Part shown: positions 1 to 64,000 of the stretch, piece by piece
Numbering within the stretch: the stretch's first letter is position 1
How the letters are laid out: each line of letters begins with the position of its first letter
Assembly (NCBI GenBank): GCA_945879015.1
Contig: CAMCUO010000005.1
Span: 1,306-65,305 of the forward strand
DNA: 64,000 nucleotides
Source of the DNA: Chitinophaga pinensis
Lineage (GTDB): Bacteria > Bacteroidota > Bacteroidia > 2-12-FULL-35-15
Direction: 5' to 3'
Program-made: the position numbers and the translations under genes
Notes under the pieces: model-generated
The model's input: only the letters and a program-made list of their open reading frames with translations
Databases searched by the model: none
What the model was told of the DNA's origin: nothing

Positions 1-925
1 AACTGGTATATAAAATACGTTAACCTTCCTTTTTCTCTCTTGCTTAAATTAATGGGAAAATATTTGGTAGATGAAGTAGAATTAAAAACGGCAAAATTCT
101 TTTTTATAAAATCAACTATATCTTTTGCTTCCATGTAAAATTTATCGGACAATCGATTTTTCTCCTTTGATAGAATCATGAAATAGTTTAATATTTCCTC
201 CTTACTTGCTTCACATTCTATTTGTTCAAATCCGGGTGGCAATTCTGGAGTAACTTCTGTAATTTCGGGAATCACTTTTTCGACAATTGAAATTTGGTTA
301 GATTCAACATCACTGCCCGAACTTTTTTTTTCTGATATTTCGTTTTCAATAAATCGTTTTACAAGCGGTTCATATTTATTTGTTAGGAATTCGCTGTATT
401 TTAAACATAAATTTTCTAAAAAATTTTTAAATTTCAGAAAATCATTATCAAATGTATATTGGAGGTGGTATTTTAAAAAATATTCGGCTGGCGTTTCATC
501 ACCTTTCACTATTTCCGTTAAAGAAAATTGCAAAGAAAAAAACAAGTCAAAATTATAGTCCCATTTATCTATAAAGCAATTCGTTTCAAAATTAACTATA
601 TTCAAATACTCGGATTCATTATCATTCCTTAAAAAATAGTCGGGGAATGGAAAGACTCTACTGTCTTCTGAATTTTTAAGGGCGCCAGGATACCTTATCT
701 TCTCATAATTTTCCAAATAGCTTCCATTTTCCCCATTATATTGAACTGATATAATGTTTTTTTGCCAAAGAGCGGATTGTATTGCATCCTGAAAGGTTTT
801 TATTAAAAACTGTCGGTCGTATATTTTCCATTTTTCATCACAACCTGTTAACTGAATGAAGATTGAGCCTGTATTTATTTCGTATTTATTTGCCACTTCT
901 GAAATTGTTTTTTTGTTTTTTTCAT
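1..925 (-). CDS. Hypothetical protein of the integrated element; C-terminus outside window, start ambiguous (ATG 925 plus a -1 shift, or GTG 896)
   Basis: My own minus-strand translation is open from 929 to the window edge, more than 300 codons (..TISEVANKYEINTGSIFIQLTGCDEKWKIYDRQF...EEILNYFMILSKEKNRLSDKFYMEAKDIVDF..). It is absent from the ORF track, apparently because its stop lies outside the window. The ATG at 925 is in another register and hits a stop after 16 codons. Confidence 0.55.
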
Positions 926-1074
926 TTACTTACGAATGTTGCCTGATAATAGCGGGTGTTTTTTGTACTGGCGCAATCGCTCTGGTCGCTATTATAAAAT
1001 CTGTTGCGCTCATATGACCAAATGTCGGACGCATCAATTTCAAATAAATCATAAAAAGTGTCGCTTCCGAACAT
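922..1074 (-). CDS. Small hypothetical ORF (50 aa, MFGSDTFYDLFEIDASDIW...)
   Basis: My own translation. Its TGA stop overlaps the ATG at 925 (ATGA), a typical coupled-gene junction. There is no recognisable domain, and it is below the ORF-track length cutoff. Confidence 0.25.
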   Translation of the reverse strand: MFGSDTFYDLFEIDASDIWSYERNRFYNSDQSDCASTKNTRYYQATFVSK

Positions 1075-1190
1075 AACAAACTTAATATTATATAATTGTT
1101 TTAGAATATTATAAAATTACATGATTCCCAATAAATTCCATTCATAAAATGGAAGTTCTTAATGTTTCTCTATTAAAATTTCTGCTTGAT

Positions 1191-2549
1191 TCATTTTCCC
1201 AATACCATTTCCATTGTTTCATCCAATGATTGTTCATCAAATGAAGCCAAATAAATTTCAGTTACTTTTAGGCTTTTATGACCTAATGCTTTTGAGATGG
1301 AGTACAAATCCGCTTTTTTCTTTCTTGCTATATTAGCAAAGCTATTGCGACTTGAGTGAAAATGCAAACGTTTGTTTAGTTTACATGATGCTGCAAGCTT
1401 CTTTAAATTGTAATTTATTTCCGAAGCTTTTGCATCCAATTGCTTTCTTAAAAATTGCTGATCGGAATAGTCAATATCATTATCCAAAATGGGAAACAAA
1501 AAATTTTCCGGCTTAGCGCTTCTCTTTTTGTAATATTTGATTATTTCTTTTGATTCAGAATTTACCTTGATCGACTTAAAGTGTCCCGTTTTACCCATCT
1601 CATAATGCAAACGTCCATTAATGATGTTTATGTTCTTTAGCTGGATTAGGTCGCTAATCCGAATTCCTGCATTATTAAAAGAAAAAAGATAGTAATTACG
1701 AACATCAATCAACTTTTGCTGCTCTGGTGCTTTCAACTTGGTTCGTTTTATTTTTGCCACTTCTTCAGAGGAAAGCGTTTCTTTCTCAGTAGCAACGTTT
1801 TTCATCTTAATGTGTAAAAAAGGATTTTTGTCTCGGTCAATTAATGGTTGTGATTCATTCATTGCTTTATACAAAATTGCTCTTACAGTTTTTAAATGAA
1901 AATTTATAGTGTTTGATTTTTTACCTTCTTTAATAAGAGCAGATTCATATTGTCTCAAAAATTCAACATTTAATTCATCGAAAAGAAGCGATTGCTTCTT
2001 AATATGTTTTTCAATGCTTCTGAGAACAGAGAGATGGTTCTTTGCTGTGGAAAGTTTATTGCGTTCCACTAAATGATCCACTGATTTTTTTGCATATACT
2101 AGAAAATCAGAAGAAGCATTGTATTTGTTGGTTGCTTTGTCTTTAATGTGTTGAGATGTCTGTGAGCCATCAGTTAAAGAAACCTGCTGCTTTACCCGGA
2201 TAACATCATTTAACTTTTGCTCGATGTCTGAATTGATTGCTTTGGCATTGGATAAAGCTTTCTTTTCCGGATTTTTTTTGGTGCGAGTGATATAAAGGCA
2301 ATTGTTTTCATCATCCCAATTTTCAGGTTTTACAGAATAACCAGTGGAGATATACCTTGATTTACGATTAGCTGTTATTCGGAGCATGATAGGGTGAGTA
2401 CCATTTGAATAAGTTTTGTAGGTATAATAAACAATGGCTATCTTTGGTGCTGACATGATTGAATTTAATTTTTTTGCAAAACAAATATAATCATTTTGGT
2501 TGAAACATGGTTGAATCGAAATGCTCTTTTTAATACTTTTTATGAACAT
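1191..2549 (-). CDS. Tyrosine recombinase / phage-type integrase (Bacteroidota mobile-element type)
   Basis: 452 aa. It has an N-terminal arm-type DNA-binding region (KIAIVYYTYKTYSNGTHPIMLRITANRKSRYISTGYSV). Catalytic residues are visible: AGIRISDL (Arg), HSSRNSFA (HxxR), LGHKSLKVTEIY (His...Tyr). Confidence 0.9.
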   Translation of the reverse strand: MFIKSIKKSISIQPCFNQNDYICFAKKLNSIMSAPKIAIVYYTYKTYSNGTHPIMLRITANRKSRYISTGYSVKPENWDDENNCLYITRTKKNPEKKALSNAKAINSDIEQKLNDVIRVKQQVSLTDGSQTSQHIKDKATNKYNASSDFLVYAKKSVDHLVERNKLSTAKNHLSVLRSIEKHIKKQSLLFDELNVEFLRQYESALIKEGKKSNTINFHLKTVRAILYKAMNESQPLIDRDKNPFLHIKMKNVATEKETLSSEEVAKIKRTKLKAPEQQKLIDVRNYYLFSFNNAGIRISDLIQLKNINIINGRLHYEMGKTGHFKSIKVNSESKEIIKYYKKRSAKPENFLFPILDNDIDYSDQQFLRKQLDAKASEINYNLKKLAASCKLNKRLHFHSSRNSFANIARKKKADLYSISKALGHKSLKVTEIYLASFDEQSLDETMEMVLGK

Positions 2550-2625
2550 TCAATGCCTATTTAGTATTTTACAAGTTATTGATATTCAGTAATTAAATAG
2601 AATTTAGTGGAATTAAGTAGAGTTC

Positions 2626-2653
2626 TCTCGACTCTCGAGCGGAGTCGAGAAAC
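2626..2653. repeat. Perfect 9-bp hairpin tctcgactc-tcgagcg-gagtcgaga, a variant of the gagcggagtcgaag repeat family (family B)
   Basis: The inverted repeat was read directly. It shares the core cgagcggagtcga with copies at 3625, 15018 and 37203. Confidence 0.6.
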
Positions 2654-2784
2654 TGCTATTCTCTGCAAAACAATGTCATTAGCAAATTTTAACTTTACTA
2701 AGAATCGATTGTTAATTATTTCGTACTTTAGCATTCATAATTCATCCCCGCCATACTATTTAAATAGTATTTTTGCAATCATAT

Positions 2785-3534
2785 ATGTTTACGTTACTAA
2801 AAAAGGAAATTCGCAGTTTTTTAAGTTCACTCATTGGTTATATAGCCATTGGAGTGTTTTTACTGCTTATTAGTTTGTTCATGTGGTGGATTAAATCCGA
2901 TTCGGGTTCAAGTGCTAATTTGAACGTATTAGATAGCGGTTATGCAAACATTGATTCTTTATTTATCATAGCGCCTTGGGTGTTTCTCTTTTTAATTCCA
3001 GCCATTACCATGCGCTCTTTTGCAGATGAAAAAAAATCTGGAACAATTGAACTTTTACTTACTCGCCCACTTACAGATTTACAAATCATTTTAGCAAAAT
3101 ATTTTGCCGGACTAGTATTGGTTTTGTTTTCTCTATTGCCAACGTTAATTTATTATTATTCAGTGCATAAATTGGGTAGTCCTGTCGGAAACATAGATAC
3201 TGGAGGAATGTGGGGTTCTTATATTGGATTGTTATTCCTAGGTGCTGCTTTTGTTTCTATCGGAATATTTGCTTCTGCTATCACCGACAACCAAGTTGTT
3301 TCTTTTATACTCGCATTATTCCTTTGTTTCTTCATTTATATTGGGTTTGATTTTATTAGCTCTTTTTCTCTTTTCGGAAAAATTGATAATATCATTTTGG
3401 CATTGGGAATAAACAATCATTATGTATCAATGAGTCGCGGAGTAGTGGACACAAGAGATGTATTGTATTTTGTTAGTTTGATTGCTGTATTTATTTTGGG
3501 AACAAGAACGGTTTTGGAAAGTCGTAAATGGTAG
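2785..3534 (+). CDS. gldF: Gliding-motility ABC transporter permease GldF (ABC-2 type)
   Basis: Polytopic membrane protein. Start chosen at MFTLLKKEIRSFLSSLIGY, the typical GldF N-terminus. It is immediately followed by gldG. Confidence 0.8.
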   Translation: MFTLLKKEIRSFLSSLIGYIAIGVFLLLISLFMWWIKSDSGSSANLNVLDSGYANIDSLFIIAPWVFLFLIPAITMRSFADEKKSGTIELLLTRPLTDLQIILAKYFAGLVLVLFSLLPTLIYYYSVHKLGSPVGNIDTGGMWGSYIGLLFLGAAFVSIGIFASAITDNQVVSFILALFLCFFIYIGFDFISSFSLFGKIDNIILALGINNHYVSMSRGVVDTRDVLYFVSLIAVFILGTRTVLESRKW

Positions 3535-3624
3535 GTTGATGTGCAGATTTGCAGATTTTTGATGTGCAGATTATTTGGTTTTAAGTAAATAATTTAATAG
3601 GTAGCAACAAATAATAATTTTAAT

Positions 3625-3650
3625 GTCACACTGAGCGGAGTCGAAGTGCG
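3625..3650. repeat. Family B short repeat gtcacactgagcggagtcgaagtgcg
   Basis: It differs by 1 of 26 nt from the copy at 15018-15043. It is intergenic between gldF and gldG. Confidence 0.7.
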
Positions 3651-3662
3651 TAATTCATAGAG

Positions 3663-5351
3663 ATGAAAAGTAGAAATAAAAAACGGGATTTAGTAGCACT
3701 TGGTTTGGCGATTGCCTTACTGATAATGCTGAACTATATCGGCTCGTTTATGTTTCATCGTTTCGATTTAACTACTGAAAAACGTTATACTTTATCAGAC
3801 GCTACTAAAAAATTATTGGGGGATTTAGACGATGTTGTTTTTGTAAAAGTGTATTTGGAAGGCGAATTCCCTGCTGGTTTCAAGCGTTTGAGAAATGAAA
3901 CTAAAGAAATGTTGGATGAATTCAGAGCTTATTCTGATAATAATATCGAATACGAATTTATTAATCCTTCTGCAAATCCTGATAAAAAAGAACAGAATGA
4001 AGTTCATAAACAACTTTATGAGAAAGGTTTAGACCCTACTAATTTAGAAGTGAAGGATGATAATGGAACTTCGCAACAAATTATTTTCCCTGGAGCAATT
4101 GTAACTTATAAAGGTCATGATTTACCATGGCAACTTCTAAAAACACAAATGGGTCGTTCGCCCGAAGCACAAATAAATAATTCTATTCAATCATTAGAAT
4201 ATGAATTTGCAAGTTGTATAAGAAATTTGAGTGTTCATATTCGTCCAAAAGTTGCATTCATTGCAGGTCACGATGAGTTGGATACACTAGCTGTTCAGGA
4301 TATTGCAGATGCATTGAACGAGTTTTATGCTGTTAAACGTGTTACAATTGATGCACAATTAAAAGCCTTGAGTGGTTTTAAAGCGATTATTATTGCTAAG
4401 CCAGATTCTTCGTTTACTGATAAAGATAAATTCATCATTGATCAATTTATTATGAAAGGCGGGAAAGTACTTTGGTTAATCGATCCATTGTATACTAGTC
4501 CCGACAGTCTTCGCAGAAATGGTGGGACACTTTCTGTACCGTATAATTTGCGATTGGATGATATGTTATTTAAATATGGAGCAAGAATAAACCCTGATTT
4601 GATTGTAGATATGCAATCTTCCATGATTCCTGTGAATGTTTCAATGAAAGGACAACCAGCCAATATTCAAATGAAGCCTTGGATTTTTTCTCCATTGATT
4701 TTGCCTACCGGTAATCATCCAATTGTAAAAAATTTAGATGTAATTAAAATGGATTTCGTTTCAAGCATTGATACAGTTGCATCGATTGGAATTAAAAAAA
4801 CAATTTTATTGCAATCATCAAAATATTCGAAAACGATGCTTTCTCCTGTTAGAGTCGATTTGCGAATGGTGAATATGCCACAAGATGAAAAACGTTTTAA
4901 TAATCCTTATAGAAATGTGGCTGTTTTATTAGAAGGAAAATTCGAATCTGTATTTAAAAATCACCTAGATCCTAAAATTGCAAAGGACAGCGCCATTGGA
5001 TATAAGGCGGATGGAGTAATATCAAAAATGATTGTGATAGCAGATGGAGATGCAATTCGTAACGATATTGATTATCGTTCACAAAAAAAATTGCCTTTGG
5101 GTTACGATAAATATACTAATCAAACGTATGGGAATAAAAATTTCCTACTGAACTGTATGAACTATTTATGCGATGATTCAGGCTTGATTGGTGTTAGAGC
5201 GCGTGAATTAACTTTGAGATTGTTAGATAAGAAGAAATTAAAAAATGAACGATTGAAATGGCAAGTTATGAATAGTGGTTTGCCTTTATTAGGATTAGTT
5301 CTTTTTGGAATCATTTATAATATTAGACGTAAACGTAAATATTCATCCTAA
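3663..5351 (+). CDS. gldG: Gliding-motility-associated ABC transporter accessory/substrate-binding protein GldG
   Basis: 562 aa with an N-terminal TM, a large periplasmic region and a C-terminal TM plus basic tail (LLGLVLFGIIYNIRRKRK). Position after gldF is conserved. Confidence 0.8.
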   Translation: MKSRNKKRDLVALGLAIALLIMLNYIGSFMFHRFDLTTEKRYTLSDATKKLLGDLDDVVFVKVYLEGEFPAGFKRLRNETKEMLDEFRAYSDNNIEYEFINPSANPDKKEQNEVHKQLYEKGLDPTNLEVKDDNGTSQQIIFPGAIVTYKGHDLPWQLLKTQMGRSPEAQINNSIQSLEYEFASCIRNLSVHIRPKVAFIAGHDELDTLAVQDIADALNEFYAVKRVTIDAQLKALSGFKAIIIAKPDSSFTDKDKFIIDQFIMKGGKVLWLIDPLYTSPDSLRRNGGTLSVPYNLRLDDMLFKYGARINPDLIVDMQSSMIPVNVSMKGQPANIQMKPWIFSPLILPTGNHPIVKNLDVIKMDFVSSIDTVASIGIKKTILLQSSKYSKTMLSPVRVDLRMVNMPQDEKRFNNPYRNVAVLLEGKFESVFKNHLDPKIAKDSAIGYKADGVISKMIVIADGDAIRNDIDYRSQKKLPLGYDKYTNQTYGNKNFLLNCMNYLCDDSGLIGVRARELTLRLLDKKKLKNERLKWQVMNSGLPLLGLVLFGIIYNIRRKRKYSS

Positions 5352-6427
5352 TGCGTAAAAACAGAATTGCTATTATTTTAGTAATATTAATGGGTTCACT
5401 TACCTTTTGGTTTATTAATAAAAACCGAAAGAGTACATTAAGTGCAGAAATGAAAAGTTTTGCAGTAAAAGATACAGCATCTATCAGTAAAATATTTTTA
5501 GCAGATAAAAATGGTCGTAATCTTACGTTAGAACGTACAGAAAGTGGTAAATGGACTGTGAATGGAAAATATGGAGTTCGTATGGATGCCTTGGAAACCT
5601 TGCTGAAAACAATTATGCGAGTGGATGTGAAAGAGCCTGTGGGAAAAAAAGCACAAGATAATGTTATCAAGAGATTGGCTACAAGGGCTGTGAAATGTGA
5701 AATTTATCAAAAAGGCGAACTTACTAAAGCCTATTATGTTGGTTCCGAAACACAAGATTTAACGGGTACATACATGATTATGATTGATATTGAAACGATG
5801 CAAGCTATGGAGCGACCTTTTGTAACTTATATTCCAGGCTTTGAAGGATATTTGACAACACGTTATTTTACTGAAGAAAAAGGTTGGAGAGATCGCACTA
5901 TGTTTCAATATAATCCAAATGATATTAAATCAGTAAGAATGGAAATTCCTTACAACCCTTCTTTTGGATATGAATTAACAGTGAAAGGAAATAACGATTA
6001 TGAAATTAAAATGCTTTCGGATAATAAAGTAGTTGCGAATATTGACCCACTAGCAGTAAAACAATACCTTTCATATTTTCAGATTTTAAGTTTCGAAAGT
6101 TTTGAAGTGGATTTAAAACAAAATCAAATTGATTCTGTTTTGAAATCTCAACCAATTAATATTTTAACGGTTACCGATAAAGATGGAAAAGTAAATAAAG
6201 TGAAATTTTTTGCCAGAAAACCTAAAAAGGAGTCTTATGGTAAAGATGGACTTTTGTTAAAATTTGATGAAGAACGAATGGATGCACTAATGAACAACGG
6301 AGTTGATTTTGTTATGGTGCAATTTTACATGTTCGGTAAAGTAATGCCTACAGTCGATTATTTCCAAAAAGGTACAAATCAAAGCCCTCAGCCTGTTAAT
6401 CTTCCGGTAAATAAGCCAAAAGCCTAA
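5351..6427 (+). CDS. DUF4340-like protein commonly following gldG
   Basis: 358 aa with an N-terminal anchor. Its start overlaps the gldG stop (TAATG). Family assignment is from memory of the gldFG neighbourhood, not from a search. Confidence 0.55.
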   Translation: MRKNRIAIILVILMGSLTFWFINKNRKSTLSAEMKSFAVKDTASISKIFLADKNGRNLTLERTESGKWTVNGKYGVRMDALETLLKTIMRVDVKEPVGKKAQDNVIKRLATRAVKCEIYQKGELTKAYYVGSETQDLTGTYMIMIDIETMQAMERPFVTYIPGFEGYLTTRYFTEEKGWRDRTMFQYNPNDIKSVRMEIPYNPSFGYELTVKGNNDYEIKMLSDNKVVANIDPLAVKQYLSYFQILSFESFEVDLKQNQIDSVLKSQPINILTVTDKDGKVNKVKFFARKPKKESYGKDGLLLKFDEERMDALMNNGVDFVMVQFYMFGKVMPTVDYFQKGTNQSPQPVNLPVNKPKA

Positions 6428-6452
6428 ATATTTTTATTAACCAAAATTGCAT

Positions 6453-6480
6453 AAAGTCCCTGTTTTTAGGGACTTTATTT
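6453..6480 (+). terminator. Rho-independent terminator
   Basis: aaagtccct-gttttt-agggacttt followed by atttg, 26 nt after the stop at 6427. Confidence 0.6.
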
Positions 6481-6537
6481 GTTAAAAAGTTGGTTGAAAC
6501 TAAAGTTTGAAAGGCCCCTTTTTTTTGTTTAAATATT

Positions 6538-6545
6538 TATATTTG
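6538..6545 (+). promoter_or_regulatory. Candidate Bacteroidota -7 promoter box TATATTTG (TAnnTTTG) upstream of dnaN
   Basis: Exact match to the TAnnTTTG consensus, 36 nt before the dnaN ATG. Confidence 0.35.
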
Positions 6546-6580
6546 TTCTATTAAATAAAAAAACTTAATTCGACCTAAAT

Positions 6581-7702
6581 ATGAAATTTATTGTTTCCAG
6601 TACTTCATTATTAAAACAATTACAAGCCATCAGTGGTGTGCTTAACTCAAATAATGCTCTTCCGATTTTAGATAATTTTCTTTTCGAAATTGAAAAGGGA
6701 ACTTTGAAGATTTCTGCATCAGATTTGGAAACTACAATGACAACGTCAATTAGTATCGAATCAAAAGATTCAGGTAGCATTGCAGTTCCTGCAAAATTAT
6801 TATTGGATACTTTAAAAACATTTGCAGATCAGCCTTTGACTTTTTCTGTTGATGATAAAAAATACGGAATAGAAATTATTTCTGATTATGGAAAATACAA
6901 ATTAACAGGCCATAACGGAGAAGAGTTTCCAAAATTACCAGCATTGGAATCAGGTTCATCGCTTGATATTGATGCAAGTGTATTAGCATCAGCAATCAAC
7001 AAAACAATTTTTGCAACAGGTAACGATGAACTTCGTCCAGTAATGTCAGGTGTGTTTTGTCAATTAGCTACTGATAGCATTACGTTTGTTGCTACAGATG
7101 CTCATAAATTGGTGCGTTACCGTAGAACAGATGCTAAAGCAAAAGCTGCTTCATCATTCATTATTCCTAAAAAACCATTGAACCTTTTAAAGAATACTTT
7201 AGCTAGTGTTAGTGGAAATGTGAAAATCGAATACAACAATACCAATGCATTTTTCTCATTTGAAAACACAAATTTAATTTGTCGTTTAATTGATGGAAAA
7301 TATCCAAACTACGAAGCAGTTATTCCAAAAGAAAATCCAAATAAATTAACGGTTGATCGTGTTTCATTCTTAAGTTCAATCAAACGTGTCTCTATTTTCT
7401 CAAATAAAACAACTCACCAAGTGCGTTTGAAAATTGCAGGAAGTGAATTGAGTGTTTCTGCGGAAGATCTTGATTTTGCTAACGAAGCAAGCGAAAGATT
7501 AACTTGTCAGTATGGTGGAGAAGACATGGAGATTGGTTTTAACTCTAAATTTTTAGCGGAGATGTTAAGCAACATGTCATGCGAAAATGTAAATTTAGAA
7601 ATGAGCGCACCAAACCGTGCTGGAATTTTATTGCCAACAGAAAAAGATACTGCTGGTGAAGATGTGTTGATGTTGGTGATGCCAGTTATGTTGAATAGCT
7701 AA
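6581..7702 (+). CDS. dnaN: DNA polymerase III beta sliding clamp
   Basis: 373 aa with the typical N-terminus MKFIVSSTSLLKQLQAISGV and three-domain length. Confidence 0.95.
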   Translation: MKFIVSSTSLLKQLQAISGVLNSNNALPILDNFLFEIEKGTLKISASDLETTMTTSISIESKDSGSIAVPAKLLLDTLKTFADQPLTFSVDDKKYGIEIISDYGKYKLTGHNGEEFPKLPALESGSSLDIDASVLASAINKTIFATGNDELRPVMSGVFCQLATDSITFVATDAHKLVRYRRTDAKAKAASSFIIPKKPLNLLKNTLASVSGNVKIEYNNTNAFFSFENTNLICRLIDGKYPNYEAVIPKENPNKLTVDRVSFLSSIKRVSIFSNKTTHQVRLKIAGSELSVSAEDLDFANEASERLTCQYGGEDMEIGFNSKFLAEMLSNMSCENVNLEMSAPNRAGILLPTEKDTAGEDVLMLVMPVMLNS

Positions 7703-7727
7703 ATTCTTGCAAAATATAATTACGAAT

Positions 7728-7757
7728 AAATGTCATCTCGAATTGAGGTGACATTTT
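7728..7757 (+). terminator. Rho-independent terminator after dnaN
   Basis: aaatgtcatctc-gaatt-gaggtgacattt followed by tttg. Confidence 0.6.
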
Positions 7758-7764
7758 TGTTATA

Positions 7765-7892
7765 GAGCGTCATTGCGAGTCACGCCCAGAGCATCGGGGC
7801 GGGATGTGGCAATCTCTCATGATGAGGAGATTCGCTACCATTGAGGAGAGATTGCCACATCTCGCGAAAATGCGGGACTCGCAATGACGCTC
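7765..7892. repeat. Family A composite palindromic element (two roughly 50-nt units in inverted orientation)
   Basis: agagcgtcattgcgagtc...ggatgtggcaatctctc // gagagattgccacatc...gactcgcaatgacgctct. The same two units recur at 23202-23325. Confidence 0.85.
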
Positions 7893-7977
7893 TAATAATA
7901 ATTCAATTTATTTTACTAAATTCGTAATATGAAATGCAAAGCATTCATGATTATCGTATAAACTAATAACCCAATAA

Positions 7978-9090
7978 ATGAAAAAAGTACTACTTTCCAT
8001 CTTCGTTCTATTTGCTACAATTGCAAGTGCGCAAACAACAGTAATTGACAGCATTTTGTCTGGCGGCATCTATCGTAATTACAGAGTATATATTCCTGCT
8101 TCATACACAGGAACAACTGCACGACCACTGGTTTTTGATTTGCATGGTTATACTTCAAGCGCAATTGCTGAACAAGGCTATTCTAATTTTATGCCCATTG
8201 CGGATACTGCCAATGTGATTTTCGTTTATCCGAACGGAACATTAGATGTTAGCAGTCAGCCATATTGGAATGCGGGATTTGGTGCAGCAATGGATGATAT
8301 TGGATTTATTTCCAATTTAATTGATACGCTTTTAACTCAATACAACATTGATGCTAACATGGTTTATTCCTGTGGAATGAGCAATGGCGGATACATGAGT
8401 CATACTTTAGCATGTGAATTAAGTAATAAGATTGCAGCTATTGCTTCAGTAACTGGCAGTATGACTACGTATCAACAATCTATTTGTGTGCCTAATCGTC
8501 CTGTTCCAATTATGCAAATAAGCGGAAATGCAGATGGAACAGTTTCTTACGGAGGAGGAGGAGGCTCAATGGGAATTGATGCTTTGGTAAATTACTGGGT
8601 GACAAATAATAATTGTAATCCTACACCAATTTTTACAAACGTTCCGAATACAAGCACTACAGATGGCTGTACAGCGGAGCATTATTTATACAATGGGGGA
8701 ACAAATGGTTCAACTTGCGAGAAATATAAAATTATTGGTGGGGGACATACTTGGCCTGGTTCTCCATTTATTATTGGTGTTACCAATCAAGATTTTAAAG
8801 CATCCGAAAAAATTTGGTTGTTCTTTAGAAAATATAAATTAAATCAATTAACGGGAATAAGTGATTTGCAAAATGCTGATAAGATTACTCTTTTTCCAAA
8901 CCCAGCTACAAATATTGTAAACATTGAAGGAGAAAATGTTTCTTCAGTAATTATATATGATCTTGATGGAAGAGTGCTTATTCAAACTCAGCAAAAGCAA
9001 ATAGATATTTCTGCTTTAGCAAAGGGAGTTTATTCTGTTGTTGTTATTTCTGAGAAGAATAGAAGTGTGAAAAAATTGGTGAAGATGTAA
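7978..9090 (+). CDS. Secreted esterase (PHB depolymerase / feruloyl esterase family) with T9SS C-terminal sorting domain
   Basis: Signal peptide, GMSNGG nucleophile elbow, and a C-terminal roughly 80-aa T9SS-type tail (ITLFPNPATNIVNIEGE...VYSVVVISEKNRSVKKLVKM). Confidence 0.75.
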   Translation: MKKVLLSIFVLFATIASAQTTVIDSILSGGIYRNYRVYIPASYTGTTARPLVFDLHGYTSSAIAEQGYSNFMPIADTANVIFVYPNGTLDVSSQPYWNAGFGAAMDDIGFISNLIDTLLTQYNIDANMVYSCGMSNGGYMSHTLACELSNKIAAIASVTGSMTTYQQSICVPNRPVPIMQISGNADGTVSYGGGGGSMGIDALVNYWVTNNNCNPTPIFTNVPNTSTTDGCTAEHYLYNGGTNGSTCEKYKIIGGGHTWPGSPFIIGVTNQDFKASEKIWLFFRKYKLNQLTGISDLQNADKITLFPNPATNIVNIEGENVSSVIIYDLDGRVLIQTQQKQIDISALAKGVYSVVVISEKNRSVKKLVKM

Positions 9091-10134
9091 TTACTTATAA
9101 ATAAGTAGTTCTTTCGAGCCATCACTTTTCATATAACCTCTATACATTCCTGCCGAATTAAAAGGCATGGTAATATTTCCTTTTGCATCAATGGCAATAA
9201 GTCCGCCTTCACCTCCAAGAGTTACTAATTTTTTCATCACTACTTCGTTCGCAGCATCTGCAAGAGATAAACCTTTGTATTCCATAAGCGCTGAAACATC
9301 ATAAGCAACTACCGAACGAATAAAAAATTCACCATGACCGGTACAGGAAACTGCACAGGTTTTATTGTTAGCATAAGTTCCAGCACCAATAATAGGTGCA
9401 TCACCAACGCGACCAAATTTCTTATTGGTCATTCCTCCAGTAGAAGTTCCTGCTGCAAGGTTTCCATATTGGTCAAGTGCAACTAAGCCAACCGTTCCAA
9501 ATTTTTTGTCTTTTAAGTCTATATCTGTAGGTTCAACAAAGCTTGTAGTATCAGAATGATCCAGTTGTAGTTGCTCAGCTTTTTTTATTTTCTGTAATTG
9601 ATCCCAACGTTTCTGTTCAAAGAAATAACTGGTGTCAGCAAATTCACATTTACATTGTTTTGCAAATTTTTCTGCTCCGACACCAACCATCATTACATGC
9701 GGTGATTTTTCCATCACGCATCTTGCCGCTGTGATAGGATTTTTTATGGTACGGACTCCGGCTACAGAACCAGCCATCAATGTTTTTCCATTCATGATAG
9801 AAGCATCCATTTCGTTTTTGCCATCAGCAGTAAAAACAGAACCTTTCCCGGCATTGAATAAAGGAGAATCTTCTAGAATTTTTATTGAGACAATAACTGC
9901 ATCAATGCTTGTTCCGCCTTTGCTTAATGTATCGTAACCTTTTTTTAGTGCTTCATTGAGTTTGTCGGTATATTCTTTTTCAAGCTCAGTGCTCATGTTC
10001 TTTTTTAATATCGTTCCAGCACCACCATGTATAGCAAGGGCGAAATTTTTATTAGGTGTTTGCTTTTTCTCTTGCGATAGAACTAGTATCGGTAAAAACA
10101 GAATCAAGTATATAAATAGAGTTGTTTTTTTCAT
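9091..10134 (-). CDS. Isoaspartyl peptidase / L-asparaginase (Ntn hydrolase, asparaginase 2 family)
   Basis: HGGAGT motif and the autoprocessing site GTVGLVALD. Start moved to MKKTTLFIYLILF (signal peptide), 9 codons inside the ORF-track start. Confidence 0.85.
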   Translation of the reverse strand: MKKTTLFIYLILFLPILVLSQEKKQTPNKNFALAIHGGAGTILKKNMSTELEKEYTDKLNEALKKGYDTLSKGGTSIDAVIVSIKILEDSPLFNAGKGSVFTADGKNEMDASIMNGKTLMAGSVAGVRTIKNPITAARCVMEKSPHVMMVGVGAEKFAKQCKCEFADTSYFFEQKRWDQLQKIKKAEQLQLDHSDTTSFVEPTDIDLKDKKFGTVGLVALDQYGNLAAGTSTGGMTNKKFGRVGDAPIIGAGTYANNKTCAVSCTGHGEFFIRSVVAYDVSALMEYKGLSLADAANEVVMKKLVTLGGEGGLIAIDAKGNITMPFNSAGMYRGYMKSDGSKELLIYK

Positions 10135-10180
10135 TTTATGAACCTTAAAATTAATCAACATTATCTTTCCAAATAAAATA

Positions 10181-10209
10181 CACCCCTAACCCCTCTCAAG
10201 AGGGGAATG
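10181..10209. repeat. Family C C-rich/G-rich mini-palindrome (cacccctaacccctctcaagaggggaatg)
   Basis: Hairpin cccctc-tcaa-gagggg. Related elements lie at 16171, 49944 and 52886. Confidence 0.55.
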
Positions 10210-10281
10210 AATACTGCTAATATATAAATAAGTTCTTCGAAAAAATTATTCTTAGTGCCTTTGTGCTCTTAGTGGTATGTT

Positions 10282-10824
10282 TTACAACATCTTCAAAATT
10301 TCATCACTCATTGGGTTTACAGCAGATGAATAGTATTTTACTAATTCTCCTTTTTCGTTAATTAAGTATTTGCAAAAATTCCAAGTAGGCACTTCATTGT
10401 TCCACCCATTTTCTTTTTCATCACTTAACCAATTGTACAAAGTATTATCTTTTACATCAATTTTTTCAAAAAGCTGAAATGTAACTCCGAAATTTTTTCT
10501 GCAAAAAGCACCAATATCTGAATTCGTTCCAGGTTCTTGTCCGCCAAAATTATTTGCAGGAAAACCAAGTATAGTTAGTTTGTTGCCATGTGTTTCATGC
10601 AATTTCTGCAATTCATCATACTGAGGAGTATAGCCACATTCAGAGGCAGTATTCACAATCAATAGTTTTTTTCCTTTATAAGACGAAAAGTCGATTTCTT
10701 TTCCTTCAATAGACTTCAATTTGAAATCATAAAATGATTTTGAACTCATTTTTGTATTATTAGGTCGTGATGAAACTCCTTTTGGAGAAAACAATTTTAG
10801 TAATTGATATATTAAATTTTTCAT
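10282..10824 (-). CDS. Glutathione peroxidase (Cys type)
   Basis: NTASECGYTPQY active-site region and FPANNFGGQEPG. The true start may be the internal MSSKSFYDF at 10749. Confidence 0.85.
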   Translation of the reverse strand: MKNLIYQLLKLFSPKGVSSRPNNTKMSSKSFYDFKLKSIEGKEIDFSSYKGKKLLIVNTASECGYTPQYDELQKLHETHGNKLTILGFPANNFGGQEPGTNSDIGAFCRKNFGVTFQLFEKIDVKDNTLYNWLSDEKENGWNNEVPTWNFCKYLINEKGELVKYYSSAVNPMSDEILKML

Positions 10825-10827
10825 AAA

Positions 10828-13251
10828 TTATTCTACTATCCTCAGTTTTGCAAATTTTATTAATAATTGTTTTTGTCCAATTCCATCAAAAAATATTGTT
10901 GCTTTATTATTTGGAAATGCGCCATCCATACTAACCACTTTTCCACTGCCAAAACGATCGTGCTGGACTTGCATCCCTACATTTAAATCTCGTAAACTTT
11001 CAGTATCGAAATCAGAAGTGTTTTTGGATGCTTTATTTACTTTCACCAACTTTTTCCCAATTACTGGTCGTTGTACAAATGTTTCCTTTGGTTTAGATGT
11101 ATGCAATTTCGGTTTTAATGAATATTCTTCATCAGCAAATATCCGCCCTTTGTTTTCTGTTGGTAACTGAATATATTTTGAATCCAATTCTTCAATGAAT
11201 CTGCTTGGTTCGCAATAAATTAAATTCCCCCAACGGTAACGAGTTGTAGAGTAGGAGAGTGTGATTCTTTTTTCTGCACGTGTTAATGCAACATAAAATA
11301 ATCTTCGTTCTTCTTCCAAATCTGCTCTTTCGGTTAACGACATCTGTGAAGGAAATAAATTTTCTTCCATTCCAACAATATATACATACGGGAACTCTAA
11401 TCCTTTCGCAGCATGAATCGTCATCAATACTACTTTGTTTTTATCTTCTTCTGTTTCGTTCTTTTTATCAGCATCTGTCATTAATGCAATGTCTTGCATG
11501 AAAATATTCAGAGTAGTTGTTGGTTGCTCGCTGTTGGTTGTAGGTTCATCCGTAAATAACAAAGCACTTTCTTCTTCTTCTCTTTTGACTTTTAACTTTT
11601 GACTTTCTTCTCTTTCTAATTGGTTCTCAATCTCCGTTTCATCTTTTACAATTTCAATCTCACTTTCAGTAAATTCTTTTATTCCATTTAGTAATTCTTG
11701 AATATTCTCATGCCTGCTTACTCCTTCGGGAGATTTATCAGCATACAAGTCTTTTAGAATGCCTGAATGTATTGCTATATGTTGTCCTAAGTCATAAGCA
11801 TTTTGTGTTGTCAATTGTGCTGAAAAACTTTTTATCATGCTAGCGAATTCATCAACTTTAGTTTTTGCACCGGTGTTTAGCCCAATATCAAATTCGTTTA
11901 TGTTTTCAATTACTTTCCACAAACTGATATTATGGTCGTTGGCAGCTACAATAATTTTTTCAAGTGTTGTATCGCCAATTCCACGAGCAGGATAATTTAT
12001 TATTCTTTTTAAAGCTTCTTCATCGTTATTGTTAATCGTCATACGATAATAAGCCAATAAATCTTTTATTTCTTTTCGTTGATAAAAAGACAATCCGCCG
12101 TAAATGCGATACGCAATATTTTGTCTACGTAAAGCTTCTTCCATTGCTCTGGATTGCGCATTGGTTCTATATAAAATAGCAAAGTCACGGTTATGCGCCT
12201 GCTCATTCATTTTTGTTTCGAAAATAGAATTGGCAATAAAATTTCCTTCTAAATTATCACTTTCGGTTTTTACAACTTTAATTATTTCACCTTCTGCATT
12301 ATCTGTGAAAACATTTTTTTTCAGCTGATCTTTATTTTTTGCGATAACGGAATTTGCAGCACCAACAATATTTTTTGTAGAACGATAATTTTGTTCCAAT
12401 TTAAAAATGCGTAATTCAGGATAATCTTTTTCGAAATTTAAAATGTTCTGAATGGTTGCTCCACGGAAAGCATAAATACTTTGAGCATCATCACCCACCA
12501 CACATATATTTCGGAAAGCCGCTGCCAACTGTTTAACAATTAAGTATTGAGAAAAGTTGGTATCCTGATACTCATCCACCAAAATATATTTGAACTTATG
12601 TTGATATTTATGAAGCACTGCCGGAAAATCGCGCAAGAGAACATTTGTATTGAATAGCAAATCATCAAAATCCATAGCACCAGCCTTGAAACAGCGGTTG
12701 CGATAAATTTCATAAATAATACCCATTTTTGGTTTGGCCGACTGACGATCTTCCTCTTGAATTTGAGGATTATTAAGATAAGATTGAGCCGAAATCAGGT
12801 TGTTTTTTGCAGAAGAAATTCGCGACAAAACAGCTCCTGGTTTATAAATTTTATCGTCCAAACCTTGTTCTTTAAGGATAGTTTTGATTAAACTTTTGGC
12901 ATCATCCGTATCATAAATGGTAAAATTGGGAGGATAGCCTATTTTTTCAGCCTCACTGCGTAAAATCCTGGCAAAAACTGAGTGAAAAGTACCCATCCAA
13001 AGGTTTTTTGCTTCGCCTTGACCCACAATTTTAGCAATCCGCTCCTTCATTTCTCGAGCGGCCTTATTGGTGAACGTTAAGGATAGAATATTAAAAGGAT
13101 CAACTCCTTTGGTCATGATATGCGCTACTCGGTAGGTCAAAACACGCGTTTTCCCCGAACCCGCTCCTGCTATAATCATTACTGGACCTTCGGTACACTC
13201 AACTGCCTCTCTTTGAACCGGATTTAGCTCTTCTAAATACGTTTTTGACAT
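10828..13251 (-). CDS. UvrD/PcrA-family ATP-dependent DNA helicase
   Basis: 807 aa with Walker A GAGSGKTRVL, VDEYQDTN, and a C-terminal Tudor-like tail (FGSGKVVSMDG...). Confidence 0.9.
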   Translation of the reverse strand: MSKTYLEELNPVQREAVECTEGPVMIIAGAGSGKTRVLTYRVAHIMTKGVDPFNILSLTFTNKAAREMKERIAKIVGQGEAKNLWMGTFHSVFARILRSEAEKIGYPPNFTIYDTDDAKSLIKTILKEQGLDDKIYKPGAVLSRISSAKNNLISAQSYLNNPQIQEEDRQSAKPKMGIIYEIYRNRCFKAGAMDFDDLLFNTNVLLRDFPAVLHKYQHKFKYILVDEYQDTNFSQYLIVKQLAAAFRNICVVGDDAQSIYAFRGATIQNILNFEKDYPELRIFKLEQNYRSTKNIVGAANSVIAKNKDQLKKNVFTDNAEGEIIKVVKTESDNLEGNFIANSIFETKMNEQAHNRDFAILYRTNAQSRAMEEALRRQNIAYRIYGGLSFYQRKEIKDLLAYYRMTINNNDEEALKRIINYPARGIGDTTLEKIIVAANDHNISLWKVIENINEFDIGLNTGAKTKVDEFASMIKSFSAQLTTQNAYDLGQHIAIHSGILKDLYADKSPEGVSRHENIQELLNGIKEFTESEIEIVKDETEIENQLEREESQKLKVKREEEESALLFTDEPTTNSEQPTTTLNIFMQDIALMTDADKKNETEEDKNKVVLMTIHAAKGLEFPYVYIVGMEENLFPSQMSLTERADLEEERRLFYVALTRAEKRITLSYSTTRYRWGNLIYCEPSRFIEELDSKYIQLPTENKGRIFADEEYSLKPKLHTSKPKETFVQRPVIGKKLVKVNKASKNTSDFDTESLRDLNVGMQVQHDRFGSGKVVSMDGAFPNNKATIFFDGIGQKQLLIKFAKLRIVE

Positions 13252-13440
13252 AAATTCTTTAAATTTTGCTCAAAAATAAGCTAAAAATGATGCTAAAAAG
13301 CAGATTTTAATGTGTGTTGAAAAGTAATCCTGCGTTTTTTTTTAACACATGCAACTTTTGGGCATAATTGTACATCTGCTATGTATATTTCAATATAATT
13401 AGTAAATTAGTCGGATAATAAAATCAAAAAAAATTTTAAA

Positions 13441-13851
13441 ATGAAAAAACTTATCTATTCTCTTGTAATTACATTTTTAATGGGATTATCGGTAAACACA
13501 TTCGCTCAAAAAGCAGTTGCTACTATGGCATATTTGAATGTTAAAACTTCTAAAAAAGTTGTAGATGATAAAACTGCAATTGTTAGCTTTCAGTTAAATA
13601 ACATTTCAGATGAAGCTACATTAGCAAAATATAAGAAAGCATTTTCTTCTCAACAAAGAATTCAGTCAGTAACTACTTCTTTGCAAAAAGGAAATATGGC
13701 TTCTTTTTATATTAAAATGGACAAAACAGCAACACTAGAAACTTTACAAAGATTATTCGTTAAGGCACATGTTGCATCAGTAAATGTTGATGGCAAAGTT
13801 GCAGCTACTAAAGATCTTTCTAAATTAAAACAAAAATCTGCTAAAAAATAA
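13441..13851 (+). CDS. Hypothetical secreted protein
   Basis: 136 aa with a signal peptide (MKKLIYSLVITFLMGLSVNTFAQ). No recognisable domain. Confidence 0.5.
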   Translation: MKKLIYSLVITFLMGLSVNTFAQKAVATMAYLNVKTSKKVVDDKTAIVSFQLNNISDEATLAKYKKAFSSQQRIQSVTTSLQKGNMASFYIKMDKTATLETLQRLFVKAHVASVNVDGKVAATKDLSKLKQKSAKK

Positions 13852-13871
13852 TATTTTTTCATACTTATAAA

Positions 13872-14999
13872 ATGGGTATTACTTTTTGTAATCCCCATTT
13901 TGTTTTTTACACCCATTCCATTATTGTGGTCGAACCGATAAACAAACAATTGCATTTCATCATTGGCATTGGACGCTCCGGAACGACCATTCTGAATAAG
14001 ATATTAAATTCTCATCCTTCTATTCACAGTTTACCAGAGGCAAATTTCCTTCTTTTTTTTCTGAACGATTATAAAAATGTAACTCGTTTTACAAAAGAGA
14101 ATATTGAGTTAATGTTTCAGCAGATTAAGATCTTTTCATTGTCGCATCCATTGGTTGGTTGGGAATTGGACATGGAAAATGCAAAGCAAAATCTTATAGA
14201 TATTGTTTCAAAAGGTGAATTGTCCTATGCTACACTTTGTAAAACTATTTATTCTGAAATTAAAGTAACAGGGAAAGACAAGTCAAACGCTACAATGCTG
14301 ATTGATAAAAATCCTGCTTTTACTTTATCAGTTGACCAATTGGAAAAACATTTTCCTGAATCAAAATTTATTTTGTTGGTTAGAGATTACAGAGCAAATG
14401 TATTGTCGAGAAAACAAAATGCTTATTTGAAATCACCTCTTGTGCCTTATAATGCTACTCGTTGGAGAGTTTTTAATCTGATTGCCAATAAGTTTTATCA
14501 AAAGCATAAGAGCAAAGTATTGTTATTGAGATATGAAGATTTGGTGAGCGAATACGATGCATCCATGAAAAAAGTGTTTGCCTTTTTAAATGTGAAAGAG
14601 GAAGATATGAAAGAAACGGACTTGTCGAAAGTGGATGTTTCAAAAATGGAAATTGCTAATGAGCATAAAAAATACTTTTCAAAAAAATATGAAGATTTAA
14701 GTAAGCCAATTAATACCAAGAGAGTAAATGCATGGCAAACAGAATTGAGCAAAGAGGATATTGCTGAGTGTGATACTATTTGTGCGAGTTTTGCTAAAGT
14801 GTTTGGTTATACAGAATTTACTCCTGTTCCTTTTTTCAAAAAAATCGGGATTATCTTAAAGAACATTTTTATTATTATTCCTTCTTATTTAGATATTAAA
14901 AAGGATCAGTTGTTGTACCACGTTTCTGCAAAAACAAAAATGAATGCTTTGATTAAGCGACACGAAACGCTTGGTTTTATTAAGCGTTCAGATTCGTAA
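13872..14999 (+). CDS. PAPS-dependent sulfotransferase
   Basis: 5'-PSB loop GIGRSGTTIL and a 3'-PB-like VRDYRANVLSRK. Confidence 0.75.
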   Translation: MGITFCNPHFVFYTHSIIVVEPINKQLHFIIGIGRSGTTILNKILNSHPSIHSLPEANFLLFFLNDYKNVTRFTKENIELMFQQIKIFSLSHPLVGWELDMENAKQNLIDIVSKGELSYATLCKTIYSEIKVTGKDKSNATMLIDKNPAFTLSVDQLEKHFPESKFILLVRDYRANVLSRKQNAYLKSPLVPYNATRWRVFNLIANKFYQKHKSKVLLLRYEDLVSEYDASMKKVFAFLNVKEEDMKETDLSKVDVSKMEIANEHKKYFSKKYEDLSKPINTKRVNAWQTELSKEDIAECDTICASFAKVFGYTEFTPVPFFKKIGIILKNIFIIIPSYLDIKKDQLLYHVSAKTKMNALIKRHETLGFIKRSDS

Positions 15000-15017
15000 A
15001 TTATACTTAATTATAAC

Positions 15018-15043
15018 GTCACACTGAGCGGAGTCCAAGTGCG
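15018..15043. repeat. Family B short repeat gtcacactgagcggagtccaagtgcg
   Basis: Matches the copy at 3625-3650 at 25 of 26 nt. It lies between the two convergent sulfotransferase genes. Confidence 0.7.
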
Positions 15044-15052
15044 TTATCTTTA

Positions 15053-16096
15053 CTAAATCCGATTCTTCGAAGGAGAAGGCCTGAAGGCTAAAGGTAGCTT
15101 GTATTTTATCTTAATTAAAATTCCCCAGACTGAGGATTTCAAATAACAATAGTTGTAATATAGTTTATCGAAAATAGTAGTTTTTTTTGAAGGAATGTGT
15201 TTCGCATAACCGAATCTCAAAGCCAATTTCTCACAAGCAAAATCAAGCAAAGCAATTTCTTCCGATTTTAATTCATTCACATAAGCATTAACCCTTTCGG
15301 TATTTACCTTTTTTTCCAAATTACCGTGCATACGTTGAATTTTTTCATTCTTTTCCTTAGAAACATTTTCCACCGCATGCTTTTTTATCTCTTTTGAAAG
15401 TTCCTGAAAATTGAGCATTTGCTCGGTATACGGAACATGAATGTAGGAACAAAGCAATTGTAAGTGCTCTGTAGGATCACTTGCCAAGTCTTCATATTTA
15501 ATTAAATGATAGGGAATGTTTTTCGTGGCAAGACATTCAAAAATGCTTTCATAATAATAATTCCAATCGGCTGCCAACTTGTGAATTGGAACATTTTCAT
15601 CCGAATATTTTCTTCTCGATAAAATATTGTCTCTGTAATCTCTAACAATGACAATAAATTTTGCATCAGGAAAGATTTCTGAAATTTTATCAATGTGCAA
15701 AGAGTAAGATGGATTTTTATCGATTACCCAATTCACATTTTTCTTCTCTTTTTGAGATAGGGGGTAATTCAAATAAGCGAGCTTGCAAACATTTGCAAAA
15801 GTTTTATCCTTTAACTGAAGGATATCTTTCTTTAATTCCGGACCGGGTTTCCATATACTTATCACTCTGTTGAAATTTTGGTCGAACATATCAATAAATG
15901 CATCCACTACTTTCTCATCATTAAAATCCTGCTGATGAAAGGTGTGATAAGAGTGCATAATGAATTCGTTTTCTGGACTGGCAATAATCTCAGGATTGGA
16001 ATTGAGTATATTTGTGAGAAGAGTAGTGCCCGAGCGACCCATTCCTACAATAAAGGCAATTTTTGGTAAAGATGATAATGGTTTTAATTCAGTCAT
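15053..16096 (-). CDS. PAPS-dependent sulfotransferase (paralog)
   Basis: GMGRSGTTLL and VRDYRDNILSRRK. Confidence 0.75.
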   Translation of the reverse strand: MTELKPLSSLPKIAFIVGMGRSGTTLLTNILNSNPEIIASPENEFIMHSYHTFHQQDFNDEKVVDAFIDMFDQNFNRVISIWKPGPELKKDILQLKDKTFANVCKLAYLNYPLSQKEKKNVNWVIDKNPSYSLHIDKISEIFPDAKFIVIVRDYRDNILSRRKYSDENVPIHKLAADWNYYYESIFECLATKNIPYHLIKYEDLASDPTEHLQLLCSYIHVPYTEQMLNFQELSKEIKKHAVENVSKEKNEKIQRMHGNLEKKVNTERVNAYVNELKSEEIALLDFACEKLALRFGYAKHIPSKKTTIFDKLYYNYCYLKSSVWGILIKIKYKLPLAFRPSPSKNRI

Positions 16097-16170
16097 TTAA
16101 TAGCTCAGCCTATGTTTTAAGCATTCAATATACAAAGTAATACTTAGGAAAATCTAAAATAGACAAATTA

Positions 16171-16197
16171 TCCCTCTGCTTTTTCAAGGAGAGGGAA
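16171..16197. repeat. Family C mini-palindrome (tccctct-gctttttcaagg-agaggga)
   Basis: Inverted repeat read directly, upstream of the MBOAT operon. Confidence 0.45.
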
Positions 16198-16310
16198 GGC
16201 TGAGGTTTTAAAAGGGCTATTTTTGATTTTCACCTAGTATAAAAGTAACAATTATTCGTTTATTTGAGTATTTTTGAGATATTTGTATAGTATGGTAATG
16301 GGCATAAATT

Positions 16311-18854
16311 ATGAGGCTAATTGACAAATATTTTCCTTTAATTTCAGTTACTTCAGAAAATCGGGAGGCGCTTTTCAATATCGATAGGCTTCGTTTTTTT
16401 AGTCTGGCTTTAGCGCAATTTATTTTAATTCTTTTTATTGTTACTCGCTATAATTTTGAAAAGTCATCAGGAATAATCGATTATGCTCCTTATGTTATTC
16501 TAGTATTTGCAATTTATAGTTTTATTGCCATCCGTTTTCGTCCAGCATTTCTATTTCTTGCGTGTGTTGCACTTGTTTATGCAGCATTTGGAATTCTGGC
16601 TGGAAGTTTTTTTATTCTTATCGGATTAGGTTTGATTTTAATTTGTCACTTACCTATAAAATATACTTATCGCTTTGTATTAATATTAGCTATTGCATTT
16701 CTTCTAGCTCTTTTTAGGACAGAATTTATTTACATTCCATGGATGACTATGACTGCTATGTACATGGCTCCATTGTTTATGTTCCGACTCATTATTTATT
16801 TGTATGAAATAAAGAACGGAGTGGTACCTGCAAATAAATGGCAAAGTATCAGTTACTTTTTTATGTTTCCAAATGTGTTCTTTCTCTTCTTTCCAATTAT
16901 CGATTACAAAACCTATATCAAAACACACCTCGATTCACCTGAAAAAGAAATATGGCAAAAAGGAATTCGATGGATGCTGCGTGGATTGATTCACATCATG
17001 TGTTATCGTTTGATCTGTTTTCATTTTTTAATCGGACCAGTTGAAGTAATTGACCTTCCAACAATGTTGCAATACATGGTGGTTAATTATTCTTTGATTA
17101 TCAGACTTTCTGGTGTATTTCATTTTATGATTGGTCTGGTTTGTATGTTTGGATTCAATCTTCCTCAAATATTTGACAATTATTTTACTGCTACCAGCTT
17201 TGTTGATTTGTGGAGAAGAATAAATATTTATTGGAGAAATTTCGTTCTAAAAATATTTTTCTACCCAACAATGTTTAGGTATAAAAAAATTCTGAAAAAG
17301 AATTTGTTGGCTTTTACCATGATGACGGTTTTCTTTATAACCTGGATAATGCATAGTTATCAGTTGTTTTGGATAACAGGTGTAGTTTCTGTTAGATCCA
17401 TAGATGTTATTTTTTGGATGGTGATTGGTGCATGTATAACTACAAATTCGGTAATTGTTGAAAAATATACTTTAGCTGAAGACAGAGTAGAAAAGCCTCA
17501 ATCGGAGTTTAAAAAGTATTTCATGAAAATAATCCGAATGATGGGAATGTTTCTTTTCATGTCAATTATGTGGTCGTTATGGAATACACGTACATTGGAA
17601 GATTGGCTTTTTATTGTTTCAAAAGGAAAACAAGTTGATTCGAAACAGTTACTTCTTATTTTTTCGGTTGTAATTGGAATTATTGGTTTAGGAATTCTTG
17701 TTCAGATGATGTTGAAAAATGTTAAGTTAAAACAGCTTATTAATAGGAAACCGCACGAAACAATTTTATTGACTTTGTCTACACTTACACTTCTAACATT
17801 ATTTTCTTTCAAAGAAATTCGTTCTAATATACCTTTATCAGTGCAACATTTGTACGATCAAATTTCTGATGGTTCAGCTAACAAACTTGAGAAAACAAAT
17901 GCTGAAGCAGGTTATTACGATAAATTGATTGAAGGCGAAGAGGGCAATACAATTGGCATAGGAGGAAGGTCATTAAAAAAGATGGTGAAGAAAAATCCTT
18001 ATACCAATGCTTATATTTATCAAAACAATATTGTAAACCGAAGAATGAAACCCAATCTCAACATTGTTGGTTCGGATCATAATTTTCAAAGTAATAGTTT
18101 TGGAATAAGAGATAAAGAGTATTCTATAAAAAAACCTCTTGGAACAAAACGTTTAGCATTGCTTGGCGGCTCTTATCAAATGGGTTCTGGTGTAAATAAC
18201 AATGAAGTTTTTGAAGCCATTGCAGAAGAAAGAATGAACAAAGAGTTGGTGGATACAAATTATAAAGCTTTTGAAATTTTCAATTTTGCTGCTGGTGGTT
18301 ATTATTTGTTGCAGCATGTTGAAATAGTTCATACATCTGTATTTCAATACGACATGGATGCCTTGGTATATTTTGCGCATACTGATGAAAGAGGCAAAGT
18401 GGTAAAAGATTTTACTACTATTATCAAGAAAGAATTGCCATTGAAATACCCATTTCTTCAGCAAATTGTCAAAGAAAGCGGCATTAAATCTTATATGAGT
18501 ATTTTACAAATAAGAGAATTACTGACTCCATATGCCGATACAATTATGAAATGGGGTTATAAGGAAATATATGAGCAATGTAAAAAGAACAATGTGGTTC
18601 CTGTTTGGGCCTATATGGAAACTACTACTGAGTTTGTTGATGATGCAGAATATAATGAGCTAAAAGCATACGCTGAATCATTAGGTTTTGTAACTTTGGA
18701 TTTACGCAATACCTATGGCAATATTGATAGAGTTGAAATTCAGATTTCGGATTTAAATACTCACCCAAATGTATTAGGACATCGATTGATTGCTGAAAGG
18801 TTTTATAAAGAGTTGAAATTAAAAAGAGATAGTATTTTTAGAATTGTTGAATAA
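16311..18854 (+). CDS. MBOAT-family membrane acyltransferase (DltB/AlgI-like) fused to a C-terminal SGNH/DltD-like domain
   Basis: 847 aa. The N-terminal roughly 470 aa are polytopic, with the MBOAT signatures DLWRRINIYWRNF and the conserved His in FFITWIMHSYQLFW. After 2-3 further TMs, a soluble domain carries LLGGSYQMGSG (block I-like Ser) and DLNTHPNVLGHRLIAERF (block V-like). Confidence 0.75.
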   Translation: MRLIDKYFPLISVTSENREALFNIDRLRFFSLALAQFILILFIVTRYNFEKSSGIIDYAPYVILVFAIYSFIAIRFRPAFLFLACVALVYAAFGILAGSFFILIGLGLILICHLPIKYTYRFVLILAIAFLLALFRTEFIYIPWMTMTAMYMAPLFMFRLIIYLYEIKNGVVPANKWQSISYFFMFPNVFFLFFPIIDYKTYIKTHLDSPEKEIWQKGIRWMLRGLIHIMCYRLICFHFLIGPVEVIDLPTMLQYMVVNYSLIIRLSGVFHFMIGLVCMFGFNLPQIFDNYFTATSFVDLWRRINIYWRNFVLKIFFYPTMFRYKKILKKNLLAFTMMTVFFITWIMHSYQLFWITGVVSVRSIDVIFWMVIGACITTNSVIVEKYTLAEDRVEKPQSEFKKYFMKIIRMMGMFLFMSIMWSLWNTRTLEDWLFIVSKGKQVDSKQLLLIFSVVIGIIGLGILVQMMLKNVKLKQLINRKPHETILLTLSTLTLLTLFSFKEIRSNIPLSVQHLYDQISDGSANKLEKTNAEAGYYDKLIEGEEGNTIGIGGRSLKKMVKKNPYTNAYIYQNNIVNRRMKPNLNIVGSDHNFQSNSFGIRDKEYSIKKPLGTKRLALLGGSYQMGSGVNNNEVFEAIAEERMNKELVDTNYKAFEIFNFAAGGYYLLQHVEIVHTSVFQYDMDALVYFAHTDERGKVVKDFTTIIKKELPLKYPFLQQIVKESGIKSYMSILQIRELLTPYADTIMKWGYKEIYEQCKKNNVVPVWAYMETTTEFVDDAEYNELKAYAESLGFVTLDLRNTYGNIDRVEIQISDLNTHPNVLGHRLIAERFYKELKLKRDSIFRIVE

Positions 18855-18888
18855 TATATTTGTTTGTCAAACTTAAAATATAAAAAAC

Positions 18889-19152
18889 ATGCGTGCAGAC
18901 ATTAACGAAATAAAAGAAACAGTAAAGGCGTTCGTTAATAAACGTTTTTTAAAAAATGCTGAAGGGAAAGAATTAAACTATTCAACTCCTCTCATTTCTG
19001 GTGGTATTATTGATTCGATACTTGCTATGCAGTTGGTTGTTTTCCTAGAACAAACCTACAGGTTTGAATTTCAAGCACACGAAGTTGATAAAGATAATTT
19101 AGATAACATCGATATCATTGCAGGGTTTGTTGTAAAGAAGTTGAATGCATAA
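18889..19152 (+). CDS. Stand-alone carrier protein (PCP/DltC-like)
   Basis: 87 aa. GGIIDSILAMQLVVFLE contains the phosphopantetheine Ser. Its 3' end overlaps the adenylase start. Confidence 0.8.
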   Translation: MRADINEIKETVKAFVNKRFLKNAEGKELNYSTPLISGGIIDSILAMQLVVFLEQTYRFEFQAHEVDKDNLDNIDIIAGFVVKKLNA

Positions 19153-20599
19153 GGTAAATAAGCTATATCAGCTTCTTGAAAATTCGGCAGAACAGTTTCC
19201 GGATAATACTGCTTTAGTTTTGCAAGAAAAAAAGATTAGCTATCAACAATTAGATTCATTAGCTAATAAAATAAAACAAGCTCTTCATTCTATAAACATT
19301 TCTGAAGGAAATCGTATCGCTATTTGCTCTCCTAAATCCATTGAATTTGTCGCCTCTATTTTCGGAATATTAAAAGCTGGTGCTGCTTATGTTCCTGTTG
19401 ATTATAATTCACCTATTGAACGCAATAATTTTATTATTGAAAATTGTGAAGTAGCTGCAATTATTATTACTAAAGACTTGTTAGAAAATTTTAAAAATAA
19501 TTTTACGTTTTTCGCAGATATTGGAATTGATTTAGTTTTAGCAAAAAGCAATAAGGTAACATTAAAAAAATCTTCTGAAGATTTATCCTATATTCTATAT
19601 ACTTCAGGCTCAACGGGAAATCCAAAGGGTGTAATTTATACCAATGCTGGAGCACTTGAATTTATCAATTGGAGTTCAAATACTTTTTCTCCCACTTCGA
19701 GTGATTGTTTTTCGTCGCATGCGCCTTTTCATTTCGATCTTTCTATTTTTGATTTATATGTTTCTATAAAGCATGGAGCAACTTTGGTTCTGATAAAAGA
19801 AGAAGTGGCGAAACAACCTATGCTATTGGCTCAATTAATTTCAGAACAAAAAATTAGTATTTGGTATTCTACTCCTTCAATTCTAATAATGCTTTCGGAA
19901 TATGGCAAAATGGAAAAGTATAAGTATGATAGTTTGAGATTGATATTATTTGCTGGTGAAGTTTTCCCAATTGTCAAATTAAATACATTAAAGAAAAAAG
20001 TTAAAACATCGGTTTTTTATAATCTTTATGGACCAACAGAAACAAATGTTTGTACGTATTATCAATTGCCTGAAAATATTGAAACAAATATTCCGATTGG
20101 AAAAGTATGCGAACATTATCAAGCCTGTGTTGTTGGTGATGAGCTTTTAATTAGCGGAAAAGGTGTGATGTTGGGTTATTGGAATGTTCCTGAAAAAGAT
20201 AATTTTTGGAAGGACCAAGAAAATAGATTTTGGTACAAAACGGGTGATTTGGTAGATGTTGCAGAGAGTGGAGATTATATCTTTAAAGGCAGAAGAGATA
20301 GAATGGTGAAGCGCAATGGTTATAGAATAGAATTGGATGAAATAGAAACAGGATTAAGTAAACATCCCGATATTGTTATTGCGGCTGTTGTCAGTAAGAA
20401 CAATGAAGAAGAGCAAATGATTATTTCTGCCTTTGTTGTTTTAAGAAATACTGAGCAAAAATCAGTCATAAAAATGAAGGAATATTGTATGAATCACTTA
20501 CCTTCGTATATGGTTCCCAACGACTTTATTTTTGTTGAGGATTTGCCACAAACATCAAGCAATAAAGTGGATTATCAGAAATTAAAACAATTAGCCTAA
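19145..20599 (+). CDS. Stand-alone NRPS-type adenylation enzyme (DltA/PltF-like amino acid--carrier protein ligase)
   Basis: All A-domain cores are readable: LKAGAAYVPVD, LYTSGSTGNPKGV, FHFDLSIFD, NLYGPTETNV, YKTGDL, GRRDRMVKRNGYRIELDEIE, LPSYMVP, NKVDY. Confidence 0.85.
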   Translation: MHKVNKLYQLLENSAEQFPDNTALVLQEKKISYQQLDSLANKIKQALHSINISEGNRIAICSPKSIEFVASIFGILKAGAAYVPVDYNSPIERNNFIIENCEVAAIIITKDLLENFKNNFTFFADIGIDLVLAKSNKVTLKKSSEDLSYILYTSGSTGNPKGVIYTNAGALEFINWSSNTFSPTSSDCFSSHAPFHFDLSIFDLYVSIKHGATLVLIKEEVAKQPMLLAQLISEQKISIWYSTPSILIMLSEYGKMEKYKYDSLRLILFAGEVFPIVKLNTLKKKVKTSVFYNLYGPTETNVCTYYQLPENIETNIPIGKVCEHYQACVVGDELLISGKGVMLGYWNVPEKDNFWKDQENRFWYKTGDLVDVAESGDYIFKGRRDRMVKRNGYRIELDEIETGLSKHPDIVIAAVVSKNNEEEQMIISAFVVLRNTEQKSVIKMKEYCMNHLPSYMVPNDFIFVEDLPQTSSNKVDYQKLKQLA

Positions 20600-21747
20600 T
20601 GGAACTTTCCTTATCAACAGAGCAAATGCTTATCCAGGAAAACATTATTGGTTTTGCTCAAAAAGAATTGAATAATAATATTATTGAGCGCGATAAAAAC
20701 CAGCAGTTTTTACCTGAATTATGGAAAAAATGTGCGGAACAAAAACTTACTGGATTACCTGTTGAGGAAAAATTTGGTGGTGCTGGTTTAGATCCTATTT
20801 CTTCTGTTTTAGCATTGGAAGCATTGGGTTATGGCTCCGATGACGGTGGTTTGAATTTTTCTATATGTGCACATTTATTGGCTTGTGTTGTTCCTATCTG
20901 GAAATACGGAAACGAAAATCAAAAGAAAAAATACTTGCCTGATTTATGTAATGGAAAAAAAATTGCTGTAAATGCAATGACAGAAAGCGAATCGGGTTCG
21001 GATGTTTTTAATATTAAAACAACTGCTAAAAAGCAGGATAATGGATTTGTGATAAACGGAACAAAAACGTTTTGTTCAAATGGTCCAGTTGGAGATATAA
21101 TTTTAGTTTATGCGCTTACTGATGAAAGCAAAGGGTATTATGGTGGAATTACAGCTTTCATTGTAGATAAAAATGCAAAAGGATTTAAAGTCGGTCAGAA
21201 ATATGAGAAAATGGGTTTGCGCAGTTCGGGTATTTCTGAAGTAATATTTGAAAATGTTTTTGTTTCAGAAGAAGATATGGTTGGAGGATTTGGTGGTGGA
21301 GCAACGGTGTTTAATCATTCGATGGAGTGGGAGCGAACTGGTATGGCAGCTTTGCATGTTGGAACCATGCGCAAGTTGCTTGAAAAATCAATTGATTATG
21401 TTCAAACACGCAAATCAGGAAATGAAGTAATCGGTAAAAAACAAGCTATCGCTCATCGCATTGCAAATATGAAAGTTCAATTGGAAGCAGCTTCTTTGCT
21501 TACTTATAAAGCTGCATTAGGATTAGAAAAAAATAAAGAGAACATGATTCATGCAGCTTCAGCTAAACTTTTTGTGAGTGAAGCATTTGTTGCTGCTGCG
21601 ATTGATACCATGCAACTTTTTGGTGGAAATGGTTATATGACAGAATACGGTATTGAAAGAATTGTGCGAGATGCTCTTGGAAGTACTGTTTATTCTGGCA
21701 CATCCGATATTCAACGTAACATCATTTCTCGTTTGCTTGGATTGTAA
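20599..21747 (+). CDS. Acyl-CoA dehydrogenase-family flavoprotein, probably acting on a carrier-bound substrate
   Basis: 382 aa with the ACAD fold length. The C-terminal RDALGSTVYSGTSDIQR has Ser where MCAD has the catalytic Glu, and a Glu is present in SMEWER (IVD-like position). Start shares nt 20599 with the adenylase stop. Confidence 0.8.
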   Translation: MELSLSTEQMLIQENIIGFAQKELNNNIIERDKNQQFLPELWKKCAEQKLTGLPVEEKFGGAGLDPISSVLALEALGYGSDDGGLNFSICAHLLACVVPIWKYGNENQKKKYLPDLCNGKKIAVNAMTESESGSDVFNIKTTAKKQDNGFVINGTKTFCSNGPVGDIILVYALTDESKGYYGGITAFIVDKNAKGFKVGQKYEKMGLRSSGISEVIFENVFVSEEDMVGGFGGGATVFNHSMEWERTGMAALHVGTMRKLLEKSIDYVQTRKSGNEVIGKKQAIAHRIANMKVQLEAASLLTYKAALGLEKNKENMIHAASAKLFVSEAFVAAAIDTMQLFGGNGYMTEYGIERIVRDALGSTVYSGTSDIQRNIISRLLGL

Positions 21748-21790
21748 AATATTTAGTATTTTAGCGCTAGTTCTCGATACTACTAAATTT

Positions 21791-23179
21791 ATGAAACTAT
21801 ACGATGTCATCATTATTGGCGGGGGGCCAACAGGTTCAACTGCTGCGACACTTTTAGCTCAAAAAGGGTTAAGTGTTTTGTTGTTAGAAAAAGAATCCTT
21901 CCCAAGAGAACATGTTGGTGAATCATTGATTCCGATTTCTTATGATCAATTGAATAAGTTGGGATTGGTTGAAGAAATGAAAAAAATTTCTAGTCGTAAA
22001 CCTGGAGTTAGTTTTGATGCAAATGATGGTGTGAACCGATCTTTATGGTGTTTTAAAAGTGTTATTAAAGATGAATCATATTTAGCTTTTCATGTTATCC
22101 GTTCGGCATTTGATAAGCTTTTGTTGGATAATAGTAAAAAAGTGGGAGCTGAAGTGAGAGAGCAATACATGGTGAAAAATGTAATTCTTGATAGAGCAGA
22201 TAAAATAGTAGAAGTGCATGCAACAAATGCAGAAGGCAAAGAAGAAAAATTTGAATCCAAATTTATTGTTGACGCAAGTGGACTAAGTACTTTTCTAGGA
22301 AGAAAATTGGGAGTTAAAAAAGCATATGCGGGTTTAGATAGAGTGGCTACTTGGTCGCACTGGACAAACACCGAATTTGATACAAATTTAAAAGAAGGCG
22401 TTATTAAAATTGTTTATTTGGGTGGAGAGAAAAAAGGATGGATATGGGTTATTCCTGTGAGCAAAGAGCATTTGAGCATTGGTGTGGTTGTGAATAACAG
22501 TCATGTGAAAGAAAAGAAAAAGCAATTTCAAGATTCAGAAGATTGGAAAAAAGATTATTATTTGCAGGAACTACAAGAATGTTATTTGTATAAAACGGTA
22601 TTGAAAAACGCTAAGATGGAGCATAAAGTTGCCATGGCTGGTGACTACTCTTATTACTGCGAAAAAAAGTATGGTGAAAATTATGCTTTAGTTGGAGATG
22701 CTGGTGCATTTTTAGATCCTATTTTTTCAAGCGGAATTTTTGTTGGAATGAAGAGTGCTGAATTGGTAGCGGATGGTATTGAAGCGAACCTGAAAGGAAA
22801 AGGGAATGCTGAAATGGACAAAGCTTATGTTAATATCAATGGTGCTGTCAACTTACTTGAAAAATTTATTCGCTTGTTTTATACTCCTGAAGCACTTGAT
22901 TTTTCTAAGATTGGAACTCCAGAAGGACTTTTAATGTTTAAAAAATACGAACAAACATATTCCGTTTTCCATTACTTATTAGCGGGTGATTTTTTCAATA
23001 ATTATGAAAAGTACAGTGAATTTATTGATACCATACGTGATGAGAAGACTATGGCCAAATTCGAAAATTTAATTGATCACGCGCACAGCGCCTTACCTAA
23101 AAGTTGCGGAGAAGATTTTGAAGAAATGTATGGTGAAATGACGCATAAAATTGAGTTTGATCATAAGGCGTTTGAGTAA
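21791..23179 (+). CDS. FAD-dependent halogenase-like oxidoreductase
   Basis: Start taken at MKLYDVIIIGGGPTGS (GxGxxG). Also carries FPREHVGESLIP, GWIWVIP (WxWxIP) and GDAGAFLDPIFSSG. The ORF-track start at 21653 overlaps the ACAD gene and is rejected. Confidence 0.7.
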   Translation: MKLYDVIIIGGGPTGSTAATLLAQKGLSVLLLEKESFPREHVGESLIPISYDQLNKLGLVEEMKKISSRKPGVSFDANDGVNRSLWCFKSVIKDESYLAFHVIRSAFDKLLLDNSKKVGAEVREQYMVKNVILDRADKIVEVHATNAEGKEEKFESKFIVDASGLSTFLGRKLGVKKAYAGLDRVATWSHWTNTEFDTNLKEGVIKIVYLGGEKKGWIWVIPVSKEHLSIGVVVNNSHVKEKKKQFQDSEDWKKDYYLQELQECYLYKTVLKNAKMEHKVAMAGDYSYYCEKKYGENYALVGDAGAFLDPIFSSGIFVGMKSAELVADGIEANLKGKGNAEMDKAYVNINGAVNLLEKFIRLFYTPEALDFSKIGTPEGLLMFKKYEQTYSVFHYLLAGDFFNNYEKYSEFIDTIRDEKTMAKFENLIDHAHSALPKSCGEDFEEMYGEMTHKIEFDHKAFE

Positions 23180-23201
23180 ATAGCATTGTGCACCCATTCG
23201 T

Positions 23202-23325
23202 GAGAGATTGCCACATCCCGCGAAAATGCGGGACTCGCAATGACGCTCTGTTATGTGGTTATCGCTTTTAGAACGTCATTGCGAGGCACGACCCGAGCAT
23301 TCGGGGCGGGATGTGGCAATCTCTC
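23202..23325. repeat. Family A composite palindromic element, second copy, units in swapped order
   Basis: gagagattgccacatcccgcgaaaatgcgggactcgcaatgacgctct, then a 21-nt spacer, then gaacgtcattgcgaggcacgacccgagcattcggggcgggatgtggcaatctctc. It lies between convergent genes. Confidence 0.85.
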
Positions 23326-23349
23326 CAATATTGCGAAGACCAGTCACCC

Positions 23350-24063
23350 TCAAAAAAACCAAGCACTAACATTCATCACAATCTTCCTTCCCCAAGAAGG
23401 AACATGTTTTAAAAAATAAAAATTCTGAAATTTTAATTGCCACCAAAGTGTTGCATTTACTTTAGCACAAATTTGTTTTTTGTCATTTTCAAATTCTTCA
23501 CGTAAAATATCAATAATCAAAATCCACCGTTCATTTTCTGTTTTGTTCCATACTTCATGTTCGTATGCATCACAGAAGGCAAAGAGTTTTCCATTTTTCC
23601 ATGAAATTTGCTCATTTCCAACTCTCATTCCAATTTCCGGTAAGCTATTTTTGCAGTTTAAAGTAAAGTGACATCGATACATCACATTGCTATCACCATG
23701 ATGTGGTTTTATGGAAGTATTTGCATTTAAAATGGAAAACGAAGCATGTGTCATTGCTGGAATGCTTTCGATTATTCTTGTCGTCTCCGGACATTTTTCA
23801 CAATTTTCTTTTTTCTTTTTGCTCCAAACATACAATGGAAAAATAGTCCAGTTCTCTGCTTTGCTGGCAAGTGATTTATTCATGTAAGGAATAATATTTT
23901 TATCCTTTGATTCAACAAGTTTGGTGAATTCTTTTAAAATTAAATCGTAATTGTCTTCAAAAAGAGCCACCCATTTTTTGTCATGGATATCAAAAAAATT
24001 AGGCTCTGGGCCTTTGTAAGCGCTATTCTCTGCAAACGAATACCATTTCTTTGAATTTCCCAT
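23350..24063 (-). CDS. Aspartyl/asparaginyl beta-hydroxylase (AspH/LpxO) family Fe(II)/2OG dioxygenase, paralog 1
   Basis: KPHHGDSNVMYRCHFTL and FCDAYEHEVWN. Confidence 0.75.
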   Translation of the reverse strand: MGNSKKWYSFAENSAYKGPEPNFFDIHDKKWVALFEDNYDLILKEFTKLVESKDKNIIPYMNKSLASKAENWTIFPLYVWSKKKKENCEKCPETTRIIESIPAMTHASFSILNANTSIKPHHGDSNVMYRCHFTLNCKNSLPEIGMRVGNEQISWKNGKLFAFCDAYEHEVWNKTENERWILIIDILREEFENDKKQICAKVNATLWWQLKFQNFYFLKHVPSWGRKIVMNVSAWFF

Positions 24064-24806
24064 TAGTAAACTTTAAATAGATTAACACTTACTATAGCCA
24101 GTCGTGTAAATGGATGTAAACATTTTGCTAAAAACTTAATTGTTCTAGCAGATAATTTTTTAAGAAAAGTATATTTCTGCCATCTCTTTTGTAAAAAAAG
24201 CGAAGTCATTACTGTTGCGCAAATTTTTTCTTTTTCATTTTTAAATTCATCACGCACAACATCCACCACAAAAATAAAACGATCTTTCTCCGAATTATTA
24301 TACGCTTCATGTTGATAGGCATCCATAAACATCAACCATTTCCCATTTTTCCATGGACGAACTTCCTCTTTAACTTTAAAGGCACATTCTGGAAGTCCAG
24401 CCGGAATTTCCAGTCCTAAATGACATCTATAAATAGTATTTGTATCTCCGCAATGTGGATGAATTTTACTTTTTGCTTCTAATAAATTAAAAGAGGAAGA
24501 AGTAATTTCTGGATATTTTTGAATAATGGAATAAGTTATTGGAAAATATTTCTGATTTTTAAACTGTTGAATTCCCCATGTTCTCAGTGGAATTGTTTTC
24601 CAGCTATTTTCACGCGAAACCATTGATTTTATAAAATAACCAATGAGGTTGTCGCTTTTAAGATATTCTTTGAGTTCTTTATAAATGGCTTCGTAATTTT
24701 CTTCAAACTCTTTTGTCCAGCGAAATTCTTCTGGTTTAGTAAAAGGAGCTTCCGTTCCATGATATTCGTCATTTACGTTATATATGTTGTACCAAGCCTT
24801 TTGCAT
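24063..24806 (-). CDS. AspH/LpxO-family dioxygenase, paralog 2
   Basis: HPHCGDTNTIYRCHLGLEIP and FMDAYQHEAYN. Its stop shares nt 24063 with the paralog 1 start. Confidence 0.75.
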   Translation of the reverse strand: MQKAWYNIYNVNDEYHGTEAPFTKPEEFRWTKEFEENYEAIYKELKEYLKSDNLIGYFIKSMVSRENSWKTIPLRTWGIQQFKNQKYFPITYSIIQKYPEITSSSFNLLEAKSKIHPHCGDTNTIYRCHLGLEIPAGLPECAFKVKEEVRPWKNGKWLMFMDAYQHEAYNNSEKDRFIFVVDVVRDEFKNEKEKICATVMTSLFLQKRWQKYTFLKKLSARTIKFLAKCLHPFTRLAIVSVNLFKVY

Positions 24807-24850
24807 CCACTCTTTATTTATTATATTTGTTTTAGTAAAAACTCTAGCAA

Positions 24851-25537
24851 ATGTCTGAATTCGAATTTACAAATAAAAATCCTAAGTTCTTTTATGATTC
24901 TGCTCAGTTTCCTTTTTTGAAGCCATTGCTTGATAATGTTGGGGTTATTCGAAAAGAGTTGCAAGATATTATTGCTTCAGGAAAGGAAAATCAATGGATG
25001 AATACGTTTCCACATTATGTAAAATCTGACGAGCACAAAGCTTGGAAGGTATTTTCATTTTTGTTCTTTAATATGAAGCTTCCCAACAACGCAAAATTAT
25101 GTCCGAAAACGGCTGAACTCATTTATTCTATTACAGAGATTCTTTCTTGTGATTATTCTTATATGAATCCAGGAACTCATGTGCTGCCTCACAAAGGTTA
25201 TTCACGAATGGTTTTACGTTGTCACATTGCTTTGATTGTTCCAGATGAGGAACTTTGTGCTTTACGTGTTGGAAATGAAATTAAACATTGGAAAGAAGGC
25301 GAACTTATAATTTTTGATGATTCATTTGAACATGAAGCATGGAATAGATCCGACAAAAGAAGAGTTGTTTTAATGTTTGATATTCCAAATCCCCTTTGGG
25401 GATATACTGCTCATGAAATTTCAAAATATAAAATTGATAAAATTGATGATCCTTTTCTTTTATCGATGGCTCCCAAAGATGAATGGATAAAAGCGTTTGA
25501 AAAAGGAATTTTTCCTTTGGAGAGTTTTAAAGATTAA
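24851..25537 (+). CDS. AspH/LpxO-family dioxygenase, paralog 3
   Basis: LPHKGYSRMVLRCHIALIVP and FDDSFEHEAWN. It is divergent from paralog 2 across a 44-bp spacer containing TATATTTG (24821-24828). Confidence 0.75.
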   Translation: MSEFEFTNKNPKFFYDSAQFPFLKPLLDNVGVIRKELQDIIASGKENQWMNTFPHYVKSDEHKAWKVFSFLFFNMKLPNNAKLCPKTAELIYSITEILSCDYSYMNPGTHVLPHKGYSRMVLRCHIALIVPDEELCALRVGNEIKHWKEGELIIFDDSFEHEAWNRSDKRRVVLMFDIPNPLWGYTAHEISKYKIDKIDDPFLLSMAPKDEWIKAFEKGIFPLESFKD

Positions 25538-25602
25538 ATTTTGGTTGAGAATTGTTATATAGTCAATTGATTAAAGGTATTCTCAGCTTAAATGGTTCTG
25601 AC

Positions 25603-26526
25603 TTATTTCTTCTTCACAAAAACTTTCTTCACCAAACCAACCGCTTTCTCAACAACTAAACCTACAATAATTCCAGCAAGGACACAGGATAGTGCTTTTA
25701 TAAACCAGGCCAAAGCAGACATGTTAGCCAAAGTGTGTTCGAGATCGTGAATTAAATTGGCAGAAAATTCAAAGCCGTGAGCAATGATTTCTGCACCCAC
25801 CCAAAGCATGGCTGCGGTACCCACATAACTCAAAATTTTTAGGAAATGCGGCATGAACCTGACAAGACCAAGTCCGAATTTTTGCAGGACAGGATGAAAT
25901 TTATCCTTGGCTAAGTGAAGTCCTATGTCGTCTGCTTTAACAATCAATCCAACAAATCCGTAGACTGCAATAGTAATAAAAACACCAACAGCCAGCATCA
26001 CCAAAATCTGCTTCATCATTGGCTGGTCGGTGACATAACTATAAGCAATGGCAATAATTTCTGCGGAGAGAATAATGTCAGTGCGAACCGCACCTGTAAT
26101 CCTTTCTTTTTCCAATTCATCTGGCGTGATGACTTTTACTTCATCCATTGTTAGAGGCAGATCAGGATGTTTGCTAAACATTGAATGCAACTTTTCGTAC
26201 CCTTCGAAACATAAATAAGCTCCACCTAACATTAAAATTGGTGTGATTGCCCAAGGAGCTAAGTACCCGAGCAACAAAGCTGCAGGAGTTAAAATAAGAA
26301 GTTTATTTATGAGAGATCGTTTGGCAATCCTGTAAATGATAGTTAGTTCACGTGATGGATCGAGTCCAACAACGTACTTTGGCGTAACGGCTGTATCGTC
26401 AATGACAATGCCCGAAACCTTCCCGCTAGTTTTGATTACCTGTGCAGGTACATCACTCAAGTTGGCTGCAGTTGTTTTTACTAAAGCTGAAATATCATCT
26501 AAAAGTGCAAAAAAACCCGAAGCCAT
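25603..26526 (-). CDS. DUF808 (YedI-like) inner-membrane protein
   Basis: 307 aa, polytopic, with N-terminus MASGFFALLDDISALVK typical of the family (recalled, not searched). Confidence 0.55.
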   Translation of the reverse strand: MASGFFALLDDISALVKTTAANLSDVPAQVIKTSGKVSGIVIDDTAVTPKYVVGLDPSRELTIIYRIAKRSLINKLLILTPAALLLGYLAPWAITPILMLGGAYLCFEGYEKLHSMFSKHPDLPLTMDEVKVITPDELEKERITGAVRTDIILSAEIIAIAYSYVTDQPMMKQILVMLAVGVFITIAVYGFVGLIVKADDIGLHLAKDKFHPVLQKFGLGLVRFMPHFLKILSYVGTAAMLWVGAEIIAHGFEFSANLIHDLEHTLANMSALAWFIKALSCVLAGIIVGLVVEKAVGLVKKVFVKKK

Positions 26527-26584
26527 ATGCTATAATTTTGCTAATGTGTACATATTGAAATCGATGCAGGTGATTTTTTTCGAT

Positions 26585-27196
26585 TTAGAGCAAAGCATTT
26601 ATCGCCTCCATATTCTCATCACAAACTTCACCGCTAAATTTTAATTCCGCATTTTGATCGCTCAAAATTGCAGCAGCTTTATTTAGTTTTGCACCAATTG
26701 TTTTGTAGTCATCCACGTGCAATTCGTATAATTGATTGTCCACATGCTCTTGATCTGACAGTAATTTGTAGCCAAGTAACTTGTTGTAATGAATGGCTCT
26801 ATCATTGTCGCTCAATATTCTGATACGAGAAATTTTGCTGACATTTAATTTTAAAAACATAAAATTCAAAAGACACAATGTTGCAAAAACGGCTGCAAAG
26901 GAGCTGATGTAGTCTTTGTCACTAATAAAAATTCCTCCTTCGCCAAATCCTAAGCCTACATCATAATTTTTTGCATTGATGAGTCCAACTTGTTTGCCTT
27001 CAAATTCAATAATAAAATAATAATTGTTTCTGTTGTTTACGGATTTGAACCAAATTTTTTGAGCTTCAGGTGTAATGAAATTACGGTATTCCATGTAATT
27101 AGCAATATCACTTTGGTTTCTCCAATTACGAACCATCTCAATATCTTTTTCTTGCACTCTTACAAGCCGAACGCCATATTGTTCAAGAACTAACAT
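26585..27196 (-). CDS. GNAT-family N-acetyl/acyltransferase (PseH-like size)
   Basis: 203 aa with an N-terminal RLVRVQEKDIEMVRNWRN typical of sugar-N-acetyltransferase GNATs. Start overlaps the GT2 stop. Confidence 0.6.
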   Translation of the reverse strand: MLVLEQYGVRLVRVQEKDIEMVRNWRNQSDIANYMEYRNFITPEAQKIWFKSVNNRNNYYFIIEFEGKQVGLINAKNYDVGLGFGEGGIFISDKDYISSFAAVFATLCLLNFMFLKLNVSKISRIRILSDNDRAIHYNKLLGYKLLSDQEHVDNQLYELHVDDYKTIGAKLNKAAAILSDQNAELKFSGEVCDENMEAINALL

Positions 27197-28107
27197 ATGA
27201 TTTCGTCTTCGTTATAGGAAGGCGCATTGTTCAAAGCTTTTAACATCTGACTTATATATTGTGCGACAATTCCAATGCAGAAAATAATTATACCTGTAGA
27301 AAAAAGAATACTTACAATCAAAGAAGTATAACCTTCCACATCAATTTTTAAGTAAAACTTTTTAATGATGTAAAAAATTCCAATAATGAAATTGATAGTA
27401 GCTAAACTAAATCCAATATAGGTTACCAATTTTAATGGTAGAGTAGATGAAAACATGATGATGGTAGAAGTCATCTTAAACAATCCTGCTACTTTGTAAC
27501 GTTGCTTATGTATGTAATCAGGATTTGCATTTACATCTACAAAGGCTAATTTTTTTGTGTACCATAAACACAATTCATCAATAAAAACAAATTGTTTGTG
27601 ATTGTGTACCAACTTATCAGTCAGTGATTTTTTTAATAATCTAAAACTGCTTCCTTTTCCTTTTTGTGGGCCTTCCAGCTTTGCTAGTATTTTATATGCT
27701 CCAGAAAAAATTCCTCTAAAAAAAGGTTGATTTTGTTTTGGATACAATCCATAAACCAGATCAGCATTTGTATTTTTTTGATTATCGATTAGCTTTTGAA
27801 TTTCTGAAGGGTGAACTTCTAAATCATCATCAATGGTAATAACAAAATCTCCTTTCGCATGTTTGAAGCCACAAACAGTAGCTCCGTGCTGACCGAAATT
27901 TTTACTTAAGCGAATAATGGTTGTGTTGGATGAACTTGCTTTTATTTTTTTTAATACTTCCCAGCTATTGTCGGTACTACAATCATCCACAAAAATAATT
28001 TCGTAGGAATATTTGTTTTCAAAAAATGAAACAATGCTTTGGTGCACCTTCTCAAGTGCATTTTCAGAACCATAAACTGGAATAACTATGCTATAGTTTG
28101 TGCTCAT
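27190..28107 (-). CDS. Family 2 glycosyltransferase, polyprenyl-phosphate sugar transferase type (ArnC/GtrB-like)
   Basis: IVIPVYGSE...IIFVDDCSTDNS, a DxD in TIDDDLEVH, and two C-terminal TM helices. Confidence 0.75.
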   Translation of the reverse strand: MSTNYSIVIPVYGSENALEKVHQSIVSFFENKYSYEIIFVDDCSTDNSWEVLKKIKASSSNTTIIRLSKNFGQHGATVCGFKHAKGDFVITIDDDLEVHPSEIQKLIDNQKNTNADLVYGLYPKQNQPFFRGIFSGAYKILAKLEGPQKGKGSSFRLLKKSLTDKLVHNHKQFVFIDELCLWYTKKLAFVDVNANPDYIHKQRYKVAGLFKMTSTIIMFSSTLPLKLVTYIGFSLATINFIIGIFYIIKKFYLKIDVEGYTSLIVSILFSTGIIIFCIGIVAQYISQMLKALNNAPSYNEDEIIC

Positions 28108-28847
28108 ATTTTACTATTTAAAAGTAATCCACCATCCATTTTTATAACTGTTCCAGTAATTCTTTTTGATGCGGCACTTAATAAAAACGCAGCAGTATTT
28201 GCAACATCAATTGGTTCACTTATTCCAAGTGGGTAACGACTTTCAATTTCTGCAAATTCTTCTTTTGAATAAATTTGCTCTGCTTGTTCCAAAATTTTTG
28301 TCCGAACCAGACCAGGAGCAATGGTGTTTACTCGTATTTTTTTAGAAGCTGTTTCCAAAGCCAATCCTAAAGCAAAAGACTCTAATGCAGCTTTTGATGC
28401 AGTATAAAGCGAACCTCCCGTGTATGGATGATTTGCAGAAATGGATGAAATGAAAACAACTGATGCTTCGTTATTTAATTTTTTTGCAGATAATAATCCA
28501 CTACTCAGCAATACAGCCGATGAAAAATTTATTTTAAAAAGTTCATCAATGTGTCTTGATTTTAAAAACTTTATTGGAAGTGGATTGATAATTCCAGCAC
28601 AATGAACGAAACCATCAATAGCAGGTATTTTAGAAATCAAATAATTAATTTCCTCTTCGTTTGACAAATCAGCAATAAAAAAGCCTGCTTTATTTTTTAA
28701 TAATGCTTTTGTTTTATTTAATTCATCAGCATTGCGACCAGTGATAATGATATTAGCACCCAAAGAATCACACAATTGCGCAGTTGCTCTTCCTATTCCA
28801 GAAGTAGCACCAGTCACCAAAATTGTTTTATTCTCAAGCTCTGTCAT
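28104..28847 (-). CDS. Short-chain dehydrogenase/reductase (FabG-like ketoreductase)
   Basis: VTGATSGIGRATA and YTASKAAL (YxxxK). Confidence 0.8.
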   Translation of the reverse strand: MTELENKTILVTGATSGIGRATAQLCDSLGANIIITGRNADELNKTKALLKNKAGFFIADLSNEEEINYLISKIPAIDGFVHCAGIINPLPIKFLKSRHIDELFKINFSSAVLLSSGLLSAKKLNNEASVVFISSISANHPYTGGSLYTASKAALESFALGLALETASKKIRVNTIAPGLVRTKILEQAEQIYSKEEFAEIESRYPLGISEPIDVANTAAFLLSAASKRITGTVIKMDGGLLLNSKI

Positions 28848-29892
28848 ATTCTAAAAGTTTTGTATAAACATTTTCGGTTTCTAAAATAACACTTCCCCAG
28901 GAATATCCAACTCCGAAACCACTCAATAACAAAGATAATTTTTTTGTTCGTAATGCTTCTTTCATTTTGTAGCACATGGTTAATGGAATAGAAGCGGAGC
29001 TAGTGTTCCCAAAAACATCTATAGAATAAGGCACTTTTTCAAGATCTATTTTTAATTTTTTTCTCACACTTTCGTTGATGAGCTTGTTGGCTTGATGCAT
29101 AACGAAGTAATCTGTATTCTCTTTTGATTTATTACTTTTTTCATAAAGTGTAGTAATATTTGAAGCCGCTTCTTTCAATGCAAAATTAAAAACATCCATT
29201 CCATTTAAAATCAAATGCTTTTTTGCTCTACTAATTCCTGGTTCAATTTCTACTAAATCTTCCAATGTTTTATCAAACGGTGTTCTGCAACTTCCATGTT
29301 CAATTATGATTGCATTTTTTCCGGAGCCATCGCTTTGTAAATTAAAATGCATTTCATTTTTAGTTTGTGAATGCTCTATCAATGTTGCGGTTCCTGCATC
29401 TCCAAAAAGTGGATAAGTGCTTTTATCGGTATATGTTGTAGATGTAGATGACTTATCTCCAACTATCAATAAGCCTTTTTTTAATTGTCCGCTTTGCATT
29501 AAGTTGGTGATTACCGACAATCCATAAACATATCCAGAACAACCTAAGCTGATATCAAATGCGATACAATCTTTTTTTAATCCTAAACGGTTTTGTAATA
29601 AAATGGAAGTCGCTGGTAAAATATAATCGGGTGACTGAGAAACAAAAATCAGGACATCAATTTCTTCAGCACAATTATATTTATCTAATAAATGTTTAGC
29701 TGCTGTAAAACATAAATCGGAGCAAGCAACATCTTTAGCGGCAACTCTTCTTTCTTTTATTCCAGTAGTTTTTGCAAATAATTCTCTTTCCTCAACTGAA
29801 ATATGATTGTAATCGGCAGTTTTTTCTATGTGAGTTGGCACACAGCTGGAGATTGCAATAATATTCGTTTTAGTAGTAGATAGATAGGCCAC
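28834..29892 (-). CDS. KAS III (FabH)-like ketosynthase, copy 2
   Basis: Cys-His-Asn triad contexts: SLGCSGYVYG, MHQAN, GNTSSASIP. Confidence 0.8.
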   Translation of the reverse strand: MAYLSTTKTNIIAISSCVPTHIEKTADYNHISVEERELFAKTTGIKERRVAAKDVACSDLCFTAAKHLLDKYNCAEEIDVLIFVSQSPDYILPATSILLQNRLGLKKDCIAFDISLGCSGYVYGLSVITNLMQSGQLKKGLLIVGDKSSTSTTYTDKSTYPLFGDAGTATLIEHSQTKNEMHFNLQSDGSGKNAIIIEHGSCRTPFDKTLEDLVEIEPGISRAKKHLILNGMDVFNFALKEAASNITTLYEKSNKSKENTDYFVMHQANKLINESVRKKLKIDLEKVPYSIDVFGNTSSASIPLTMCYKMKEALRTKKLSLLLSGFGVGYSWGSVILETENVYTKLLEYDRA

Positions 29893-30129
29893 TTATTTTA
29901 ATTTTTCGATAGTAATATTATAAAGATCTTGGATTGTTTGTGCCGATTTTAAATCAGCGCCATTTAATAATGCATTAAAATTCGCATCAATGTATGCAAT
30001 GATAATTAAGGCATGCATACTGCTCCAACCTTTTATACTTCTAAAGTTTGTAGCGGAGCTAAGAGTCCCAGGTTCTAAATCTTCAAATTCAACTTCTAAA
30101 CCTTTCGTAAATTCTTCTATGCTATTCAT
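29893..30129 (-). CDS. Acyl carrier protein
   Basis: 78 aa. KGWSSMHALIIIAYID has the Ser attachment context. It abuts the downstream KASIII with no gap. Confidence 0.7.
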   Translation of the reverse strand: MNSIEEFTKGLEVEFEDLEPGTLSSATNFRSIKGWSSMHALIIIAYIDANFNALLNGADLKSAQTIQDLYNITIEKLK

Positions 30130-30165
30130 AAATGTAAATATATTAAAATATACAATTCAAGATGA

Positions 30166-31179
30166 CTATAGCTCAATAATGGTTGCACCCCAAGACAAAC
30201 CGACTCCAAATCCTGCGAGTAATATTTTTTGTCCTGGTTTTGCTTTTCCTGATTTAATGGCTTCACTTAATGTAATGGGGATGCTTGCAGCAACTGTGTT
30301 TCCAACACCTGCCATGTAATTAAAAACTTTTTCCTCCGGAATTTTCATTTTTGTTCGTATGGAATTAATCAAAAATAAATTCGCTTGATGAAAAATAAAA
30401 AGATCAACGTCTTCGATATTTAATTTTTCTTTCGCCAATAAATCTTTAATCATTGCTGGAACAGTTTTTAATCCAAAATGAAAAACTCCAGCACCGTCCA
30501 TGTGTAAATTAGCATCGGTAGTCACATTTCCGTGTTCATTTTCTATTTCAATAAAAGAATTTTTTGAAATTGGATTTCTTGCACCACCATCTCTGATGAT
30601 AATTTTTTCTGCCATTTTTCCATCTGTTCCAAAAACGAATGAACTAATGTTAGCATTTTTTTTACCAGACGAAATGAGCGTTGCAGCTGCACCATCACCA
30701 AAAACAAATTTTGAACTTCTATCTTTTTTATGAATATTTTTTGTGAGTGTTGAAGAAGTAATTAGCAAAACATTTTTCAATCCCAAAGACTCAATCATTC
30801 CTTTTGCCATCCCTAATCCATATACAAATCCGCTACAACCTAAACTGTAATCCATTGCTCCAGCATTTATTGGAAGCCCTAATTTTGCTTGTATGATAGA
30901 GGCAGAGGCAGGAAACATGTAATCAAACTCCAAAGCACAAAAAAGTAAAAAATCAATTTCTTCAGGTTTAACTTTGTGTTCTTTGAAAAGTGCTAATGCT
31001 GCTTTAACAGCAAGATCAGAAGCTGTTTCATTTTTAGCTACTATATGCCTTTCAACAACTCCAATTCTTGCATAGTTTTCTTTTTGAGAAACAGTTGCAG
31101 GAAAAGCTTTGAAAAAATCTGTATTACTATAGATTTTTTCGGGAAGATAATAACTGATAGCTTTTATGAATGCCGACAT
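30166..31179 (-). CDS. KAS III (FabH)-like ketosynthase, copy 1
   Basis: SLGCSGFVYG, FHQAN, GNTVAASIP. Confidence 0.8.
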   Translation of the reverse strand: MSAFIKAISYYLPEKIYSNTDFFKAFPATVSQKENYARIGVVERHIVAKNETASDLAVKAALALFKEHKVKPEEIDFLLFCALEFDYMFPASASIIQAKLGLPINAGAMDYSLGCSGFVYGLGMAKGMIESLGLKNVLLITSSTLTKNIHKKDRSSKFVFGDGAAATLISSGKKNANISSFVFGTDGKMAEKIIIRDGGARNPISKNSFIEIENEHGNVTTDANLHMDGAGVFHFGLKTVPAMIKDLLAKEKLNIEDVDLFIFHQANLFLINSIRTKMKIPEEKVFNYMAGVGNTVAASIPITLSEAIKSGKAKPGQKILLAGFGVGLSWGATIIEL

Positions 31180-31309
31180 CTTTGTAAAATGAATAGAAAA
31201 TATTTAAAAAGTGTTTATGACAATTTTCGAATTAAAAGTACAAAAATACTTTCTCATCTTGGGAAAAACTTAATTATATTTGGTGGGTAAAGAATTGTAT
31301 AGAATTTCA

Positions 31310-33304
31310 ATGAAAAAGAACAAAGTAAAGGAAGCCCCTAAGCCTGAAAAAAAGATTGTTGAAAACGTGTTCAGTGAAAAAAAATTGAATCGTAGAATAA
31401 TTTTATTTTTTGTGCTTTTATGTTTTTTGGTTTACGGGAAAAGTATCAAGAATAATTATTCTATGGATGATGAGTTTGTTGTTAGAAATAACCAACAAGT
31501 TCAAAGAGGAATTGAAGCAATACCTGAAATTTTTAGAACAACCTATGTTGTAAATAGTCAAAAATCGAACTACGAATATCGTCCAATTGTTAAAGCATCA
31601 TTTGCGTTAGAGTGTGAGTTTTTTGGAGTAAATCCACATGTTAGTCATTTCATAAATGTGTTGCTTTATACTTTAGCGATAGTATTGCTTTACATGACTC
31701 TCAAGGCTTTACTGTCGAAATACAATATACTTCTTCCTTTTATAATTACGACTTTATTTTTGATTCATCCATTGCATTCCGAAGTTGTAATAAGCATTAA
31801 AAATAGAGATGTTATTTTAAGTTTTACAGGATTTATTCTTTCCATATTCTTTTATTTAAAATTCATTGAAACAAAAAAATATTATCACTTATTTTTCGGA
31901 GTATTTTTTATTCTTTTTGGATTGATGTCTAAAAAAGATGCGATGACCATTGTTGCTATTATTCCCTTTACTCTTTGGTTTTTAAAAGATGTTTCTTTCA
32001 AACGAATGATTCCAATTTTTATTTCTTACATATTTCCAATTCTCATTTATCGATTTGCAAACAAAATTGCGAATCATAATTTTTCGAGAAAAACATTGGA
32101 TTGGGAAAATCCTTTATATCTGGGTTCAACTTTAGCGGATCGTATTCCGAGCGGATTTTATAGCATTTATTTTTATCTAAAAATGTTTTTAATTCCGCAT
32201 CCGCTTGTTTCCTACTATGGCTACAATCAAGTGCCTATAGCTACTTGGTCGAATGCAATTGTATGGATTGTTTTAATCGGATTAATAGGCGTAGGTTATT
32301 ATGTAATTAAAAATTTCAAAACAAAAGGAATTGAAATTTTTGGAATTCTATTCTTTTTAGTAACCATTTCAATGTTTACAAATGTGTTGGTTCCAGTTGT
32401 AGGTATTGTAGGTGAGCGATTTGCATTTATTCCATCACTAGGATTGTGTTTTATATCAGCTTGGGCTTTGTTTAAAGGTTTTAAAATTGCTTTTGAAAAC
32501 AAAGAATTGAAATTTCCAGCACTTTCAAGTCCGATTTTCGTGACTTTAGGTTTAGTTGTTTTGCTATTTAGTATCCGTTCATTTGTTAGAATAAAAGATT
32601 GGAAGGATACATTTACTTTGTATCAAACAGATGTTAAAAATGCTCCAGAATCGGCTCATGCCAACTCATTGATAGCAGCAGCATCCATTCAAAAGATTAA
32701 GGAAAATGAAAAAATGAGCATAAATCAGAAACGATTTTATGTTCAAAATGCGGAAAAATACTATTTAGAATCCATTCGCATTATTCCAGACTACATCTCT
32801 TCCTTAAACAATTTGGGAATGATTTATTACACCTATTACAATCAGCCTGAAAAGTCGATTCCCTATCTTAAAAAGGCAATATCATTAGATACAAATTATG
32901 TGGAAGCATACTTTAACTTAGCGACTTGTGAAGCAAAGGGGAAAAACTATGTTGAAGCAGAAAAACATTACCTGAAATCAATAGAAATTGACTCCAATTT
33001 TGTGAGCACTTATTTTTCATTAAGCGCCATGTATGCGGAAGAAAAGAAGTATGATGAAATTTTAAAATTGAATCAAAATGCTATAGATAAAGGGGTTAAG
33101 GCAGATGTATTGCATGTGAATATTGGTAATGTTTATTTCATGAGAAAGGATACAATTTCTGCAGTACCGCATTTTGAAGAATGCATACGTTTGAACTCAA
33201 ATAACAGGTTTTTGAACTCGTTTTTGGCCAATTATTTCAAAGAAAAGGGTGATTTAGTGAAAGCGAACAAATATTATGACTTGATGGGGGCTTCAAAACG
33301 TTAA
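31310..33304 (+). CDS. GT-C-like polytopic membrane protein (PMT/ArnT-like) with C-terminal TPR repeats
   Basis: About 11 TM segments. An acidic first-loop motif YSMDDEFVV follows TM1. The C-terminal roughly 200 aa hold TPR repeats (NNLGMIYY..., AYFNLATCE..., TYFSLSAMY...). ATG at 31310 is preferred over the GTG at 31280. Confidence 0.65.
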   Translation: MKKNKVKEAPKPEKKIVENVFSEKKLNRRIILFFVLLCFLVYGKSIKNNYSMDDEFVVRNNQQVQRGIEAIPEIFRTTYVVNSQKSNYEYRPIVKASFALECEFFGVNPHVSHFINVLLYTLAIVLLYMTLKALLSKYNILLPFIITTLFLIHPLHSEVVISIKNRDVILSFTGFILSIFFYLKFIETKKYYHLFFGVFFILFGLMSKKDAMTIVAIIPFTLWFLKDVSFKRMIPIFISYIFPILIYRFANKIANHNFSRKTLDWENPLYLGSTLADRIPSGFYSIYFYLKMFLIPHPLVSYYGYNQVPIATWSNAIVWIVLIGLIGVGYYVIKNFKTKGIEIFGILFFLVTISMFTNVLVPVVGIVGERFAFIPSLGLCFISAWALFKGFKIAFENKELKFPALSSPIFVTLGLVVLLFSIRSFVRIKDWKDTFTLYQTDVKNAPESAHANSLIAAASIQKIKENEKMSINQKRFYVQNAEKYYLESIRIIPDYISSLNNLGMIYYTYYNQPEKSIPYLKKAISLDTNYVEAYFNLATCEAKGKNYVEAEKHYLKSIEIDSNFVSTYFSLSAMYAEEKKYDEILKLNQNAIDKGVKADVLHVNIGNVYFMRKDTISAVPHFEECIRLNSNNRFLNSFLANYFKEKGDLVKANKYYDLMGASKR

Positions 33305-33449
33305 TTTTAATGCAACTAAATAGGTTTAAAAACATCTTATTTAACAGATAAATAGTATTTTAGACATGATTTAATAATCGTTTATTTTTGAATCTCAATT
33401 AAGTCAAATTTCTTCAATCCTTAATATAGATTTTGTATAATTTTTTCAG

Positions 33450-33490
33450 AGTCGGAATTCCTTAATTATTAAGCGATTCCGACTTTTTTA
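33450..33490 (+). terminator. Rho-independent terminator insulating the island from the rpsL operon
   Basis: agtcggaat-(17 nt)-attccgact followed by tttttt. Confidence 0.6.
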
Positions 33491-33542
33491 TGCCCGAAAT
33501 ATTAAATTTTTCGGATAAATCACGTTTTTTTTTGAACTGTCT

Positions 33543-33572
33543 ATTGTTTATAATAAATATTTATTACCTTTG
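33543..33572 (+). promoter_or_regulatory. Candidate Bacteroidota sigma-A promoter of the ribosomal array (TTG ... TACCTTTG)
   Basis: TAnnTTTG match at 33565-33572 with a TTG 18 nt upstream. It lies 68 nt before the rpsL ATG. Confidence 0.4.
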
Positions 33573-33639
33573 CCCTCCCAAAAAAGCGGGGGTGTATTTA
33601 ATTTACACTGAAAAACGATAAAAATTTAACAACAGAAAA

Positions 33640-34041
33640 ATGCCTACAATATCACAATTAGTGCGTAAAGGGAGATTAAAAGCAGTTAACAAAAGTAAGT
33701 CTGCAGCTCTTGATTCTTGTCCACAAAAACGTGGGGTTTGTACTCGTGTTTACACGACTACTCCAAAGAAACCGAATTCAGCTATGAGAAAAGTAGCTCG
33801 TGTGCGTTTAACCAACAAAAAAGAGGTGAATGCATACATCCCGGGAGAAGGTCATAACCTGCAAGAACACTCAATTGTGTTGATTCGTGGTGGAAGAGTT
33901 AAAGATTTACCAGGAGTTCGTTATCACATCGTTCGTGGTGCTTTAGATACTTCAGGAGTTGATGGTCGTAACCAAAGACGTTCAAAATACGGAACAAAGA
34001 AACCAAAAGCAGGAGCTGCTAAACCAGCTGCTAAAAAATAA
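33640..34041 (+). CDS. rpsL: 30S ribosomal protein S12
   Basis: [12 protein letters not shown]..., [10 protein letters not shown]. Confidence 0.97.
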
Positions 34042-34113
34042 TTAAAAATCGAGTGAGGATTTGAGTAAGGAAAAACCTGAAGCAACAAATTTAAGCTCTA
34101 AAAAAAACAAACA

Positions 34114-34584
34114 ATGAGAAAGACCAAAGCCAAAAAGAGAATTCTTTTACCTGATCCAAAATTCAATGATATTTTGGTAACACGTTTTGTAAACAATTTA
34201 ATGTATGATGGTAAAAAAAGTACTTCATACGATGTATTTTATGATGCAATCGAAATTGTTCAGAAAAGAACTCCAGATGTTGATGGTTTAGAAACTTTCA
34301 AAAAAGCATTGAGTAATATCACTCCAGCAGTTGAAGTTCGTAGTCGCAGAGTTGGTGGTGCAACATTTCAAATTCCTTCTGAGATTCGTCCAGAAAGAAA
34401 ACTTTCAATGGGAATTAAGTGGATGATTCTTTATGCTCGTAAACGTAACGAAAAATCAATGGCTCAGAAATTAGCTGGAGAAATTGTTGCAGCAGCAAAA
34501 GAAGAAGGTGCAGCTTACAAAAAGAAAGAAGACGTTCATAAAATGGCAGAAGCTAACAAAGCTTTCTCTCACTTTAGATTTTAA
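34114..34584 (+). CDS. rpsG: 30S ribosomal protein S7
   Basis: 156 aa, [23 protein letters not shown]. Confidence 0.97.
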
Positions 34585-34721
34585 TTAATGTTGCGCTTTG
34601 CGCTTACATTAATTTATCCTGATGAAATCGGGATTTTATAAATAAGAATAAGAATAGCGTTGTTGAATGTGAGTTTAGGTAAAACCAACAACAAACAACC
34701 AGCAACAAACAACTAATTAAA

Positions 34722-36845
34722 ATGGCAGATTTAAGATATACAAGAAACATTGGAATTGCAGCTCACATCGATGCAGGTAAAACAACTTGCACCGAGCGTA
34801 TTCTTTATTATACAGGAGTGAATCACAAAATTGGTGAAGTTCATGACGGTGCAGCAACAATGGATTGGATGGTTCAAGAGCAAGAGAGAGGTATAACAAT
34901 CACATCTGCTGCTACTACTTGTTTTTGGAAATACAGAGACCAACAATATAAAGTAAACATTATTGATACACCGGGTCACGTTGACTTTACAGTTGAGGTG
35001 AATCGTTCATTACGCATCCTTGATGGTTTAGTTTTCTTGTTTTCTGCTGTTGATGGTGTTGAGCCACAATCAGAAACAAACTGGAGACTAGCTAACAACT
35101 ATAACGTAACCCGTATTGGTTTCGTAAATAAAATGGATCGCTCTGGTGCTGACTTTTTAAAGGTTGTTGCACAAGTGAAAGAAGTATTGGGTGGAAATCC
35201 TTTACCATTACAATTGCCGATTGGTGCTGAAGAAACATTTGTTGGAGTGGTTGATTTGATTAATTTCCGTGGAATTGTTTGGAATGAAGAAGATCAAGGA
35301 ATGACTTTCAAAGAAGTTCCTATTCCAGCAGAAATGATGGAAGAAGCAAAAGAGTGGAGAGGTAAATTATTGGAAGCAATCGCGGAATTCGATGATAGAT
35401 TGATGGAGAAATTTTTCGTAGATCCTGAATCTCTTACAGAGCGCGAAATTCTTGATGCACTTCGTCAAGCTTGTGTTGCGAACAAAGTAGTTCCAATGGT
35501 TTGCGGATCAGCATTTAAAAATAAAGGTGTTCAAACAATGTTGGATTTGGTAATGGAATTAATGCCATCACCAATGGATAAAGAAGAAACCAAAGGAACA
35601 CATCCTGATACTGGTGCAGAAATTTCTCGTAAGCCAGATGTTAAAGAGCCATTTACAGCATTAGCATTTAAAATTGCAACCGATCCTTTTGTTGGTCGTT
35701 TGTGTTTCTTCCGTGCTTATTCTGGTCGTTTAGATGCTGGTTCATATGTATTAAATACTCGCAGTGGAAACAAAGAACGTATTTCTCGTATTTTCCAAAT
35801 GCATGCAAATAAACAAAACGCAATTGATTTTATTGAAGCAGGTGATATTGGTGCAGCTGTAGGATTTAAAGATATCAAAACAGGTGATACACTTTGTGAT
35901 GAGAAACATCCTATCGTTCTTGAATCAATGAATTTCCCTGAGCCTGTTATAGGTGTTGCCATTGAGCCTAAAACTCAAGCTGACTTGGATAAATTAGGCG
36001 TTTCATTAAATAAATTAGCTGAAGAAGATCCTACTTTCCGTGTTAAAACGGATGAAGATAGTGGTCAAACAATCATCAGTGGAATGGGGGAACTTCACTT
36101 AGAGATTATTATGGATCGTTTGAAGCGTGAATTCAAAGTTGAATGTAATCAAGGTCCGCCTCAAGTATCATACAAGGAAACTATTAATGGCGAAGTATCA
36201 CACCGCGAGGTTTATAAAAAACAATCTGGTGGTCGTGGTAAGTTTGCCGATATACAAGTTGTTATTTCTCCAGTTGATGCAGATTTTGATGCAACAACAA
36301 AAAAAGCTGGTGGATTACAATTCGTAAACGAAATTTCTGGTGGTAATATTCCTCGTGAATTTATTCCAGCAGTTGAAAAAGGATTTAAATCAGCAATGGT
36401 GAATGGTGTATTAGCAGGTTATCCTGTAGATACATTAAAAGTAAGATTGTTAGATGGTTCATATCACAATGTCGATTCAGATGCATTATCGTTTGAGATT
36501 TGTGCTCGTTCTGCATTCCGTGAAGCAATGCCAAAAGCAAAACCAGTTTTATTGGAGCCTATCATGAAAGTGGAAGTTCTTACTCCAGAACAAAACATGG
36601 GTGATGTTGTAGGTGATTTGAATAAACGCAGAGGTATGATTGAAGGAATGGATACTAGAGCTGGTTCTCAAGTTATCAAAGCAAAAGTTCCATTGTCTGA
36701 AATGTTTGGATACGTTACAACTTTGCGCACTATCACTTCTGGTCGTGCAACTTCTACAATGGAATTTTCTCATTATGCAGAAGCTCCACGTAGCACTTCA
36801 GATGAGGTAATCGCTAAAGCAAAAGGTAAAGCAGAAAAAGTATAA
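34722..36845 (+). CDS. fusA: Elongation factor G
   Basis: 707 aa, [22 protein letters not shown]. Confidence 0.97.
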
Positions 36846-36877
36846 TAAATTAACATCGTTCTTTATAAAACAAAACT

Positions 36878-37186
36878 ATGAGCCAAAAAATCAGAATCAA
36901 ATTAAAATCTTACGACTTCAACTTAGTTGACAAGTCAGCAGAGAAAATTGTTAAAACTGTGAAAATGACAGGAGCTGTTGTTAGTGGACCAATTCCATTG
37001 CCAACACAGAAAAAAATCTATACTGTTTTACGTTCTCCGCACGTTAATAAAAAAGCACGTGAGCAATTTCAATTGTGCTCATACAAAAGATTGTTAGACA
37101 TCTACAACTCAACTTCTAAAACGGTTGACGCACTTATGAAATTAGAATTACCAAGTGGAGTAGAAGTTGAAATCAAAGCATCGTAA
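36878..37186 (+). CDS. rpsJ: 30S ribosomal protein S10
   Basis: 102 aa, [13 protein letters not shown]. Confidence 0.97.
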
Positions 37187-37202
37187 TAAAATTTGTTGAG
37201 CC

Positions 37203-37228
37203 GTCACCCTGAGAGGAGTCGAAGGGGG
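37203..37228. repeat. Family B-related repeat gtcaccctgagaggagtcgaaggggg
   Basis: Shares the gtcac-ctgag-ggagtcgaag core with the copies at 3625 and 15018. It lies between rpsJ and rplC. Confidence 0.55.
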
Positions 37229-37279
37229 AAGGCAGACAAATCTCAATAAGAAAAAAAAATAATTAATTAATTAAACACA

Positions 37280-37897
37280 ATGTCTGGAATAATAGGTAAA
37301 AAAATTGGAATGACTAGTATCTTCAGTGCCAATGGTAAATATATACCATGCACAGTTATTGAAGCTGGTCCTTGCGTTGTTACGCAAGTAAAAACCTTGG
37401 AGAAAGACGGATACGCTTCAGTACAATTGGCTTTTGATGAGAAGAAAGAAAAACATACTTCTTCTGCTATGCAAGGTCATTTCGCTAAAGCCGCCACCAC
37501 TCCTAAACGTAAATTAGTTGAATTTAAATACTTCGAAACTGCAAAAACTCTTGGAGAAGTAGTTACTGTTGATCTTTTCGCTGAAGGCGATTTTATTGAT
37601 GTAGCTGGCACTTCAAAAGGTAAAGGTTTTCAGGGTGTTGTTAAACGCCACGGTTTTGGTGGAGTTGGTGGAACTACTCACGGTCAACATGATCGTTTGC
37701 GTGCACCAGGTTCATTAGGAGCTTCTTCTTGGCCTTCACGTGTATTCAAAGGAATGAGAATGGGCGGAAGAATGGGTGGAGATCGCGTTAAAATCCAAAA
37801 CTTAGAAGTAGTAAAAGTAATTGCTGATAAAAATCTTTTAATTATCAAAGGTTCTATCGCAGGAGCAAAAGGTTCATACGTTACAATCGAGAAATAA
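37280..37897 (+). CDS. rplC: 50S ribosomal protein L3
   Basis: 205 aa, [13 protein letters not shown]. Confidence 0.97.
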
Positions 37898-37898
37898 A

Positions 37899-38528
37899 AT
37901 GGAAGTATCAATTTTAAATATAAGCGGTAAAGCAACTTCTAAGAAGTTGAGCTTAAACGATGCAATCTTTGGCATCGAGCCGAATGACCATGCCATTTAT
38001 TTGGATGTTAAACAACATTTAGCAAATAAACGTCAAGGTACTCACAAATCTAAAGAAAGAGCTGAAGTTCGTGGTTCTAGCAAGAAATTAAAAAACCAAA
38101 AAGGTACAGGTGGAGCTCGTGCAGGTAACGATAAATCTCCAACCCGTGTTGGTGGTGGTAGAGCATTCGGACCTCGTCCAAGAGACTACGCTTTCAAATT
38201 GAATAAAAAATTGAAGCGTTTGGCTCGTATGTCGGCATTAACTTATAAAGCTCAAGGTAGCAGTATTACTATTTTAGAAGATTTCATTTTTGATTCTCCT
38301 AAAACACAGAAATATGCTGATTTGATGAATAATTTAAAGCTTTCCGACAAAAAAACACTATTGGTGTTGGGTGAATCAAATAAAAACATATATTTGTCCT
38401 CCCGAAATTTGACCAATGCAAAAGTCGTAACTGCTTCGGATTTAAACACTTACGATATTTTGAACGCAACAAATTTGTTGTTAGTTGAGAGCTCATTGAA
38501 GGAAATTGAAAATTTATTAAGCAATTAA
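37899..38528 (+). CDS. rplD: 50S ribosomal protein L4
   Basis: 209 aa, [12 protein letters not shown]. Confidence 0.96.
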
Positions 38529-38532
38529 TAAG

Positions 38533-38823
38533 ATGAACGTGATAGTAAAACCGGTTATAACCGAAAAAATGACAGCACAGGGCGAAAAATTTAATCGCTA
38601 TGGTTTTGTAGTGGCAAAAGCTGCTAACAAAGTGGAAATAAAATCAGCTGTTGAGAAATTATATGGTGTTACTGTTGAATCAGTAAACACTCAAAATTAT
38701 ATTGGTAAAATAAAAACTCGTAACACTACAAAAGGTATTGCTATTGGTAGAGTGAACCAACATAAAAAAGCAGTTGTGACGCTTAAAGCAGGCGAATCAA
38801 TTGATTTTTACGCAGGCATTTAA
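38533..38823 (+). CDS. rplW: 50S ribosomal protein L23
   Basis: 96 aa; position and sequence are typical. Confidence 0.95.
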   Translation: MNVIVKPVITEKMTAQGEKFNRYGFVVAKAANKVEIKSAVEKLYGVTVESVNTQNYIGKIKTRNTTKGIAIGRVNQHKKAVVTLKAGESIDFYAGI

Positions 38824-38915
38824 TAAATGAAAATCCTAATTTTATTTAGGATTTAGAGATTAGAATTTTAATAAACTATACTCCGAGCAGTCGGAGTGAT
38901 AATAAAAAAACTGAG

Positions 38916-39740
38916 ATGGCTTTAAAGAAATTTAGACCCCTAACCCCAGGGCAACGATTTAAATTAGTTAGTGATAACGATGATATTACGCACGGCAAAC
39001 CTGAAAAGAGTTTGTTGGAGCCAGTAAAAAAATCGGGAGGACGCGATAATACAGGTAAAATGACTATGCGCTACATTGGTGGTGGTCACAAACAACAATA
39101 TCGTATTATCGATTTCAAAAGAGATAAAGCAGGAATTCCAGCAACAGTTAAAACAATTGAGTACGATCCAAATCGTACTGCTCGTATTGCTCTAGTAGTT
39201 TATGCTGATGGTGAAAAACGTTATATCGTTGCTCCAACAGGTTTACAAGTAGGACAAAAAATTGTATCAGGTAAAGATGCTACTCCAGAAGTTGGAAACG
39301 CATTGTATTTAGCTGATATTCCATTAGGTACAACAATCCACAATATTGAATTACGTCCAGGACAAGGTGCTATCATGGCTCGTAGTGCTGGTTCTGCAGC
39401 TCAATTGAGTGCTAGAGATGGTAAATATGCAATCGTTAAAATGCCTTCAGGTGAAACACGTATGGTGTTAATTACTTGTATGGCTACAATTGGTGCTGTA
39501 TCTAATGCTGACCATAACTTAGAAATAAGCGGTAAAGCAGGTCGTACTCGTTGGCAAGGTCGCAGACCGAGAACTCGTCCGGTAGCTATGAACCCAGTCG
39601 ATCACCCAATGGGTGGAGGTGAAGGTAGAGCTTCAGGAGGTCACCCTCGTTCACGTACAGGAACACCTTCAAAAGGATATAAAACACGTTATCCTAAAAA
39701 GGCTTCTAACAAATACATTATCGAAAGAAGAAAAAAATAA
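38916..39740 (+). CDS. rplB: 50S ribosomal protein L2
   Basis: 274 aa, [25 protein letters not shown]. Confidence 0.97.
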
Positions 39741-39799
39741 TAATATAAACAGTTTAATGGTCTCGCTTATTTGGGATTCACAACTTAAAAACAAAATAG

Positions 39800-40078
39800 A
39801 TGTCACGTTCATTAAAAAAAGGTCCTTTTATCGACTGGAAACTTGAGAAAAAATTATTAGATCTTCAAGCTTCAGGTAAAAAAACAGTAATTAAAACTTG
39901 GTCACGTAGATCAATGATTTCTCCAGATTTCGTTGGTTTAACAGTAGCAGTTCACAATGGAAATAAATTTATTCCAGTTTATGTAACTGAAAACATGGTT
40001 GGACATAAGTTCGGTGAATTTTCACCAACACGTACATTCAGAGGTCACTCTGGAAACAAAGATAAAGTAGCTAAATAA
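39800..40078 (+). CDS. rpsS: 30S ribosomal protein S19
   Basis: 92 aa, [12 protein letters not shown]. Confidence 0.97.
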
Positions 40079-40109
40079 GATTATTAAAGAGATTATAATA
40101 TAAAGTAAA

Positions 40110-40550
40110 ATGGGAGTTAGAAAACAAAACGCGGCAGATGCGCGCAAAGAGGCAAACAAAAGCAGATATTTTGCTGTATTGAAAAATTGCCCTACATCTC
40201 CACGTAAGATGAGATTGTTGGCCGACCTTATTAGAGGTAAAGAAGTTTTTATGGCTTTGAATATTTTAAAGTTCAATCCAAAAGAAGCATCTGGCAGATT
40301 AGAAAAATTGTTGACATCAGCAATTTCTAACTATGAAGCAAAAACAGGACAACGTTCTGAAGATAGCAACTTAGTTGTGAAAGAAATTTTTGTTGACAGT
40401 GCATTACAAATGAAGCGTTTAAGAACTGCTCCACAAGGTCGTGCAAACAGAATCAGAAAGCGTTCAAATCACGTTACTATTGTTGTTGACAGCAAAAAAG
40501 TAGAAGAGAAGAAAAAAGTATCAAACAAGAAACAAGAAGAAACTAAATAA
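40110..40550 (+). CDS. rplV: 50S ribosomal protein L22 (with K/E-rich C-terminal extension)
   Basis: 146 aa; position and core sequence are typical. Confidence 0.95.
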
Positions 40551-40559
40551 TAATTTTCA

Positions 40560-41348
40560 ATGGGACAAAAAGCAAATCCGATAGGCTTACGTTTAGGCAT
40601 CATTAAAGGATGGGATTCAAACTGGTACGGTGGAAAAAATTTCGCTGATAAATTAGTTGAAGATTTTAAAATCAGAGAATATTTGAAAGCTCGTTTAGCT
40701 AAAGCAAGTATTTCAAAAATCGTAATTGAAAGAACAGTTAAAATTATTACTGTTACAATTAATACTTCTCGTCCGGGAATCATTATCGGTAAAGGCGGAG
40801 CTGAAGTTGATAAAATTAAAGAAGAATTAAAAAAGATTACAAAAAAAGATATTCAAATCAATATTTTTGAAATTAAACGTCCGGAATTAGATGCTCGTTT
40901 AGTTGCTGATAGTATTGCTCGTCAAATTGAAGGACGTATTTCTTTCCGTAGAGCTGTGAAAATGGCAGTTGCTTCTACAATGAGAATGGGTGCTGAAGGT
41001 ATTAAAGTAAAGTGTTCTGGTCGTTTAGCTGGAGCAGAGATGGCACGTACTGAAGGATACAAAGAAGGACGTACTCCATTGCATACTTTGCGTGCTGATA
41101 TTGATTATGCTTTGGGTGAAGCTCACACAACTTATGGTCGTATTGGTGTAAAAGTTTGGATTTGTAAAGGTGAAGTTTATGGAAAACGTGATCTTTCTCC
41201 AAATGTTGGAAATGCAGCAGCAGGTTCAAAAGATGGAAAAGGTGGCGGATCTCATAAAGGTGGAAATCCAAAGTTTGATAACAAACGCGGACCAGGTGGA
41301 CCAAGAAAAGGTGGAAACGATAACAGAGGTAGAGATTCTAGAAAATAG
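40560..41348 (+). CDS. rpsC: 30S ribosomal protein S3 (with Gly/Lys-rich C-terminal extension)
   Basis: 262 aa, [14 protein letters not shown]. Confidence 0.97.
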
Positions 41349-41393
41349 TTTTTGAAAAGAACAAAATATTAATTGATATAATAAAAAAATACA

Positions 41394-41822
41394 ATGTTAC
41401 AGCCGAAAAGAACCAAATATAGAAAGATGCACAAAATGAAAATGAAAGGCAACGCTAAGCGTGGTGATCAACTTTCATTCGGTTCATTTGGATTAAAGGC
41501 AACGGAAGGATGCTGGGTGACAGCTCGTCAATTAGAAGCTGCAAGGGTTGCAGTTACTCGTTTCATGAAACGTGAAGGTCAAATATGGATTTGTGTTTTC
41601 CCTGATAAACCTATTACATCTAAGCCTGCAGAGGTTCGTATGGGTAAAGGTAAAGGTGCTCCTGAATATTGGGTTGCCGTAGTAAAACCAGGTCGTATTC
41701 TTTTTGAAGCAGAAGGCGTTCCAATGGAAGTTGCAAAAGAAGCATTGCGTTTGGCAGCTCAAAAATTGCCAATCACAACTAAATTCATCGTTAGAAGAGA
41801 TTACGCTGCAGAAGCGAACTAA
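41394..41822 (+). CDS. rplP: 50S ribosomal protein L16
   Basis: 142 aa, [11 protein letters not shown]. Confidence 0.97.
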
Positions 41823-41900
41823 ATAAAAGAACACCAACAAAATGAAATGAAGCCTGTAAAGGCGAAATTCCATTCGACAAAAAACAAAAAAAACAAACGA

Positions 41901-42104
41901 ATGAAACAAGAAGATATCAAACAACTTTCAACTGCTGATTTAGCTGATAGAATCAAAGAACAAAAAAATTCTTTGTCTAAATTAAAGTTAAATCATTCAG
42001 TATCTCCTATTGAAAATCCGTCTAGCATCACTGCTAACAGAAAAACAGTAGCTAGATTACAAACAGAATTGCGTTCAAGACAAATAGCTGAGGCTAAAAA
42101 ATAA
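41901..42104 (+). CDS. rpmC: 50S ribosomal protein L29
   Basis: 67 aa starting at [14 protein letters not shown]. The ORF-track start at 41847 adds an atypical 18-aa basic extension. Confidence 0.9.
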
Positions 42105-42112
42105 TTTCAAAC

Positions 42113-42370
42113 ATGGAAGAAAGAAATTTAAGAAAAGAAAAAATTGGTACGGTTACAAGTAACAAAATGGAAAAATCCATTGTGGTTTCTGTTGAACGTA
42201 AAGTAAAACATCCGAAATACGGAAAGTTTTTAAACAAGACAACAAAGTTTGTGGCACATGATGATGCAAACACTTGCAATATTGGTGATACTGTGAAAAT
42301 TGTTGAGACTCGTCCTATCAGTAAAAGTAAATGCTGGAGATTAGTTGAAGTAATCGAAAGAGCTAAGTAA
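42113..42370 (+). CDS. rpsQ: 30S ribosomal protein S17
   Basis: 85 aa, [14 protein letters not shown]. Confidence 0.96.
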
Positions 42371-42454
42371 AAATAAGGATTAAGGATTTTATTATTTGGG
42401 ATTTGTGTCCTTTTAAAATCCTAAATCTTAAATCCTAAATAAGAAAATAGTAAA

Positions 42455-42823
42455 ATGGTACAACAAGAATCAAGATTATTAGTAGCAGATAACAGCGGTG
42501 CAAAAGAAGTGCTTGTTATTCGTGTACTTGGTGGAACGAAAAAAAGATATGCTTCTATTGGAGATAAAGTGGTAGTAACAGTAAAACACGCTTTGCCTTC
42601 CGGAAACATTAAAAAAGGTGCAGTTTCTAAAGCAGTTGTTGTTAGAACAAAAAAAGAAATCAGCCGTTCAGACGGATCTTATATTCGTTTTGATGACAAT
42701 GCAGTTGTATTGTTAAACGCAACAGACGAATTAAGAGGAACACGTATTTTCGGGCCAGTAGCTCGTGAATTAAGAGATAAAAATTTTATGAAAATTATTT
42801 CTTTAGCACCTGAAGTATTATAG
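42455..42823 (+). CDS. rplN: 50S ribosomal protein L14
   Basis: 122 aa, [18 protein letters not shown]. Confidence 0.97.
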
Positions 42824-42874
42824 ATAATTAGTATTACCGTCTGCTTCAGCAAATGGGATTAAAAATAAAAAACA

Positions 42875-43201
42875 ATGAAAGTTAAATTACATATCAAAAA
42901 AGACGACTTAGTAAAAGTCCTTGCAGGCGACTCAAAAGGTCAAGAGGGGAAAGTTTTATCAATTGATAAAATTAAAAACCGTGCACTTGTTGAAGGAGTA
43001 AATTTAGTATCAAAACATACTAAGCCGGATGCAAAAAATCCTCAAGGAGGAATCATTAAGAAAGAAGCAACGGTGCATATTTCAAACTTAATGTTAGTTG
43101 AACCAGGAACAGGTAAAGTTACCCGTGTTGGTCGCAAATTAGATGAAAAATCGAATAAATTAGTACGTTACTCAAAAAAGACCGGGGAGGTAATTAAATA
43201 A
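42875..43201 (+). CDS. rplX: 50S ribosomal protein L24
   Basis: 108 aa with a KOW motif region ([15 protein letters not shown]). Confidence 0.95.
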
Positions 43202-43758
43202 TGGGATATTCACCACGTTTAAAAGACAAATATAAAGCAGACGTAGTTCCAGCTTTACAAAAAAAGTACGGTTACAGCAGTTCAATGCAAGTGCCTAAAC
43301 TTCAAAAGATATGCCTTAATCAAGGTGTTGGAGACGCAGTTTCTGATAAAAAATTGATTGAAAGCGCTATCAAAGAAATGTCAACAATCAGCGGACAAAA
43401 AGCTGTTTCTACCATTTCTAAAAAGGATATTTCTAACTTCAAACTTCGTAAAGGCGTGCCTATCGGAGTAAGAGTTACTCTTCGCGGAGATATGATGTAT
43501 GAGTTTTTGGACAGATTAATTTCTGTTGCATTACCTCGTATTCGTGATTTCAGAGGAATCAATGATAAAGGTTTTGACGGAAGTGGAAACTATACTTTAG
43601 GTGTTACTGAACAAATCATTTTCCCGGAAATTGATATTGATAAAGTAAGTAAGATTATGGGTATGGACATAACTTTCGTTACTTCAGCTGATTCAGACGG
43701 AGAAGCATTAGCATTGTTAAGTGAATTTGGATTACCATTTAAGAACCAAAAAAAATAA
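43201..43758 (+). CDS. rplE: 50S ribosomal protein L5
   Basis: 185 aa; position and sequence are typical. Confidence 0.96.
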
Positions 43759-43767
43759 TATAAGTCG

Positions 43768-44037
43768 ATGGCAAAAGAATCAATGAAAGCAAGAGAAGTT
43801 AAACGTAAGAAACTTGCTGATCTATACGCTGAAAGAAGAGCTGCTTTAAAAGCTGCAGGAGATTCAGTTGGACTGCAAAAATTACCAAGAGCTTCTTCAC
43901 CAACTCGTCAACGTAACCGTTGTAGATTAACTGGTCGTCCTAGAGGTTATATGCGTCAATTCGGTATTTCACGTAATCAATTCCGTGAAATGGTATTGGA
44001 TGGTTTAATTCCGGGATTGACAAAATCAAGTTGGTAA
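43768..44037 (+). CDS. rpsN: 30S ribosomal protein S14 (long form)
   Basis: 89 aa, [13 protein letters not shown]. Confidence 0.96.
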
Positions 44038-44110
44038 TTCGGTTCGATTACAAAAAGAGTATTAATGTATAATTATCCTGCGTGCGGGATAACATATAAA
44101 ACCAAATAAA

Positions 44111-44506
44111 ATGACAGATACAATTGCAGATTACCTCACAAGAGTGAGAAATGCTATCAAAGCAAACCACAGAATCGTAGAGATTCCTTCTTCTAACCTT
44201 AAAAAAGAGATTACTAAGATCCTTTTCGAAAAAGGCTACATCCTTAGTTACAAATTTGAAGATTCAGCTTCTCAAGGCAACATTAAAATTGCATTGAAAT
44301 ACCATCCTGTTAACAAACAGTCGGCTATCAAAAATCTTGAAAGAGTGAGTTCTCCAGGTTTACGTAAGTATACTGGTTCTGCTAAAATACCTCGCGTATT
44401 GAACGGATTAGGAATCGCTATTATTTCAACTTCAAAAGGTGTAATGACTGATAAAGAAGCGAAAACACAAAAAGTAGGTGGTGAAGTATTGTGTTATGTT
44501 TATTAA
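44111..44506 (+). CDS. rpsH: 30S ribosomal protein S8
   Basis: 131 aa, TDTIADYLTRVRNA. Confidence 0.97.
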   Translation: MTDTIADYLTRVRNAIKANHRIVEIPSSNLKKEITKILFEKGYILSYKFEDSASQGNIKIALKYHPVNKQSAIKNLERVSSPGLRKYTGSAKIPRVLNGLGIAIISTSKGVMTDKEAKTQKVGGEVLCYVY

Positions 44507-44525
44507 TATTTAGGAGGAAAGAAAA

Positions 44526-45080
44526 ATGTCAAGAATAGGTAAATTACCAATAACACTTCCGAAAGGAGTAGAGGTAAATGTTTCAGATAAAAACGTTGCA
44601 ACTGTTAAAGGACCAAAAGGAACTTTAACTCAAGCAATGGATACAGCAATTACTGTTGCAAACGCCGATGGTGTATTAACAGTAGCTCGTGCAACTGACC
44701 AAAAACGTCATAGAGCAATGCATGGTTTATACCGTGCGCTTCTAGCTTCAATGATAAAAGGTGTTAGCGAAGGATATAAAACAGAACAAGAACTTGTTGG
44801 TGTTGGTTATCGTGCTGCAAACAAAGGACAATTGTTAGAATTAACTTTAGGTTATTCTCATAACGTTGCTTTTGAATTGCCAGTTGAAATAAAAGTAACT
44901 ACTGCAACAGAAAAAGGTTCGAACCCAAAAATTATTTTGGAATCAGCTGATAAACAATTGTTAGGTGCAGTTGCTGCTAAAATTCGTTCTATGCGTAAAC
45001 CTGAACCTTATAAAGGAAAAGGTATCAAATTTACTAATGAGATTTTGAGAAGAAAAGCAGGTAAATCAGCAGGTAAATAA
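44526..45080 (+). CDS. rplF: 50S ribosomal protein L6
   Basis: 184 aa, MSRIGKLPITLPKGV. Confidence 0.97.
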   Translation: MSRIGKLPITLPKGVEVNVSDKNVATVKGPKGTLTQAMDTAITVANADGVLTVARATDQKRHRAMHGLYRALLASMIKGVSEGYKTEQELVGVGYRAANKGQLLELTLGYSHNVAFELPVEIKVTTATEKGSNPKIILESADKQLLGAVAAKIRSMRKPEPYKGKGIKFTNEILRRKAGKSAGK

Positions 45081-45131
45081 TAAAATAAGAATTTAATTGT
45101 CGGCTAAACCGACAGAAATAAGGTAAATAAA

Positions 45132-45491
45132 ATGGCTAATAACACAAAAGAATTCAGAAGAAACAGAATCAAACAACGTATTCGTAAGGTTGTTAATGGT
45201 GACGCACAAAGTCCACGTTTGTCTGTTTTTAGAAGTAATAAAGGTATCTACGTTCAATTGATCGATGATATTTCAGAAAAAACTTTAATTGCTGCATCTT
45301 CAGCTGATAAAGGAATTGCTGATGTAAAAGGAAATAAAATTGATCAAGCAAAATTGGTAGGTAAAGCTATTGCTGAAAAAGCTATCAAGGCAGGTATTTC
45401 ATCGGTACGTTTTGACAGAAATGGTTATTTGTACCATGGTCGTGTTAAATCATTAGCAGAAGGTGCTCGTGAAGCAGGTTTAAAATTCTAA
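45132..45491 (+). CDS. rplR: 50S ribosomal protein L18
   Basis: 119 aa; position and sequence are typical. Confidence 0.96.
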
Positions 45492-45583
45492 AAATTACAA
45501 ATTACAAATTGAAAATTAAAGATTGAAAGATTAAAGTGAGATAAAAATCCTAAATCCTAAATCTAAAATCTAAAAATAGAAAA

Positions 45584-46102
45584 ATGTCAAACGCAAACAT
45601 TAAGAGAGTAAAATCAAGTGATATCGAATTGAAAGATAAACTTGTTAGCATCCAACGTGTAACTAAGGTTACAAAAGGAGGAAGAAACTTTACATTTTCA
45701 GCTATTGTTGTAGTTGGAAACGAAAAAGGAATTGTTGGATATGGTTTGGGTAAAGCAAAAGAAGTAACTGATGCTATTACTAAAGGTATTGATGATGCTA
45801 AAAAGAATTTAATTAAAGTTGCAATCGTTAAAGGAACTGTTCCTCACGAACAATATGGTAAGTTCAGCGGATCATTGGTTTTCTTGAAACCAGCAGCACA
45901 CGGAACTGGTGTTATTGCAGGTGGTGCGATGCGTGCAGTTTTAGAAAGCGTTGGTGTAACAGATGTATTGGCAAAATCAAAAGGCTCATCAAATCCTCAC
46001 AACGTTGTGAAAGCAACTATGGATGCGTTGATGAAAATGCGTGATGCTGCTACAGTTGCGCAAACTCGTGGTATATCAATGGAAAAAGTATTTAACGGAT
46101 AA
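45584..46102 (+). CDS. rpsE: 30S ribosomal protein S5
   Basis: 172 aa, [14 protein letters not shown]. Confidence 0.97.
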
Positions 46103-46207
46103 TTAAGTTAAAAAGTTAAAAAGTTGAAAAGTTAAAAAGTTGATGTTTTAGTAACAACTTTGAAACCTTAAAACTTTCAAACCTTAAAACTTTCAAACTA
46201 AAATAAA

Positions 46208-46384
46208 ATGGCAACAATTAAAATTAAACAGGTAAAAAGCGGAATCGGTCAAACAGTGCGTCAAAAGCGTACTTTGCAAGCTTTAGGTTTTATCAAAATG
46301 AACCAAACTATTGAAAAGGAAGCAACTCCTCAGATTCTTGGGATGGTGAAAAAAGTAGCTCATTTGCTAGTTGAAGTAAAATAA
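46208..46384 (+). CDS. rpmD: 50S ribosomal protein L30
   Basis: Not in the ORF track (58 aa). My translation is MATIKIKQVKSGIGQTVRQKRTLQALGFIKMNQTIEKEATPQILGMVKKVAHLLVEVK. It sits in the canonical slot between rpsE and rplO. Confidence 0.9.
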   Translation: MATIKIKQVKSGIGQTVRQKRTLQALGFIKMNQTIEKEATPQILGMVKKVAHLLVEVK

Positions 46385-46467
46385 AAATTAGAGAAGTATT
46401 GAATTAGAGAATGCAGAATAACTAAAATCACATTCGCTAAATCTACAAATCAATAAAAAGAAAAAAA

Positions 46468-46935
46468 ATGAATTTAAGTAATTTAACACCAGCAGAAGGT
46501 TCAGTAAAAAACGCTAAAAAGCGTATTGGTAGAGGTCAAGGATCTGGAAAAGGCGGAACTTCAACAAAAGGTCACAAAGGTGCTCAGTCACGTTCTGGAT
46601 ACTCTGCTAAAAGAGGTTTTGAAGGTGGTCAAATGCCATTACAAAGACGTGTTCCAAAATTTGGATTTAAAAATATTAATCGTGTTGAATACCGTGGAAT
46701 TAACTTAGATGTTATTCAAGGATTAGTTGATGCGAACAAAGTAGCTACAATCGATTTAGCATTTTTAATTTCAAAAGGATTGGCTCACAAAAACGATAAA
46801 GTAAAAGTGCTTGGTCGTGGTGAATTAAAATCAAAAGTTGATGTTTCTGTTCATGCATTTTCTGCATCAGCAAAATCAGCAATTGAAGCAAAAGGTGGAT
46901 CAGCTGTTTCGGTTGAAAAAGTTGCAAAAGCTTAA
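46468..46935 (+). CDS. rplO: 50S ribosomal protein L15
   Basis: 155 aa, MNLSNLTPAEGS..RIGRGQGSGKGGT. Confidence 0.96.
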   Translation: MNLSNLTPAEGSVKNAKKRIGRGQGSGKGGTSTKGHKGAQSRSGYSAKRGFEGGQMPLQRRVPKFGFKNINRVEYRGINLDVIQGLVDANKVATIDLAFLISKGLAHKNDKVKVLGRGELKSKVDVSVHAFSASAKSAIEAKGGSAVSVEKVAKA

Positions 46936-46957
46936 TTAAACGCAGTAATACTGTTTT

Positions 46958-48304
46958 ATGAAAAACTTTATAAATACATTAAAAAACATTTGGAAAATTG
47001 AGGAACTAAGAGGTCGTATTCTTATGACACTTGGTCTTATTTTGATTTACCGTTTGGGTTCATATGTTGTTCTTCCAGGAGTTAATACACAAGTTCTTGC
47101 TGATGCAAGTAAATCTTCAAACGAAGGAATTATTGGATTGATTAATATTTTTGCAGGTGGAGCATTTTCTCGTGCATCTATTTTCGGATTAGGAATTATG
47201 CCTTATATCTCTGCATCTATTGTTGTGCAATTATTAGGAATGGCTTTGCCATATTTCAGAAAATTACAAATGTCTGGAGAAAGTGGTCGTAAAAAAATAA
47301 ATCAAATCACTCGTTTTTTGACAGTTGGTATCACTTTGATGCAAGCTCCTGGGTACATTGCTACTCAAATTACAAGCAAACCGGGTGTTGTTGCTGATCC
47401 TGGGTTTTTCTGGATGGCGCAATCTATTTTGATTTTAATTACAGGAACGATGTTCGTTATGTGGTTAGGAGAAAAAATTACAGATAAAGGAATTGGAAAT
47501 GGTATTTCATTAATCATTATGATTGGTATCATTGCTCGTTTACCTGAATCTTTTTTACAAGAATTTGCTAATCGCTTAGGTGGTGACGGTGGAGGTGGTG
47601 GATTAATCATGTTGTTAATCGAAATGGTTCTTTTATTATTAATTATTGTTGGAACAATTATGTTGGTTCAAGGAACAAGAAAAATTCCTGTTCAATACGC
47701 TAAAAAAATTGTTGGAAGTAAACAATATGGTGGTACTCGTCAGTATATTCCTTTAAAAGTAAATGCTGCAGGTGTAATGCCAATCATCTTTGCGCAAGCA
47801 ATTATGTTTATCCCAATTACAGTTATTTCTTATGCTCAATCCGATTCATTGACAGGTGTGCTAGGTGCTTTGTCTAATCACAATGGATTCTGGTATAATT
47901 TAGTTTTTGCATTATTAATTATTGTGTTTACTTATTTCTATACAGCTATTACGGTTAATCCTAATCAAATGGCAGAAGACATGAAACGCAATGGTGGATT
48001 TGTACCAGGTGTTGTACCAGGTAAAAAAACAGCTGAATTTATTGATGCTGTGATGTCGCGTATTACATTACCAGGTTCTATTCTATTAGCATTTGTGGCT
48101 ATTTTGCCAGCATTCGCTTATATATTAAATGTAGATGCAGGATTCGCACAATTTTTTGGTGGAACATCTTTATTGATTTTGGTTGGTGTTGTGTTGGATA
48201 CATTACAACAAATAGAAAGTTATTTATTAATGCGTCATTATGATGGATTGATGAAAACAGGAAGAATAAAAGGTCGTTCTTCAATGAGTATGACCACAGC
48301 TTAA
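46958..48304 (+). CDS. secY: Preprotein translocase subunit SecY
   Basis: 448 aa, 10-TM pattern, canonical position. Confidence 0.96.
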   Translation: MKNFINTLKNIWKIEELRGRILMTLGLILIYRLGSYVVLPGVNTQVLADASKSSNEGIIGLINIFAGGAFSRASIFGLGIMPYISASIVVQLLGMALPYFRKLQMSGESGRKKINQITRFLTVGITLMQAPGYIATQITSKPGVVADPGFFWMAQSILILITGTMFVMWLGEKITDKGIGNGISLIIMIGIIARLPESFLQEFANRLGGDGGGGGLIMLLIEMVLLLLIIVGTIMLVQGTRKIPVQYAKKIVGSKQYGGTRQYIPLKVNAAGVMPIIFAQAIMFIPITVISYAQSDSLTGVLGALSNHNGFWYNLVFALLIIVFTYFYTAITVNPNQMAEDMKRNGGFVPGVVPGKKTAEFIDAVMSRITLPGSILLAFVAILPAFAYILNVDAGFAQFFGGTSLLILVGVVLDTLQQIESYLLMRHYDGLMKTGRIKGRSSMSMTTA

Positions 48305-48326
48305 TATAAGAAGAGGAGAAAGAAAC

Positions 48327-49115
48327 GTGTCGAAAGGCTTGTATTATAAAACGAAAGAAGAGATAGAATTAATAAGAGAAAGTTCTTTACTTGTTGGAAA
48401 AACTTTAGCCGAAGTTGCAAAAGTTATTAAACCCGGAATCACTACACTATCATTAGATAAAGTAGCGTACGAGTTTATTAATGATAACAAAGCAATTCCC
48501 GCTTTTTTGAATTACAGCGGTTTTCCGAATTCACTATGCATTTCTGTAAATGCACAAGTGGTTCACGGAATACCAGGAAAGTATGAATTAAAAGATGGTG
48601 ATATTGTTTCTGTTGATTGTGGAGTTATAAAAAATAAATTTTTTGGTGACTCTGCATATACCTTTGCAATAGGAGAAGTAAAGCCCGAAATTTTGAATCT
48701 CTTACAGGTTACAAAAGAAAGTCTTTACAAAGCAATTGAAGTATCAATAGTTGGAAAGCGATTAGGAGATGTTGGTGAAGCAGTTCAAGATTATGCCGAA
48801 AAAAATGGATACTCTGTAGTAAGAGAATTAGTTGGACACGGAATAGGACAGAATTTGCACGAAGCACCGGAAGTTCCAAATTATGGAAAAAGAGGAACAG
48901 GATTAAAGTTGCAAGAAGGGTTGGTAATCGCAATTGAGCCAATGATTAATTTTGGTAAAAAAGCAATTAAAACAGATAGTGATGGTTGGACAATTGCAAC
49001 TGCTGATAATTTACCATCAGCACACTTTGAGCACACAATAGCAATAGGAAAAAACAAAGCAGATATTTTATCAAGCTTTGAATATATTGAAGAAGTATTA
49101 AAGAATAAAAAATAA
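48327..49115 (+). CDS. map: Type I methionine aminopeptidase (GTG start)
   Basis: 262 aa with metal-site contexts VDCG, GHGIGQNLHE, IEPM. The start codon is gtg at 48327. Confidence 0.93.
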   Translation: MSKGLYYKTKEEIELIRESSLLVGKTLAEVAKVIKPGITTLSLDKVAYEFINDNKAIPAFLNYSGFPNSLCISVNAQVVHGIPGKYELKDGDIVSVDCGVIKNKFFGDSAYTFAIGEVKPEILNLLQVTKESLYKAIEVSIVGKRLGDVGEAVQDYAEKNGYSVVRELVGHGIGQNLHEAPEVPNYGKRGTGLKLQEGLVIAIEPMINFGKKAIKTDSDGWTIATADNLPSAHFEHTIAIGKNKADILSSFEYIEEVLKNKK

Positions 49116-49137
49116 AGATTAGGATTTTTAAAAAAGT

Positions 49138-49356
49138 ATGGCCAAACAATCATCAATTGAGCAAGATGGAACAATATTAGAAGCATTGTCAAATGCAATG
49201 TTTCGTGTTGAGCTCGAAAATGGACATGTGATTACAGCTCACATTTCAGGAAAAATGCGAATGCACTATATTAAAATTTTAACAGGCGATAAAGTAAAAA
49301 TTGAAATGTCGCCCTACGATTTAACAAAAGGAAGAATATCTTACAGATATAAATAA
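49138..49356 (+). CDS. infA: Translation initiation factor IF-1
   Basis: 72 aa, [30 protein letters not shown]. Confidence 0.97.
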
Positions 49357-49395
49357 TAAAATAAAAGATTAGTAATAAAGTAATTCATAGAAATA

Positions 49396-49512
49396 ATGAA
49401 AGTTAGAACATCCATTAAAAAGAGAAGTGTTGACTGCAAAATCGTTCGCAGAAAGGGCGTTTTGTATGTAATCAACAAAAAAAATCCTAAGTTTAAACAA
49501 AGACAAGGATAA
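49396..49512 (+). CDS. rpmJ: 50S ribosomal protein L36
   Basis: Not in the ORF track (38 aa). My translation is [38 protein letters not shown]. Confidence 0.92.
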
Positions 49513-49564
49513 TTAAAAACGAAAATTCAATGTGATAAAATCACATTATTAAACAAAAAATAAA

Positions 49565-49942
49565 ATGGCTAGAATTGCAGGTATTGACTTACCAAACAAC
49601 AAAAGAGGAGAAATCGGTTTAACATATATTTATGGTATCGGCCGTAGTACTGCTCAAAAAGTATTGACAGAAGCAGGAATCGATTGGAACGTTAAAGTTC
49701 AAGATTGGAATGACGATCAGTTAACTGCTATTCGTACAATCTTAACTGATAAATATAAATTAGAAGGTTCTTTACGTTCTGAAGTTCAATTAAACATTAA
49801 ACGTTTGATGGATATTGGTGCTTACAGAGGAATTCGCCATCGTGTTGGTTTACCAGTTCGTGGACAAACAACTAAAAACAACGCACGTACTAGAAAAGGT
49901 AAGCGTAAAACAGTTGCAAACAAGAAAAAAGTAACTAAATAA
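49565..49942 (+). CDS. rpsM: 30S ribosomal protein S13
   Basis: 125 aa, [10 protein letters not shown]. Confidence 0.97.
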
Positions 49943-49943
49943 A

Positions 49944-49977
49944 CCTCTCCCCAACCCTCTCCAAATAGAGAGGGAGG
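49944..49977. repeat. Family C mini-palindrome (cctctccccaaccctctccaaatagagagggagg)
   Basis: Hairpin ccctct-ccaaatag-agaggg, directly after the rpsM stop. Confidence 0.55.
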
Positions 49978-50043
49978 ATAAGGAAAAAAAAGTAAATTAA
50001 TTAAACGGTCAGCGTTAACTGACGATCATATAAATAAAAACAA

Positions 50044-50454
50044 ATGGCTAAAACAAATCAAGCAACAACTACAGTAAAAGCTGCCGCTAAGAAAAGAGTT
50101 GTAAAAGTAGATGCAATTGGCGAAGCGCATATCAATGCTACCTTCAACAATATCATCATTTCATTAACAAATTTAACTGGACAAGTTATTTCTTGGTCTA
50201 GTGCTGGAAAAATGGGTTTCCGTGGTTCTAAGAAAAACACACCTTATGCAGCTCAATTAGCAGCTTCAGATTGTGCTAAAGTTGCTTACGACAATGGATT
50301 GAGAAAAGTGAAAGTATTTGTAAAAGGTCCAGGTGCTGGTCGTGAATCGGCTATCCGTACTTTAGCAGCTGCTGGAATTGAAGTTACAGAAATCATGGAT
50401 ATCACGCCAATCCCTCACAATGGTTGTCGTCCTCCAAAACGCAGAAGAGTATAG
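50044..50454 (+). CDS. rpsK: 30S ribosomal protein S11
   Basis: 136 aa; sequence is typical. Confidence 0.97.
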
Positions 50455-50558
50455 AAGAAATTATAAATTATGAATTAGTAATGAAAAATGATAATCATAA
50501 TTTGTAGCAAAAAAATAAAAATTTATAATTCATAATTTACAATTTATAATTACAACAA

Positions 50559-51164
50559 ATGGCAAGATACATCGGCCCCAAATCAAGAATAGCAAGAAAA
50601 TTTAAAGAACCAATTTTTGGTCCTGATAAAGTATTAGAAAAAAAGAACTACCCTCCTGGACAACATGGTTTGTCTAAGAAGCGTTCGAAGCAATCAGAAT
50701 ATGCTGTTCAGTTACAAGAGAAACAAAAAGCAAAATATACTTACGGTATTTTAGAGCGTCAATTCTGGAAAATTTATACAATGGCTCAACGTGCACATGG
50801 TGTTACAGGTGAGGTATTGTTACAATTGATCGAATCTCGTATCGATAACGTTGTTTATCGTATGGGTATTTCTCCTACACGTAGTGGTGCTCGCCAATTA
50901 GTTGGTCACCGTCACATTACTGTTAACGGAAACGTAATGAACATTCCTTCTTATATTTTAAAACCAGGTGATATTGTTGCAGTTCGTGAGCGTTCAAAAA
51001 CATTAGAAGTAATTAGTGCTAGTGTTTCTGGTGCTAATAATGCTTACCCTTGGATGGATTTTGATAAAACTTCTATGACAGGAAAATTCATTTCTGTTCC
51101 TGAAAGAGTTCAAATTCCAGAAAATATTAAAGAACAATTAATTGTCGAATTGTACTCTAAATAA
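50559..51164 (+). CDS. rpsD: 30S ribosomal protein S4
   Basis: 201 aa, [15 protein letters not shown]. Confidence 0.97.
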
Positions 51165-51239
51165 TAGAGAATTAGTATTGGTGCTTGCATCATTTATAAG
51201 AAAAATTAAAATAGTAATTAACTTAATAAAATATAACAC

Positions 51240-52232
51240 ATGGCAATTTTAGCTTTTCAAAAACCTGATAAGGTAATTATGATTAACTCTAGTGAAACTG
51301 AAGGTCAATTCGAATTCCGTCCTCTAGAGCCTGGTTATGGTATTACTGTTGGTAATGCTTTAAGAAGAATTTTATTGTCATCTTTAGAAGGCCATGCTAT
51401 CACTACTATCAAAATAGAAGGTGTTGATCATGAATTTTCTACACTTAAAGGTGTTGCAGAAGATATAACTGAAATCATTTTGAACTTAAAACAAGTTCGT
51501 TTCAAAAAGCAAATTGAAACAACAGATTTCGAAAAAGTAACGGTAACAGTTACTGGTAAAAGTCAGTTAACTGCTGGAGATATCGGTAAATTTACTTCAG
51601 GATTCCAAGTATTAAATTCAGATCTAGTTATCTGCAACATGGAATCAAACGTGAAATTGAAAATTGAATTAACAATTGATAAAGGTCGTGGTTATGTTCC
51701 TGCTGAAGAGAACAAACCAGTAAATGCTTCTGCTGGATTAATTCCAATCGATTCTATCTACACTCCAATCAAAAATGTTCAATACAGCATCGAAAACTTC
51801 CGTGTTGAGCAAAAAACAGATTATGAGAAGTTGATTATGAACATCACAACTGATGGTTCTATTCATCCGAAAGAAGCTTTGAAAGAAGCTGCTAAAATTT
51901 TAATTCACCACTTCATGTTATTCTCTGATGAGCGTATCACTTTGGATACTGAAGAAAAAATGGCTACTGAAGAGTTTGATGAAACATCATTACACATGCG
52001 TCAGTTGCTTAAAACTAAACTAGTTGATATGGATTTGTCAGTTCGTGCTTTAAATTGCTTAAAAGCTGCTGATGTTGAAACTTTAGCTGATTTAGTATCA
52101 TTTGCAAAACACGACCTTTTAAAATTCAGAAACTTCGGTAAAAAATCACTTACTGAATTGGAAGACTTAGTTGCAAACAAAGGTTTGACTTTCGGAATGA
52201 ACTTAGCAAAATATAAATTAGATAAAGAATAA
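51240..52232 (+). CDS. rpoA: DNA-directed RNA polymerase alpha subunit
   Basis: 330 aa, [25 protein letters not shown]. Confidence 0.97.
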
Positions 52233-52242
52233 AAACAGATTA

Positions 52243-52304
52243 GAGATATGAGATGTGAGATGTGAGACGTTTAGTTTTATCTCACATCTCACATCTCACA
52301 TCTC
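52243..52304 (+). repeat. 25-bp-stem hairpin whose arms are tandem heptamers (gagatgt x3 / acatctc x3), between rpoA and rplQ
   Basis: Left arm gagatatgagatgtgagatgtgaga (52243-52267), 12-nt loop, right arm tctcacatctcacatctcacatctc (52280-52304). There is one mismatch. Confidence 0.85.
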
Positions 52305-52319
52305 AATACTAAAAATAAA

Positions 52320-52814
52320 ATGAGACACGGAGATAAATTAAATAATTTAGGCAGAAAAACTGCTCATCGTAAGGCGATGTTAGCTAATATGGCTAGTTCA
52401 TTAATTTTACACAAACGCATTAGCACTACGCTTGCAAAAGCAAAGGCATTGAGAATTTATGTTGAGCCAATTTTGACAAAATCAAAAGATGATTCAACTC
52501 ATTCAAGACGTACGGTTTTTGCATATTTGGGTAACAAAGAAGCAGTAGAAATGCTTTTCAAAGATATATCATCAAAAATTGCTGATCGTCCAGGTGGATA
52601 CACTAGAATTCTTAAGACTGGTGGCCGTTTAGGCGATAATGCTGATATGTGCTTTATCGAATTGGTTGACTTCAACGAAAATATGTTAGCTGCTAAAGCT
52701 CCTGCTAAAGCTAAAACATCTAGACGTGGTGGTAAAAAGAAATCAACAGATACAACAGCTAAAACAGTTGAAAAAACTGAAGAATCAACAGATGACAACA
52801 CAAAAAGTGAATAA
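52320..52814 (+). CDS. rplQ: 50S ribosomal protein L17 (with C-terminal low-complexity extension)
   Basis: 164 aa, [21 protein letters not shown]. Confidence 0.96.
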
Positions 52815-52840
52815 TTTGTTGACTTAATATTTTTAATCTT

Positions 52841-52877
52841 AAAAAGGATAAAGTAATTTTGCTTTATCCTTTTTTTA
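52841..52877 (+). terminator. Rho-independent terminator ending the ribosomal array
   Basis: aggataaag-(8 nt)-ctttatcct followed by ttttttt. Confidence 0.7.
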
Positions 52878-52885
52878 TGCACGGA

Positions 52886-52922
52886 CCTCACCCCGACCAT
52901 CTCCTTGGAGAAGGAGAGGGAG
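52886..52922. repeat. Family C-like C-rich/G-rich element (acctcaccccgaccatctccttggagaaggagagggag)
   Basis: Hairpin ctcctt-ggag-aaggag flanked by C-rich and G-rich arms. Confidence 0.45.
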
Positions 52923-52935
52923 AAAAAGAAAAACT

Positions 52936-54072
52936 ATGAAGTATACAGCAAAAACTCCCGCAATTTTATTACTTGAAGATGGTAAAGTATTTCACGGAAA
53001 AGCTGCCGGAAAGATTGGTATAGCTACTGGTGAAATATGCTTCAATACTGGGATGACCGGATACCAGGAAATATTTACAGATCCTTCTTATTTCGGACAA
53101 ATCATTGTAGCAACCAATGTACACATTGGAAATTACGGGGTAAATAAAGATGAAGTGGAATCAGACTCTATTAAAATTGCTGGTTTAGTTTGTAAACAGT
53201 TCAATGAGTTTCATTCCCGTAAACGTTCTGATGGCTCTTTAAAGGATTATTTTGTAGATGGAAACATTGTTGCCATTTCAGATGTAGATACACGCGCAAT
53301 CGTTCGTTATATTCGTGATAAAGGCGCTATGAATTGTATCATTTCCTCAGAAACGCAAGACATATCAGTTCTTAAAGAAAAACTTTCAAAAGTGCCTTCT
53401 ATGGCTGGCTTAGAGCTTTCCTCAAAAGTAAGCACCACTAAACCTTATTTTGTTGGAGATCCTAATGCTGATTATAAAGTTGCAGTAACAGATTATGGTG
53501 TAAAGAAAAACATCTTGCGTTCATTGGTTGAGCGTGGTTGTTATTTGCAAGTATTTCCTATGAAAACTTCTTTCGAAGAAATGAAAAAATGGAATCCTGA
53601 TGGATTTATGATTTCAAACGGACCCGGTGATCCATCTGTTATGAATGAAGAGATTGTAACAATTAAAACAATTATAAATTCGGGTATTCCAACATTCGGA
53701 ATTTGTTTGGGACATCAATTGATTGCTGAAGCTTCAGGAATTTCAACATTTAAAATGCATAAAGGACACAGAGGAATTAATCATCCTGTAAAAAATATTC
53801 TTACTGGTAAAAGTGAAATTACTTCGCAAAACCATGGATTTGGTGTAAAGGCAGAAGATGTTGCCAAAGTGAAAAATATGGAAGTAACACACATCAACTT
53901 AAATGATAATACTATTGAAGGATTACGTTATACTGATAGAAATGTTTTCTCTGTTCAATATCACCCGGAAGCTTGTCCAGGTCCATACGATGCCCGCTAT
54001 TTATTTGATGATTTTATTACTATGATTTCATCAGTAAAAAAGAAAGAAAAGAAAACGGCTGTTCCAGCTTAA
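52936..54072 (+). CDS. carA: Carbamoyl-phosphate synthase small (glutaminase) subunit
   Basis: 378 aa, GICLGHQL nucleophile context, VQYHPE. Confidence 0.93.
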   Translation: MKYTAKTPAILLLEDGKVFHGKAAGKIGIATGEICFNTGMTGYQEIFTDPSYFGQIIVATNVHIGNYGVNKDEVESDSIKIAGLVCKQFNEFHSRKRSDGSLKDYFVDGNIVAISDVDTRAIVRYIRDKGAMNCIISSETQDISVLKEKLSKVPSMAGLELSSKVSTTKPYFVGDPNADYKVAVTDYGVKKNILRSLVERGCYLQVFPMKTSFEEMKKWNPDGFMISNGPGDPSVMNEEIVTIKTIINSGIPTFGICLGHQLIAEASGISTFKMHKGHRGINHPVKNILTGKSEITSQNHGFGVKAEDVAKVKNMEVTHINLNDNTIEGLRYTDRNVFSVQYHPEACPGPYDARYLFDDFITMISSVKKKEKKTAVPA

Positions 54073-54088
54073 GAGCTTTTGTATTTAG

Positions 54089-54850
54089 TTATATTTTTAT
54101 TCCTGTCCTTACAGTATAATCTATTCTGTTTAAAAGAATTTTTTCTGGAGATACTTCAAAGTATTCATCTACTGCTTTCCTCGCACCTTCCCAATGGCCA
54201 TAGTCATCAATTATAAGAACGCCTTTTTTTACAAGTAGTGGGAATAAATGCAATAATTCGTGTTTTGTTGATTCATACCAATCAGTATCAAGTCGTAAAA
54301 TACTTATACTGGTAGGCAAAACAAAAGGGATTGTATCTTCCACTTTTCCTTTAGTAAAAATAATTTTTTCAGAATTATATCCAGTAGAAAGCATGTTTTT
54401 TTTGACCTCATCAAGCGGACCATAACACCATATTATATCCTTTTCTTTTTCCGTTTTATTCAAAAGCTTTTTTGCAGAATTGCCACCAAAATCGACATCT
54501 TTTTCTGTGGGTTCTGACATGCCTTCAAAAGTATCATAGAGGTATATTTTTCTAGATGTGTCTTTAAAATGGATTAAAGTCAATGCCATCATCATTGCGC
54601 TGCCACCTTTGTAAACGCCACATTCTACAAAATCACCGGGTATTTTATTTTTAACAATGTATTCTACACTTTTAAATAATGAATACATGGGCTCAACTGA
54701 ACAAGTGGAAAACTGTTTGCATTTGTTGTAAATGGCTTCAAAATCAGGCTCCGTCATATCAATCGGAATCCCTGATTTGTTTATTGTGGAATCAGTTTTT
54801 TTGATTTCATAGCCAATATTTCGAAGAGTTTTTTTTATAAAATGTTTCAT
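54089..54850 (-). CDS. TylF/MycF-family class I SAM-dependent O-methyltransferase
   Basis: FVECGVYKGGSAMMMA, LYDTFEGM, LRLDTDWYEST, IIDDYGHWEGA. Confidence 0.75.
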   Translation of the reverse strand: MKHFIKKTLRNIGYEIKKTDSTINKSGIPIDMTEPDFEAIYNKCKQFSTCSVEPMYSLFKSVEYIVKNKIPGDFVECGVYKGGSAMMMALTLIHFKDTSRKIYLYDTFEGMSEPTEKDVDFGGNSAKKLLNKTEKEKDIIWCYGPLDEVKKNMLSTGYNSEKIIFTKGKVEDTIPFVLPTSISILRLDTDWYESTKHELLHLFPLLVKKGVLIIDDYGHWEGARKAVDEYFEVSPEKILLNRIDYTVRTGIKI

Positions 54851-54975
54851 GCTTGCTTCTAATTATGGTGAACAGCTTCCATAATGCTATTTCAATGGCA
54901 ATTTATGTCGCCTTTTCGAGTATGATCTCTTGACGATATTGTTAACTATTACTAGTGACCTCGAAGGGAGTCGAA

Positions 54976-55015
54976 TGGCGAGACTTTGCTCGCCACCGGG
55001 AGCAGTGCCTCGTGG
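54976..55015. repeat. Double-hairpin insert E1 (tggcgag-actttg-ctcgcca + ccgggag-cagtgc-ctcgtgg)
   Basis: Inserted at the T-stem/T-loop junction of the relic tRNA. It is the most diverged of the four copies. Confidence 0.7.
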
Positions 55016-55059
55016 CCCATAACCTTCGGTACCGGAAACCGACACTCTATCCAGTTGAG

Positions 55060-55100
55060 TGGCGAGGCTTAGCTCGTCATCGCGAGCTACGCCTCGCCAC
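55060..55100. repeat. Double-hairpin insert E2 (tggcgaggcttagctcgtcatcgcgagctacgcctcgccac)
   Basis: Inserted between tRNA positions 10 and 11 (D-stem). Confidence 0.75.
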
Positions 55101-55114
55101 TACATAATAATTTG

Positions 55115-55188
55115 TGACCTCGAAGGGAGTCGAACCCCCAACCTTCGGTACCGGAAACCGACACTCTATCCAGTTGAGCTACGAAGCC
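55115..55188 (-). tRNA. tRNA-Arg (anticodon CCG)
   Basis: Hand fold of GGCTTCG-TA-GCTC-AACTGGATA-GAGT-G-TCGGT-TTCCGGT-ACCGA-AGGTT-GGGGG-TTCGACT-CCCTT-CGAGGTC-A, 74 nt, no encoded CCA. Four G-U pairs fall in the acceptor and T stems. Confidence 0.75.
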
Positions 55189-55202
55189 AAATTTGTTTTT
55201 TA

Positions 55203-55264
55203 CTCAGTTGAGTGGCGAGGTTTCACTCGCCATCGCGAGTTTTTTGCCTCGCGACTACGAAGCC
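55203..55264 (-). pseudogene. 5' fragment of tRNA-Arg (positions 1-19) with double-hairpin insert E3
   Basis: ctcagttgag + insert + ctacgaagcc. It ends 14 nt before the intact tRNA. Confidence 0.7.
55213..55255. repeat. Double-hairpin insert E3 (tggcgag-gtttca-ctcgcca + tcgcgag-ttttttgc-ctcgcga)
   Basis: Same D-stem insertion point as E2 and E4. Stems are conserved and loops differ. Confidence 0.75.
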
Positions 55265-55292
55265 ATATTTGTTGCAAAGGTAAATTATCTAA

Positions 55293-55553
55293 TTATACTT
55301 TATCGAAATATTTAGTAATGAGTTTATGAAGGTTTTCTGTATTTAAATTTTTCAATTTTTTCTCTAAAATCATCGCATCTGAGCGGCTTTGTTTTTCAAA
55401 ATATCCTATTAATTCCCAAGGAATATATGGTTTTGTAGATTTTTCAATCCCTGAATTGTGCCTATTTAATCTATCTTTAATACTGTTTTTTTGCCCAATA
55501 TAAAAGCGATTGTGACTTTTTGAATGTAAAATATATACGTAAAATTCTACCAT
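55293..55553 (-). CDS. Small GIY-YIG nuclease-family protein
   Basis: 86 aa: FYVYILHS...RFYIGQKNSIKDRLNRHNSG...ILEKKLK (GIY, YIG, Arg and Glu elements). Confidence 0.8.
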   Translation of the reverse strand: MVEFYVYILHSKSHNRFYIGQKNSIKDRLNRHNSGIEKSTKPYIPWELIGYFEKQSRSDAMILEKKLKNLNTENLHKLITKYFDKV

Positions 55554-55562
55554 AATTTATTG

Positions 55563-55654
55563 CCAAACCTTCGGTACCGGAAACCGACACTCTATCCAGT
55601 TGAGTGGCGAGGCTTTGCTCGCCATCGCGAGCTACGCCTCGCGACTACGGAACC
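55563..55654 (-). pseudogene. 5' two-thirds of a second tRNA-Arg(CCG) allele (positions 1 to about 48) with insert E4, truncated where the GIY-YIG gene begins
   Basis: ccaaaccttcggtaccggaaaccgacactctatccagttgag + insert + ctacggaacc. The acceptor 5' strand is GGTTCCG, against GGCTTCG in the intact copy. There is no T arm. Confidence 0.7.
55605..55645. repeat. Double-hairpin insert E4 (tggcgag-gctttg-ctcgcca + tcgcgag-ctacgc-ctcgcga)
   Basis: Cleanest copy, with two perfect 7-bp stems. Confidence 0.8.
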
Positions 55655-55760
55655 ATTATGTTGTAAAGATATTAACTATTTCCCTATGTTTTTATTAGAA
55701 GCAATACAATAAAATCAGTACTTTTATGTTTATATAATGCACTAATTGTGTTTATCTATA

Positions 55761-58109
55761 ATGAAAAAAATAAGTTTACTATTCTCTTTCCTAATACTCG
55801 TTTCTATTCTTTCAGCTCAGCAAATTCCTATTGGTGCGTGGCAAGAACATCTTTCCTATAAGAATGCCATTTCTGTAGCGGAAGGTAATGGATTAGTATA
55901 TTGTTTAACGACCAGCGGTATTTTCAATTTTAAAAAATCTGATAACTCTATGACTCGTTTATCTAAAGTAAACGGATTGTCGGACATAGAAGGTGTGGTA
56001 GTTAATTATAATCCCTATAACAACAAGTTTTTAATTGCCTATAAAAATTCTAACATAGATATTATTGAGACTGGACAGATTATTAATATTTCTGACATTA
56101 AAAGTAAATCAATTATTGGTAACAAATCCATTAATAATATTTATTTTATCAATCAATTTGCTTACTTATCCTGTGGTTTTGGAATTGTTGTTTTAGATAC
56201 CGAAAGAAACGAAATAAAAGATACCTATTATATTGGTCCATTAGGAGGAGCAATTAATGTTATGGACCTTACTTCTGATGGAACTTATTTTTATGCTGCA
56301 ACCGAAACATGTATTTATAAAGCTTTGGTTAGCAATCCTAATTTATCAAATTACACATCCTGGACAAACATAAATAATGTTGCTACAGGACTTGATTTGC
56401 CAATAGGAATGTTTAATTCAGTTACATCTTTTTATGGAAATATTTACGCAAATTTTTCAAAAAATAGTATGACAGGTGCTTACGGAGAAGATTCTTTATT
56501 TGTTTTTGATGGCACTAATTGGACGCATTTTATTCCACCGGGTTTTCCAATATCAGGAAGTGGCTATGTTTGTCATTCGATAAAAATAAATAATAATCAG
56601 TTGGTTTTAGTTTTGGATGGTTCTGTTCTGACCTATAATTCAACATTAGGTGGAACAGGTTATTATTCAGGATATTTAGGAGATATTACAAGAGCAAAAG
56701 CAGCTGTGCTGGATGCTGCAGGTTCCATTTGGTTTGCTGATAGTAAATTTGGGCTGGCTTCATGGCGGCCAAGCATTGGCTATCAATATCGTTATCCAAA
56801 TGGACCTAGCAGCGAAAGTGTATTAAATATGTGTCTGGAAAAAAATCAGTTATACGTTGCTCCGGGTGGATATGCAAAATATAAAATTGATGGAATATAT
56901 CAATTTAAAGAAGAGCAATGGTATAATATAAGATCAACCTCCACAGCCGTTTCTATGGATTCAATTCAGGATATTATGAATGTTTTAGTAGATCCCAATG
57001 ATCCCAAAAAATTATATGCTACTAGTTGGAATTTTGGTATGTTGGAATTGTATGATGGTCAGCCAGTGAAATTATATAATACTACCAATAGTACTTTGTC
57101 TGATATAGATGCCCCAGGTTATAATATTTGGACCTATGGTTTAGCCGTTGATGAAGGTGGAAATTTGTGGGTAAGTAATTCAGGTGTTAGCAGTTCTCTT
57201 TGTTATAAAAATACTAGTGGCGTTTGGGGAGCATTAGATTTTGAATCAATTATCAATAAGGCAAATGTCGAACAGATACTTATTGATAAACAGGATCAAA
57301 AATGGGTAGTTATTTCTAATAGTGGTGGAGGAATTTTGGTGTATAAAGGAAATACGACTGATCCTCCTGCATTAGGTTCTAATGCTAAAAAATTAACTAC
57401 AGCAGCTGGCAATGGTGGTTTACCAAGCAATGTTGTTTATTGTTTAGCAGAAGATTTAGATGATGAAATTTGGGTAGGCACTGATAAAGGAATTGCTGTT
57501 TTTTATTCGCCAGAAAATGTATTCTCAGGTTCAAATTTTGATGCTCAACAAATTTTGTTGGAACAGGATGGTCAAGTGCAAATATTACTTGAAACAGAAA
57601 ACGTTCTTTCGATTGCTGTTGATGATGCAAATCGTAAATGGATCGGAACTACTAATTCTGGCGTGTATTTAATGTCAGCAGATGGAACAACTCAAATTCA
57701 TCATTTTGATATTTCTAACAGTCCGCTATTCAGCAATACTGTAAAAAGCATAACTATTAATCACGAAACGGGTGAAGTATATTTTGGAACAAATAAAGGA
57801 ATTATTTCTTATAGAGGAACTTCAATAGAGGCATTAGAGAGCTTTACAGATGTTTATGCTTTTCCTAATCCTGTTAAACACGATTATGAAGGGCCAATTG
57901 CAATAAAAGGATTAATGAATAATTCTACTTTAAAAATCACTGACATTAGTGGTGCTTTGGTTTATGAAATGAAATCGGAAGGCGGACAAGCCATTTGGTA
58001 TGGCAAAAATTTCAAAGATGAACGAGTAAGTTCAGGGGTTTACATGGTTTTTTGCACAAGTGAAGATGGAGCTAAAAAAACGGTCACCAAAATATTGGTA
58101 ATAAATTAA
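55761..58109 (+). CDS. Double beta-propeller (two-component-regulator propeller repeats) protein with T9SS C-terminal domain; PorZ-like
   Basis: Signal peptide MKKISLLFSFLILVSILSAQQ and repeated W(I/V)GT..G(I/V) propeller blades (IWVGTDKGIAVF, KWIGTTNSGVYLM, VYFGTNKGIISY). It has a C-terminal sorting tail (AFPNPVKHDYEGPIAIKGL...KTVTKILVIN). Length matches PorZ-type proteins. Confidence 0.65.
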   Translation: MKKISLLFSFLILVSILSAQQIPIGAWQEHLSYKNAISVAEGNGLVYCLTTSGIFNFKKSDNSMTRLSKVNGLSDIEGVVVNYNPYNNKFLIAYKNSNIDIIETGQIINISDIKSKSIIGNKSINNIYFINQFAYLSCGFGIVVLDTERNEIKDTYYIGPLGGAINVMDLTSDGTYFYAATETCIYKALVSNPNLSNYTSWTNINNVATGLDLPIGMFNSVTSFYGNIYANFSKNSMTGAYGEDSLFVFDGTNWTHFIPPGFPISGSGYVCHSIKINNNQLVLVLDGSVLTYNSTLGGTGYYSGYLGDITRAKAAVLDAAGSIWFADSKFGLASWRPSIGYQYRYPNGPSSESVLNMCLEKNQLYVAPGGYAKYKIDGIYQFKEEQWYNIRSTSTAVSMDSIQDIMNVLVDPNDPKKLYATSWNFGMLELYDGQPVKLYNTTNSTLSDIDAPGYNIWTYGLAVDEGGNLWVSNSGVSSSLCYKNTSGVWGALDFESIINKANVEQILIDKQDQKWVVISNSGGGILVYKGNTTDPPALGSNAKKLTTAAGNGGLPSNVVYCLAEDLDDEIWVGTDKGIAVFYSPENVFSGSNFDAQQILLEQDGQVQILLETENVLSIAVDDANRKWIGTTNSGVYLMSADGTTQIHHFDISNSPLFSNTVKSITINHETGEVYFGTNKGIISYRGTSIEALESFTDVYAFPNPVKHDYEGPIAIKGLMNNSTLKITDISGALVYEMKSEGGQAIWYGKNFKDERVSSGVYMVFCTSEDGAKKTVTKILVIN

Positions 58110-58139
58110 TTTTTTAAAGAGCTCCATTGTTGTTAAAAT

Positions 58140-58865
58140 ATGCTTCACAAAACAGGTGGTATAATACTTCAAACAACAAATTACTCCGATACTAGTTTAA
58201 TTGCTAAAATTTACACCGAGCGATTTGGCTTGCAATCCTACATGATTTCAGGTGCTAGAAGCAAAAAGTCAAAAACAAAAGCTTCATTGTTTCGGCCCAT
58301 GGCTATTGTAGATATTGAAGTTTCCAATTCTACTAAATCAAATTTACATCGCATTTCCGAAATTTCTATTCAACATCCCTATTCTGATATTCCATACAAT
58401 ATTGTAAAAAGCTCAATTGCAATTTTTTTAAATGAAGTATTATTCCGGTCTTTAAAAGAAGAACATCCGGATGAGGATTTGTTTTCATTTATAAAAAATT
58501 CATTATTGATTTTGGACATTAAAAATGAAAGTTGTTCAAGCTTTCATCTTTGTTTTTTAGTTCAAATAAGTAAATTTTTTGGTTTCTATCCTCAAGGAAG
58601 TTTTTCTGAAAGTAATTCTTATTTTGATTTGTGTAATGGTAAATTCACTTCTCAAATTCCTAGCCACAACAATTATTTAAATCCAAGCTTAGCTCTTTTA
58701 TTAGATAAAATTATGCAAGCTAAATTTGAGAATATTCATGAAATAAAAATAGATTCAATTCATAGGAAAACAGTACTATATTCTCTCGTTTTTTTCTTCC
58801 AATTTCACATTCCATCCTTCGGAGAAATCAAGTCCATGGCTGTTTTGGAGGAGGTAATCAGTTAA
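58140..58865 (+). CDS. recO: DNA repair protein RecO
   Basis: 241 aa, N-terminus MLHKTGGIILQTTNYSDTSLIAKIYT typical of RecO. Confidence 0.85.
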   Translation: MLHKTGGIILQTTNYSDTSLIAKIYTERFGLQSYMISGARSKKSKTKASLFRPMAIVDIEVSNSTKSNLHRISEISIQHPYSDIPYNIVKSSIAIFLNEVLFRSLKEEHPDEDLFSFIKNSLLILDIKNESCSSFHLCFLVQISKFFGFYPQGSFSESNSYFDLCNGKFTSQIPSHNNYLNPSLALLLDKIMQAKFENIHEIKIDSIHRKTVLYSLVFFFQFHIPSFGEIKSMAVLEEVIS

Positions 58866-58927
58866 ATTTGGATTTTAATCGAAATTTTTGTATGTTTGAA
58901 TATTATAAACCCTTAAACCCTAATCAT

Positions 58928-59542
58928 ATGAAAAAAATTTACTCTTTAATTATTGCCATATCAATTACCCTTTTTAGCATAAACGCATCAGCAGTTACTA
59001 TCGTAGTTATGGTTGGACAAAATGCTAGCGGTGTTGCGGCCAATGAATACAATCCAGCAACTTATACAGCTAATGTTGGTGATGTAGTTGCATTTACTTG
59101 GTTTAGTGGTATGCATAATGTAACGAATGGTTCAGTTCCTGCTGGGGCTGCAACATTTGCATCTGGAACAATGAGTAGTACTGGTGTTTACAATTACACT
59201 GTTACTGTGTCTGGTTCTTATGGTTATTTTTGTTCTTTTCATGCTTCTACAATGTTTGGTGGATTTAGTGCAACAGTAACTGGTATTGCTAATCCAACAG
59301 TTGATTTATTGACAAGTGCTTATCCAAATCCTTTCAAGGATAAATTTACACTTAAGTATGGTGCAGTTGAGTCTATTGATTTGTTTAACATTATTGGTGA
59401 AAAAGTAAAAACTTTTGAATTGCCGAAAAATGAAACAAAAACAGAAATTGACCTTACTGATTTAAATACTGGTGTTTATTTCATCCGTACTTACCATGAA
59501 GGAGTTATTGTTGAAACTAAAAAGATTGTAAAAACTAAATAA
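58928..59542 (+). CDS. Secreted type-1 copper (cupredoxin/plastocyanin-like) protein with T9SS C-terminal domain
   Basis: Signal peptide. Candidate Cu ligands are His in SGMHNV and C-x2-H-x3-M in YFCSFHASTMFG. It has a C-terminal T9SS tail (AYPNPFKDKFTLKY...GVYFIRTYHEGVIVETKKIVKTK). Confidence 0.7.
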   Translation: MKKIYSLIIAISITLFSINASAVTIVVMVGQNASGVAANEYNPATYTANVGDVVAFTWFSGMHNVTNGSVPAGAATFASGTMSSTGVYNYTVTVSGSYGYFCSFHASTMFGGFSATVTGIANPTVDLLTSAYPNPFKDKFTLKYGAVESIDLFNIIGEKVKTFELPKNETKTEIDLTDLNTGVYFIRTYHEGVIVETKKIVKTK

Positions 59543-59562
59543 TCTTTTTTTTGATTTTTTTG

Positions 59563-59601
59563 AAATCGCCAAGAGTAATTCTCTTGGCGATTTTATTTTT
59601 T
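59563..59601 (+). terminator. Rho-independent terminator
   Basis: aaatcgccaagag-taatt-ctcttggcgattt followed by tatttttt. Confidence 0.75.
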
Positions 59602-59627
59602 GTATCTTTATAATAAACATATCTAAA

Positions 59628-60011
59628 ATGAAATCTATTCTTATTTTTTGTTTCTTTTTTATAGCATCAAGCATTGTTTCTGCTCAAGCAGATAAACAAA
59701 ACATAAAAGTGGTTACTAATACCGAACCTTCTTTCCCGAAAGGTGACAATGCTTTGTTTACATATGTTTATATGAATTTAAAGTATTCTGAAGAGTCGAA
59801 AAAAAAATATATTGAGGGTGAAGTTACACTTAGCTTTGACGTGAAGCCTGATAGTACTGTTACAAATGTATCCGTAATAAGTGGTGTTGGATATGGAGTG
59901 GATGAAGAAGTAAAAAAGTTAATTCAATCATTGAAATTTAGTCCCGGTGTTCAAAATGGAACAGTTATTAAAATGAATACGATGTATACATTCCCTGTAA
60001 AAGCTCATTAG
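59628..60011 (+). CDS. TonB C-terminal-domain protein (periplasmic/secreted)
   Basis: 127 aa with a signal peptide and a TonB_C-like core (PSFPKGDNALFTYVYMNLKY...IEGEVTLSFDV...). Confidence 0.65.
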   Translation: MKSILIFCFFFIASSIVSAQADKQNIKVVTNTEPSFPKGDNALFTYVYMNLKYSEESKKKYIEGEVTLSFDVKPDSTVTNVSVISGVGYGVDEEVKKLIQSLKFSPGVQNGTVIKMNTMYTFPVKAH

Positions 60012-60015
60012 AGGC

Positions 60016-61038
60016 ATGAAAATACGCATTCTAATATCGTTTTTAATAATATCTACTGGGATTTATGCTCAACGTAAAAGTCGCAGAAACGATACGTTGC
60101 GTATCTTCAATAAAATTGATACTACTTATATTGAAGATTATCACGATATGTTTACGCTCAGAACCATTGCAGTTGTTCGCTACAATAATTTTACGTTAAC
60201 TGATAATGTTTCTGGTGCCAAAATGCAATATGGTATAAACGATAATCTTAGCATGGGTTTGGGGTTAAGTTTTAAATCAATAGGAGTTGAGTATCAGCAA
60301 AAAATTTATGGTAACTCTATTCAATATTCTTTAGCAACAGGAGGGAACTCAAGGCGTTTTATTTATGATGTTTATTATAGATATACAAAAGGGTTTCGTT
60401 CTCGTGATAGATATTTAACAGGTGATACATTATTAGGTAAGCCTTTGTGGGATTATCTTTACAGACCAGATATTACGAATTACAATGCGGGCTTTAATTT
60501 TTTATATGTCTTTAATAACAAAAAATTTTCAAGTGCGGCTCCATATAGTTTTACACAACGCCAAAAAAAGAATGCGGGTTCTTTGTTGTTAGGAACATAT
60601 GCATTGTTGTATGGACTTACTGCCGATACGGTTATGTTTCCAGATTCATTAAGAAATTCGTTTCAGCCTGAATTACAATTTAAAAATGCGTCCTCTTATA
60701 CGTGGGGCATCTCATGTGGTTATACATACACTGTAACCATTGGTAAATATTGGTATTTGAATATGTCAACTGTGCCAGGTATTTCTTTTCAAGGTTTTTA
60801 TTCCACCAATGCTTTCGATCAAATTTCTTACCAAAATGGATCACTTGGCCTAACATTGCAATCAAAATTTTCAATTGGGTTTAATAAAAAGTTAAATTAT
60901 TTAGGGCTTTGTTATGCTGCAAATAATTATTTGATAAATAATGATTCTCGGTCTTCATTAAATTATAAATTCAGTTCTATAAGAATATATTACGGCCACC
61001 GTTTTGATATAAGAAGTTTTCTTAAAAAGAGATTGTAA
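60016..61038 (+). CDS. Hypothetical outer-membrane beta-barrel-like protein (possibly DUF4421)
   Basis: 340 aa with a signal peptide and alternating aromatic/polar strands, but the C-terminus (...IRSFLKKRL) has no terminal aromatic residue. The family name is recalled, not verified. Confidence 0.4.
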   Translation: MKIRILISFLIISTGIYAQRKSRRNDTLRIFNKIDTTYIEDYHDMFTLRTIAVVRYNNFTLTDNVSGAKMQYGINDNLSMGLGLSFKSIGVEYQQKIYGNSIQYSLATGGNSRRFIYDVYYRYTKGFRSRDRYLTGDTLLGKPLWDYLYRPDITNYNAGFNFLYVFNNKKFSSAAPYSFTQRQKKNAGSLLLGTYALLYGLTADTVMFPDSLRNSFQPELQFKNASSYTWGISCGYTYTVTIGKYWYLNMSTVPGISFQGFYSTNAFDQISYQNGSLGLTLQSKFSIGFNKKLNYLGLCYAANNYLINNDSRSSLNYKFSSIRIYYGHRFDIRSFLKKRL

Positions 61039-61040
61039 TT

Positions 61041-63416
61041 CTACTTCTTCTTACTCACAATTTCAAATTGCTGAATAATAGACTCACCTTCTTCGTCAAC
61101 TAATGTAAGTGTATGAATGCCTTCATCTGGAGTTAAACCCATTTGGTGGTTACTTTGAGTTGTTCCAATAAATACTCCATCCAAGTGCCAATAGATATTT
61201 ATATTTCCTTTGCGATGTGCTACTTGAAAAATTGTTTTTCCCATTGAACCATCAATCTCAACAGGAACATATATTTTACTGAATAGTTTTGGATAAATAA
61301 TTTCCATTCCACTTAATCCAGTTGTTTCGCAATCGCTCCGTAAGGGTGGCAATTCTTTATAAGTGGAGTTTTTCGATTTAAAATAAAATTCCATTGCTGG
61401 TGGCAAAACAAACCAACTTATATGTTTCATTTTATTTACATCCTCGCAATTGCTGTTCACTCTATAAGTTTCATTTGCATCCAAATGAATTAAACGATGG
61501 TATTTGCAGGACTCAGTTCTTAATCCACTTTTTTGTATTCTCACTTCTTCAACAGGTTTACAAATATCAGTTGCGCGAGAACCACTTTGTTTACAAAGTT
61601 TTATTTTTTCCATTTCATCATAGGGAGGAGTAAACCATTTCCCAGGTTTTAATACACTAAAAATATCAAACAGAATTGGTGCAGCAGTTTCTATTCCAAT
61701 CAATCCTGGGCGACCTTCACCATCAGCATTTCCTACCCAAACTCCTACAACATATTTTGGAGTTATTCCTATAGCCCAACCATCTCTATAACCAAAACTT
61801 GTTCCTGTTTTCCAAGCAACTTTTGATGAGGATGTATATTGTTTCCACCCTCCATCTTCATCTGGACGAGCAACTTCAACCATTGCTTCAAACGTAAAAT
61901 AGATGGATGCAGCATCAATGATGGATGAGTTTTCTAAATCAGATTTTTTTTCTTCTTGTAATGTATAATAGGGTGCATGGAAATCATTCCTATCGTATTT
62001 TCCTCCATAGCTTGTATAGTTGTTTAAAGCGCGAGCCATACTTGCATACATTCCAGTTATATCCCATAATTTTCCTTCTGCTCCGCCCAAAATAACTGAT
62101 AATCCATAATGATCTGGAGCACTTGTTAGTGTTGTCATTCCTAGTTTTTTTAGATTGTAATTAAATTTTTCAATTCCATAATTTTGTAGCATACGAACAG
62201 CTGGAATATTTAAACTTCTGGCCAATGCACGCTTTGCTGGAACAGCACCATCAAATGTTTGATTGTAATTTTGCGGAGCGTAACCTGCAATTTGTGTTGG
62301 AATATCTGGAATAAGAGTAGTGGATAATAATTCTCCATCATTTAGCATGCTAGCAAATAGAAATGGTTTTAAAATACTTCCTGTACTTCTAGGAGCGCTT
62401 ATTACATCTACATCTCCTTCGTATTCTGGTTTCCCTTTGTTATTGGTGTTTCCAACATAAGCCAATACATTTCCTGTATTTACATCTAACACAATTGCAC
62501 AAGCATTGTGAATTTCATTTCCTCTTAAAATTTTATGGTGATTTTCAATAATGGTATTTACTCGTTCTTGTAAATGCCCATCTAATGTTGAAATAATTCG
62601 TTGCCCAGAAAAGTTTTCTTTTACAGCTCTTTGTAAAAGATGTGGGGCTAGTTGGGTTATAGCGTGTGGCTTTCCAGGTAATGGTTCTTGTTTGCTTAAT
62701 TCACATGTTTCTTTATCAATAAGTTTTGCTACAAATAATTGATCCAATAATCGGTTTCTTTTTTTGAATAATCGTTCTTGATTTTTTCCTGGATAAATTA
62801 AACTTGGAGCATTCGGCAAAACTGCCAATGTTGCGGCTTCTGCCCATGATAATTTTGATGGCTCTCGACCAAAATATCGCCATGAAGCAGCATCAATTCC
62901 CACTACATTGCTTCCGAATGGTGCATTTGATGCATAAAGTTCGAGGATTTCTTTTTTTGAATAACTGAACTCTAATCTGGTTGCTAAAATAATTTCAATA
63001 AATTTTTCAAAGAATGTTCGTTTTTGCCCTTTTCTTGACATGCGAATTACTTGCATTGTTATAGTGCTTCCACCGCTAATGGTTCGTTTAGCTTCTATAT
63101 TTTGTTTTGTTGCTCTAGCAATAGCTGCAGGGCTTACTCCCCAATGTGAGTAATATCCTCTATCCTCGAATTGAATTATACAATCAATAAATTTTTGAGG
63201 CAATTTTTTTGTTAATGGAAATCTCCATTGTCCATCTTCTGCAATTTTTGCAGCAAGTAATTCTCCTTTGTTATCTTCTAATACTGTACTAGTTTTGTTT
63301 TTAAATAGGGGAGAAGGTAAGCAGAGGCAATACCAAGAAACTAAAATTAGTAGTAGTATCGAAAGTATCCCTTTTCTAGTTTTAAGAAAATTTAATATGA
63401 AAGGAATACGTTTCAA
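61041..63416 (-). CDS. pbpC: Penicillin-binding protein 1C (bifunctional GT51 transglycosylase / transpeptidase)
   Basis: 791 aa with FEDRGYYSHWGV, GGSTITMQ, STGSILKPF (SxxK), SLN, KTGTS and a C-terminal PBP1C-type domain. Confidence 0.85.
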   Translation of the reverse strand: MKRIPFILNFLKTRKGILSILLLILVSWYCLCLPSPLFKNKTSTVLEDNKGELLAAKIAEDGQWRFPLTKKLPQKFIDCIIQFEDRGYYSHWGVSPAAIARATKQNIEAKRTISGGSTITMQVIRMSRKGQKRTFFEKFIEIILATRLEFSYSKKEILELYASNAPFGSNVVGIDAASWRYFGREPSKLSWAEAATLAVLPNAPSLIYPGKNQERLFKKRNRLLDQLFVAKLIDKETCELSKQEPLPGKPHAITQLAPHLLQRAVKENFSGQRIISTLDGHLQERVNTIIENHHKILRGNEIHNACAIVLDVNTGNVLAYVGNTNNKGKPEYEGDVDVISAPRSTGSILKPFLFASMLNDGELLSTTLIPDIPTQIAGYAPQNYNQTFDGAVPAKRALARSLNIPAVRMLQNYGIEKFNYNLKKLGMTTLTSAPDHYGLSVILGGAEGKLWDITGMYASMARALNNYTSYGGKYDRNDFHAPYYTLQEEKKSDLENSSIIDAASIYFTFEAMVEVARPDEDGGWKQYTSSSKVAWKTGTSFGYRDGWAIGITPKYVVGVWVGNADGEGRPGLIGIETAAPILFDIFSVLKPGKWFTPPYDEMEKIKLCKQSGSRATDICKPVEEVRIQKSGLRTESCKYHRLIHLDANETYRVNSNCEDVNKMKHISWFVLPPAMEFYFKSKNSTYKELPPLRSDCETTGLSGMEIIYPKLFSKIYVPVEIDGSMGKTIFQVAHRKGNINIYWHLDGVFIGTTQSNHQMGLTPDEGIHTLTLVDEEGESIIQQFEIVSKKK

Positions 63417-63424
63417 TTAGTATA

Positions 63425-64000
63425 TTAATTGGTAGAATTTTTATTTTTCAATTCGTTTCGCAATTGACGAGCAGTTTTTTTGCTACCATCATGACTCCAG
63501 CCAGGCGGGCCAAAAACATACATAAATTTTGCTTTTAAAGAAGATGATTTACGTAAGTCTTTACCAATATTTATCCATTCATGAAAAACCATTTTTATTG
63601 GGTGATGTGTTTTTATATTTTCTGTTAGTCCATAAATCACTTTCTCTTTTGCATCTTCTGCCACAAATGTTCCAAATAACTTGTCCCAAATGATAAAAAC
63701 CATTCCCATGTTTTTATCAAGATACTTTACATTGCTTGCGTGATGGACTCTATGGTGGGATGGAGTAGACATGAAATATTCAAGAAACCCTAGTTTGTTC
63801 ACTGTTTTTGTATGAATGAGAATGCCGTATATTTGAGTAGCAGAATAAATAAACATAATGTCAATTCCTTTGAACCCTAAAAGTGCTAATGGAATAAAAT
63901 AAATAAAGCGATACAATGGTTGAAAAACAGATGATCGAAATCCTACGGTTAAATTAAATTCCTCAGATGAATGATGCGTAACATGAACAGCCCAAAACAT
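63425..64000 (-). CDS. Fatty-acid hydroxylase / sterol desaturase-family membrane protein (N-terminus probably outside window)
   Basis: His boxes HVTHHSSEEF and HHRVHHASN. The reading frame reaches the window edge. Confidence 0.7.
   Translation of the reverse strand: MFWAVHVTHHSSEEFNLTVGFRSSVFQPLYRFIYFIPLALLGFKGIDIMFIYSATQIYGILIHTKTVNKLGFLEYFMSTPSHHRVHHASNVKYLDKNMGMVFIIWDKLFGTFVAEDAKEKVIYGLTENIKTHHPIKMVFHEWINIGKDLRKSSSLKAKFMYVFGPPGWSHDGSKKTARQLRNELKNKNSTN

Follow-up and report, generated by a model that had tools for sequence, protein, structure and literature searches.

Among the 64,000 nucleotides analyzed here (the window), the locus at 13872–33304, from an uncultured Bacteroidia bacterium, raises the question of whether its many tailoring and transfer genes serve one purpose and, if so, which group they attach to which acceptor. 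The original prediction described a composite envelope-modification island of 17 genes. All of its family calls were confirmed, two of them by structure prediction, but the count was not: its list sums to 18, and 18 ORFs are present. In agreement with it, no regulator, transporter, condensation domain, PKS module or thioesterase was found in any of the 18 ORFs. The locus is modular, with a core of five genes at 16311–23179 encoding an MBOAT-SGNH fusion, a carrier protein, an adenylase, an ACAD, and a halogenase.

The MBOAT-SGNH fusion

The first core gene (16311–18854, + strand) encodes an 847-aa protein without any sequence match in Pfam, NCBIfam, or the PDB. Its family comprises 774 clusters at 50% identity and has no Pfam model, nor was there any match to the Pfam MBOAT family. 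The assignment comes from Foldseek searches with an AF2 model (pLDDT 87.6), in which the top structural match of the N-domain was DltB (6bug_C, E 8e-7; also 8jem), followed by HHAT and PORCN, and the C-domain matched SGNH esterases with a TMt of about 0.75. Residues 1 to about 440 form the DltB-like MBOAT core, which includes the catalytic His348 (nt 17352–17354) and is followed by two further TM helices. The SGNH domain extends from approximately residue 565 to 847 and contains Ser621 (nt 18171–18173), Asn658, and His818 (nt 18762–18764). Residues 520–560, the sole low-confidence stretch of the model, contain the invariant motif GYY[ED]xL, and the invariant Tyr535 and Tyr536 (nt 17913–17918) lie within this flexible loop. 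The motif aligns with the FYYFRF/FIYFEF at the C-terminus of canonical MBOATs from related loci, and Tyr536 is the candidate acyl-shuttle tyrosine; the published mechanism of MBOAT/SGNH pairs relies on exactly such a residue (PMC12148441). H348, Y536, S621, and H818 did not vary across 92 fusion homologs from at least 10 phyla. Two features count against the pathway proposed below: GYYExL differs from the shuttle motif FxYxxF at positions 1 and 4, and the block-V Asp usual in SGNH enzymes is not conserved in the fusion.

The carrier, adenylase, dehydrogenase, and halogenase

The gene of the 87-aa carrier (18889–19152, +; phosphopantetheine site Ser43 in GGIIDS) adjoins the fusion gene in 33 of the 39 related loci that had adequate flanks (at least 5 kb on both sides), and in 29 of the 39 the carrier, adenylase, and ACAD genes all do so. 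The family profile of the carrier matched 6cxt_A, PltL, and PigG, and after them DltC. The stand-alone adenylation enzyme (19145–20599, +; 484 aa; TIGR01733, 317 bits) is predicted to be specific for L-proline. Its best stand-alone PDB match was PltF (6o6e) with 273 bits, against 199 for DltA, and nine of the ten residues of its specificity code (DLFYLALVCK) are identical to that of PltF (DLLYLALVCK). Among 54 homologous adenylases from such cassettes, 25 have the exact PltF code and 12 have the code of the window enzyme.

The ACAD-family protein (20599–21747, +; 382 aa) is a putative prolyl-carrier-protein dehydrogenase, which scored 418 bits with NCBIfam PigA (cut-off 500) and 381 bits with RedW, both below the equivalog cut-offs; its best PDB matches were AnaB (4irn), 6cxt_B, and PigA (5zw0). 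By analogy with AnaB, it could halt at pyrroline-5-carboxylate, but the presence of an arene halogenase favors the four-electron pyrrole product. This FADH2-dependent halogenase (21791–23179, +; 462 aa; PF04820) most likely starts at 21791 rather than at the TTG at 21653 where the mechanical ORF begins, because the gene call in the related locus L081 starts there. It matched 8zop, CndH, Mpy16, CmlS, Bmp2, and PltA in the PDB, and the GxGxxG motif, the catalytic Lys (aligned to K76 of CndH), and the WxWxIP motif are present and are kept in its cassette homologs. The best solved homologs of all four cytoplasmic parts come from thiotemplated pyrrole pathways. Judged by sequence, the four genes probably make up a proline-to-(halo)pyrrole cassette of the thiotemplated type, which the original prediction missed and which would put a name on the exported acyl group.

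The genes around the core

Two sulfotransferases are encoded upstream of the core: one of 375 aa (13872–14999, +; PF13469, 97 bits) with the PAPS-binding motif GRSGTT, and one of 347 aa (15053–16096, −; PF13469, 112 bits). Orthologs of the former lie beside the cassette in L001–L007, L009, and L010, and three sulfotransferases from other Pfam families take the site of the latter in L008. Three palindromic repeats had been noted at operon boundaries. They are unrelated to one another: near 15018 the palindrome is imperfect, near 16171 there is a simple hairpin, and the GC-rich inverted repeat at 23200–23335, between convergent genes, belongs to a dispersed REP-like element. Another copy of this element lies at 7768–7889, and the core TCGCAATGACG recurs at 7768 and 7879 (5 matches versus 0.6 expected); this element is not specific to the locus.

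Downstream of it lie the genes of three dioxygenases of the Asp/Asn beta-hydroxylase family (PF05118) with 237 aa (23350–24063, −; 146 bits), 247 aa (24063–24806, −; 136 bits), and 228 aa (24851–25537, +; 148 bits). The first is OlsC/LpxO-like, with an OlsC score of 104 bits that is far below the cut-off of 450. Three copies are found in the syntenic clade and L124, and one in L008, L011, and L022. The 307-aa DUF808 membrane protein (25603–26526, −; PF05661) has no homolog in the loci of any relative examined, including the syntenic L002, L083, and L163, and is therefore probably a passenger outside the system.

The following block is encoded on the − strand. The GNAT acyltransferase (26585–27196; 203 aa; PF13302; PseH, 51 bits, under the cut-off) accompanies the GT2 in 20 of 40 block loci. 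The GT2 (27190–28107; 305 aa; PF00535), a polyprenyl-phosphate glycosyltransferase with two C-terminal TM helices, is ArnC/GtrB-like and scored 119 bits with ArnC and 116 bits with PgfS, both under the cut-offs. The FabG-like ketoreductase of the SDR family (28104–28847; 247 aa; PF13561 and PF00106) is followed by two KASIII enzymes with intact Cys-His-Asn triads, KASIII b (28834–29892; 352 aa; NF006829, 254 bits, cut-off 249; Cys118, His266, Asn296) and KASIII a (30166–31179; 337 aa; 279 bits). Between them is the gene of a 78-aa acyl carrier protein (29893–30129; Ser37 in GWSSM). This ACP had no Pfam match; its family profile matches ACPs (2ehs, E 1e-6), and tblastn found it in all 40 longer block loci, mostly adjoining the KASIII genes. 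The last gene (31310–33304, +), which probably starts at 31310 and not at the mechanical ORF start of 31280, encodes a GT-C glycosyltransferase of PMT/TMTC-like architecture, in which a membrane domain of about 450 aa with an invariant Asp63-Asp64 precedes C-terminal TPRs. No flippase, initiating phosphoglycosyl transferase, or polymerase was found within the locus, which therefore does not define the acceptor.

Gene order and modularity in relatives

The GC content of the locus (0.328) is close to that of its flanks (0.330 and 0.341) and codon usage does not differ, so that there is no compositional sign of an island. Furthermore, L163 has the same gene order beside rpsL at about 60% protein identity, with the halogenase missing. 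Therefore, the locus was neither recently acquired as an island nor inserted as one at this rpsL-proximal site, contrary to the term used for it originally.

The set of MBOAT-SGNH, carrier, adenylase, and ACAD recurs together in at least 10 phyla. In most of them the four-gene cassette stands alone (e.g., L080), so that the genes for the acceptor must lie elsewhere in these genomes and the acceptor may be something other than a sulfated glycan. Conversely, the KASIII-ACP-KASIII-SDR(-GT2-GNAT) block is widespread without the cassette, and many of its loci have no MBOAT within 10 kb. Since each occurs without the other, the locus is not one indivisible unit. The linkage itself held: inversion and reordering have not separated the cassette, the sulfotransferases, and the KASIII-to-GNAT block in L008, L010, L011, L022, L088, L096, and L105/L106, and in L008 all parts form one co-directional operon of 16 kb. 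These observations support the view that the parts are no chance juxtaposition.

In Bacteroidota, the cassette sits among sulfotransferases and glycan genes; sulfotransferases flank it in the clade of the window and lie beside it in three separate lineages. In Saprospiraceae (L059), six sulfotransferases, a GT4, a GT8, and a Wzm/Wzt-type ABC-2 transporter are followed by three tandem fusion paralogs, and in L045 the cassette is again found amid sulfotransferases and a GT4. L124, L111, L113, and L133 combine the KASIII/ACP/SDR block with the GNAT and sulfotransferases, and L124 and L133 also carry the GT2 and the GT-C/TPR gene. In these four loci and in L143, a canonical MBOAT and a DUF1574 protein take the place of the proline cassette of the window.

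Proposed pathway and alternatives

We consider it somewhat probable that the locus is a modular set of tools for modifying an envelope glycan, in which a Dlt-like pathway attaches (halo)pyrrole-2-carboxylate to a sulfated glycan of the envelope through an ester bond. The core would carry out carrier-dependent transmembrane acylation with a proline-derived pyrrole-2-carboxylate, halogenated here, instead of D-alanine. The folds and motifs were established by the analyses above, and from them we infer four steps. The PltF-like adenylase would load L-proline onto Ser43 of the carrier, as its specificity code suggests. The ACAD would oxidize prolyl-S-carrier to pyrrolyl-2-carboxyl-S-carrier, in keeping with its homology to AnaB, PigA, and the 6cxt dehydrogenase, and the flavin halogenase would chlorinate or brominate the tethered pyrrole. 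The loaded carrier would then dock at the DltB-like MBOAT domain from the cytoplasmic side, and His348 may catalyze acyl transfer to Tyr536 on the flexible outer loop, a putative internal counterpart of the acyl-shuttle motif FxYxxF; from there the group would pass to Ser621 of the fused SGNH domain and finally form an ester on a hydroxyl of an extracytoplasmic acceptor.

The fifth step is our weakest inference. The acceptor in this lineage would most likely be a sulfated sugar unit that the neighboring genes produce: the two KASIII enzymes, the ACP, and the SDR may build a short hydroxyacyl chain that the GNAT attaches, the GT2 may load the sugar on polyprenyl phosphate for transfer by the GT-C/TPR enzyme in the periplasm, and the OlsC/LpxO-like dioxygenases and the sulfotransferases may hydroxylate and sulfate it. 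An envelope-attached rather than released product, as originally predicted, is favored both by the carrier-fed DltB-like MBOAT-SGNH protein and by the presence of a GT-C/TPR transferase alongside the polyprenyl-phosphate GT2.

It is unlikely that the cluster makes a released small molecule, such as a halogenated pyrrole or a glycolipid that carries sulfate and pyrrole-acyl groups and leaves the cell. In that case, the fusion protein would be an off-loading and export device whose SGNH domain hydrolyzes the acyl intermediate outside the membrane, which would explain the absence of a thioesterase and a transporter. The four cytoplasmic enzymes are indeed those of pyoluteorin, prodiginine, and bmp-type pathways, SGNH domains in most families are hydrolases, and the cassette stands alone in many genomes without obvious acceptor genes. 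However, known bacterial MBOAT/SGNH pairs are transferases that act on polymers (PMC12148441), the Bacteroidota cassettes lie amid glycosyltransferases and sulfotransferases, in L059 with a polysaccharide exporter, and the cassette is swappable with a canonical MBOAT/DUF1574 pair. The three fusion paralogs of L059, served by one donor set, are also better explained by several acceptor positions.

Still less likely is lipid A or the LPS core as the acceptor, which would make the locus a lipid A remodeling set like ArnC/ArnT with LpxO plus an AlmEFG-type aminoacylation. Chance proximity of unrelated sub-operons is the least likely reading, since the separate spread of cassette and KASIII block, the passenger DUF808 gene, and the missing halogenase of L163 are outweighed by a linkage that outlasts rearrangement, the single operon of L008, sulfotransferases beside the cassette in three lineages, and the replacement of the acylation module by an analogous one.

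Comparison with known systems

Literature searches found no pyrrole-acylated polysaccharide. In agreement with the original prediction, no description of the combined functions of the locus was found in the searchable literature, nor of a halopyrrole made from proline and passed by Dlt-like transmembrane transfer to a probably sulfated surface sugar.

The Dlt pathway of Firmicutes (DltA, DltC, DltB, DltX, and DltD), which D-alanylates teichoic acids, likewise has an adenylating enzyme that loads a small carrier, an MBOAT with a catalytic His that carries the acyl group across the membrane, and an SGNH protein whose catalytic Ser serves to pass it on to a polymer at the surface. DltB is also the best structural match for the N-domain of the fusion. 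Unlike Dlt, the window system would use proline instead of D-alanine and oxidize and halogenate it on the carrier, its MBOAT and SGNH domains are a single polypeptide, and it has no DltX gene, for which the internal GYYExL loop is a proposed stand-in. The hosts of the cassette are mostly diderm bacteria without teichoic acids.

In the O-acetylation systems of the PatA/PatB and AlgI/AlgJ/AlgX type, a protein of the MBOAT fold, with a catalytic His and an acyl-tyrosine shuttle behind two additional TM helices, likewise works with an SGNH transferase, and canonical members with a terminal FxYxxF take the equivalent place in related loci. These systems differ in using acetyl-CoA as donor, in having separate MBOAT and SGNH proteins, and in lacking a carrier protein, as do all MBOAT/SGNH pathways except Dlt (PMC12148441). 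Three-component systems of periplasmic glycosylation (GtrA/GtrB/GtrC, ArnC/ArnEF/ArnT, and CsbB/GtcA/YfhO) similarly pair a GT2 that has two C-terminal TM helices with a GT-C enzyme. In the window, however, no flippase gene was recognized, the GT-C enzyme has the PMT/TMTC-like TPR architecture, and the genes of the pair are linked to those of the KASIII/ACP/SDR/GNAT set, the dioxygenases, and the sulfotransferases.

The pyrrole cassettes of pyoluteorin (PltF/PltL/PltE/PltA), PigI/PigG/PigA, Bmp1-4, and CloN3-5 are built from the same four protein families, and their adenylases have the same specificity code. The known cassettes pass the pyrrolyl unit to a PKS, ketosynthase, thioesterase, or soluble cytoplasmic acyltransferase for a diffusible metabolite, whereas the only conserved partner of the window cassette is the membrane MBOAT-SGNH protein.

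Gene content and composition of the locus

The locus lies in DNA of about 33% GC, on an 89-kb metagenome contig of an uncultured Bacteroidia bacterium (ENA ERZ27280328), between a UvrD helicase gene (10828-13251) on its left and rpsL (33640) on its right. UvrD also adjoins the homologous loci L001, L002, L006, L007, L008, and L009 of relatives. Between UvrD and the first sulfotransferase gene is a gene (13441-13851) for a secreted protein of 136 aa that has a signal peptide and matches no family, and the position of this gene is kept in L001, L002, L007, and L009. From this gene to rpsL we count 18 ORFs, one more than the 17 of the original prediction. The predicted families are otherwise borne out: Pfam and NCBIfam confirm two sulfotransferases, an adenylase, an acyl-CoA dehydrogenase-like protein (ACAD), a halogenase-like flavoprotein, three PF05118 dioxygenases, a DUF808 protein, a GNAT protein, a GT2, an SDR, and two KASIII enzymes. 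Three calls beyond the reach of library scans, the 847-aa MBOAT-SGNH protein, the 78-aa ACP, and the 87-aa carrier, were upheld separately. For the 78-aa ORF, a family profile matches ACPs at E 1e-6, with its invariant Ser37 aligned with the serine of the DSL motif. As also predicted, the 18 ORFs encode no regulator or transporter, and neither a condensation domain, a PKS module, nor a thioesterase; nor do they include the classical features of O-antigen or capsule loci, in which an initiating phosphoglycosyl transferase goes with either Wzx/Wzy or Wzm/Wzt.

The automatic ORF starts of the halogenase and GT-C/TPR genes are both TTG and probably too far upstream, adding 5' stretches at 21653-21790 and 31280-31309, respectively. 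For the halogenase, the most likely start is ATG 21791, giving 462 aa; for the GT-C/TPR gene it is ATG 31310, because homologs of the latter are 664 aa long. The DUF808 gene (25603-26526) is found between dioxygenase 3 and the GNAT gene in the window's own lineage only. No DUF808 homolog was found in the relatives examined, and in L002, L083, and L163 the space at that position is too small for one; the gene is probably a passenger. Scans for sigma-70 promoters (88 sites vs 86.7 expected from shuffled sequence) and intrinsic terminators (7 vs 10.6) were uninformative on operon structure.

The locus had been described as an island, and this status is not supported by its composition or by its site in a relative. 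GC content is 0.328 in the locus and 0.330 and 0.341 in the flanks, and the per-gene codon usage is no more distant from the flank pool than flank genes are from one another (p = 0.14). In L163, on a 2-Mb contig, proteins approximately 60% identical to those of the window are encoded in the same order and at the same site, ending at rpsL-rpsG-fusA; L163 differs in having neither the halogenase nor the DUF808 gene and in a 2577-aa PKD/CHU_C gene that precedes rpsL. On the evidence of base composition (GC and GC3), codon usage, and the conserved synteny, horizontal acquisition was rejected. The three palindromes reported at operon boundaries are real, but they are unrelated to one another and the largest is a dispersed element, so that they do not form a repeat family marking module boundaries. 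This largest one is nested and GC-rich, has the core TCGCAATGACG, and is present at 23200-23335 and 7768-7889, with five core matches against 0.6 expected; it resembles a dispersed intergenic element of the REP or MITE type.

Cytoplasmic enzymes of proposed pyrrole formation

Thiotemplated pyrrole biosynthesis is indicated by each of the four cytoplasmic proteins of 18889-23179. Among stand-alone enzymes with a solved structure, the adenylase has its best homolog in the proline ligase PltF (273 bits vs 199 for DltA). Its 10-residue specificity code, read from the alignment to PltF, is DLFYLALVCK, which agrees with that of PltF (DLLYLALVCK) at nine of ten positions, whereas the code of DltA (7vhv) differs from it at 278, 301, 322, and 331. 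With the equivalog model for DltA, the window adenylase reaches 284 bits, the cut-off being 560. Among 54 adenylase homologs encoded beside MBOAT-SGNH genes, 25 have the exact PltF code and 12 that of the window. From this code, we predict that the adenylase is proline-specific.

The top NCBIfam models of the ACAD are those of the prolyl-carrier dehydrogenases PigA (418 bits) and RedW (381 bits), both below their equivalog cut-offs (500 and 650), and its best PDB matches are AnaB, 6cxt_B, and PigA. The ACAD is a candidate dehydrogenase of this kind and may take either two or four electrons from its substrate. The 87-aa ORF encodes a PCP-type carrier: in its family profile, the carrier of 6cxt, PltL, and PigG come ahead of DltC, and D42-S43 is invariant, S43 being the phosphopantetheinyl serine. 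Its match to the NCBIfam model 'ACP_for_OlsHI' of a planctomycete ornithine-lipid pathway (75 bits, cut-off 130) is a family-level resemblance only. The halogenase flavoprotein aligns with CndH, Mpy16, CmlS, Bmp2, and PltA; GxGxxG, the catalytic Lys, and WxWxIP are kept in it and in at least 16 cassette-linked homologs. In the otherwise syntenic L163 (L163:1945-3802), the ACAD gene is followed directly by the dioxygenase genes and the halogenase gene is absent; therefore, halogenation is an optional add-on even inside the window's clade.

Proposed acyl relay in the MBOAT-SGNH fusion

Searches of the 847-aa protein (16311-18854, + strand) with Pfam, NCBIfam, phmmer, or a profile against the PDB gave nothing beyond marginal SGNH matches, and structure prediction was therefore needed. 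An AlphaFold model based on 89 homologs (pLDDT 87.6, pTM 0.80) has an N-domain whose best fold match is DltB (6bug_C, 8jem), followed by HHAT and PORCN, and a C-domain that matches SGNH esterases. His348, Tyr536, Ser621, and His818 are invariant in 92 fusion homologs from at least 10 phyla, as is N658 of the SGNH domain. His348 is a candidate for the MBOAT catalytic histidine, and SGNH blocks I and V contain Ser621 and His818.

MBOAT/SGNH pairs hand the acyl group to the tyrosine of an FxYxxF motif, according to a 2025 study (PMC12148441). The canonical MBOATs of related loci terminate in FYYFRF or FIYFEF. Aligned with these termini is the fusion-family motif GYY[ED]xL, placing Tyr536 at the acyl-tyrosine position. 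Tyr535-Tyr536 lie within the sole low-confidence stretch of the model (520-560), after two TM helices beyond the MBOAT core. From this alignment, the whole acyl relay (MBOAT, shuttle tyrosine, and SGNH) appears to be contained in one polypeptide.

Distribution of the fusion and its cassette

A scan with one genome per species gave more than 573 relatives. The best 80 of these come from Bacteroidota, Rhodothermales, Ignavibacteria, Calditrichota, Gemmatimonadota, Chloroflexota, Planctomycetota, Acidobacteriota, and Beta- and Gammaproteobacteria (including Accumulibacter), among others. An exhaustive phmmer search against 1.84 billion representatives returned 774 clusters (50% identity) at E <= 1e-30, nearly all of approximately 820-900 aa. 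The family thus spans at least 10 phyla and includes cultured strains (e.g., Pseudothauera rhizosphaerae), and neither Pfam nor NCBIfam has a model for it. Among the 39 loci flanked on each side by 5 kb or more, the carrier gene is present in 33, the adenylase gene in 32, the ACAD gene in 31, all three in 29, and the halogenase gene in 13. In Proteobacteria, the four-gene cassette stands alone, as in L080 from the P. rhizosphaerae isolate.

Linkage of the KASIII block to the proline cassette

In a metagenome scan seeded with KASIII b, the KASIII-ACP-KASIII-SDR block was found in 38-40 of the 40 longer loci. GT2 and GNAT genes accompany it in 20 of these, dioxygenases in 9, sulfotransferases in 7, GT-C/TPR genes in 8, and the proline cassette in only 5. 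KASIII-ACP-KASIII-SDR is a wider, independent module. A flexirubin or dialkylresorcinol reading of the KASIII genes was rejected, as these genes reach 25 and 49 bits with the DarB model (cut-off 550) and no DarA homolog was found.

Three lines of evidence tie this block to the cassette: linkage through rearrangement, module swap, and the company of sulfotransferases and glycosyltransferases. First, L008 has one co-directional operon for KASIII, ACP, KASIII, SDR, GT2, GNAT, a dioxygenase, three sulfotransferases (from other Pfam families than those of the window), MBOAT-SGNH, carrier, adenylase, ACAD, and halogenase, and linkage is retained in other arrangements in L010, L011, L022, L088, L096, and L105/L106. 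Second, L124, L111, L113, and L133 combine the KASIII/ACP/SDR block with GNAT and sulfotransferase genes, to which L124 and L133 add GT2 and GT-C/TPR genes and L124 also three dioxygenases; in these four loci and in L143, a canonical MBOAT and a DUF1574 protein replace the proline cassette. The acylation module can be swapped. Third, among unrelated Bacteroidota, L059 (Saprospiraceae) encodes six sulfotransferases, GT4, GT8, an ABC-2 permease with its ATPase (Wzm/Wzt-type), and a methyltransferase, followed by three tandem MBOAT-SGNH paralogs (848, 845, and 843 aa) and a single carrier/adenylase/ACAD/halogenase set (L059:9893-17548). Sulfotransferases, GT4, and a GT4-sulfotransferase fusion are also encoded near the MBOAT-SGNH gene of L045. 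There (L045:12456-15953), this gene is followed by one for a 681-aa AMP-binding/PP-binding fusion (FAAL-like) in place of the proline genes, and by a canonical MBOAT gene whose product ends in FIYFEF. This neighbor suggests that acyl donors besides proline may serve some members of the fusion family.

Genes for large PKD/Ig proteins that bear a CHU_C signal for type IX secretion lie next to the locus in L001, L006, L007, L008, L026, L078, L084, L091, L104, L124, and L163 (e.g., L163:12728-20461; L124:489-2492 and 5262-8630; L008:17557-20535), often beside the PMT-like GT-C/TPR gene; none is inside the window's locus. Judging by raw co-occurrence, these proteins could be glycosylation targets.

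Proposed pathway and alternatives

We propose a pathway based on knowledge of the enzyme families and on the conserved residues. Proline would be loaded onto the carrier, oxidized to pyrrole-2-carboxyl-S-carrier, and then halogenated. With His348 as catalyst, the carrier would give up the acyl group to Tyr536, from which it would move on to Ser621 and, in the last step, to a hydroxyl of an extracytoplasmic acceptor. We infer that this acceptor is a sulfated sugar unit. More speculatively, the GT2 and GT-C pair would bring the unit in the window's lineage, and the unit, itself sulfated, may also bear a hydroxyacyl group, which KASIII, ACP, and SDR would make, GNAT would attach, and the OlsC/LpxO-like dioxygenases would hydroxylate.

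Three main alternatives were weighed. A free pyrrole metabolite could be released by hydrolysis at the SGNH domain, in keeping with the esterase-like fold of that domain and with the full cassette of thiotemplated pyrrole pathways in the window, including an FADH2-dependent halogenase. Lipid A could instead be the acceptor. That unrelated genes lie side by side by chance would suit the independence of the KASIII module but not its repeated linkage to the cassette.

A bolder reading, to which we give somewhat less than an even chance, is of a widespread and hitherto unrecognized second type of Dlt-like pathway. A proline-derived pyrrole-2-carboxylate, halogenated in about one third of loci, would be made on a carrier and taken across the cytoplasmic membrane by one MBOAT-SGNH fusion to esterify surface glycans of Gram-negative bacteria. 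These glycans would be sulfated in Bacteroidota, perhaps on type IX-secreted PKD/CHU_C proteins glycosylated by the PMT-like GT-C/TPR enzyme.

Comparison with known systems

The original prediction held that the combination of functions is not a described system, and we found no description of it in the literature searched. There, no paper was found with the term pyrrole-2-carboxylate on polysaccharides, and carrier-dependent acylation of surface polymers via MBOAT/SGNH was described only for teichoic acid D-alanylation. A large and phylogenetically broad fusion family joins this type of acylation to secondary-metabolite chemistry. If the proposed pathway is correct, aromatic and sometimes halogenated acyl esters would be a new class of substituents on bacterial surface glycans, and a single chain holding MBOAT, shuttle tyrosine, and SGNH should aid structural study of the acyl relay. 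Tools for mining biosynthetic gene clusters might then class such loci as proline-derived pyrrole metabolites, although the product may stay on the cell.

As for O-antigen and capsule loci, a Wzm/Wzt-type pair is found in the Saprospiraceae locus L059, unlike in the window. Of the parts of three-component periplasmic glycosylation (a polyprenyl-phosphate GT2, a flippase, and a GT-C transferase), the locus has GT2 and GT-C genes, and no gene for a flippase was recognized. Thiotemplated pyrrole pathways usually hand over in the cytoplasm to a PKS, a ketosynthase, a thioesterase, or a condensation domain; none of these is conserved beside the cassette, and the KASIII pair belongs to a block that does not accompany the cassette in other phyla. 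MBOAT/SGNH pathways other than Dlt have no carrier protein (PMC12148441). The system resembles Dlt in its working. The carrier with a phosphopantetheinyl serine is matched by the 87-aa carrier, whose profile matches PCPs and DltC, and the MBOAT with a catalytic His (DltB) by the N-domain of the fusion, whereas the D-alanine-specific adenylase that defines Dlt (DltA) is not matched by that of the window. A separate DltX with FxYxxF was not noted among the conserved neighbors of the cassette, and the internal GYY[ED]xL loop of the fusion may take its role. Finally, Dlt uses a separate SGNH protein, DltD, that acts on lipoteichoic acid, whereas here the SGNH domain is fused to the MBOAT and is found in hosts from Bacteroidota and other phyla that are mostly diderm.

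What the first reader, a model, noticed from the sequence alone, without database searches (positions are those of the whole stretch)
16311..23179. Dlt-like carrier/MBOAT-SGNH export module in one operon with a halopyrrole-type on-carrier tailoring cassette
Five same-strand genes are tightly packed. The PCP stop overlaps the adenylase start (19145-19152), the adenylase stop and ACAD start share nt 20599, and the other gaps are 34 and 43 nt. The content reads as two known logics spliced together.
(a) MBOAT + SGNH + small carrier protein + stand-alone adenylase is the DltB/DltD/DltC/DltA scheme, which passes a carrier-bound aminoacyl group across the membrane onto an envelope polymer.
(b) Carrier protein + adenylase + ACAD-like flavoprotein + flavin halogenase is the PltL/PltF/PltE/PltA scheme (also Bmp, Red and Pig pathways), which converts prolyl-S-PCP to (halo)pyrrolyl-2-carboxyl-S-PCP.
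Only one carrier and one adenylase are present, so both logics would have to share them. I see no condensation domain, type I/II KS or thioesterase to off-load a product, which leaves the MBOAT-SGNH protein as the obvious acceptor-side enzyme.
Inference: an oxidised, possibly halogenated aminoacyl (pyrrole-carboxyl-like) group is exported and esterified onto a surface glycan or lipid. I am not aware of a described Dlt-type pathway with on-carrier dehydrogenation or halogenation.
Basis: partly seen in the sequence, partly recalled or inferred. Interest (0 to 1): 0.85.

Follow-up and report, generated by a model that had tools for sequence, protein, structure and literature searches.

The report
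Carrier-fed MBOAT-SGNH exporter for halopyrrole acyl groups
This five-gene operon very likely makes a chlorinated or brominated pyrrole-carboxyl group from proline on a small carrier protein and passes it to a fused membrane acyltransferase that probably attaches it to a sugar-containing molecule outside the cytoplasm; the halogen-free four-gene core occurs in at least eleven bacterial phyla and I found no description of it.

Summary
In detail: five same-strand genes with the stated overlaps and gaps. All five identities hold.

- **Carrier and adenylase:** the carrier keeps its phosphopantetheine serine. The adenylase specificity code is DLFYLALVCK, against DLLYLALVCK in PltF, so it loads proline rather than D-alanine.
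- **Tailoring enzymes:** the ACAD scores best against the PigA, RedW and AnaB prolyl-carrier dehydrogenases. The flavoprotein keeps the halogenase lysine and the GWIWVIP motif.

Comparative genomics adds a wider picture. MBOAT-SGNH, carrier, Pro-adenylase and ACAD form a conserved four-gene module in at least 11 phyla (32 of 45 well-flanked loci). The halogenase is an add-on found in 11 of the 79 loci. Every family member keeps the MBOAT histidine, a linker G-Y-Y-[E/D]-x-L motif that may be an acyl-shuttle tyrosine, and the SGNH serine and histidine.

In Bacteroidia the module travels with sulfotransferases, OlsC-like hydroxylases, an ArnC-like GT2, a GNAT and KASIII/ACP genes. Two family members carry a carbohydrate-binding module.

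Best reading: a Dlt-like acyl relay delivers a (halo)pyrrole-2-carboxyl group to an extracytoplasmic glycan. The transfer itself and the acceptor are inferred, not shown. I found no published description.

The parts
16311..18854 (+). Gene 1, 847 aa: MBOAT membrane domain (about residues 1-430), two further TM helices (444-467, 481-504), a flexible linker, then an SGNH domain (563-847)
17352..17354 (+). Codon of His348, the predicted MBOAT catalytic histidine (motif HSYQLFW)
   Evidence: Invariant in 23 aligned homologues and in about 85 family copies from 79 loci. The universally conserved MBOAT His is required in DltB and PatA (PMC12148441).
17910..17927 (+). G534-Y535-Y536-D-K-L: candidate acyl-shuttle tyrosine motif in the linker between the last TM helix and the SGNH domain
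   Evidence: G-Y-Y-[E/D/K/Q]-x-[L/I/M] is essentially invariant across the family. It lies in the low-confidence, flexible segment 532-561. In position it resembles the FxYxxF motif that follows two extra TM helices in PatA/AlgI-type MBOATs and sits in DltX. Its function is inferred, not tested.
18171..18173 (+). Codon of Ser621, the SGNH block I nucleophile (GGS). Asn658 (block III) is at 18282-18284 and His818 (block V, THPN) at 18762-18764
   Evidence: Ser621 and His818 are invariant in the 23-sequence alignment and nearly so across the roughly 85 family copies (one copy has Asn for the Ser). Asn658 is nearly invariant. The profile gives weak hits to GDSL esterases at the block V region.
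18889..19152 (+). Gene 2, 87 aa: stand-alone type II carrier protein. Predicted phosphopantetheine Ser43 (GGIIDS) is at 19015-19017
   Evidence: PP-binding scores 16.6 bits, below the cut-off. NCBIfam ACP_for_OlsHI scores 75 bits, below its cut-off of 130, and DltC scores 19 bits. PDB hits are the TcsA ACP 6cxt_A at 33 bits, PltL 19.6, PigG 15.4 and DltC 13.5. The (G)GI(L/I)DS motif is conserved in 56 of 57 orthologues.
19145..20599 (+). Gene 3, 484 aa: stand-alone adenylation enzyme, predicted to be L-proline specific
   Evidence: AMP-binding plus AMP-binding_C. TIGR01733 scores 317 bits. The DltA models score 298 and 284 bits, below their cut-offs of 476 and 560. The best single-domain PDB hit is PltF 6o6e at 273 bits. 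The pocket fragment scores PltF 114.7, PigI 85 and DltA 59-70 bits. The Stachelhaus code is DLFYLALVCK; PltF is DLLYLALVCK. Of the 45 adenylase sequences aligned (44 from the fetched loci plus the window's own), 20 have DLLYLALVCK and 13, including the window's, have DLFYLALVCK.
20599..21747 (+). Gene 4, 382 aa: ACAD-family flavoprotein, predicted prolyl-S-carrier dehydrogenase
   Evidence: Three ACAD domains. NCBIfam PigA scores 418 bits (cut-off 500) and RedW 381 (cut-off 650); the next family, AcrC, scores 289. PDB hits are AnaB 4irn 322, TcsD 6cxt 295 and PigA 5zw0 291; the best generic ACAD scores 257. Glu245 in the WER motif is conserved, and the MCAD-type Glu position is Ser (YSGT) in nearly all of the 28 family members aligned (YAGT in one).
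21791..23179 (+). Gene 5, 462 aa: flavin-dependent halogenase. Lys70 is at 21998-22000 and W217-I-W-V-I-P222 at 22439-22456
   Evidence: Trp_halogenase and FAD_binding_3. The CmlS-type halogenase model scores 191 bits against 147 for the geranylgeranyl reductase superfamily model. PDB hits are 8zop 174, CndH 157, Mpy16 151, CmlS 149, Bmp2 147 and PltA 146; geranylgeranyl reductase scores 46. GxGxxG and Lys are kept in all 20 homologues and GWxWxIP in most, with two or three divergent copies. Two different halogenase subtypes sit next to the cassette in different phyla.
13872..16096 (.). Two sulfotransferase genes, 13872-14999 (+) and 15053-16096 (-). Associated with the module in Bacteroidia only
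   Evidence: Sulfotransfer_3 and Sulfotransfer_1. Weak NoeE-like hits. They are kept next to gene 1 in L001-L006, L008 and L009, including the rearranged L009; L007 has other sulfotransferase families in that position.
23350..25537 (.). Three Asp/Asn beta-hydroxylase family genes (OlsC/LpxO-like): 23350-24063 (-), 24063-24806 (-) and 24851-25537 (+)
   Evidence: PF05118. Best NCBIfam hits are OlsC and LpxO, both below cut-off. One to three copies stay with the module in L002, L003, L007, L009, L010, L011 and L018 in different arrangements.
26585..31179 (-). Minus-strand operon: GNAT (26585-27196), ArnC-like GT2 (27190-28107), SDR (28104-28847), KASIII (28834-29892), ACP-like 78-aa ORF (29893-30129), KASIII (30166-31179)
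   Evidence: Pfam and NCBIfam assignments. Both KASIII proteins keep the Cys-His-Asn triad. The small ORF carries GWSSMHAL and is conserved in L007. The whole set sits upstream of gene 1 on the same strand in L007, L009, L010 and L018, where gene 1 is 33-46% identical, but downstream on the opposite strand here. It has been rearranged yet kept.

Best explanation
The operon is a carrier-protein-fed transmembrane acyl relay. It works like Dlt but carries a proline-derived heteroaromatic acyl group.

Steps supported by sequence tests:
- The stand-alone adenylase activates L-proline and loads it on Ser43 of the 87-aa carrier.
- The ACAD-family flavoprotein oxidises prolyl-S-carrier. The product is pyrrolyl-2-carboxyl-S-carrier if oxidation is four-electron as in PigA, RedW and PltE, or pyrroline-carboxyl if two-electron as in AnaB.
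- In this lineage the flavin-dependent halogenase chlorinates or brominates the tethered pyrrole.

Steps inferred:
- The MBOAT domain of gene 1 docks the acyl-carrier at the cytoplasmic face, as DltB docks DltC.
- Using His348, it moves the acyl group across the membrane onto a tyrosine of the invariant G-Y-Y-[E/D]-x-L linker motif.
- The flexible linker delivers the acyl group to Ser621 of the fused periplasmic SGNH domain.
- The SGNH domain esterifies a hydroxyl of an extracytoplasmic acceptor.

In this Bacteroidia lineage the acceptor is most likely a sulfated, acylated glycoconjugate built by the co-inherited sulfotransferase, GT2, GNAT, KASIII/ACP and OlsC-like genes. In other phyla the same four-gene core, without the halogenase, would attach unhalogenated pyrrole-2-carboxyl groups to some envelope glycan.
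For: Proline loading: the code is DLFYLALVCK against PltF's DLLYLALVCK. The pocket fragment's best PDB hit is PltF, and the code is conserved in 33 of the 45 adenylase sequences compared, the window's own included.

Oxidation: the best family and structure hits are prolyl-carrier dehydrogenases, and the family keeps a Glu at the IVD-type base position.

Halogenation: Lys, GWIWVIP and the FAD motifs are present. The gene sits directly after the ACAD or the adenylase wherever the neighbouring genes are visible, and two different halogenase subtypes were recruited in different phyla.

Relay:
- The MBOAT His, the SGNH Ser and His and the GYY linker motif are invariant or nearly so.
- The loop 468-482 (KNVKLKQLINRKPHE) is strongly basic. 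By the positive-inside rule this places the linker and SGNH domain outside the cytoplasm (read from the sequence).

Coupling:
- Of 45 loci with at least 4 kb on both sides of gene 1, 36 have the carrier, 34 the Pro-adenylase and 32 the adenylase plus ACAD. The order is usually gene 1, carrier, adenylase, ACAD, and the loci span at least 11 phyla.
- Nothing else is conserved across phyla, and no C domain, TE or PKS is present. Gene 1 is therefore the only candidate off-loader.

Glycan acceptor:
- Two family members carry a C-terminal CBM_4_9.
- Saprospiraceae loci place tandem gene 1 paralogues among glycosyltransferases, sulfotransferases and a Wzm/Wzt-type ABC exporter.
- The Bacteroidia set includes an ArnC-like polyprenyl-phosphate sugar transferase and a PseH-like GNAT.

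Mechanistic precedent: an acyl-Tyr shuttle runs between MBOAT and SGNH in the Dlt and PatAB systems (PMC12148441).
Against: - No transfer step has been demonstrated, and no acceptor is identified.
- The linker motif (G-Y-Y-E-x-L) differs from the published FxYxxF motif.
- The ACAD scores are below the PigA and RedW equivalog cut-offs, and AnaB, which performs a two-electron oxidation, is the best structural hit. The oxidation state is therefore uncertain.
- The halogenase is about equally distant from pyrrole-specific enzymes (PltA, Bmp2, Mpy16) and from non-pyrrole carrier-dependent halogenases (CndH, CmlS).
- The carrier resembles DltC only weakly, at 13.5 bits.
- Eleven of the 45 well-flanked loci show no cassette within 10 kb. 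At least three of these have a halogenase at the locus edge, and others come from genomes that hold a cassette at another gene 1 locus.
Confidence: 0.55

Rival explanations
1. Export and release. The same relay moves the (halo)pyrrolyl group across the membrane, but the SGNH domain acts as a hydrolase. The cell then secretes free (halo)pyrrole-2-carboxylic acid as a small-molecule signal or antimicrobial rather than decorating a polymer.
Against: Every characterised bacterial MBOAT-SGNH pair is a transferase acting on envelope polymers. Two to four tandem gene 1 paralogues share one carrier cassette (L013, L022, L026, L072). That makes sense for different acceptor positions, not for hydrolysis. 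Some members carry CBM_4_9 fusions. Glycan and sulfation genes are linked to the module in Bacteroidia and Saprospiraceae. A cytoplasmic thioesterase plus a pump would be a simpler route.
Confidence: 0.2
2. The two halves are not coupled. Gene 1 is an ordinary acyl-CoA-dependent (for example acetyl) MBOAT-SGNH glycan O-acyltransferase. The pyrrolyl-S-carrier is consumed by another enzyme; in this Bacteroidia cluster that could be a nearby KASIII using it as a starter or transferring it to the second ACP, as KASIII-like enzymes do in aminocoumarin pathways (own knowledge).
For: Two KASIII genes with intact Cys-His-Asn triads and an ACP-like ORF lie 5.7-8 kb downstream and are inherited with the module in Bacteroidia. 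All described MBOAT-SGNH systems other than Dlt use acyl-CoA. The carrier is only weakly DltC-like.
Against: The KASIII set is absent from the four-gene modules of proteobacteria, Gemmatimonadota, Acidobacteriota and other phyla, where gene 1 is the only partner. Gene 1 and the carrier gene are typically 35-100 nt apart in one operon across at least 11 phyla. DltB, the carrier-dependent MBOAT, is the best fold match.
Confidence: 0.12
3. It is a conventional Dlt-type D-alanylation or a fatty-acylation system of a Gram-negative envelope, and the ACAD and flavoprotein are unrelated metabolic enzymes.
For: The DltA models give sizeable but sub-threshold scores (298 and 284 bits), and JGI names some gene 1 homologues DltB.
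Against: The specificity code is the PltF/PigI proline type, and four pocket positions differ from DltA in the printed alignment. The ACAD is translationally coupled to the adenylase by a 1-nt overlap and is conserved with it in 32 of 45 loci. The DltA scores are well below their cut-offs of 476 and 560.
Confidence: 0.03

Closest known systems
DltA/DltC/DltB/DltD(/DltX) teichoic acid D-alanylation system of Gram-positive bacteria
   Same: A stand-alone adenylase loads a small carrier protein. An MBOAT takes the acyl group from the carrier, and an SGNH-fold enzyme makes the final ester outside the cytoplasm. DltB is the best structural match of gene 1.
   Different: The substrate is L-proline, oxidised and here halogenated on the carrier, not D-alanine. 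MBOAT and SGNH are fused in one 847-aa protein. I saw no DltX-like microprotein, though small ORFs were not searched for one; instead there is an in-chain GYY motif after two extra TM helices. The hosts are diderm phyla without lipoteichoic acid. The DltA and DltC models score below their cut-offs.
PatA/PatB, AlgI/AlgJ/AlgX, WssH/WssI: acyl-CoA-dependent MBOAT-SGNH O-acetylation of peptidoglycan, alginate and cellulose
   Same: An MBOAT with two extra C-terminal TM helices is followed by a conserved tyrosine motif, which hands the acyl group to an SGNH serine for transfer to a glycan (PMC12148441). Gene 1 has the same layout: helices 444-467 and 481-504, then GYY, then SGNH.
   Different: Those systems use separate proteins, acetyl-CoA and the motif FxYxxF. 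The paper states that they lack a carrier protein. Here the domains are fused, the motif is G-Y-Y-[E/D]-x-L, and a carrier cassette is the conserved neighbour.
PltF/PltL/PltE/PltA (pyoluteorin), PigI/PigG/PigA and RedM/RedO/RedW (prodiginines), Bmp1-4: type II NRPS pyrrole cassettes
   Same: A Pro-specific stand-alone adenylase with the DL[LF]Y.A.VCK code, a type II PCP, an ACAD-family prolyl-PCP dehydrogenase, and a flavin-dependent halogenase acting on carrier-tethered substrate.
   Different: Those pathways pass the pyrrolyl unit to a PKS, KS or thioesterase to build a diffusible natural product. Here no such partner is in the operon, and the conserved partner is a membrane MBOAT-SGNH. The ACAD and halogenase are only about 30-45% identical to the characterised enzymes.
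CloN/CouN pyrrolyl transfer in clorobiocin and coumermycin biosynthesis (own knowledge)
   Same: A pyrrole-2-carboxyl group made on a PCP from proline is transferred as an ester onto a sugar hydroxyl (noviose 3'-OH) through acyl-enzyme intermediates.
   Different: That route is cytoplasmic and uses soluble enzymes: a KASIII-like enzyme and an alpha/beta-hydrolase acyltransferase plus a second carrier. The acceptor is a small-molecule antibiotic, not an envelope component, and no MBOAT is involved.
AlmE/AlmF/AlmG glycine addition to Vibrio cholerae lipid A (own knowledge)
   Same: A Gram-negative envelope modification in which a DltA-like adenylase and a carrier protein supply an aminoacyl group.
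   Different: The transferase AlmG belongs to the LpxL/lysophospholipid acyltransferase family and acts at the cytoplasmic face. There is no MBOAT or SGNH, and no on-carrier tailoring.
OatA/OafA AT3-SGNH fused O-acetyltransferases
   Same: A single polypeptide joins a transmembrane acyl-translocating domain to a periplasmic SGNH transferase and uses an acyl-Tyr intermediate.
   Different: The membrane domain is AT3, an unrelated fold, and the donor is acetyl-CoA.
SsfX3, an SGNH-fold salicylyl transferase of the SF2575 tetracycline pathway
   Different: It is a soluble cytoplasmic enzyme with a CoA donor and a small-molecule acceptor.

Membership tests
Dlt D-alanylation system | MBOAT (DltB) with the catalytic histidine | tested here: met
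Dlt D-alanylation system | D-alanine-specific adenylase DltA | tested here: not met
   The code DLFYLALVCK matches PltF (DLLYLALVCK). The DltA models score 298 and 284 bits against cut-offs of 476 and 560. The pocket fragment scores 115 bits against PltF and 59-70 against DltA.
Dlt D-alanylation system | D-alanyl carrier protein DltC | tested here: inconclusive
   It is a carrier protein with a conserved DS serine. The DltC model scores 19 bits against a cut-off of 68, and PDB DltC scores 13.5 bits, below PltL at 19.6 and the TcsA ACP at 33.
Dlt D-alanylation system | Separate SGNH-fold DltD and a DltX microprotein with an FxYxxF tyrosine | tested here: not met
   The SGNH domain is fused to the MBOAT. 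I saw no DltX-like small gene in the operon, but small ORFs were not specifically searched. An in-chain G-Y-Y-[E/D]-x-L motif stands in its place.
Dlt D-alanylation system | Acceptor is (lipo)teichoic acid | not testable with these tools
   The hosts are Bacteroidota, Pseudomonadota, Gemmatimonadota and other phyla, which lack lipoteichoic acid (own knowledge).
Acyl-CoA-dependent MBOAT-SGNH glycan O-acyltransferases (PatAB, AlgIJX, WssHI) | Two extra TM helices after the MBOAT core, followed by a conserved acyl-shuttle tyrosine hexapeptide FxYxxF | tested here: inconclusive
   Two extra helices (444-467, 481-504) are followed by an invariant GYY[E/D]xL motif in a flexible linker. The motif differs from FxYxxF at position 1, and its acylation has not been tested.
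Acyl-CoA-dependent MBOAT-SGNH glycan O-acyltransferases (PatAB, AlgIJX, WssHI) | SGNH partner with Ser nucleophile, oxyanion Asn and His | tested here: met
   Ser621 (GGS), Asn658 and His818 (THPN) are invariant or nearly invariant. The SGNH fold is confirmed.
Acyl-CoA-dependent MBOAT-SGNH glycan O-acyltransferases (PatAB, AlgIJX, WssHI) | Acyl-CoA donor, with no carrier protein | not testable with these tools
   Gene context argues against it: a carrier gene lies within 10 kb of gene 1, usually immediately adjacent, in 36 of 45 well-flanked loci.
Type II NRPS pyrrole cassette (PltFLEA, PigIGA, Bmp) | Stand-alone L-Pro adenylase with the DL[LF]Y.A.VCK code | tested here: met
Type II NRPS pyrrole cassette (PltFLEA, PigIGA, Bmp) | ACAD-family prolyl-S-PCP dehydrogenase | tested here: inconclusive
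   The best NCBIfam hits are PigA (418 bits) and RedW (381), but both are below their equivalog cut-offs of 500 and 650. The best structure hits are AnaB, TcsD and PigA. No tree with reference sequences could be built.
Type II NRPS pyrrole cassette (PltFLEA, PigIGA, Bmp) | Flavin-dependent halogenase with catalytic Lys and WxWxIP | tested here: met
   Lys70 and GWIWVIP are present here; the Lys is kept in all 20 homologues and the WxWxIP motif in most. Specificity for pyrrole could not be established.
Type II NRPS pyrrole cassette (PltFLEA, PigIGA, Bmp) | Hand-over of the pyrrolyl unit to a PKS, KS, C domain or thioesterase | tested here: not met
   None of these is in the operon or in the four-gene modules of other phyla. 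KASIII genes occur nearby only in Bacteroidia.

The most novel reading that the evidence does not exclude
Pyrrole-2-carboxylation, and in some lineages halopyrrole-carboxylation, is a widespread and so far unrecognised covalent modification of extracytoplasmic glycans or glycolipids in diderm bacteria. It would be installed by a self-contained module: a Pro-specific adenylase, a carrier, a prolyl-carrier dehydrogenase and a fused MBOAT-Tyr-SGNH relay. That module is found in at least 11 phyla and more than 500 species genomes. If so, natural-product-style on-carrier tailoring feeds directly into cell-envelope chemistry.
Probability: 0.45. Interest if true: 0.88.

Novelty: new variant of a known kind. 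Interest (0 to 1): 0.78.

Why it matters
**Extending the Dlt principle.** Dlt is currently the only MBOAT-SGNH pathway known to take its acyl group from a carrier protein. A 2025 mechanistic paper states that the other MBOAT-SGNH pathways lack a carrier protein. This module would extend the carrier-fed principle to Gram-negative and other diderm phyla. The donor would no longer be a plain amino acid but a heteroaromatic acyl group that is oxidised, and sometimes halogenated, on the carrier.

**A tractable model enzyme.** The fused architecture puts the MBOAT His, a candidate shuttle Tyr and the SGNH Ser in one polypeptide. That makes it a convenient single-protein model for the acyl-Tyr relay.

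**A new envelope decoration.** The module would define a new chemical decoration of bacterial surfaces, possibly halogenated and sulfated. This could affect charge, hydrophobicity, phage or predator recognition and biofilm matrix properties, including in wastewater organisms such as Accumulibacter.

**Assigning function.** It would give a role to a family of at least 774 clusters at 50% identity that no Pfam or NCBIfam model covers. If the release variant is right instead, it would explain how many bacteria make secreted pyrrole-2-carboxylic acid.

Tried and rejected
1. Pfam and NCBIfam scans of gene 1, whole and split in two, gave nothing usable; the best was GDSL_2 at E=0.11. Sequence and profile searches of gene 1 against the PDB were also negative or marginal. 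Only structure prediction and fold search resolved it.
2. The ACP_for_OlsHI lead was followed into the OlsHI paper. That pathway uses a GH3-like enzyme and an alpha/beta hydrolase, with no MBOAT. The match is below cut-off and I dropped it.
3. A tblastn of the ACAD against plasmids, meant to fetch annotated PigA/PigI references, returned only generically annotated ACADs and was not pursued. In consequence no reference-rooted phylogeny of the ACAD or the halogenase was made. HMM and PDB score rankings serve as a proxy.
4. A text search for the specificity codes found no paper. The PltF and PigI codes were instead read from PDB alignments obtained with a pocket fragment.
5. Literature searches combining MBOAT, SGNH or DltB with pyrrole, prolyl, halogenase or type II NRPS found no description of such a module. 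A search for PDB code 8ZOP found nothing.
6. The afdb50 fold library was unavailable.
7. I looked for longer family members fused to carrier or adenylation domains, which would link the two halves directly. None was found, but two members carry CBM_4_9 fusions.
8. An AlphaFold complex of the carrier with gene 1 was not attempted, because chimeric sequences are not accepted by the tool.
9. D-alanyl and fatty-acyl readings were rejected on the specificity code.
10. DUF808 (25603-26526) was excluded from the cluster because it is absent from the syntenic L002 and L003.

Full report
**Observation**

- gene 1, 16311-18854 (847 aa)
- gene 2, 18889-19152 (87 aa)
- gene 3, 19145-20599 (484 aa)
- gene 4, 20599-21747 (382 aa)
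- gene 5, 21791-23179 (462 aa)

The mechanical ORF for gene 5 starts at TTG 21653, but homologues align from the ATG at 21791. The junctions read directly from the DNA are an 8-nt overlap between genes 2 and 3, a TAATG 1-nt overlap between genes 3 and 4, and gaps of 34 and 43 nt. The window comes from an 89-kb ENA metagenome contig (ERZ27280328). It belongs to an uncultured, low-GC (about 33%) Bacteroidia-like organism.

**Gene 1 is a fused MBOAT-SGNH protein, visible only by structure**

- No Pfam or NCBIfam model matches it, whole or split. Sequence and profile searches of the PDB give at best marginal GDSL hits.
- An AlphaFold2 model built on 23 homologues is confident: pLDDT 82, pTM 0.75. 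It shows a helical membrane domain up to about residue 520, a disordered stretch at 532-561, and an alpha/beta domain at 563-847.
- About 85 family copies from 79 loci share these residues, invariant or nearly so:
  - the MBOAT histidine (His348, HSYQWFW) and the WRRINIYW motif
  - the SGNH serine (Ser621, GxS)
  - Asn658
  - His818 (D/NxHPN)
  - a linker motif G-Y-Y-[E/D/K/Q]-x-[L/I/M] at residues 534-539
- The linker motif follows two extra TM helices (444-467, 481-504) and lies in the flexible linker. PatA/AlgI-type MBOATs carry their acyl-shuttle tyrosine motif FxYxxF in the same position, and in the Dlt system that motif sits on DltX (PMC12148441).
- The strongly basic loop 468-482 suggests that the linker and the SGNH domain face the periplasm. 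This is an inference from the sequence.

**The carrier cassette is a proline-to-pyrrole cassette, not a D-alanine one**

- Adenylase:
  - It is an NRPS-type A domain (TIGR01733, 317 bits). The DltA models score well below their cut-offs.
  - As a single domain its best PDB match is PltF at 273 bits.
  - A 146-residue pocket fragment scores 114.7 bits against PltF, 85 against PigI and 59-70 against DltA.
  - Using the PheA numbering anchored on the FD(x)S and NxYGPTE motifs, the Stachelhaus code is DLFYLALVCK. Read from the same alignments, PltF is DLLYLALVCK and PigI is DLFYIAWVCK.
- Carrier: it keeps the GGI(I/L)DS serine in 56 of 57 orthologues. It is closer to PltL, PigG and the TcsA ACP than to DltC, although all these scores are weak.
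- ACAD:
  - It scores 418 bits on the PigA model and 381 on RedW, both below their equivalog cut-offs; the next family scores 289.
  - Its best structures are AnaB (322 bits), TcsD (295) and PigA (291), against 257 for a generic ACAD.
  - The family keeps Glu245 (WER) and has Ser at the MCAD-type base position.
- Halogenase:
  - Gene 5 has GxGxxG, Lys70 in RKPGVSF (aligned to the CndH and Mpy16 lysine), GWIWVIP and the second FAD motif.
  - Its best structures are carrier-dependent halogenases: 8zop, CndH, Mpy16, CmlS, Bmp2 and PltA at 146-174 bits. Geranylgeranyl reductase scores 46.

**Comparative genomics changes the picture**

The 79 loci fetched come from Bacteroidota, Rhodothermota, Ignavibacteriota, Gemmatimonadota, Planctomycetota, Verrucomicrobiota, Beta- and Gammaproteobacteria (including Accumulibacter and Halioglobus), Acidobacteriota, Chloroflexota, Binatia and Hydrogenedentota.
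- An exhaustive HMMER search finds 774 clusters at 50% identity with E<=1e-30. Nearly all are full-length fusions.
- Of 45 loci with at least 4 kb on both sides, 36 have the carrier, 34 the adenylase and 32 the adenylase plus ACAD. The usual order is gene 1, carrier, adenylase, ACAD. Only 10 have a strong halogenase hit.
- Several apparently orphan loci show a halogenase at the very edge of the fetched flank, or come from genomes with a cassette at another gene 1 locus.
- The adenylase code is DLLYLALVCK in 20 and DLFYLALVCK in 13 of the 45 adenylase sequences compared (44 from the fetched loci plus the window's own). The few variants differ mainly at position 299.
- All-against-all clustering of neighbouring ORFs shows that nothing else is conserved across phyla. 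The conserved unit is therefore a self-contained four-gene module, and the halogenase is a lineage-specific add-on. At least two halogenase subtypes were recruited: RKPGVxF/GWIWVIP in Bacteroidota and K[YH]GA.W/GWVWQIP in Rhodothermales and Chloroflexota.

**Clues to the acceptor**

- In Bacteroidia the module is inherited together with:
  - sulfotransferases
  - one to three OlsC/LpxO-like hydroxylases
  - a PseH-like GNAT
  - an ArnC-like GT2
  - an SDR
  - two Cys-His-Asn KASIII genes flanking a small ACP-like ORF
- This set lies downstream on the opposite strand in the window. It lies upstream on the same strand in L007, L009, L010 and L018, where gene 1 is only 33-46% identical. It has therefore been rearranged but kept.
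- In Saprospiraceae, two to four tandem gene 1 paralogues sit among GT4 and GT8 glycosyltransferases, sulfotransferases and a Wzm/Wzt-type ABC exporter.
- Two family members carry a C-terminal CBM_4_9 after the SGNH domain.
- Together these point to a glycan or glycolipid acceptor. Multiple paralogues sharing one cassette argue for transfer to different positions rather than hydrolysis.

**Mechanism proposed**

The steps supported by tests are proline activation and loading, an ACAD of the prolyl-carrier dehydrogenase kind, and a bona fide flavin-dependent halogenase signature.

The inferred steps are:
1. The ACAD oxidises prolyl-S-carrier to pyrrolyl-2-carboxyl-S-carrier. A two-electron oxidation as in AnaB cannot be excluded.
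2. The halogenase acts on the tethered pyrrole.
3. The acyl-carrier docks on the MBOAT, as DltC docks on DltB.
4. His348 catalyses transfer to Tyr536 or Tyr535.
5. The linker swings to Ser621.
6. The SGNH domain esterifies an extracytoplasmic hydroxyl.

I put this at 0.55. The rivals are:
- release of the free acid by hydrolysis, 0.2
- uncoupled functions, with the KASIII genes or other enzymes consuming the pyrrolyl-carrier, 0.12
- plain D-alanylation or fatty acylation, 0.03

**Comparison with known systems and novelty**

- The module works like Dlt but is not a Dlt system. The adenylase specificity test fails, the carrier test is inconclusive, the SGNH domain is fused and no separate DltX gene was seen.
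- It shares the layout of PatAB/AlgIJX-type relays. Its context, however, indicates a carrier-protein donor, which the 2025 PatAB paper states those pathways lack.
- It shares the cassette of pyoluteorin, prodiginine and Bmp pathways but lacks their PKS, KS or thioesterase off-loading.
- Reviews of bacterial membrane acyltransferases list only AlgI, PatA, WssH and DltB, each with a separate SGNH partner.
- Five text searches of the held literature found no description of an MBOAT coupled to prolyl or pyrrole chemistry. The library lacks most subscription-journal papers, so prior description cannot be excluded.
- I classify it as a new variant of a known kind: two known logics joined, with a new donor class for an MBOAT-SGNH relay and a fused architecture.

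**Limits**

- No reference-rooted phylogenies could be built.
- No complex model of the carrier with gene 1 was made.
- The acceptor and the halide are unknown.
- All of the closest relatives are uncultured. Cultured carriers of related modules exist: Pseudothauera rhizosphaerae, Phaeodactylibacter xiamenensis and Rhodocaloribacter litoris.

Noticed in passing
window 23202-23325; also 7768-7889 and 55075-55086: A nested palindromic, REP-like element lies between the convergent halogenase and hydroxylase genes. Its outer arms are 20 nt and 100% complementary; its inner arms are 21 nt and 86% complementary. Its core, CGTCATTGCGAG, recurs as an inverted pair at 7768/7878 and once more, with one mismatch, at 55075. 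That is 5 hits against 0.13 expected. It may be a terminator or a small mobile repeat.
   Followed up: partly
window 31280-33304 (+): A 674-aa protein with a multi-TM N-terminal domain (first loop YSMDDEF) and C-terminal TPR repeats. Its homologues carry PMT_2 or TMTC_DUF1736 hits, and JGI names some of them protein O-mannosyltransferase. This suggests a GT-C glycosyltransferase that uses polyprenyl-phosphate sugars. It abuts the KASIII end of the cluster here and in L018, so it may use the product of the ArnC-like GT2 and help build the acceptor.
   Followed up: partly
window 29893-30129 (-): A 78-aa ORF with no Pfam or NCBIfam hit sits between two KASIII genes. It carries a GWSSMHAL motif and looks like a divergent acyl carrier protein. 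An equivalent ORF is conserved in L007 (2064-2345).
   Followed up: partly
loci L013, L022, L026, L072 (also L012, L015, L029, L041, L053): The MBOAT-SGNH gene occurs in tandem arrays of two to four paralogues, up to four in the Saprospiraceae locus L072. These often share a single carrier cassette, which suggests several acceptor positions or several acceptors.
   Followed up: partly
proteins P0313 and P0298 (gene 1 family): Some family members have a carbohydrate-binding module (CBM_4_9) fused after the SGNH domain. The Chloroflexota copies (L035, L069, L079) are also about 120 aa longer than the rest, but their extensions were not examined.
   Followed up: partly
loci L022 5559-6272, L026 19363-20070, L059 1433-2134: In Saprospiraceae a SAM-dependent methyltransferase directly follows the halogenase. 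This hints at a further tailoring step (methylation) on the pyrrole unit in that lineage.
   Followed up: no
loci L035 and L069 (Chloroflexota): These loci hold two Pro-type adenylases (DLLYLALVCK, plus DLLYLALVCK or DLFYLALVCK). L035 also holds two halogenases of different subtypes; L069 has one. The genes surround one MBOAT-SGNH gene in the order adenylase, gene 1, ACAD, adenylase, halogenase.
   Followed up: no
window 25603-26526 (-): A DUF808 membrane protein gene is inserted between the hydroxylase genes and the GNAT gene in the window. It is absent from the otherwise syntenic L002 and L003, so it is probably not part of the cluster.
   Followed up: partly
window 7978-9090 (+); L007 17557-20535; L016 12816-18974: Proteins with type IX secretion C-terminal sorting domains lie near the module in several Bacteroidota and Rhodothermales loci. 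One is a 2052-aa protein with GDSL, CBM96 and PKD domains next to gene 1 in L016. Whether these are related to the module is unknown.
   Followed up: no

Follow-up and report, generated by a model that had tools for sequence, protein, structure and literature searches.

The first gene of an operon in the window (the whole 64,000-nt stretch of Chitinophaga pinensis DNA that was analyzed) encodes an 847-aa protein in which an MBOAT-fold membrane domain and an SGNH-fold domain are joined in one polypeptide (16311-18854; positions are those of the window, and features lie on the forward strand unless marked otherwise). We lean, with modest confidence, toward the view that this protein is a single-chain trans-membrane acyltransferase that operates in a Dlt-like manner, is fed by a carrier protein, and moves a (halo)pyrrole-2-carbonyl group to an acceptor in the cell envelope.

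A fused MBOAT-SGNH protein and its family

The presence of both domains in one 847-aa open reading frame, as the original prediction had proposed, was confirmed using the ORF calls, homologs, an AF2 model, and the fold matches of that model. A merger of two genes by a hidden frameshift was ruled out: an architecture of about 840 aa is standard in a family of 1,592 clusters (50% identity, E ≤ 1e-30), nearly all of 820-980 aa, that extends over at least 10 phyla; at least 563 species genomes encode a member. An alignment of 46 fusion proteins, with identity down to 29%, revealed six invariant catalytic-type residues: N305, H348, Y535, Y536, S621, and H818. Family members were seen in Accumulibacter and in other wastewater, soil, and marine lineages. 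Thirty-five nucleotides upstream of the ATG, TATTTTTG (16269-16276) matches what we take to be the Bacteroidota -7 promoter consensus, TAnnTTTG; the match is weak and is reported as a sequence observation only. A scan for sigma-70 promoters and terminators performed no better than on shuffled sequences, as expected in Bacteroidota. There was no sign of recent horizontal transfer of the operon, because its GC content (32.7%) matches that of the window (33.5%).

In the AF2 model, the N-terminal part of the protein (aa ~1-430, 16311-17600) is an MBOAT fold. A fold search placed it with the multi-helix membrane domains of the DltB/HHAT/PORCN type and returned MBOAT structures only; DltB was the best match, and LPCAT3, MBOAT7, and DGAT1 were also among the matches. 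Searches by sequence detected no match to PF03062 or any other Pfam model in the fusion protein at E ≤ 1 and none to an NCBIfam MBOAT model, and neither phmmer nor a family profile found an MBOAT among PDB sequences, DltB being missed by the profile. As no curated sequence model recognizes this part of the protein, its assignment rests on the predicted structure and two motifs. The first motif, WRRIN (aa 301-305, 17211-17225), in which Asn305 replaces the second conserved His/Asn of MBOATs, has W301, R303, I304, and N305 invariant in all 46 proteins. The second, TW(L/I)LHSYQxFW, contains the candidate catalytic histidine, His348 (17352-17354), likewise present in 46/46. N305 and H348 lie 43 residues apart, within the superfamily expectation of about 40-50, and we take them to be the equivalents of DltB His289 and His336. 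Two earlier proposals were supported, namely that the conserved MBOAT histidine is the one within TWIMHSYQLFW, and that a protein with WRRIN is divergent from MBOATs with WRRWH; indeed, this branch of MBOATs is detectable by fold alone.

Past the MBOAT domain, two further TM helices (aa 444-467 and 485-504; together 17640-17822) enclose a K/R-rich loop on the cytoplasmic side; from the AF2 helices, hydropathy, and a family-wide charge bias, they are predicted to take the chain to the periplasm. Across the family, loops 301-331 (+6.8), 389-398 (+1.5), and 468-484 (+2.6) are net positive, in contrast to loops 357-362 and 426-443 and to the linker. Only one TM helix (485-504) separates the last of the positive loops from the SGNH domain, which, given these family-wide charges, is predicted to be extracytoplasmic. 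The linker contains GYYDKLI (aa 534-540, 17910-17930), flanked by residues with pLDDT <50 in the AF2 model. Y535 and Y536 are found in 46/46 fusion proteins, and G534 and L539 are each found in 41/46. The motif, GYYxxL(L/I), begins 30 residues past the last TM helix and agrees in position and in its tyrosine with the published (Dlt) shuttle motif FxYxxF, whereas the flanking residues differ. In PatA-type MBOATs, the shuttle motif is carried on two extra TM helices that DltB lacks (PMC12148441). By analogy, GYYxxL, which sits where those proteins have the acyl-shuttle tyrosine, is a candidate shuttle.

The C-terminal domain (aa ~566-847, 18006-18851), predicted to be periplasmic, has the flavodoxin-like alpha/beta/alpha fold of the SGNH/GDSL superfamily, as judged by a fold search with the AF2 model. 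The SGNH-like character that had been suggested for it is upheld by this fold and by two invariant residues. Ser621 (18171-18173), which is the nucleophile of block I and ends the motif LLG(G/A/S)S, lies in the Ser block originally proposed, LLGGSYQMGSG, and is present in 46/46 proteins. Block V, NTHPN (18756-18770), which a profile search matched weakly to the corresponding block of GDSL proteins, contains His818, also present in 46/46. Of the Asp/His pair that had been proposed around HPN, the histidine stands and the aspartate does not: position 814 is variable, and the conserved polar residue lies at His-2. The canonical DxxH aspartate is absent, His-3 being Trp in 30/46 proteins and Leu in this one, and position 816 (His-2) is Asp in 27/46 and Asn in 19/46, including the present protein. 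The SGNH domain could, therefore, be a poor or atypical catalyst. Its top fold matches are esterases, and DltD is absent from these top matches. With regard to the oxyanion residues (block II Gly and block III Asn), the alignment shows an invariant N658 in ExxNFAxGG and, at the expected site of block III, a near-invariant H690.

Operon genes and the predicted acyl donor

The gene that follows, after a gap of 34 nt, encodes an 87-aa carrier protein (18889-19152; PP-binding) with a phosphopantetheine serine, Ser43, in GGIIDS (19015-19017). Its best PDB matches were 6cxt_A (E 4.6e-7), then PltL and PigG, all carrier proteins of pyrrole pathways; DltC was found only at E 0.8. A role in ornithine-lipid synthesis, raised by a match to ACP_for_OlsHI (75 bits; cut-off 130) and by OlsC-like neighbors, was rejected: the planctomycete GH3-type OlsH/OlsI pathway has no counterpart here.

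The carrier gene overlaps by 8 nt with that of a stand-alone amino-acid adenylating enzyme of the PltF/DltA type (19145-20599; TIGR01733 317 bits, DltA 298 bits), which we predict to be specific for L-proline. In the specificity region, the best PDB match is PltF (6o6e, 111.7 bits vs. 67.7 for DltA), and in the same alignment columns this ligase reads DLFYLALVCK vs. DLLYLALVC in PltF. The form DL[LF]YLALVCK recurs in 30 of 44 cassette ligases. The code is thus that of PltF (L-Pro) and does not indicate D-alanine; a literature search with the specificity-code strings returned no match. The best full-length PDB match is LgrA module 2 (401 bits), which presumably activates Gly. We rejected a Gly assignment because LgrA drops to 39 bits in the specificity region, where PltF leads, and because the dehydrogenase described next would be left without a substrate.

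That dehydrogenase, an acyl-CoA-dehydrogenase-family (ACAD) enzyme whose gene overlaps the ligase gene by 1 nt (20599-21747), is predicted to act on the L-prolyl-carrier protein. Models of prolyl-carrier dehydrogenases (PigA, RedW, AnaB) outscored any other ACAD by >100 bits; in NCBIfam, PigA scored 418 bits, RedW 381, and the next unrelated model 289. As the first two scores fall under the equivalog cut-offs (500 and 650, respectively), we regard the enzyme as a relative and do not call it an ortholog. In the PDB, it matched AnaB (4irn, 322 bits), 6cxt_B (295), and PigA (5zw0, 291), and because AnaB stops at pyrroline, a two-electron oxidation, pyrrole is not certain to be the product. The next gene encodes a 462-aa flavin-dependent halogenase (21791-23179; Trp_halogenase) of the type that acts on carrier-tethered substrates, with its true start at ATG 21791 and not at TTG 21653. 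Its best PDB matches are 8zop, CndH, Mpy16, CmlS, Bmp2, and PltA, and it retains GWIWVIP (WxWxIP), GxGxxG, and a lysine aligned with CndH Lys76, the catalytic Lys. The presence of a pyrrolyl-carrier-type halogenase favors a four-electron oxidation to pyrrole.

A thiotemplated pyrrole cassette combines a ligase for L-Pro with its own carrier protein and a prolyl-carrier dehydrogenase of the ACAD family; the predicted enzymes here make up such a set, and sequence comparison assigns all three donor enzymes to the proline/pyrrole type. With the halogenase, they have their best characterized matches in the PltF/PltL/PltE/PltA, PigI/PigG/PigA, RedM/RedO/RedW, Bmp4/Bmp1/Bmp3/Bmp2, and AnaC/AnaD/AnaB pathways.

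To assess conservation of the operon, we compared 37 related loci that retain 4 kb or more of flank on both sides; they come from Bacteroidota, Rhodothermales, Gemmatimonadota, Acidobacteriota, Chloroflexota, and Beta/Gammaproteobacteria. Beside the fusion gene, the carrier protein was found in 32/37 loci, the ligase in 31/37, the dehydrogenase in 30/37, and the halogenase in 11/37. A halogenation step would therefore be confined to roughly 30% of loci, among them those of the present lineage. Three loci (L022, L076, L082) have another ligase type and no dehydrogenase and retain the fusion gene, the carrier protein, and an AMP-binding enzyme, suggesting that dependence on a carrier is a constant of the family. 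In four others (L081, L032, L034, L043), the fusion gene lies in a polysaccharide locus with no cassette nearby, and these proteins might use another donor. The synteny is consistent with a carrier protein that supplies the MBOAT domain with its acyl group.

In the pathway that we propose, the ligase would adenylate L-proline and load it on the 87-aa carrier protein, the flavoprotein would convert prolyl-S-carrier to pyrrole-2-carbonyl-S-carrier, or at least to the pyrroline, and the halogenase, where present, would halogenate the ring. The acyl-carrier protein would dock on the MBOAT domain at its cytoplasmic side, which is rich in K/R, and His348 and Asn305 would catalyze transfer of the acyl group to Tyr536 or Tyr535 of GYYxxL. 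The flexible periplasmic linker would then bring the group to Ser621 of the SGNH domain, and Ser621/His818 would esterify the envelope acceptor. Two relays provide precedent: from DltB through the DltX tyrosine to the DltD serine, and from the C-terminal tyrosine of PatA, on its two extra TM helices, to the PatB serine (PMC12148441).

Neighboring genes, the candidate acceptor, and other readings

Two Sulfotransfer_3 sulfotransferase genes, one at 13872-14999 and one divergent from the fusion gene (15053-16096, reverse strand), are syntenic with it in Bacteroidia, as are three OlsC/LpxO-like Fe/2-oxoglutarate hydroxylase genes that span 23350-25537 (23350-24063 and 24063-24806, reverse strand; 24851-25537, forward strand). 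A reverse-strand block (26585-31179) that adjoins the operon in Bacteroidia encodes a PseH-like GNAT, an ArnC/PgfS-like GT2, an SDR, a KASIII, a 78-aa ACP (29893-30129), and another KASIII; this putative acylated-sugar/polyprenyl-phosphate-sugar module may build the acceptor. More widely in Bacteroidota and Rhodothermota, the context comprises sulfotransferases, GT2/GT4/GT8, Wzy_C, a Wzm/Wzt-like ABC transporter, and heparinase II/III-like and sugar-nucleotide genes. We regard a sulfated glycan or glycolipid, synthesized by the neighboring genes, as the probable acceptor in Bacteroidota. In Betaproteobacteria, the four-gene cassette stands among housekeeping genes, without glycan genes, and the argument for a glycan acceptor therefore does not generalize. 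A literature search found no pyrrole-acylated envelope polymer, and to our knowledge none has been described.

In known pyrrole pathways, the enzyme that receives the pyrrolyl-S-carrier is a PKS ketosynthase, NRPS, thioesterase, or soluble acyltransferase (for clorobiocin, CloN2/CloN7). A donor trio that forms a classical thiotemplated cassette of secondary metabolism could point to the off-loading or export of a natural product, the fusion protein either hydrolyzing the (halo)pyrrolyl-S-carrier, to give free (halo)pyrrole-2-carboxylate outside the cytoplasm, or esterifying a small diffusible alcohol, with no polymer modified. Hydrolysis is a common activity of SGNH domains; the esterases among the top fold matches, the Asn instead of Asp near His818, and the Betaproteobacterial gene sets also fit this explanation. 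However, the window has neither a PKS nor an NRPS condensation domain or thioesterase within about 10 kb, and, in contrast to the known cassettes, the only conserved partner is the membrane MBOAT-SGNH protein. Further, an MBOAT with 12-plus helices and a conserved shuttle-like Tyr motif seems over-elaborate for thioester hydrolysis, and a family of >1,500 clusters across phyla, with tandem paralogs that share one cassette inside glycan loci, suits several acceptors better than a single metabolite. We consider off-loading unlikely.

Alternatively, the acceptor could be a membrane lipid (an aminolipid, lysolipid, lipid A, or glycolipid) and not a polysaccharide, with the SGNH domain acting on a head group or acyl chain. 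The three hydroxylases, two KASIII, ACP, and SDR that flank the operon in the window would suit such a role, but lipid-type neighbors of this kind are limited to one Bacteroidia lineage, and other lineages have Wzy/GT4/ABC-type glycan loci. Similarly, many eukaryotic MBOATs acylate lipids, and LPCAT3, MBOAT7, and DGAT1 appear among the fold matches, yet the best of these matches, DltB, is a polymer-modifying MBOAT. The stand-alone cassettes of Proteobacteria, which require a ubiquitous acceptor, also agree with a lipid. We judge this explanation to be, if anything, slightly less probable than off-loading.

Finally, an acetyl-CoA-dependent O-acetyltransferase (a fused counterpart of PatA/PatB or AlgI/AlgJ) beside a carrier cassette of an unrelated pathway is very improbable: every characterized bacterial MBOAT/SGNH system but Dlt uses acyl-CoA (PMC12148441), some family members stand in glycan loci without the cassette, and some sources label homologs AlgI, but the carrier gene is directly adjacent in most loci, in distant phyla, and is kept when the ligase type changes, the genes in the window are closely packed and co-oriented, and the family is too divergent for the PF03062 model to detect.

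Comparison with known systems

The reading that we prefer, carrier-fed transfer of a (halo)pyrrole-2-carbonyl group by one chain, has its nearest parallel in the Dlt system of Firmicutes (DltA, DltC, DltB, DltX, DltD), in that a stand-alone adenylating enzyme and a small phosphopantetheine carrier protein are adjacent here. The two differ in several respects. The one chain found here, conserved as such, corresponds to three separate proteins, DltB, DltX, and DltD; the Dlt ligase activates D-Ala, whereas the code here is the proline code of PltF; the tethered acyl group would be remodeled here by a dehydrogenase and in many loci by a halogenase as well; and the hosts of the fusion are diderm phyla without teichoic acids. 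PatA/PatB, AlgI/AlgJ/AlgX, and WssH/WssI are separate proteins with acetyl-CoA as the donor and no carrier protein, unlike the fused, carrier-linked family described here, which the Pfam MBOAT model misses. The AT3-SGNH fusions (OatA, OafA/OafB) have an AT3/TmAT membrane domain of 10 TM helices, in place of which the fold search finds an MBOAT fold.

The original prediction held that known systems keep the MBOAT and its SGNH partner separate, and recent literature agrees, treating the fused form as a hallmark of AT3 and the split form as a hallmark of MBOATs (PMC12148441, PMC9558356, PMC12423673). Dlt, in turn, is treated as the sole carrier-protein-fed case of extracytoplasmic acylation (PMC12148441). 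The fusion family appears to break both rules. With donor site, candidate shuttle, and transferase in one chain, the protein is attractive for structural and mechanistic study of acyl transfer across membranes.

More broadly, and with somewhat less than even confidence, we propose that a widespread, undescribed envelope modification exists in diderms, in which a carrier-fed, Dlt-like machine built as one polypeptide attaches pyrrole-2-carbonyl groups, derived from proline and in some cases halogenated, to surface glycans or lipids through ester bonds (or, in variant loci, attaches other aroyl groups, e.g., 4-hydroxybenzoyl). Such a system would rank second, after Dlt, among MBOAT pathways that depend on a carrier protein; it would also provide the first characterized MBOAT-SGNH fusion of natural origin and give pyrrolyl-S-carrier proteins a new fate beyond secondary metabolism. 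Should the donor prove to be a (halo)pyrrolyl-carrier protein, (i) natural-product-type chemistry would be linked to envelope decoration, (ii) there would be a basis for naming thousands of proteins now annotated as "hypothetical" or "SGNH hydrolase", and (iii) new, possibly halogenated surface epitopes would be predicted, with effects on interactions with phages, predators, and antimicrobials.

Architecture of the fusion protein

The original prediction placed an MBOAT and an SGNH/DltD-like domain on one 847-aa open reading frame (ORF). ORF listing and translation of the window, with coordinates re-checked, confirmed an ATG-started ORF of 847 codons at 16311-18854 (+) containing every string quoted for it; because the window is 33.5% GC, an ORF this long is not a chance product. 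A homology search returned >1,700 significant homologs, and when each species was represented by a single genome, relatives were encoded at at least 563 loci. The best 80 loci span Bacteroidota, Rhodothermales, Ignavibacteria, Calditrichota, Gemmatimonadota, Acidobacteriota, Chloroflexota, Planctomycetota, Verrucomicrobiota and Beta/Gammaproteobacteria, including Accumulibacter. Of 1.84 billion cluster representatives searched exhaustively with a profile, 1,592 matched at E ≤ 1e-30, and the best 150 of these are nearly all 820-980 residues long and match end to end. Such widespread full-length relatives exclude a hidden frameshift merging two genes; the fusion is genuine and ancient. The homologs are named “hypothetical protein”, “SGNH/GDSL hydrolase family protein”, “DltB” or “AlgI” in databases. 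The fusion protein matched nothing in Pfam at E ≤ 1 and no PDB sequence, and its sole NCBIfam match was to an SGNH model (14.6 bits, residues 750-835).

An alignment of 46 homologs, with identity down to 29%, was used to build an AlphaFold2 model (mean pLDDT 84.4, pTM 0.77). Foldseek related the membrane part (residues ~1-430) to DltB (6bug/8jem, E about 1e-6) and the C-terminal part (~566-847) to GDSL esterases (E about 3e-4), so that, as modeled, both the MBOAT and the SGNH domain are real. Invariant columns of the alignment are N188, D198, W301, R303, N305 and H348 in the membrane part, and S621, G625, N658 and H818 in the SGNH part. The Asp/His block originally proposed for the latter held for its histidine, H818, but not for its aspartate, D814, which varies; block V instead has its conserved polar residue two positions before His818, this being Asp in 27/46 sequences and Asn in 19/46, the window protein among them.

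Hydropathy and the model helices extend the transmembrane (TM) segments to residue 504. Mean loop net charge (K+R minus D+E) over the 46 sequences was +6.8 at 301-331, about neutral at 357-362, +1.5 at 389-398, about neutral at 426-443, +2.6 at 468-484 and -0.9 in the linker (505-565). Given this pattern, and the single helix (485-504) that follows the last positive loop, the positive-inside rule predicts that the linker and SGNH domain lie in the periplasm, the side that the His348-bearing helix end also faces.

The linker is otherwise poorly conserved and modeled with low confidence (pLDDT <50 at 531-533, 543-547 and 551-561), and its sole invariant residues are Tyr535 and Tyr536, within the motif G-Y-Y-x-x-L-(L/I). 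Along the chain, the MBOAT core is followed by two more TM helices (444-467 and 485-504), the GYY motif and the SGNH domain. In the Dlt system, the microprotein DltX receives D-alanine from DltB on the tyrosine of its FxYxxF motif, and from this shuttle tyrosine the acyl group moves on to the SGNH partner's serine (PMC12148441). The position of the GYY motif and its tyrosine agree with this shuttle, whereas the residues on either side depart from FxYxxF; we therefore rate the motif a strong candidate for the acyl-shuttle tyrosine site, rather than a finding.

Predicted donor genes of the operon

The genes 3' of the fusion gene lie on the same strand and are closely spaced (a 34-nt gap, an 8-nt overlap and a 1-nt overlap). 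The first encodes an 87-aa carrier protein (18889-19152, +; GGIIDS, Ser43), whose best PDB relatives were the 77-aa carrier chain of 6cxt (E 4.6e-7), PltL and PigG, with DltC reaching only E 0.8. We take 6cxt to be the Bmp3-Bmp1 carrier complex of bromopyrrole biosynthesis. The second encodes a stand-alone amino-acid adenylating enzyme, or ligase (19145-20599, +; TIGR01733 317 bits, DltA models about 290 bits). The best PDB match of its 122-residue specificity region was PltF (6o6e), an L-proline--[L-prolyl-carrier-protein] ligase, at 111.7 bits, followed by a second prolyl ligase (81.5) and DltA (67.7). At ten motif-anchored positions, presumably the Stachelhaus code by our own motif placement, the window ligase reads DLFYLALVCK and PltF, in the same alignment columns, DLLYLALVC, this residue identity being computed; 30 of 44 ligases from such cassettes read DL[LF]YLALVCK.

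The third gene (20599-21747, +) encodes an ACAD-family flavoprotein that scored 418 bits with the PigA model and 381 with RedW, against 289 for the best unrelated ACAD model; its top PDB matches were AnaB prolyl-ACP dehydrogenase, 6cxt_B and PigA. The cassette is completed by a flavin-dependent halogenase (21791-23179, +) nearest to CndH, Mpy16, CmlS, Bmp2 and PltA, with GxGxxG, GWIWVIP and a lysine aligned with CndH Lys76. We assign its start to the ATG at 21791, where the alignable protein begins (MKLYDVIIIGGGP). A TTG start at 21653 (508-aa ORF) was rejected, as it would place 95 nt of the ORF within the dehydrogenase gene, and homologs have 451-465 aa.

Gene neighborhood and likely acceptor

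In the window and in related Bacteroidia loci, the operon is part of a syntenic block that encodes two sulfotransferases, three OlsC/LpxO-like hydroxylases, a PseH-like GNAT, an ArnC/PgfS-like polyprenyl-phosphate glycosyltransferase, an SDR, two KASIII and a 78-aa ACP. The Saprospiria neighborhood holds several sulfotransferase families, GT1, GT8, a methyltransferase and a Wzm/Wzt-like ABC transporter; in Rhodocaloribacter litoris the locus is of Wzy_C/GT4/GT2/sulfotransferase/heparinase-II/III type, with no cassette adjoining, and two large metagenomic contigs carry GT, sulfotransferase, carbamoyltransferase or sugar-nucleotide genes. From these neighbors we infer that the acceptor in Bacteroidota is a glycan or glycolipid, often sulfated. 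In Betaproteobacteria, the four genes stand amid housekeeping genes, much like the dlt operon of Firmicutes.

Several features of these neighborhoods deserve separate mention. The operon-adjoining part of the window block kept in Bacteroidia (26585-33304) runs PseH-like GNAT, ArnC/PgfS-like GT2, SDR, KASIII, ACP (29893-30129, -), KASIII and a 674-aa protein with C-terminal TPR repeats; by analogy, it resembles a pathway for an N-acylated sugar on polyprenyl phosphate with periplasmic transfer. The hydroxylases are three adjacent paralogs (23350-25537) of the OlsC/LpxO-like Asp/Asn-beta-hydroxylase family, scoring about 100-130 bits, far below the equivalog cut-offs of 450-500. A DUF808 gene (25603-26526, -) breaks the block; L002, L003 and L007, which are syntenic, have nothing equivalent at that position. 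Upstream of the sulfotransferases, a 136-aa ORF (13441-13851, +; cluster c15) is kept in Bacteroidia and has no family assignment; its homologs begin signal-peptide-like (MKK...AFAQ). A ~990-aa protein (cluster c29) lies near UvrD in L001, L007 and L008, and is absent from the window. In Pseudothauera rhizosphaerae (L079:8929-9669), an ACP phosphodiesterase gene (AcpH, PF04336) is directly upstream of the fusion gene; AcpH may act as a regulator of the carrier protein, or may lie there by coincidence.

Proposed transfer route and its variants

We consider the following chain, taken as a whole from L-Pro loading through acceptor esterification, to be slightly on the probable side. L-Pro would be adenylated and loaded on the carrier protein, the dehydrogenase would oxidize prolyl-S-carrier to pyrrole-2-carbonyl-S-carrier and, in the window lineage, the halogenase would halogenate it; the MBOAT domain would then carry the acyl group across the membrane onto Tyr536 (or Tyr535), a swing of the linker would bring it to Ser621, and the SGNH domain would esterify the acceptor. 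Of this, the analysis establishes the one-chain architecture, both folds, the invariant residues, the synteny and the families to which the donor enzymes belong; the remaining steps are proposals. The main rivals to this chain are (i) that the fusion protein is an off-loading or hydrolytic enzyme of a small-molecule pathway, and (ii) that the acceptor is a lipid. A third, that it is an ordinary acetyl-CoA-dependent O-acetyltransferase with coincidental neighbors, is strongly opposed by synteny: by tBLASTn of the window proteins against 80 loci, counted on the 37 with ≥4 kb on each side of the fusion gene, the carrier protein was found in 32/37, the ligase in 31/37, the dehydrogenase in 30/37 and the halogenase in 11/37, usually with the fusion gene first, then carrier protein, ligase and dehydrogenase.

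The fusion protein would work like Dlt and like PatA/PatB, with the one-chain logic of OatA/OafB, but is a member of none. Unlike in Dlt, the ligase is not D-Ala-specific and the three Dlt membrane components are one protein; unlike in OatA/OafB, the membrane domain is an MBOAT, not AT3; and the Pfam MBOAT model does not match the protein. In recent papers, bacterial MBOAT systems are described as using “a separate SGNH protein”, fusion being the AT3 solution (PMC12148441, PMC9558356, PMC12423673), and MBOAT/SGNH pathways besides Dlt as being without a carrier protein (PMC12148441). Full-text searches, of incomplete literature coverage, found no published description of an MBOAT with a pyrrole/halogenase/carrier-protein/adenylation/ACAD cassette.

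Loci with ligases of another type (L022, L076 and L082) lack the dehydrogenase but still encode a carrier protein together with an AMP-binding enzyme. The fusion protein is thus consistently partnered by a carrier protein and an activating enzyme, most commonly in the proline/dehydrogenase version. In L022 (Phycisphaerales; 9989-14512) and L076 (Verrucomicrobia; 2865-7688), a longer AMP-binding enzyme comes after the fusion gene and carrier protein, without an acyl-CoA dehydrogenase; the specificity code of both ligases, DMVWWANGGK, differs strongly from the proline-type code, and this looks like another donor class. In L082 (2706-12556), within a GT/sulfotransferase/carbamoyltransferase locus, two fusion-gene paralogs flank a carrier protein, a 575-aa AMP-binding enzyme, a PaaK-like ligase and an Rv2949c-like chorismate pyruvate-lyase, which suggests a 4-hydroxybenzoyl (aroyl), not pyrrolyl, donor.

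Two to four tandem fusion-gene paralogs stand beside a single cassette in several Saprospiria and Rhodothermales genomes. Loci with two to four tandem paralogs and at most one adjoining cassette (L077, L058, L028, L025, L014, L019, L031, L042, L057, L064 and L080) are mostly from Saprospiraceae/Lewinellaceae and Rhodothermales. A single donor cassette may serve several acceptor-specific transferases.
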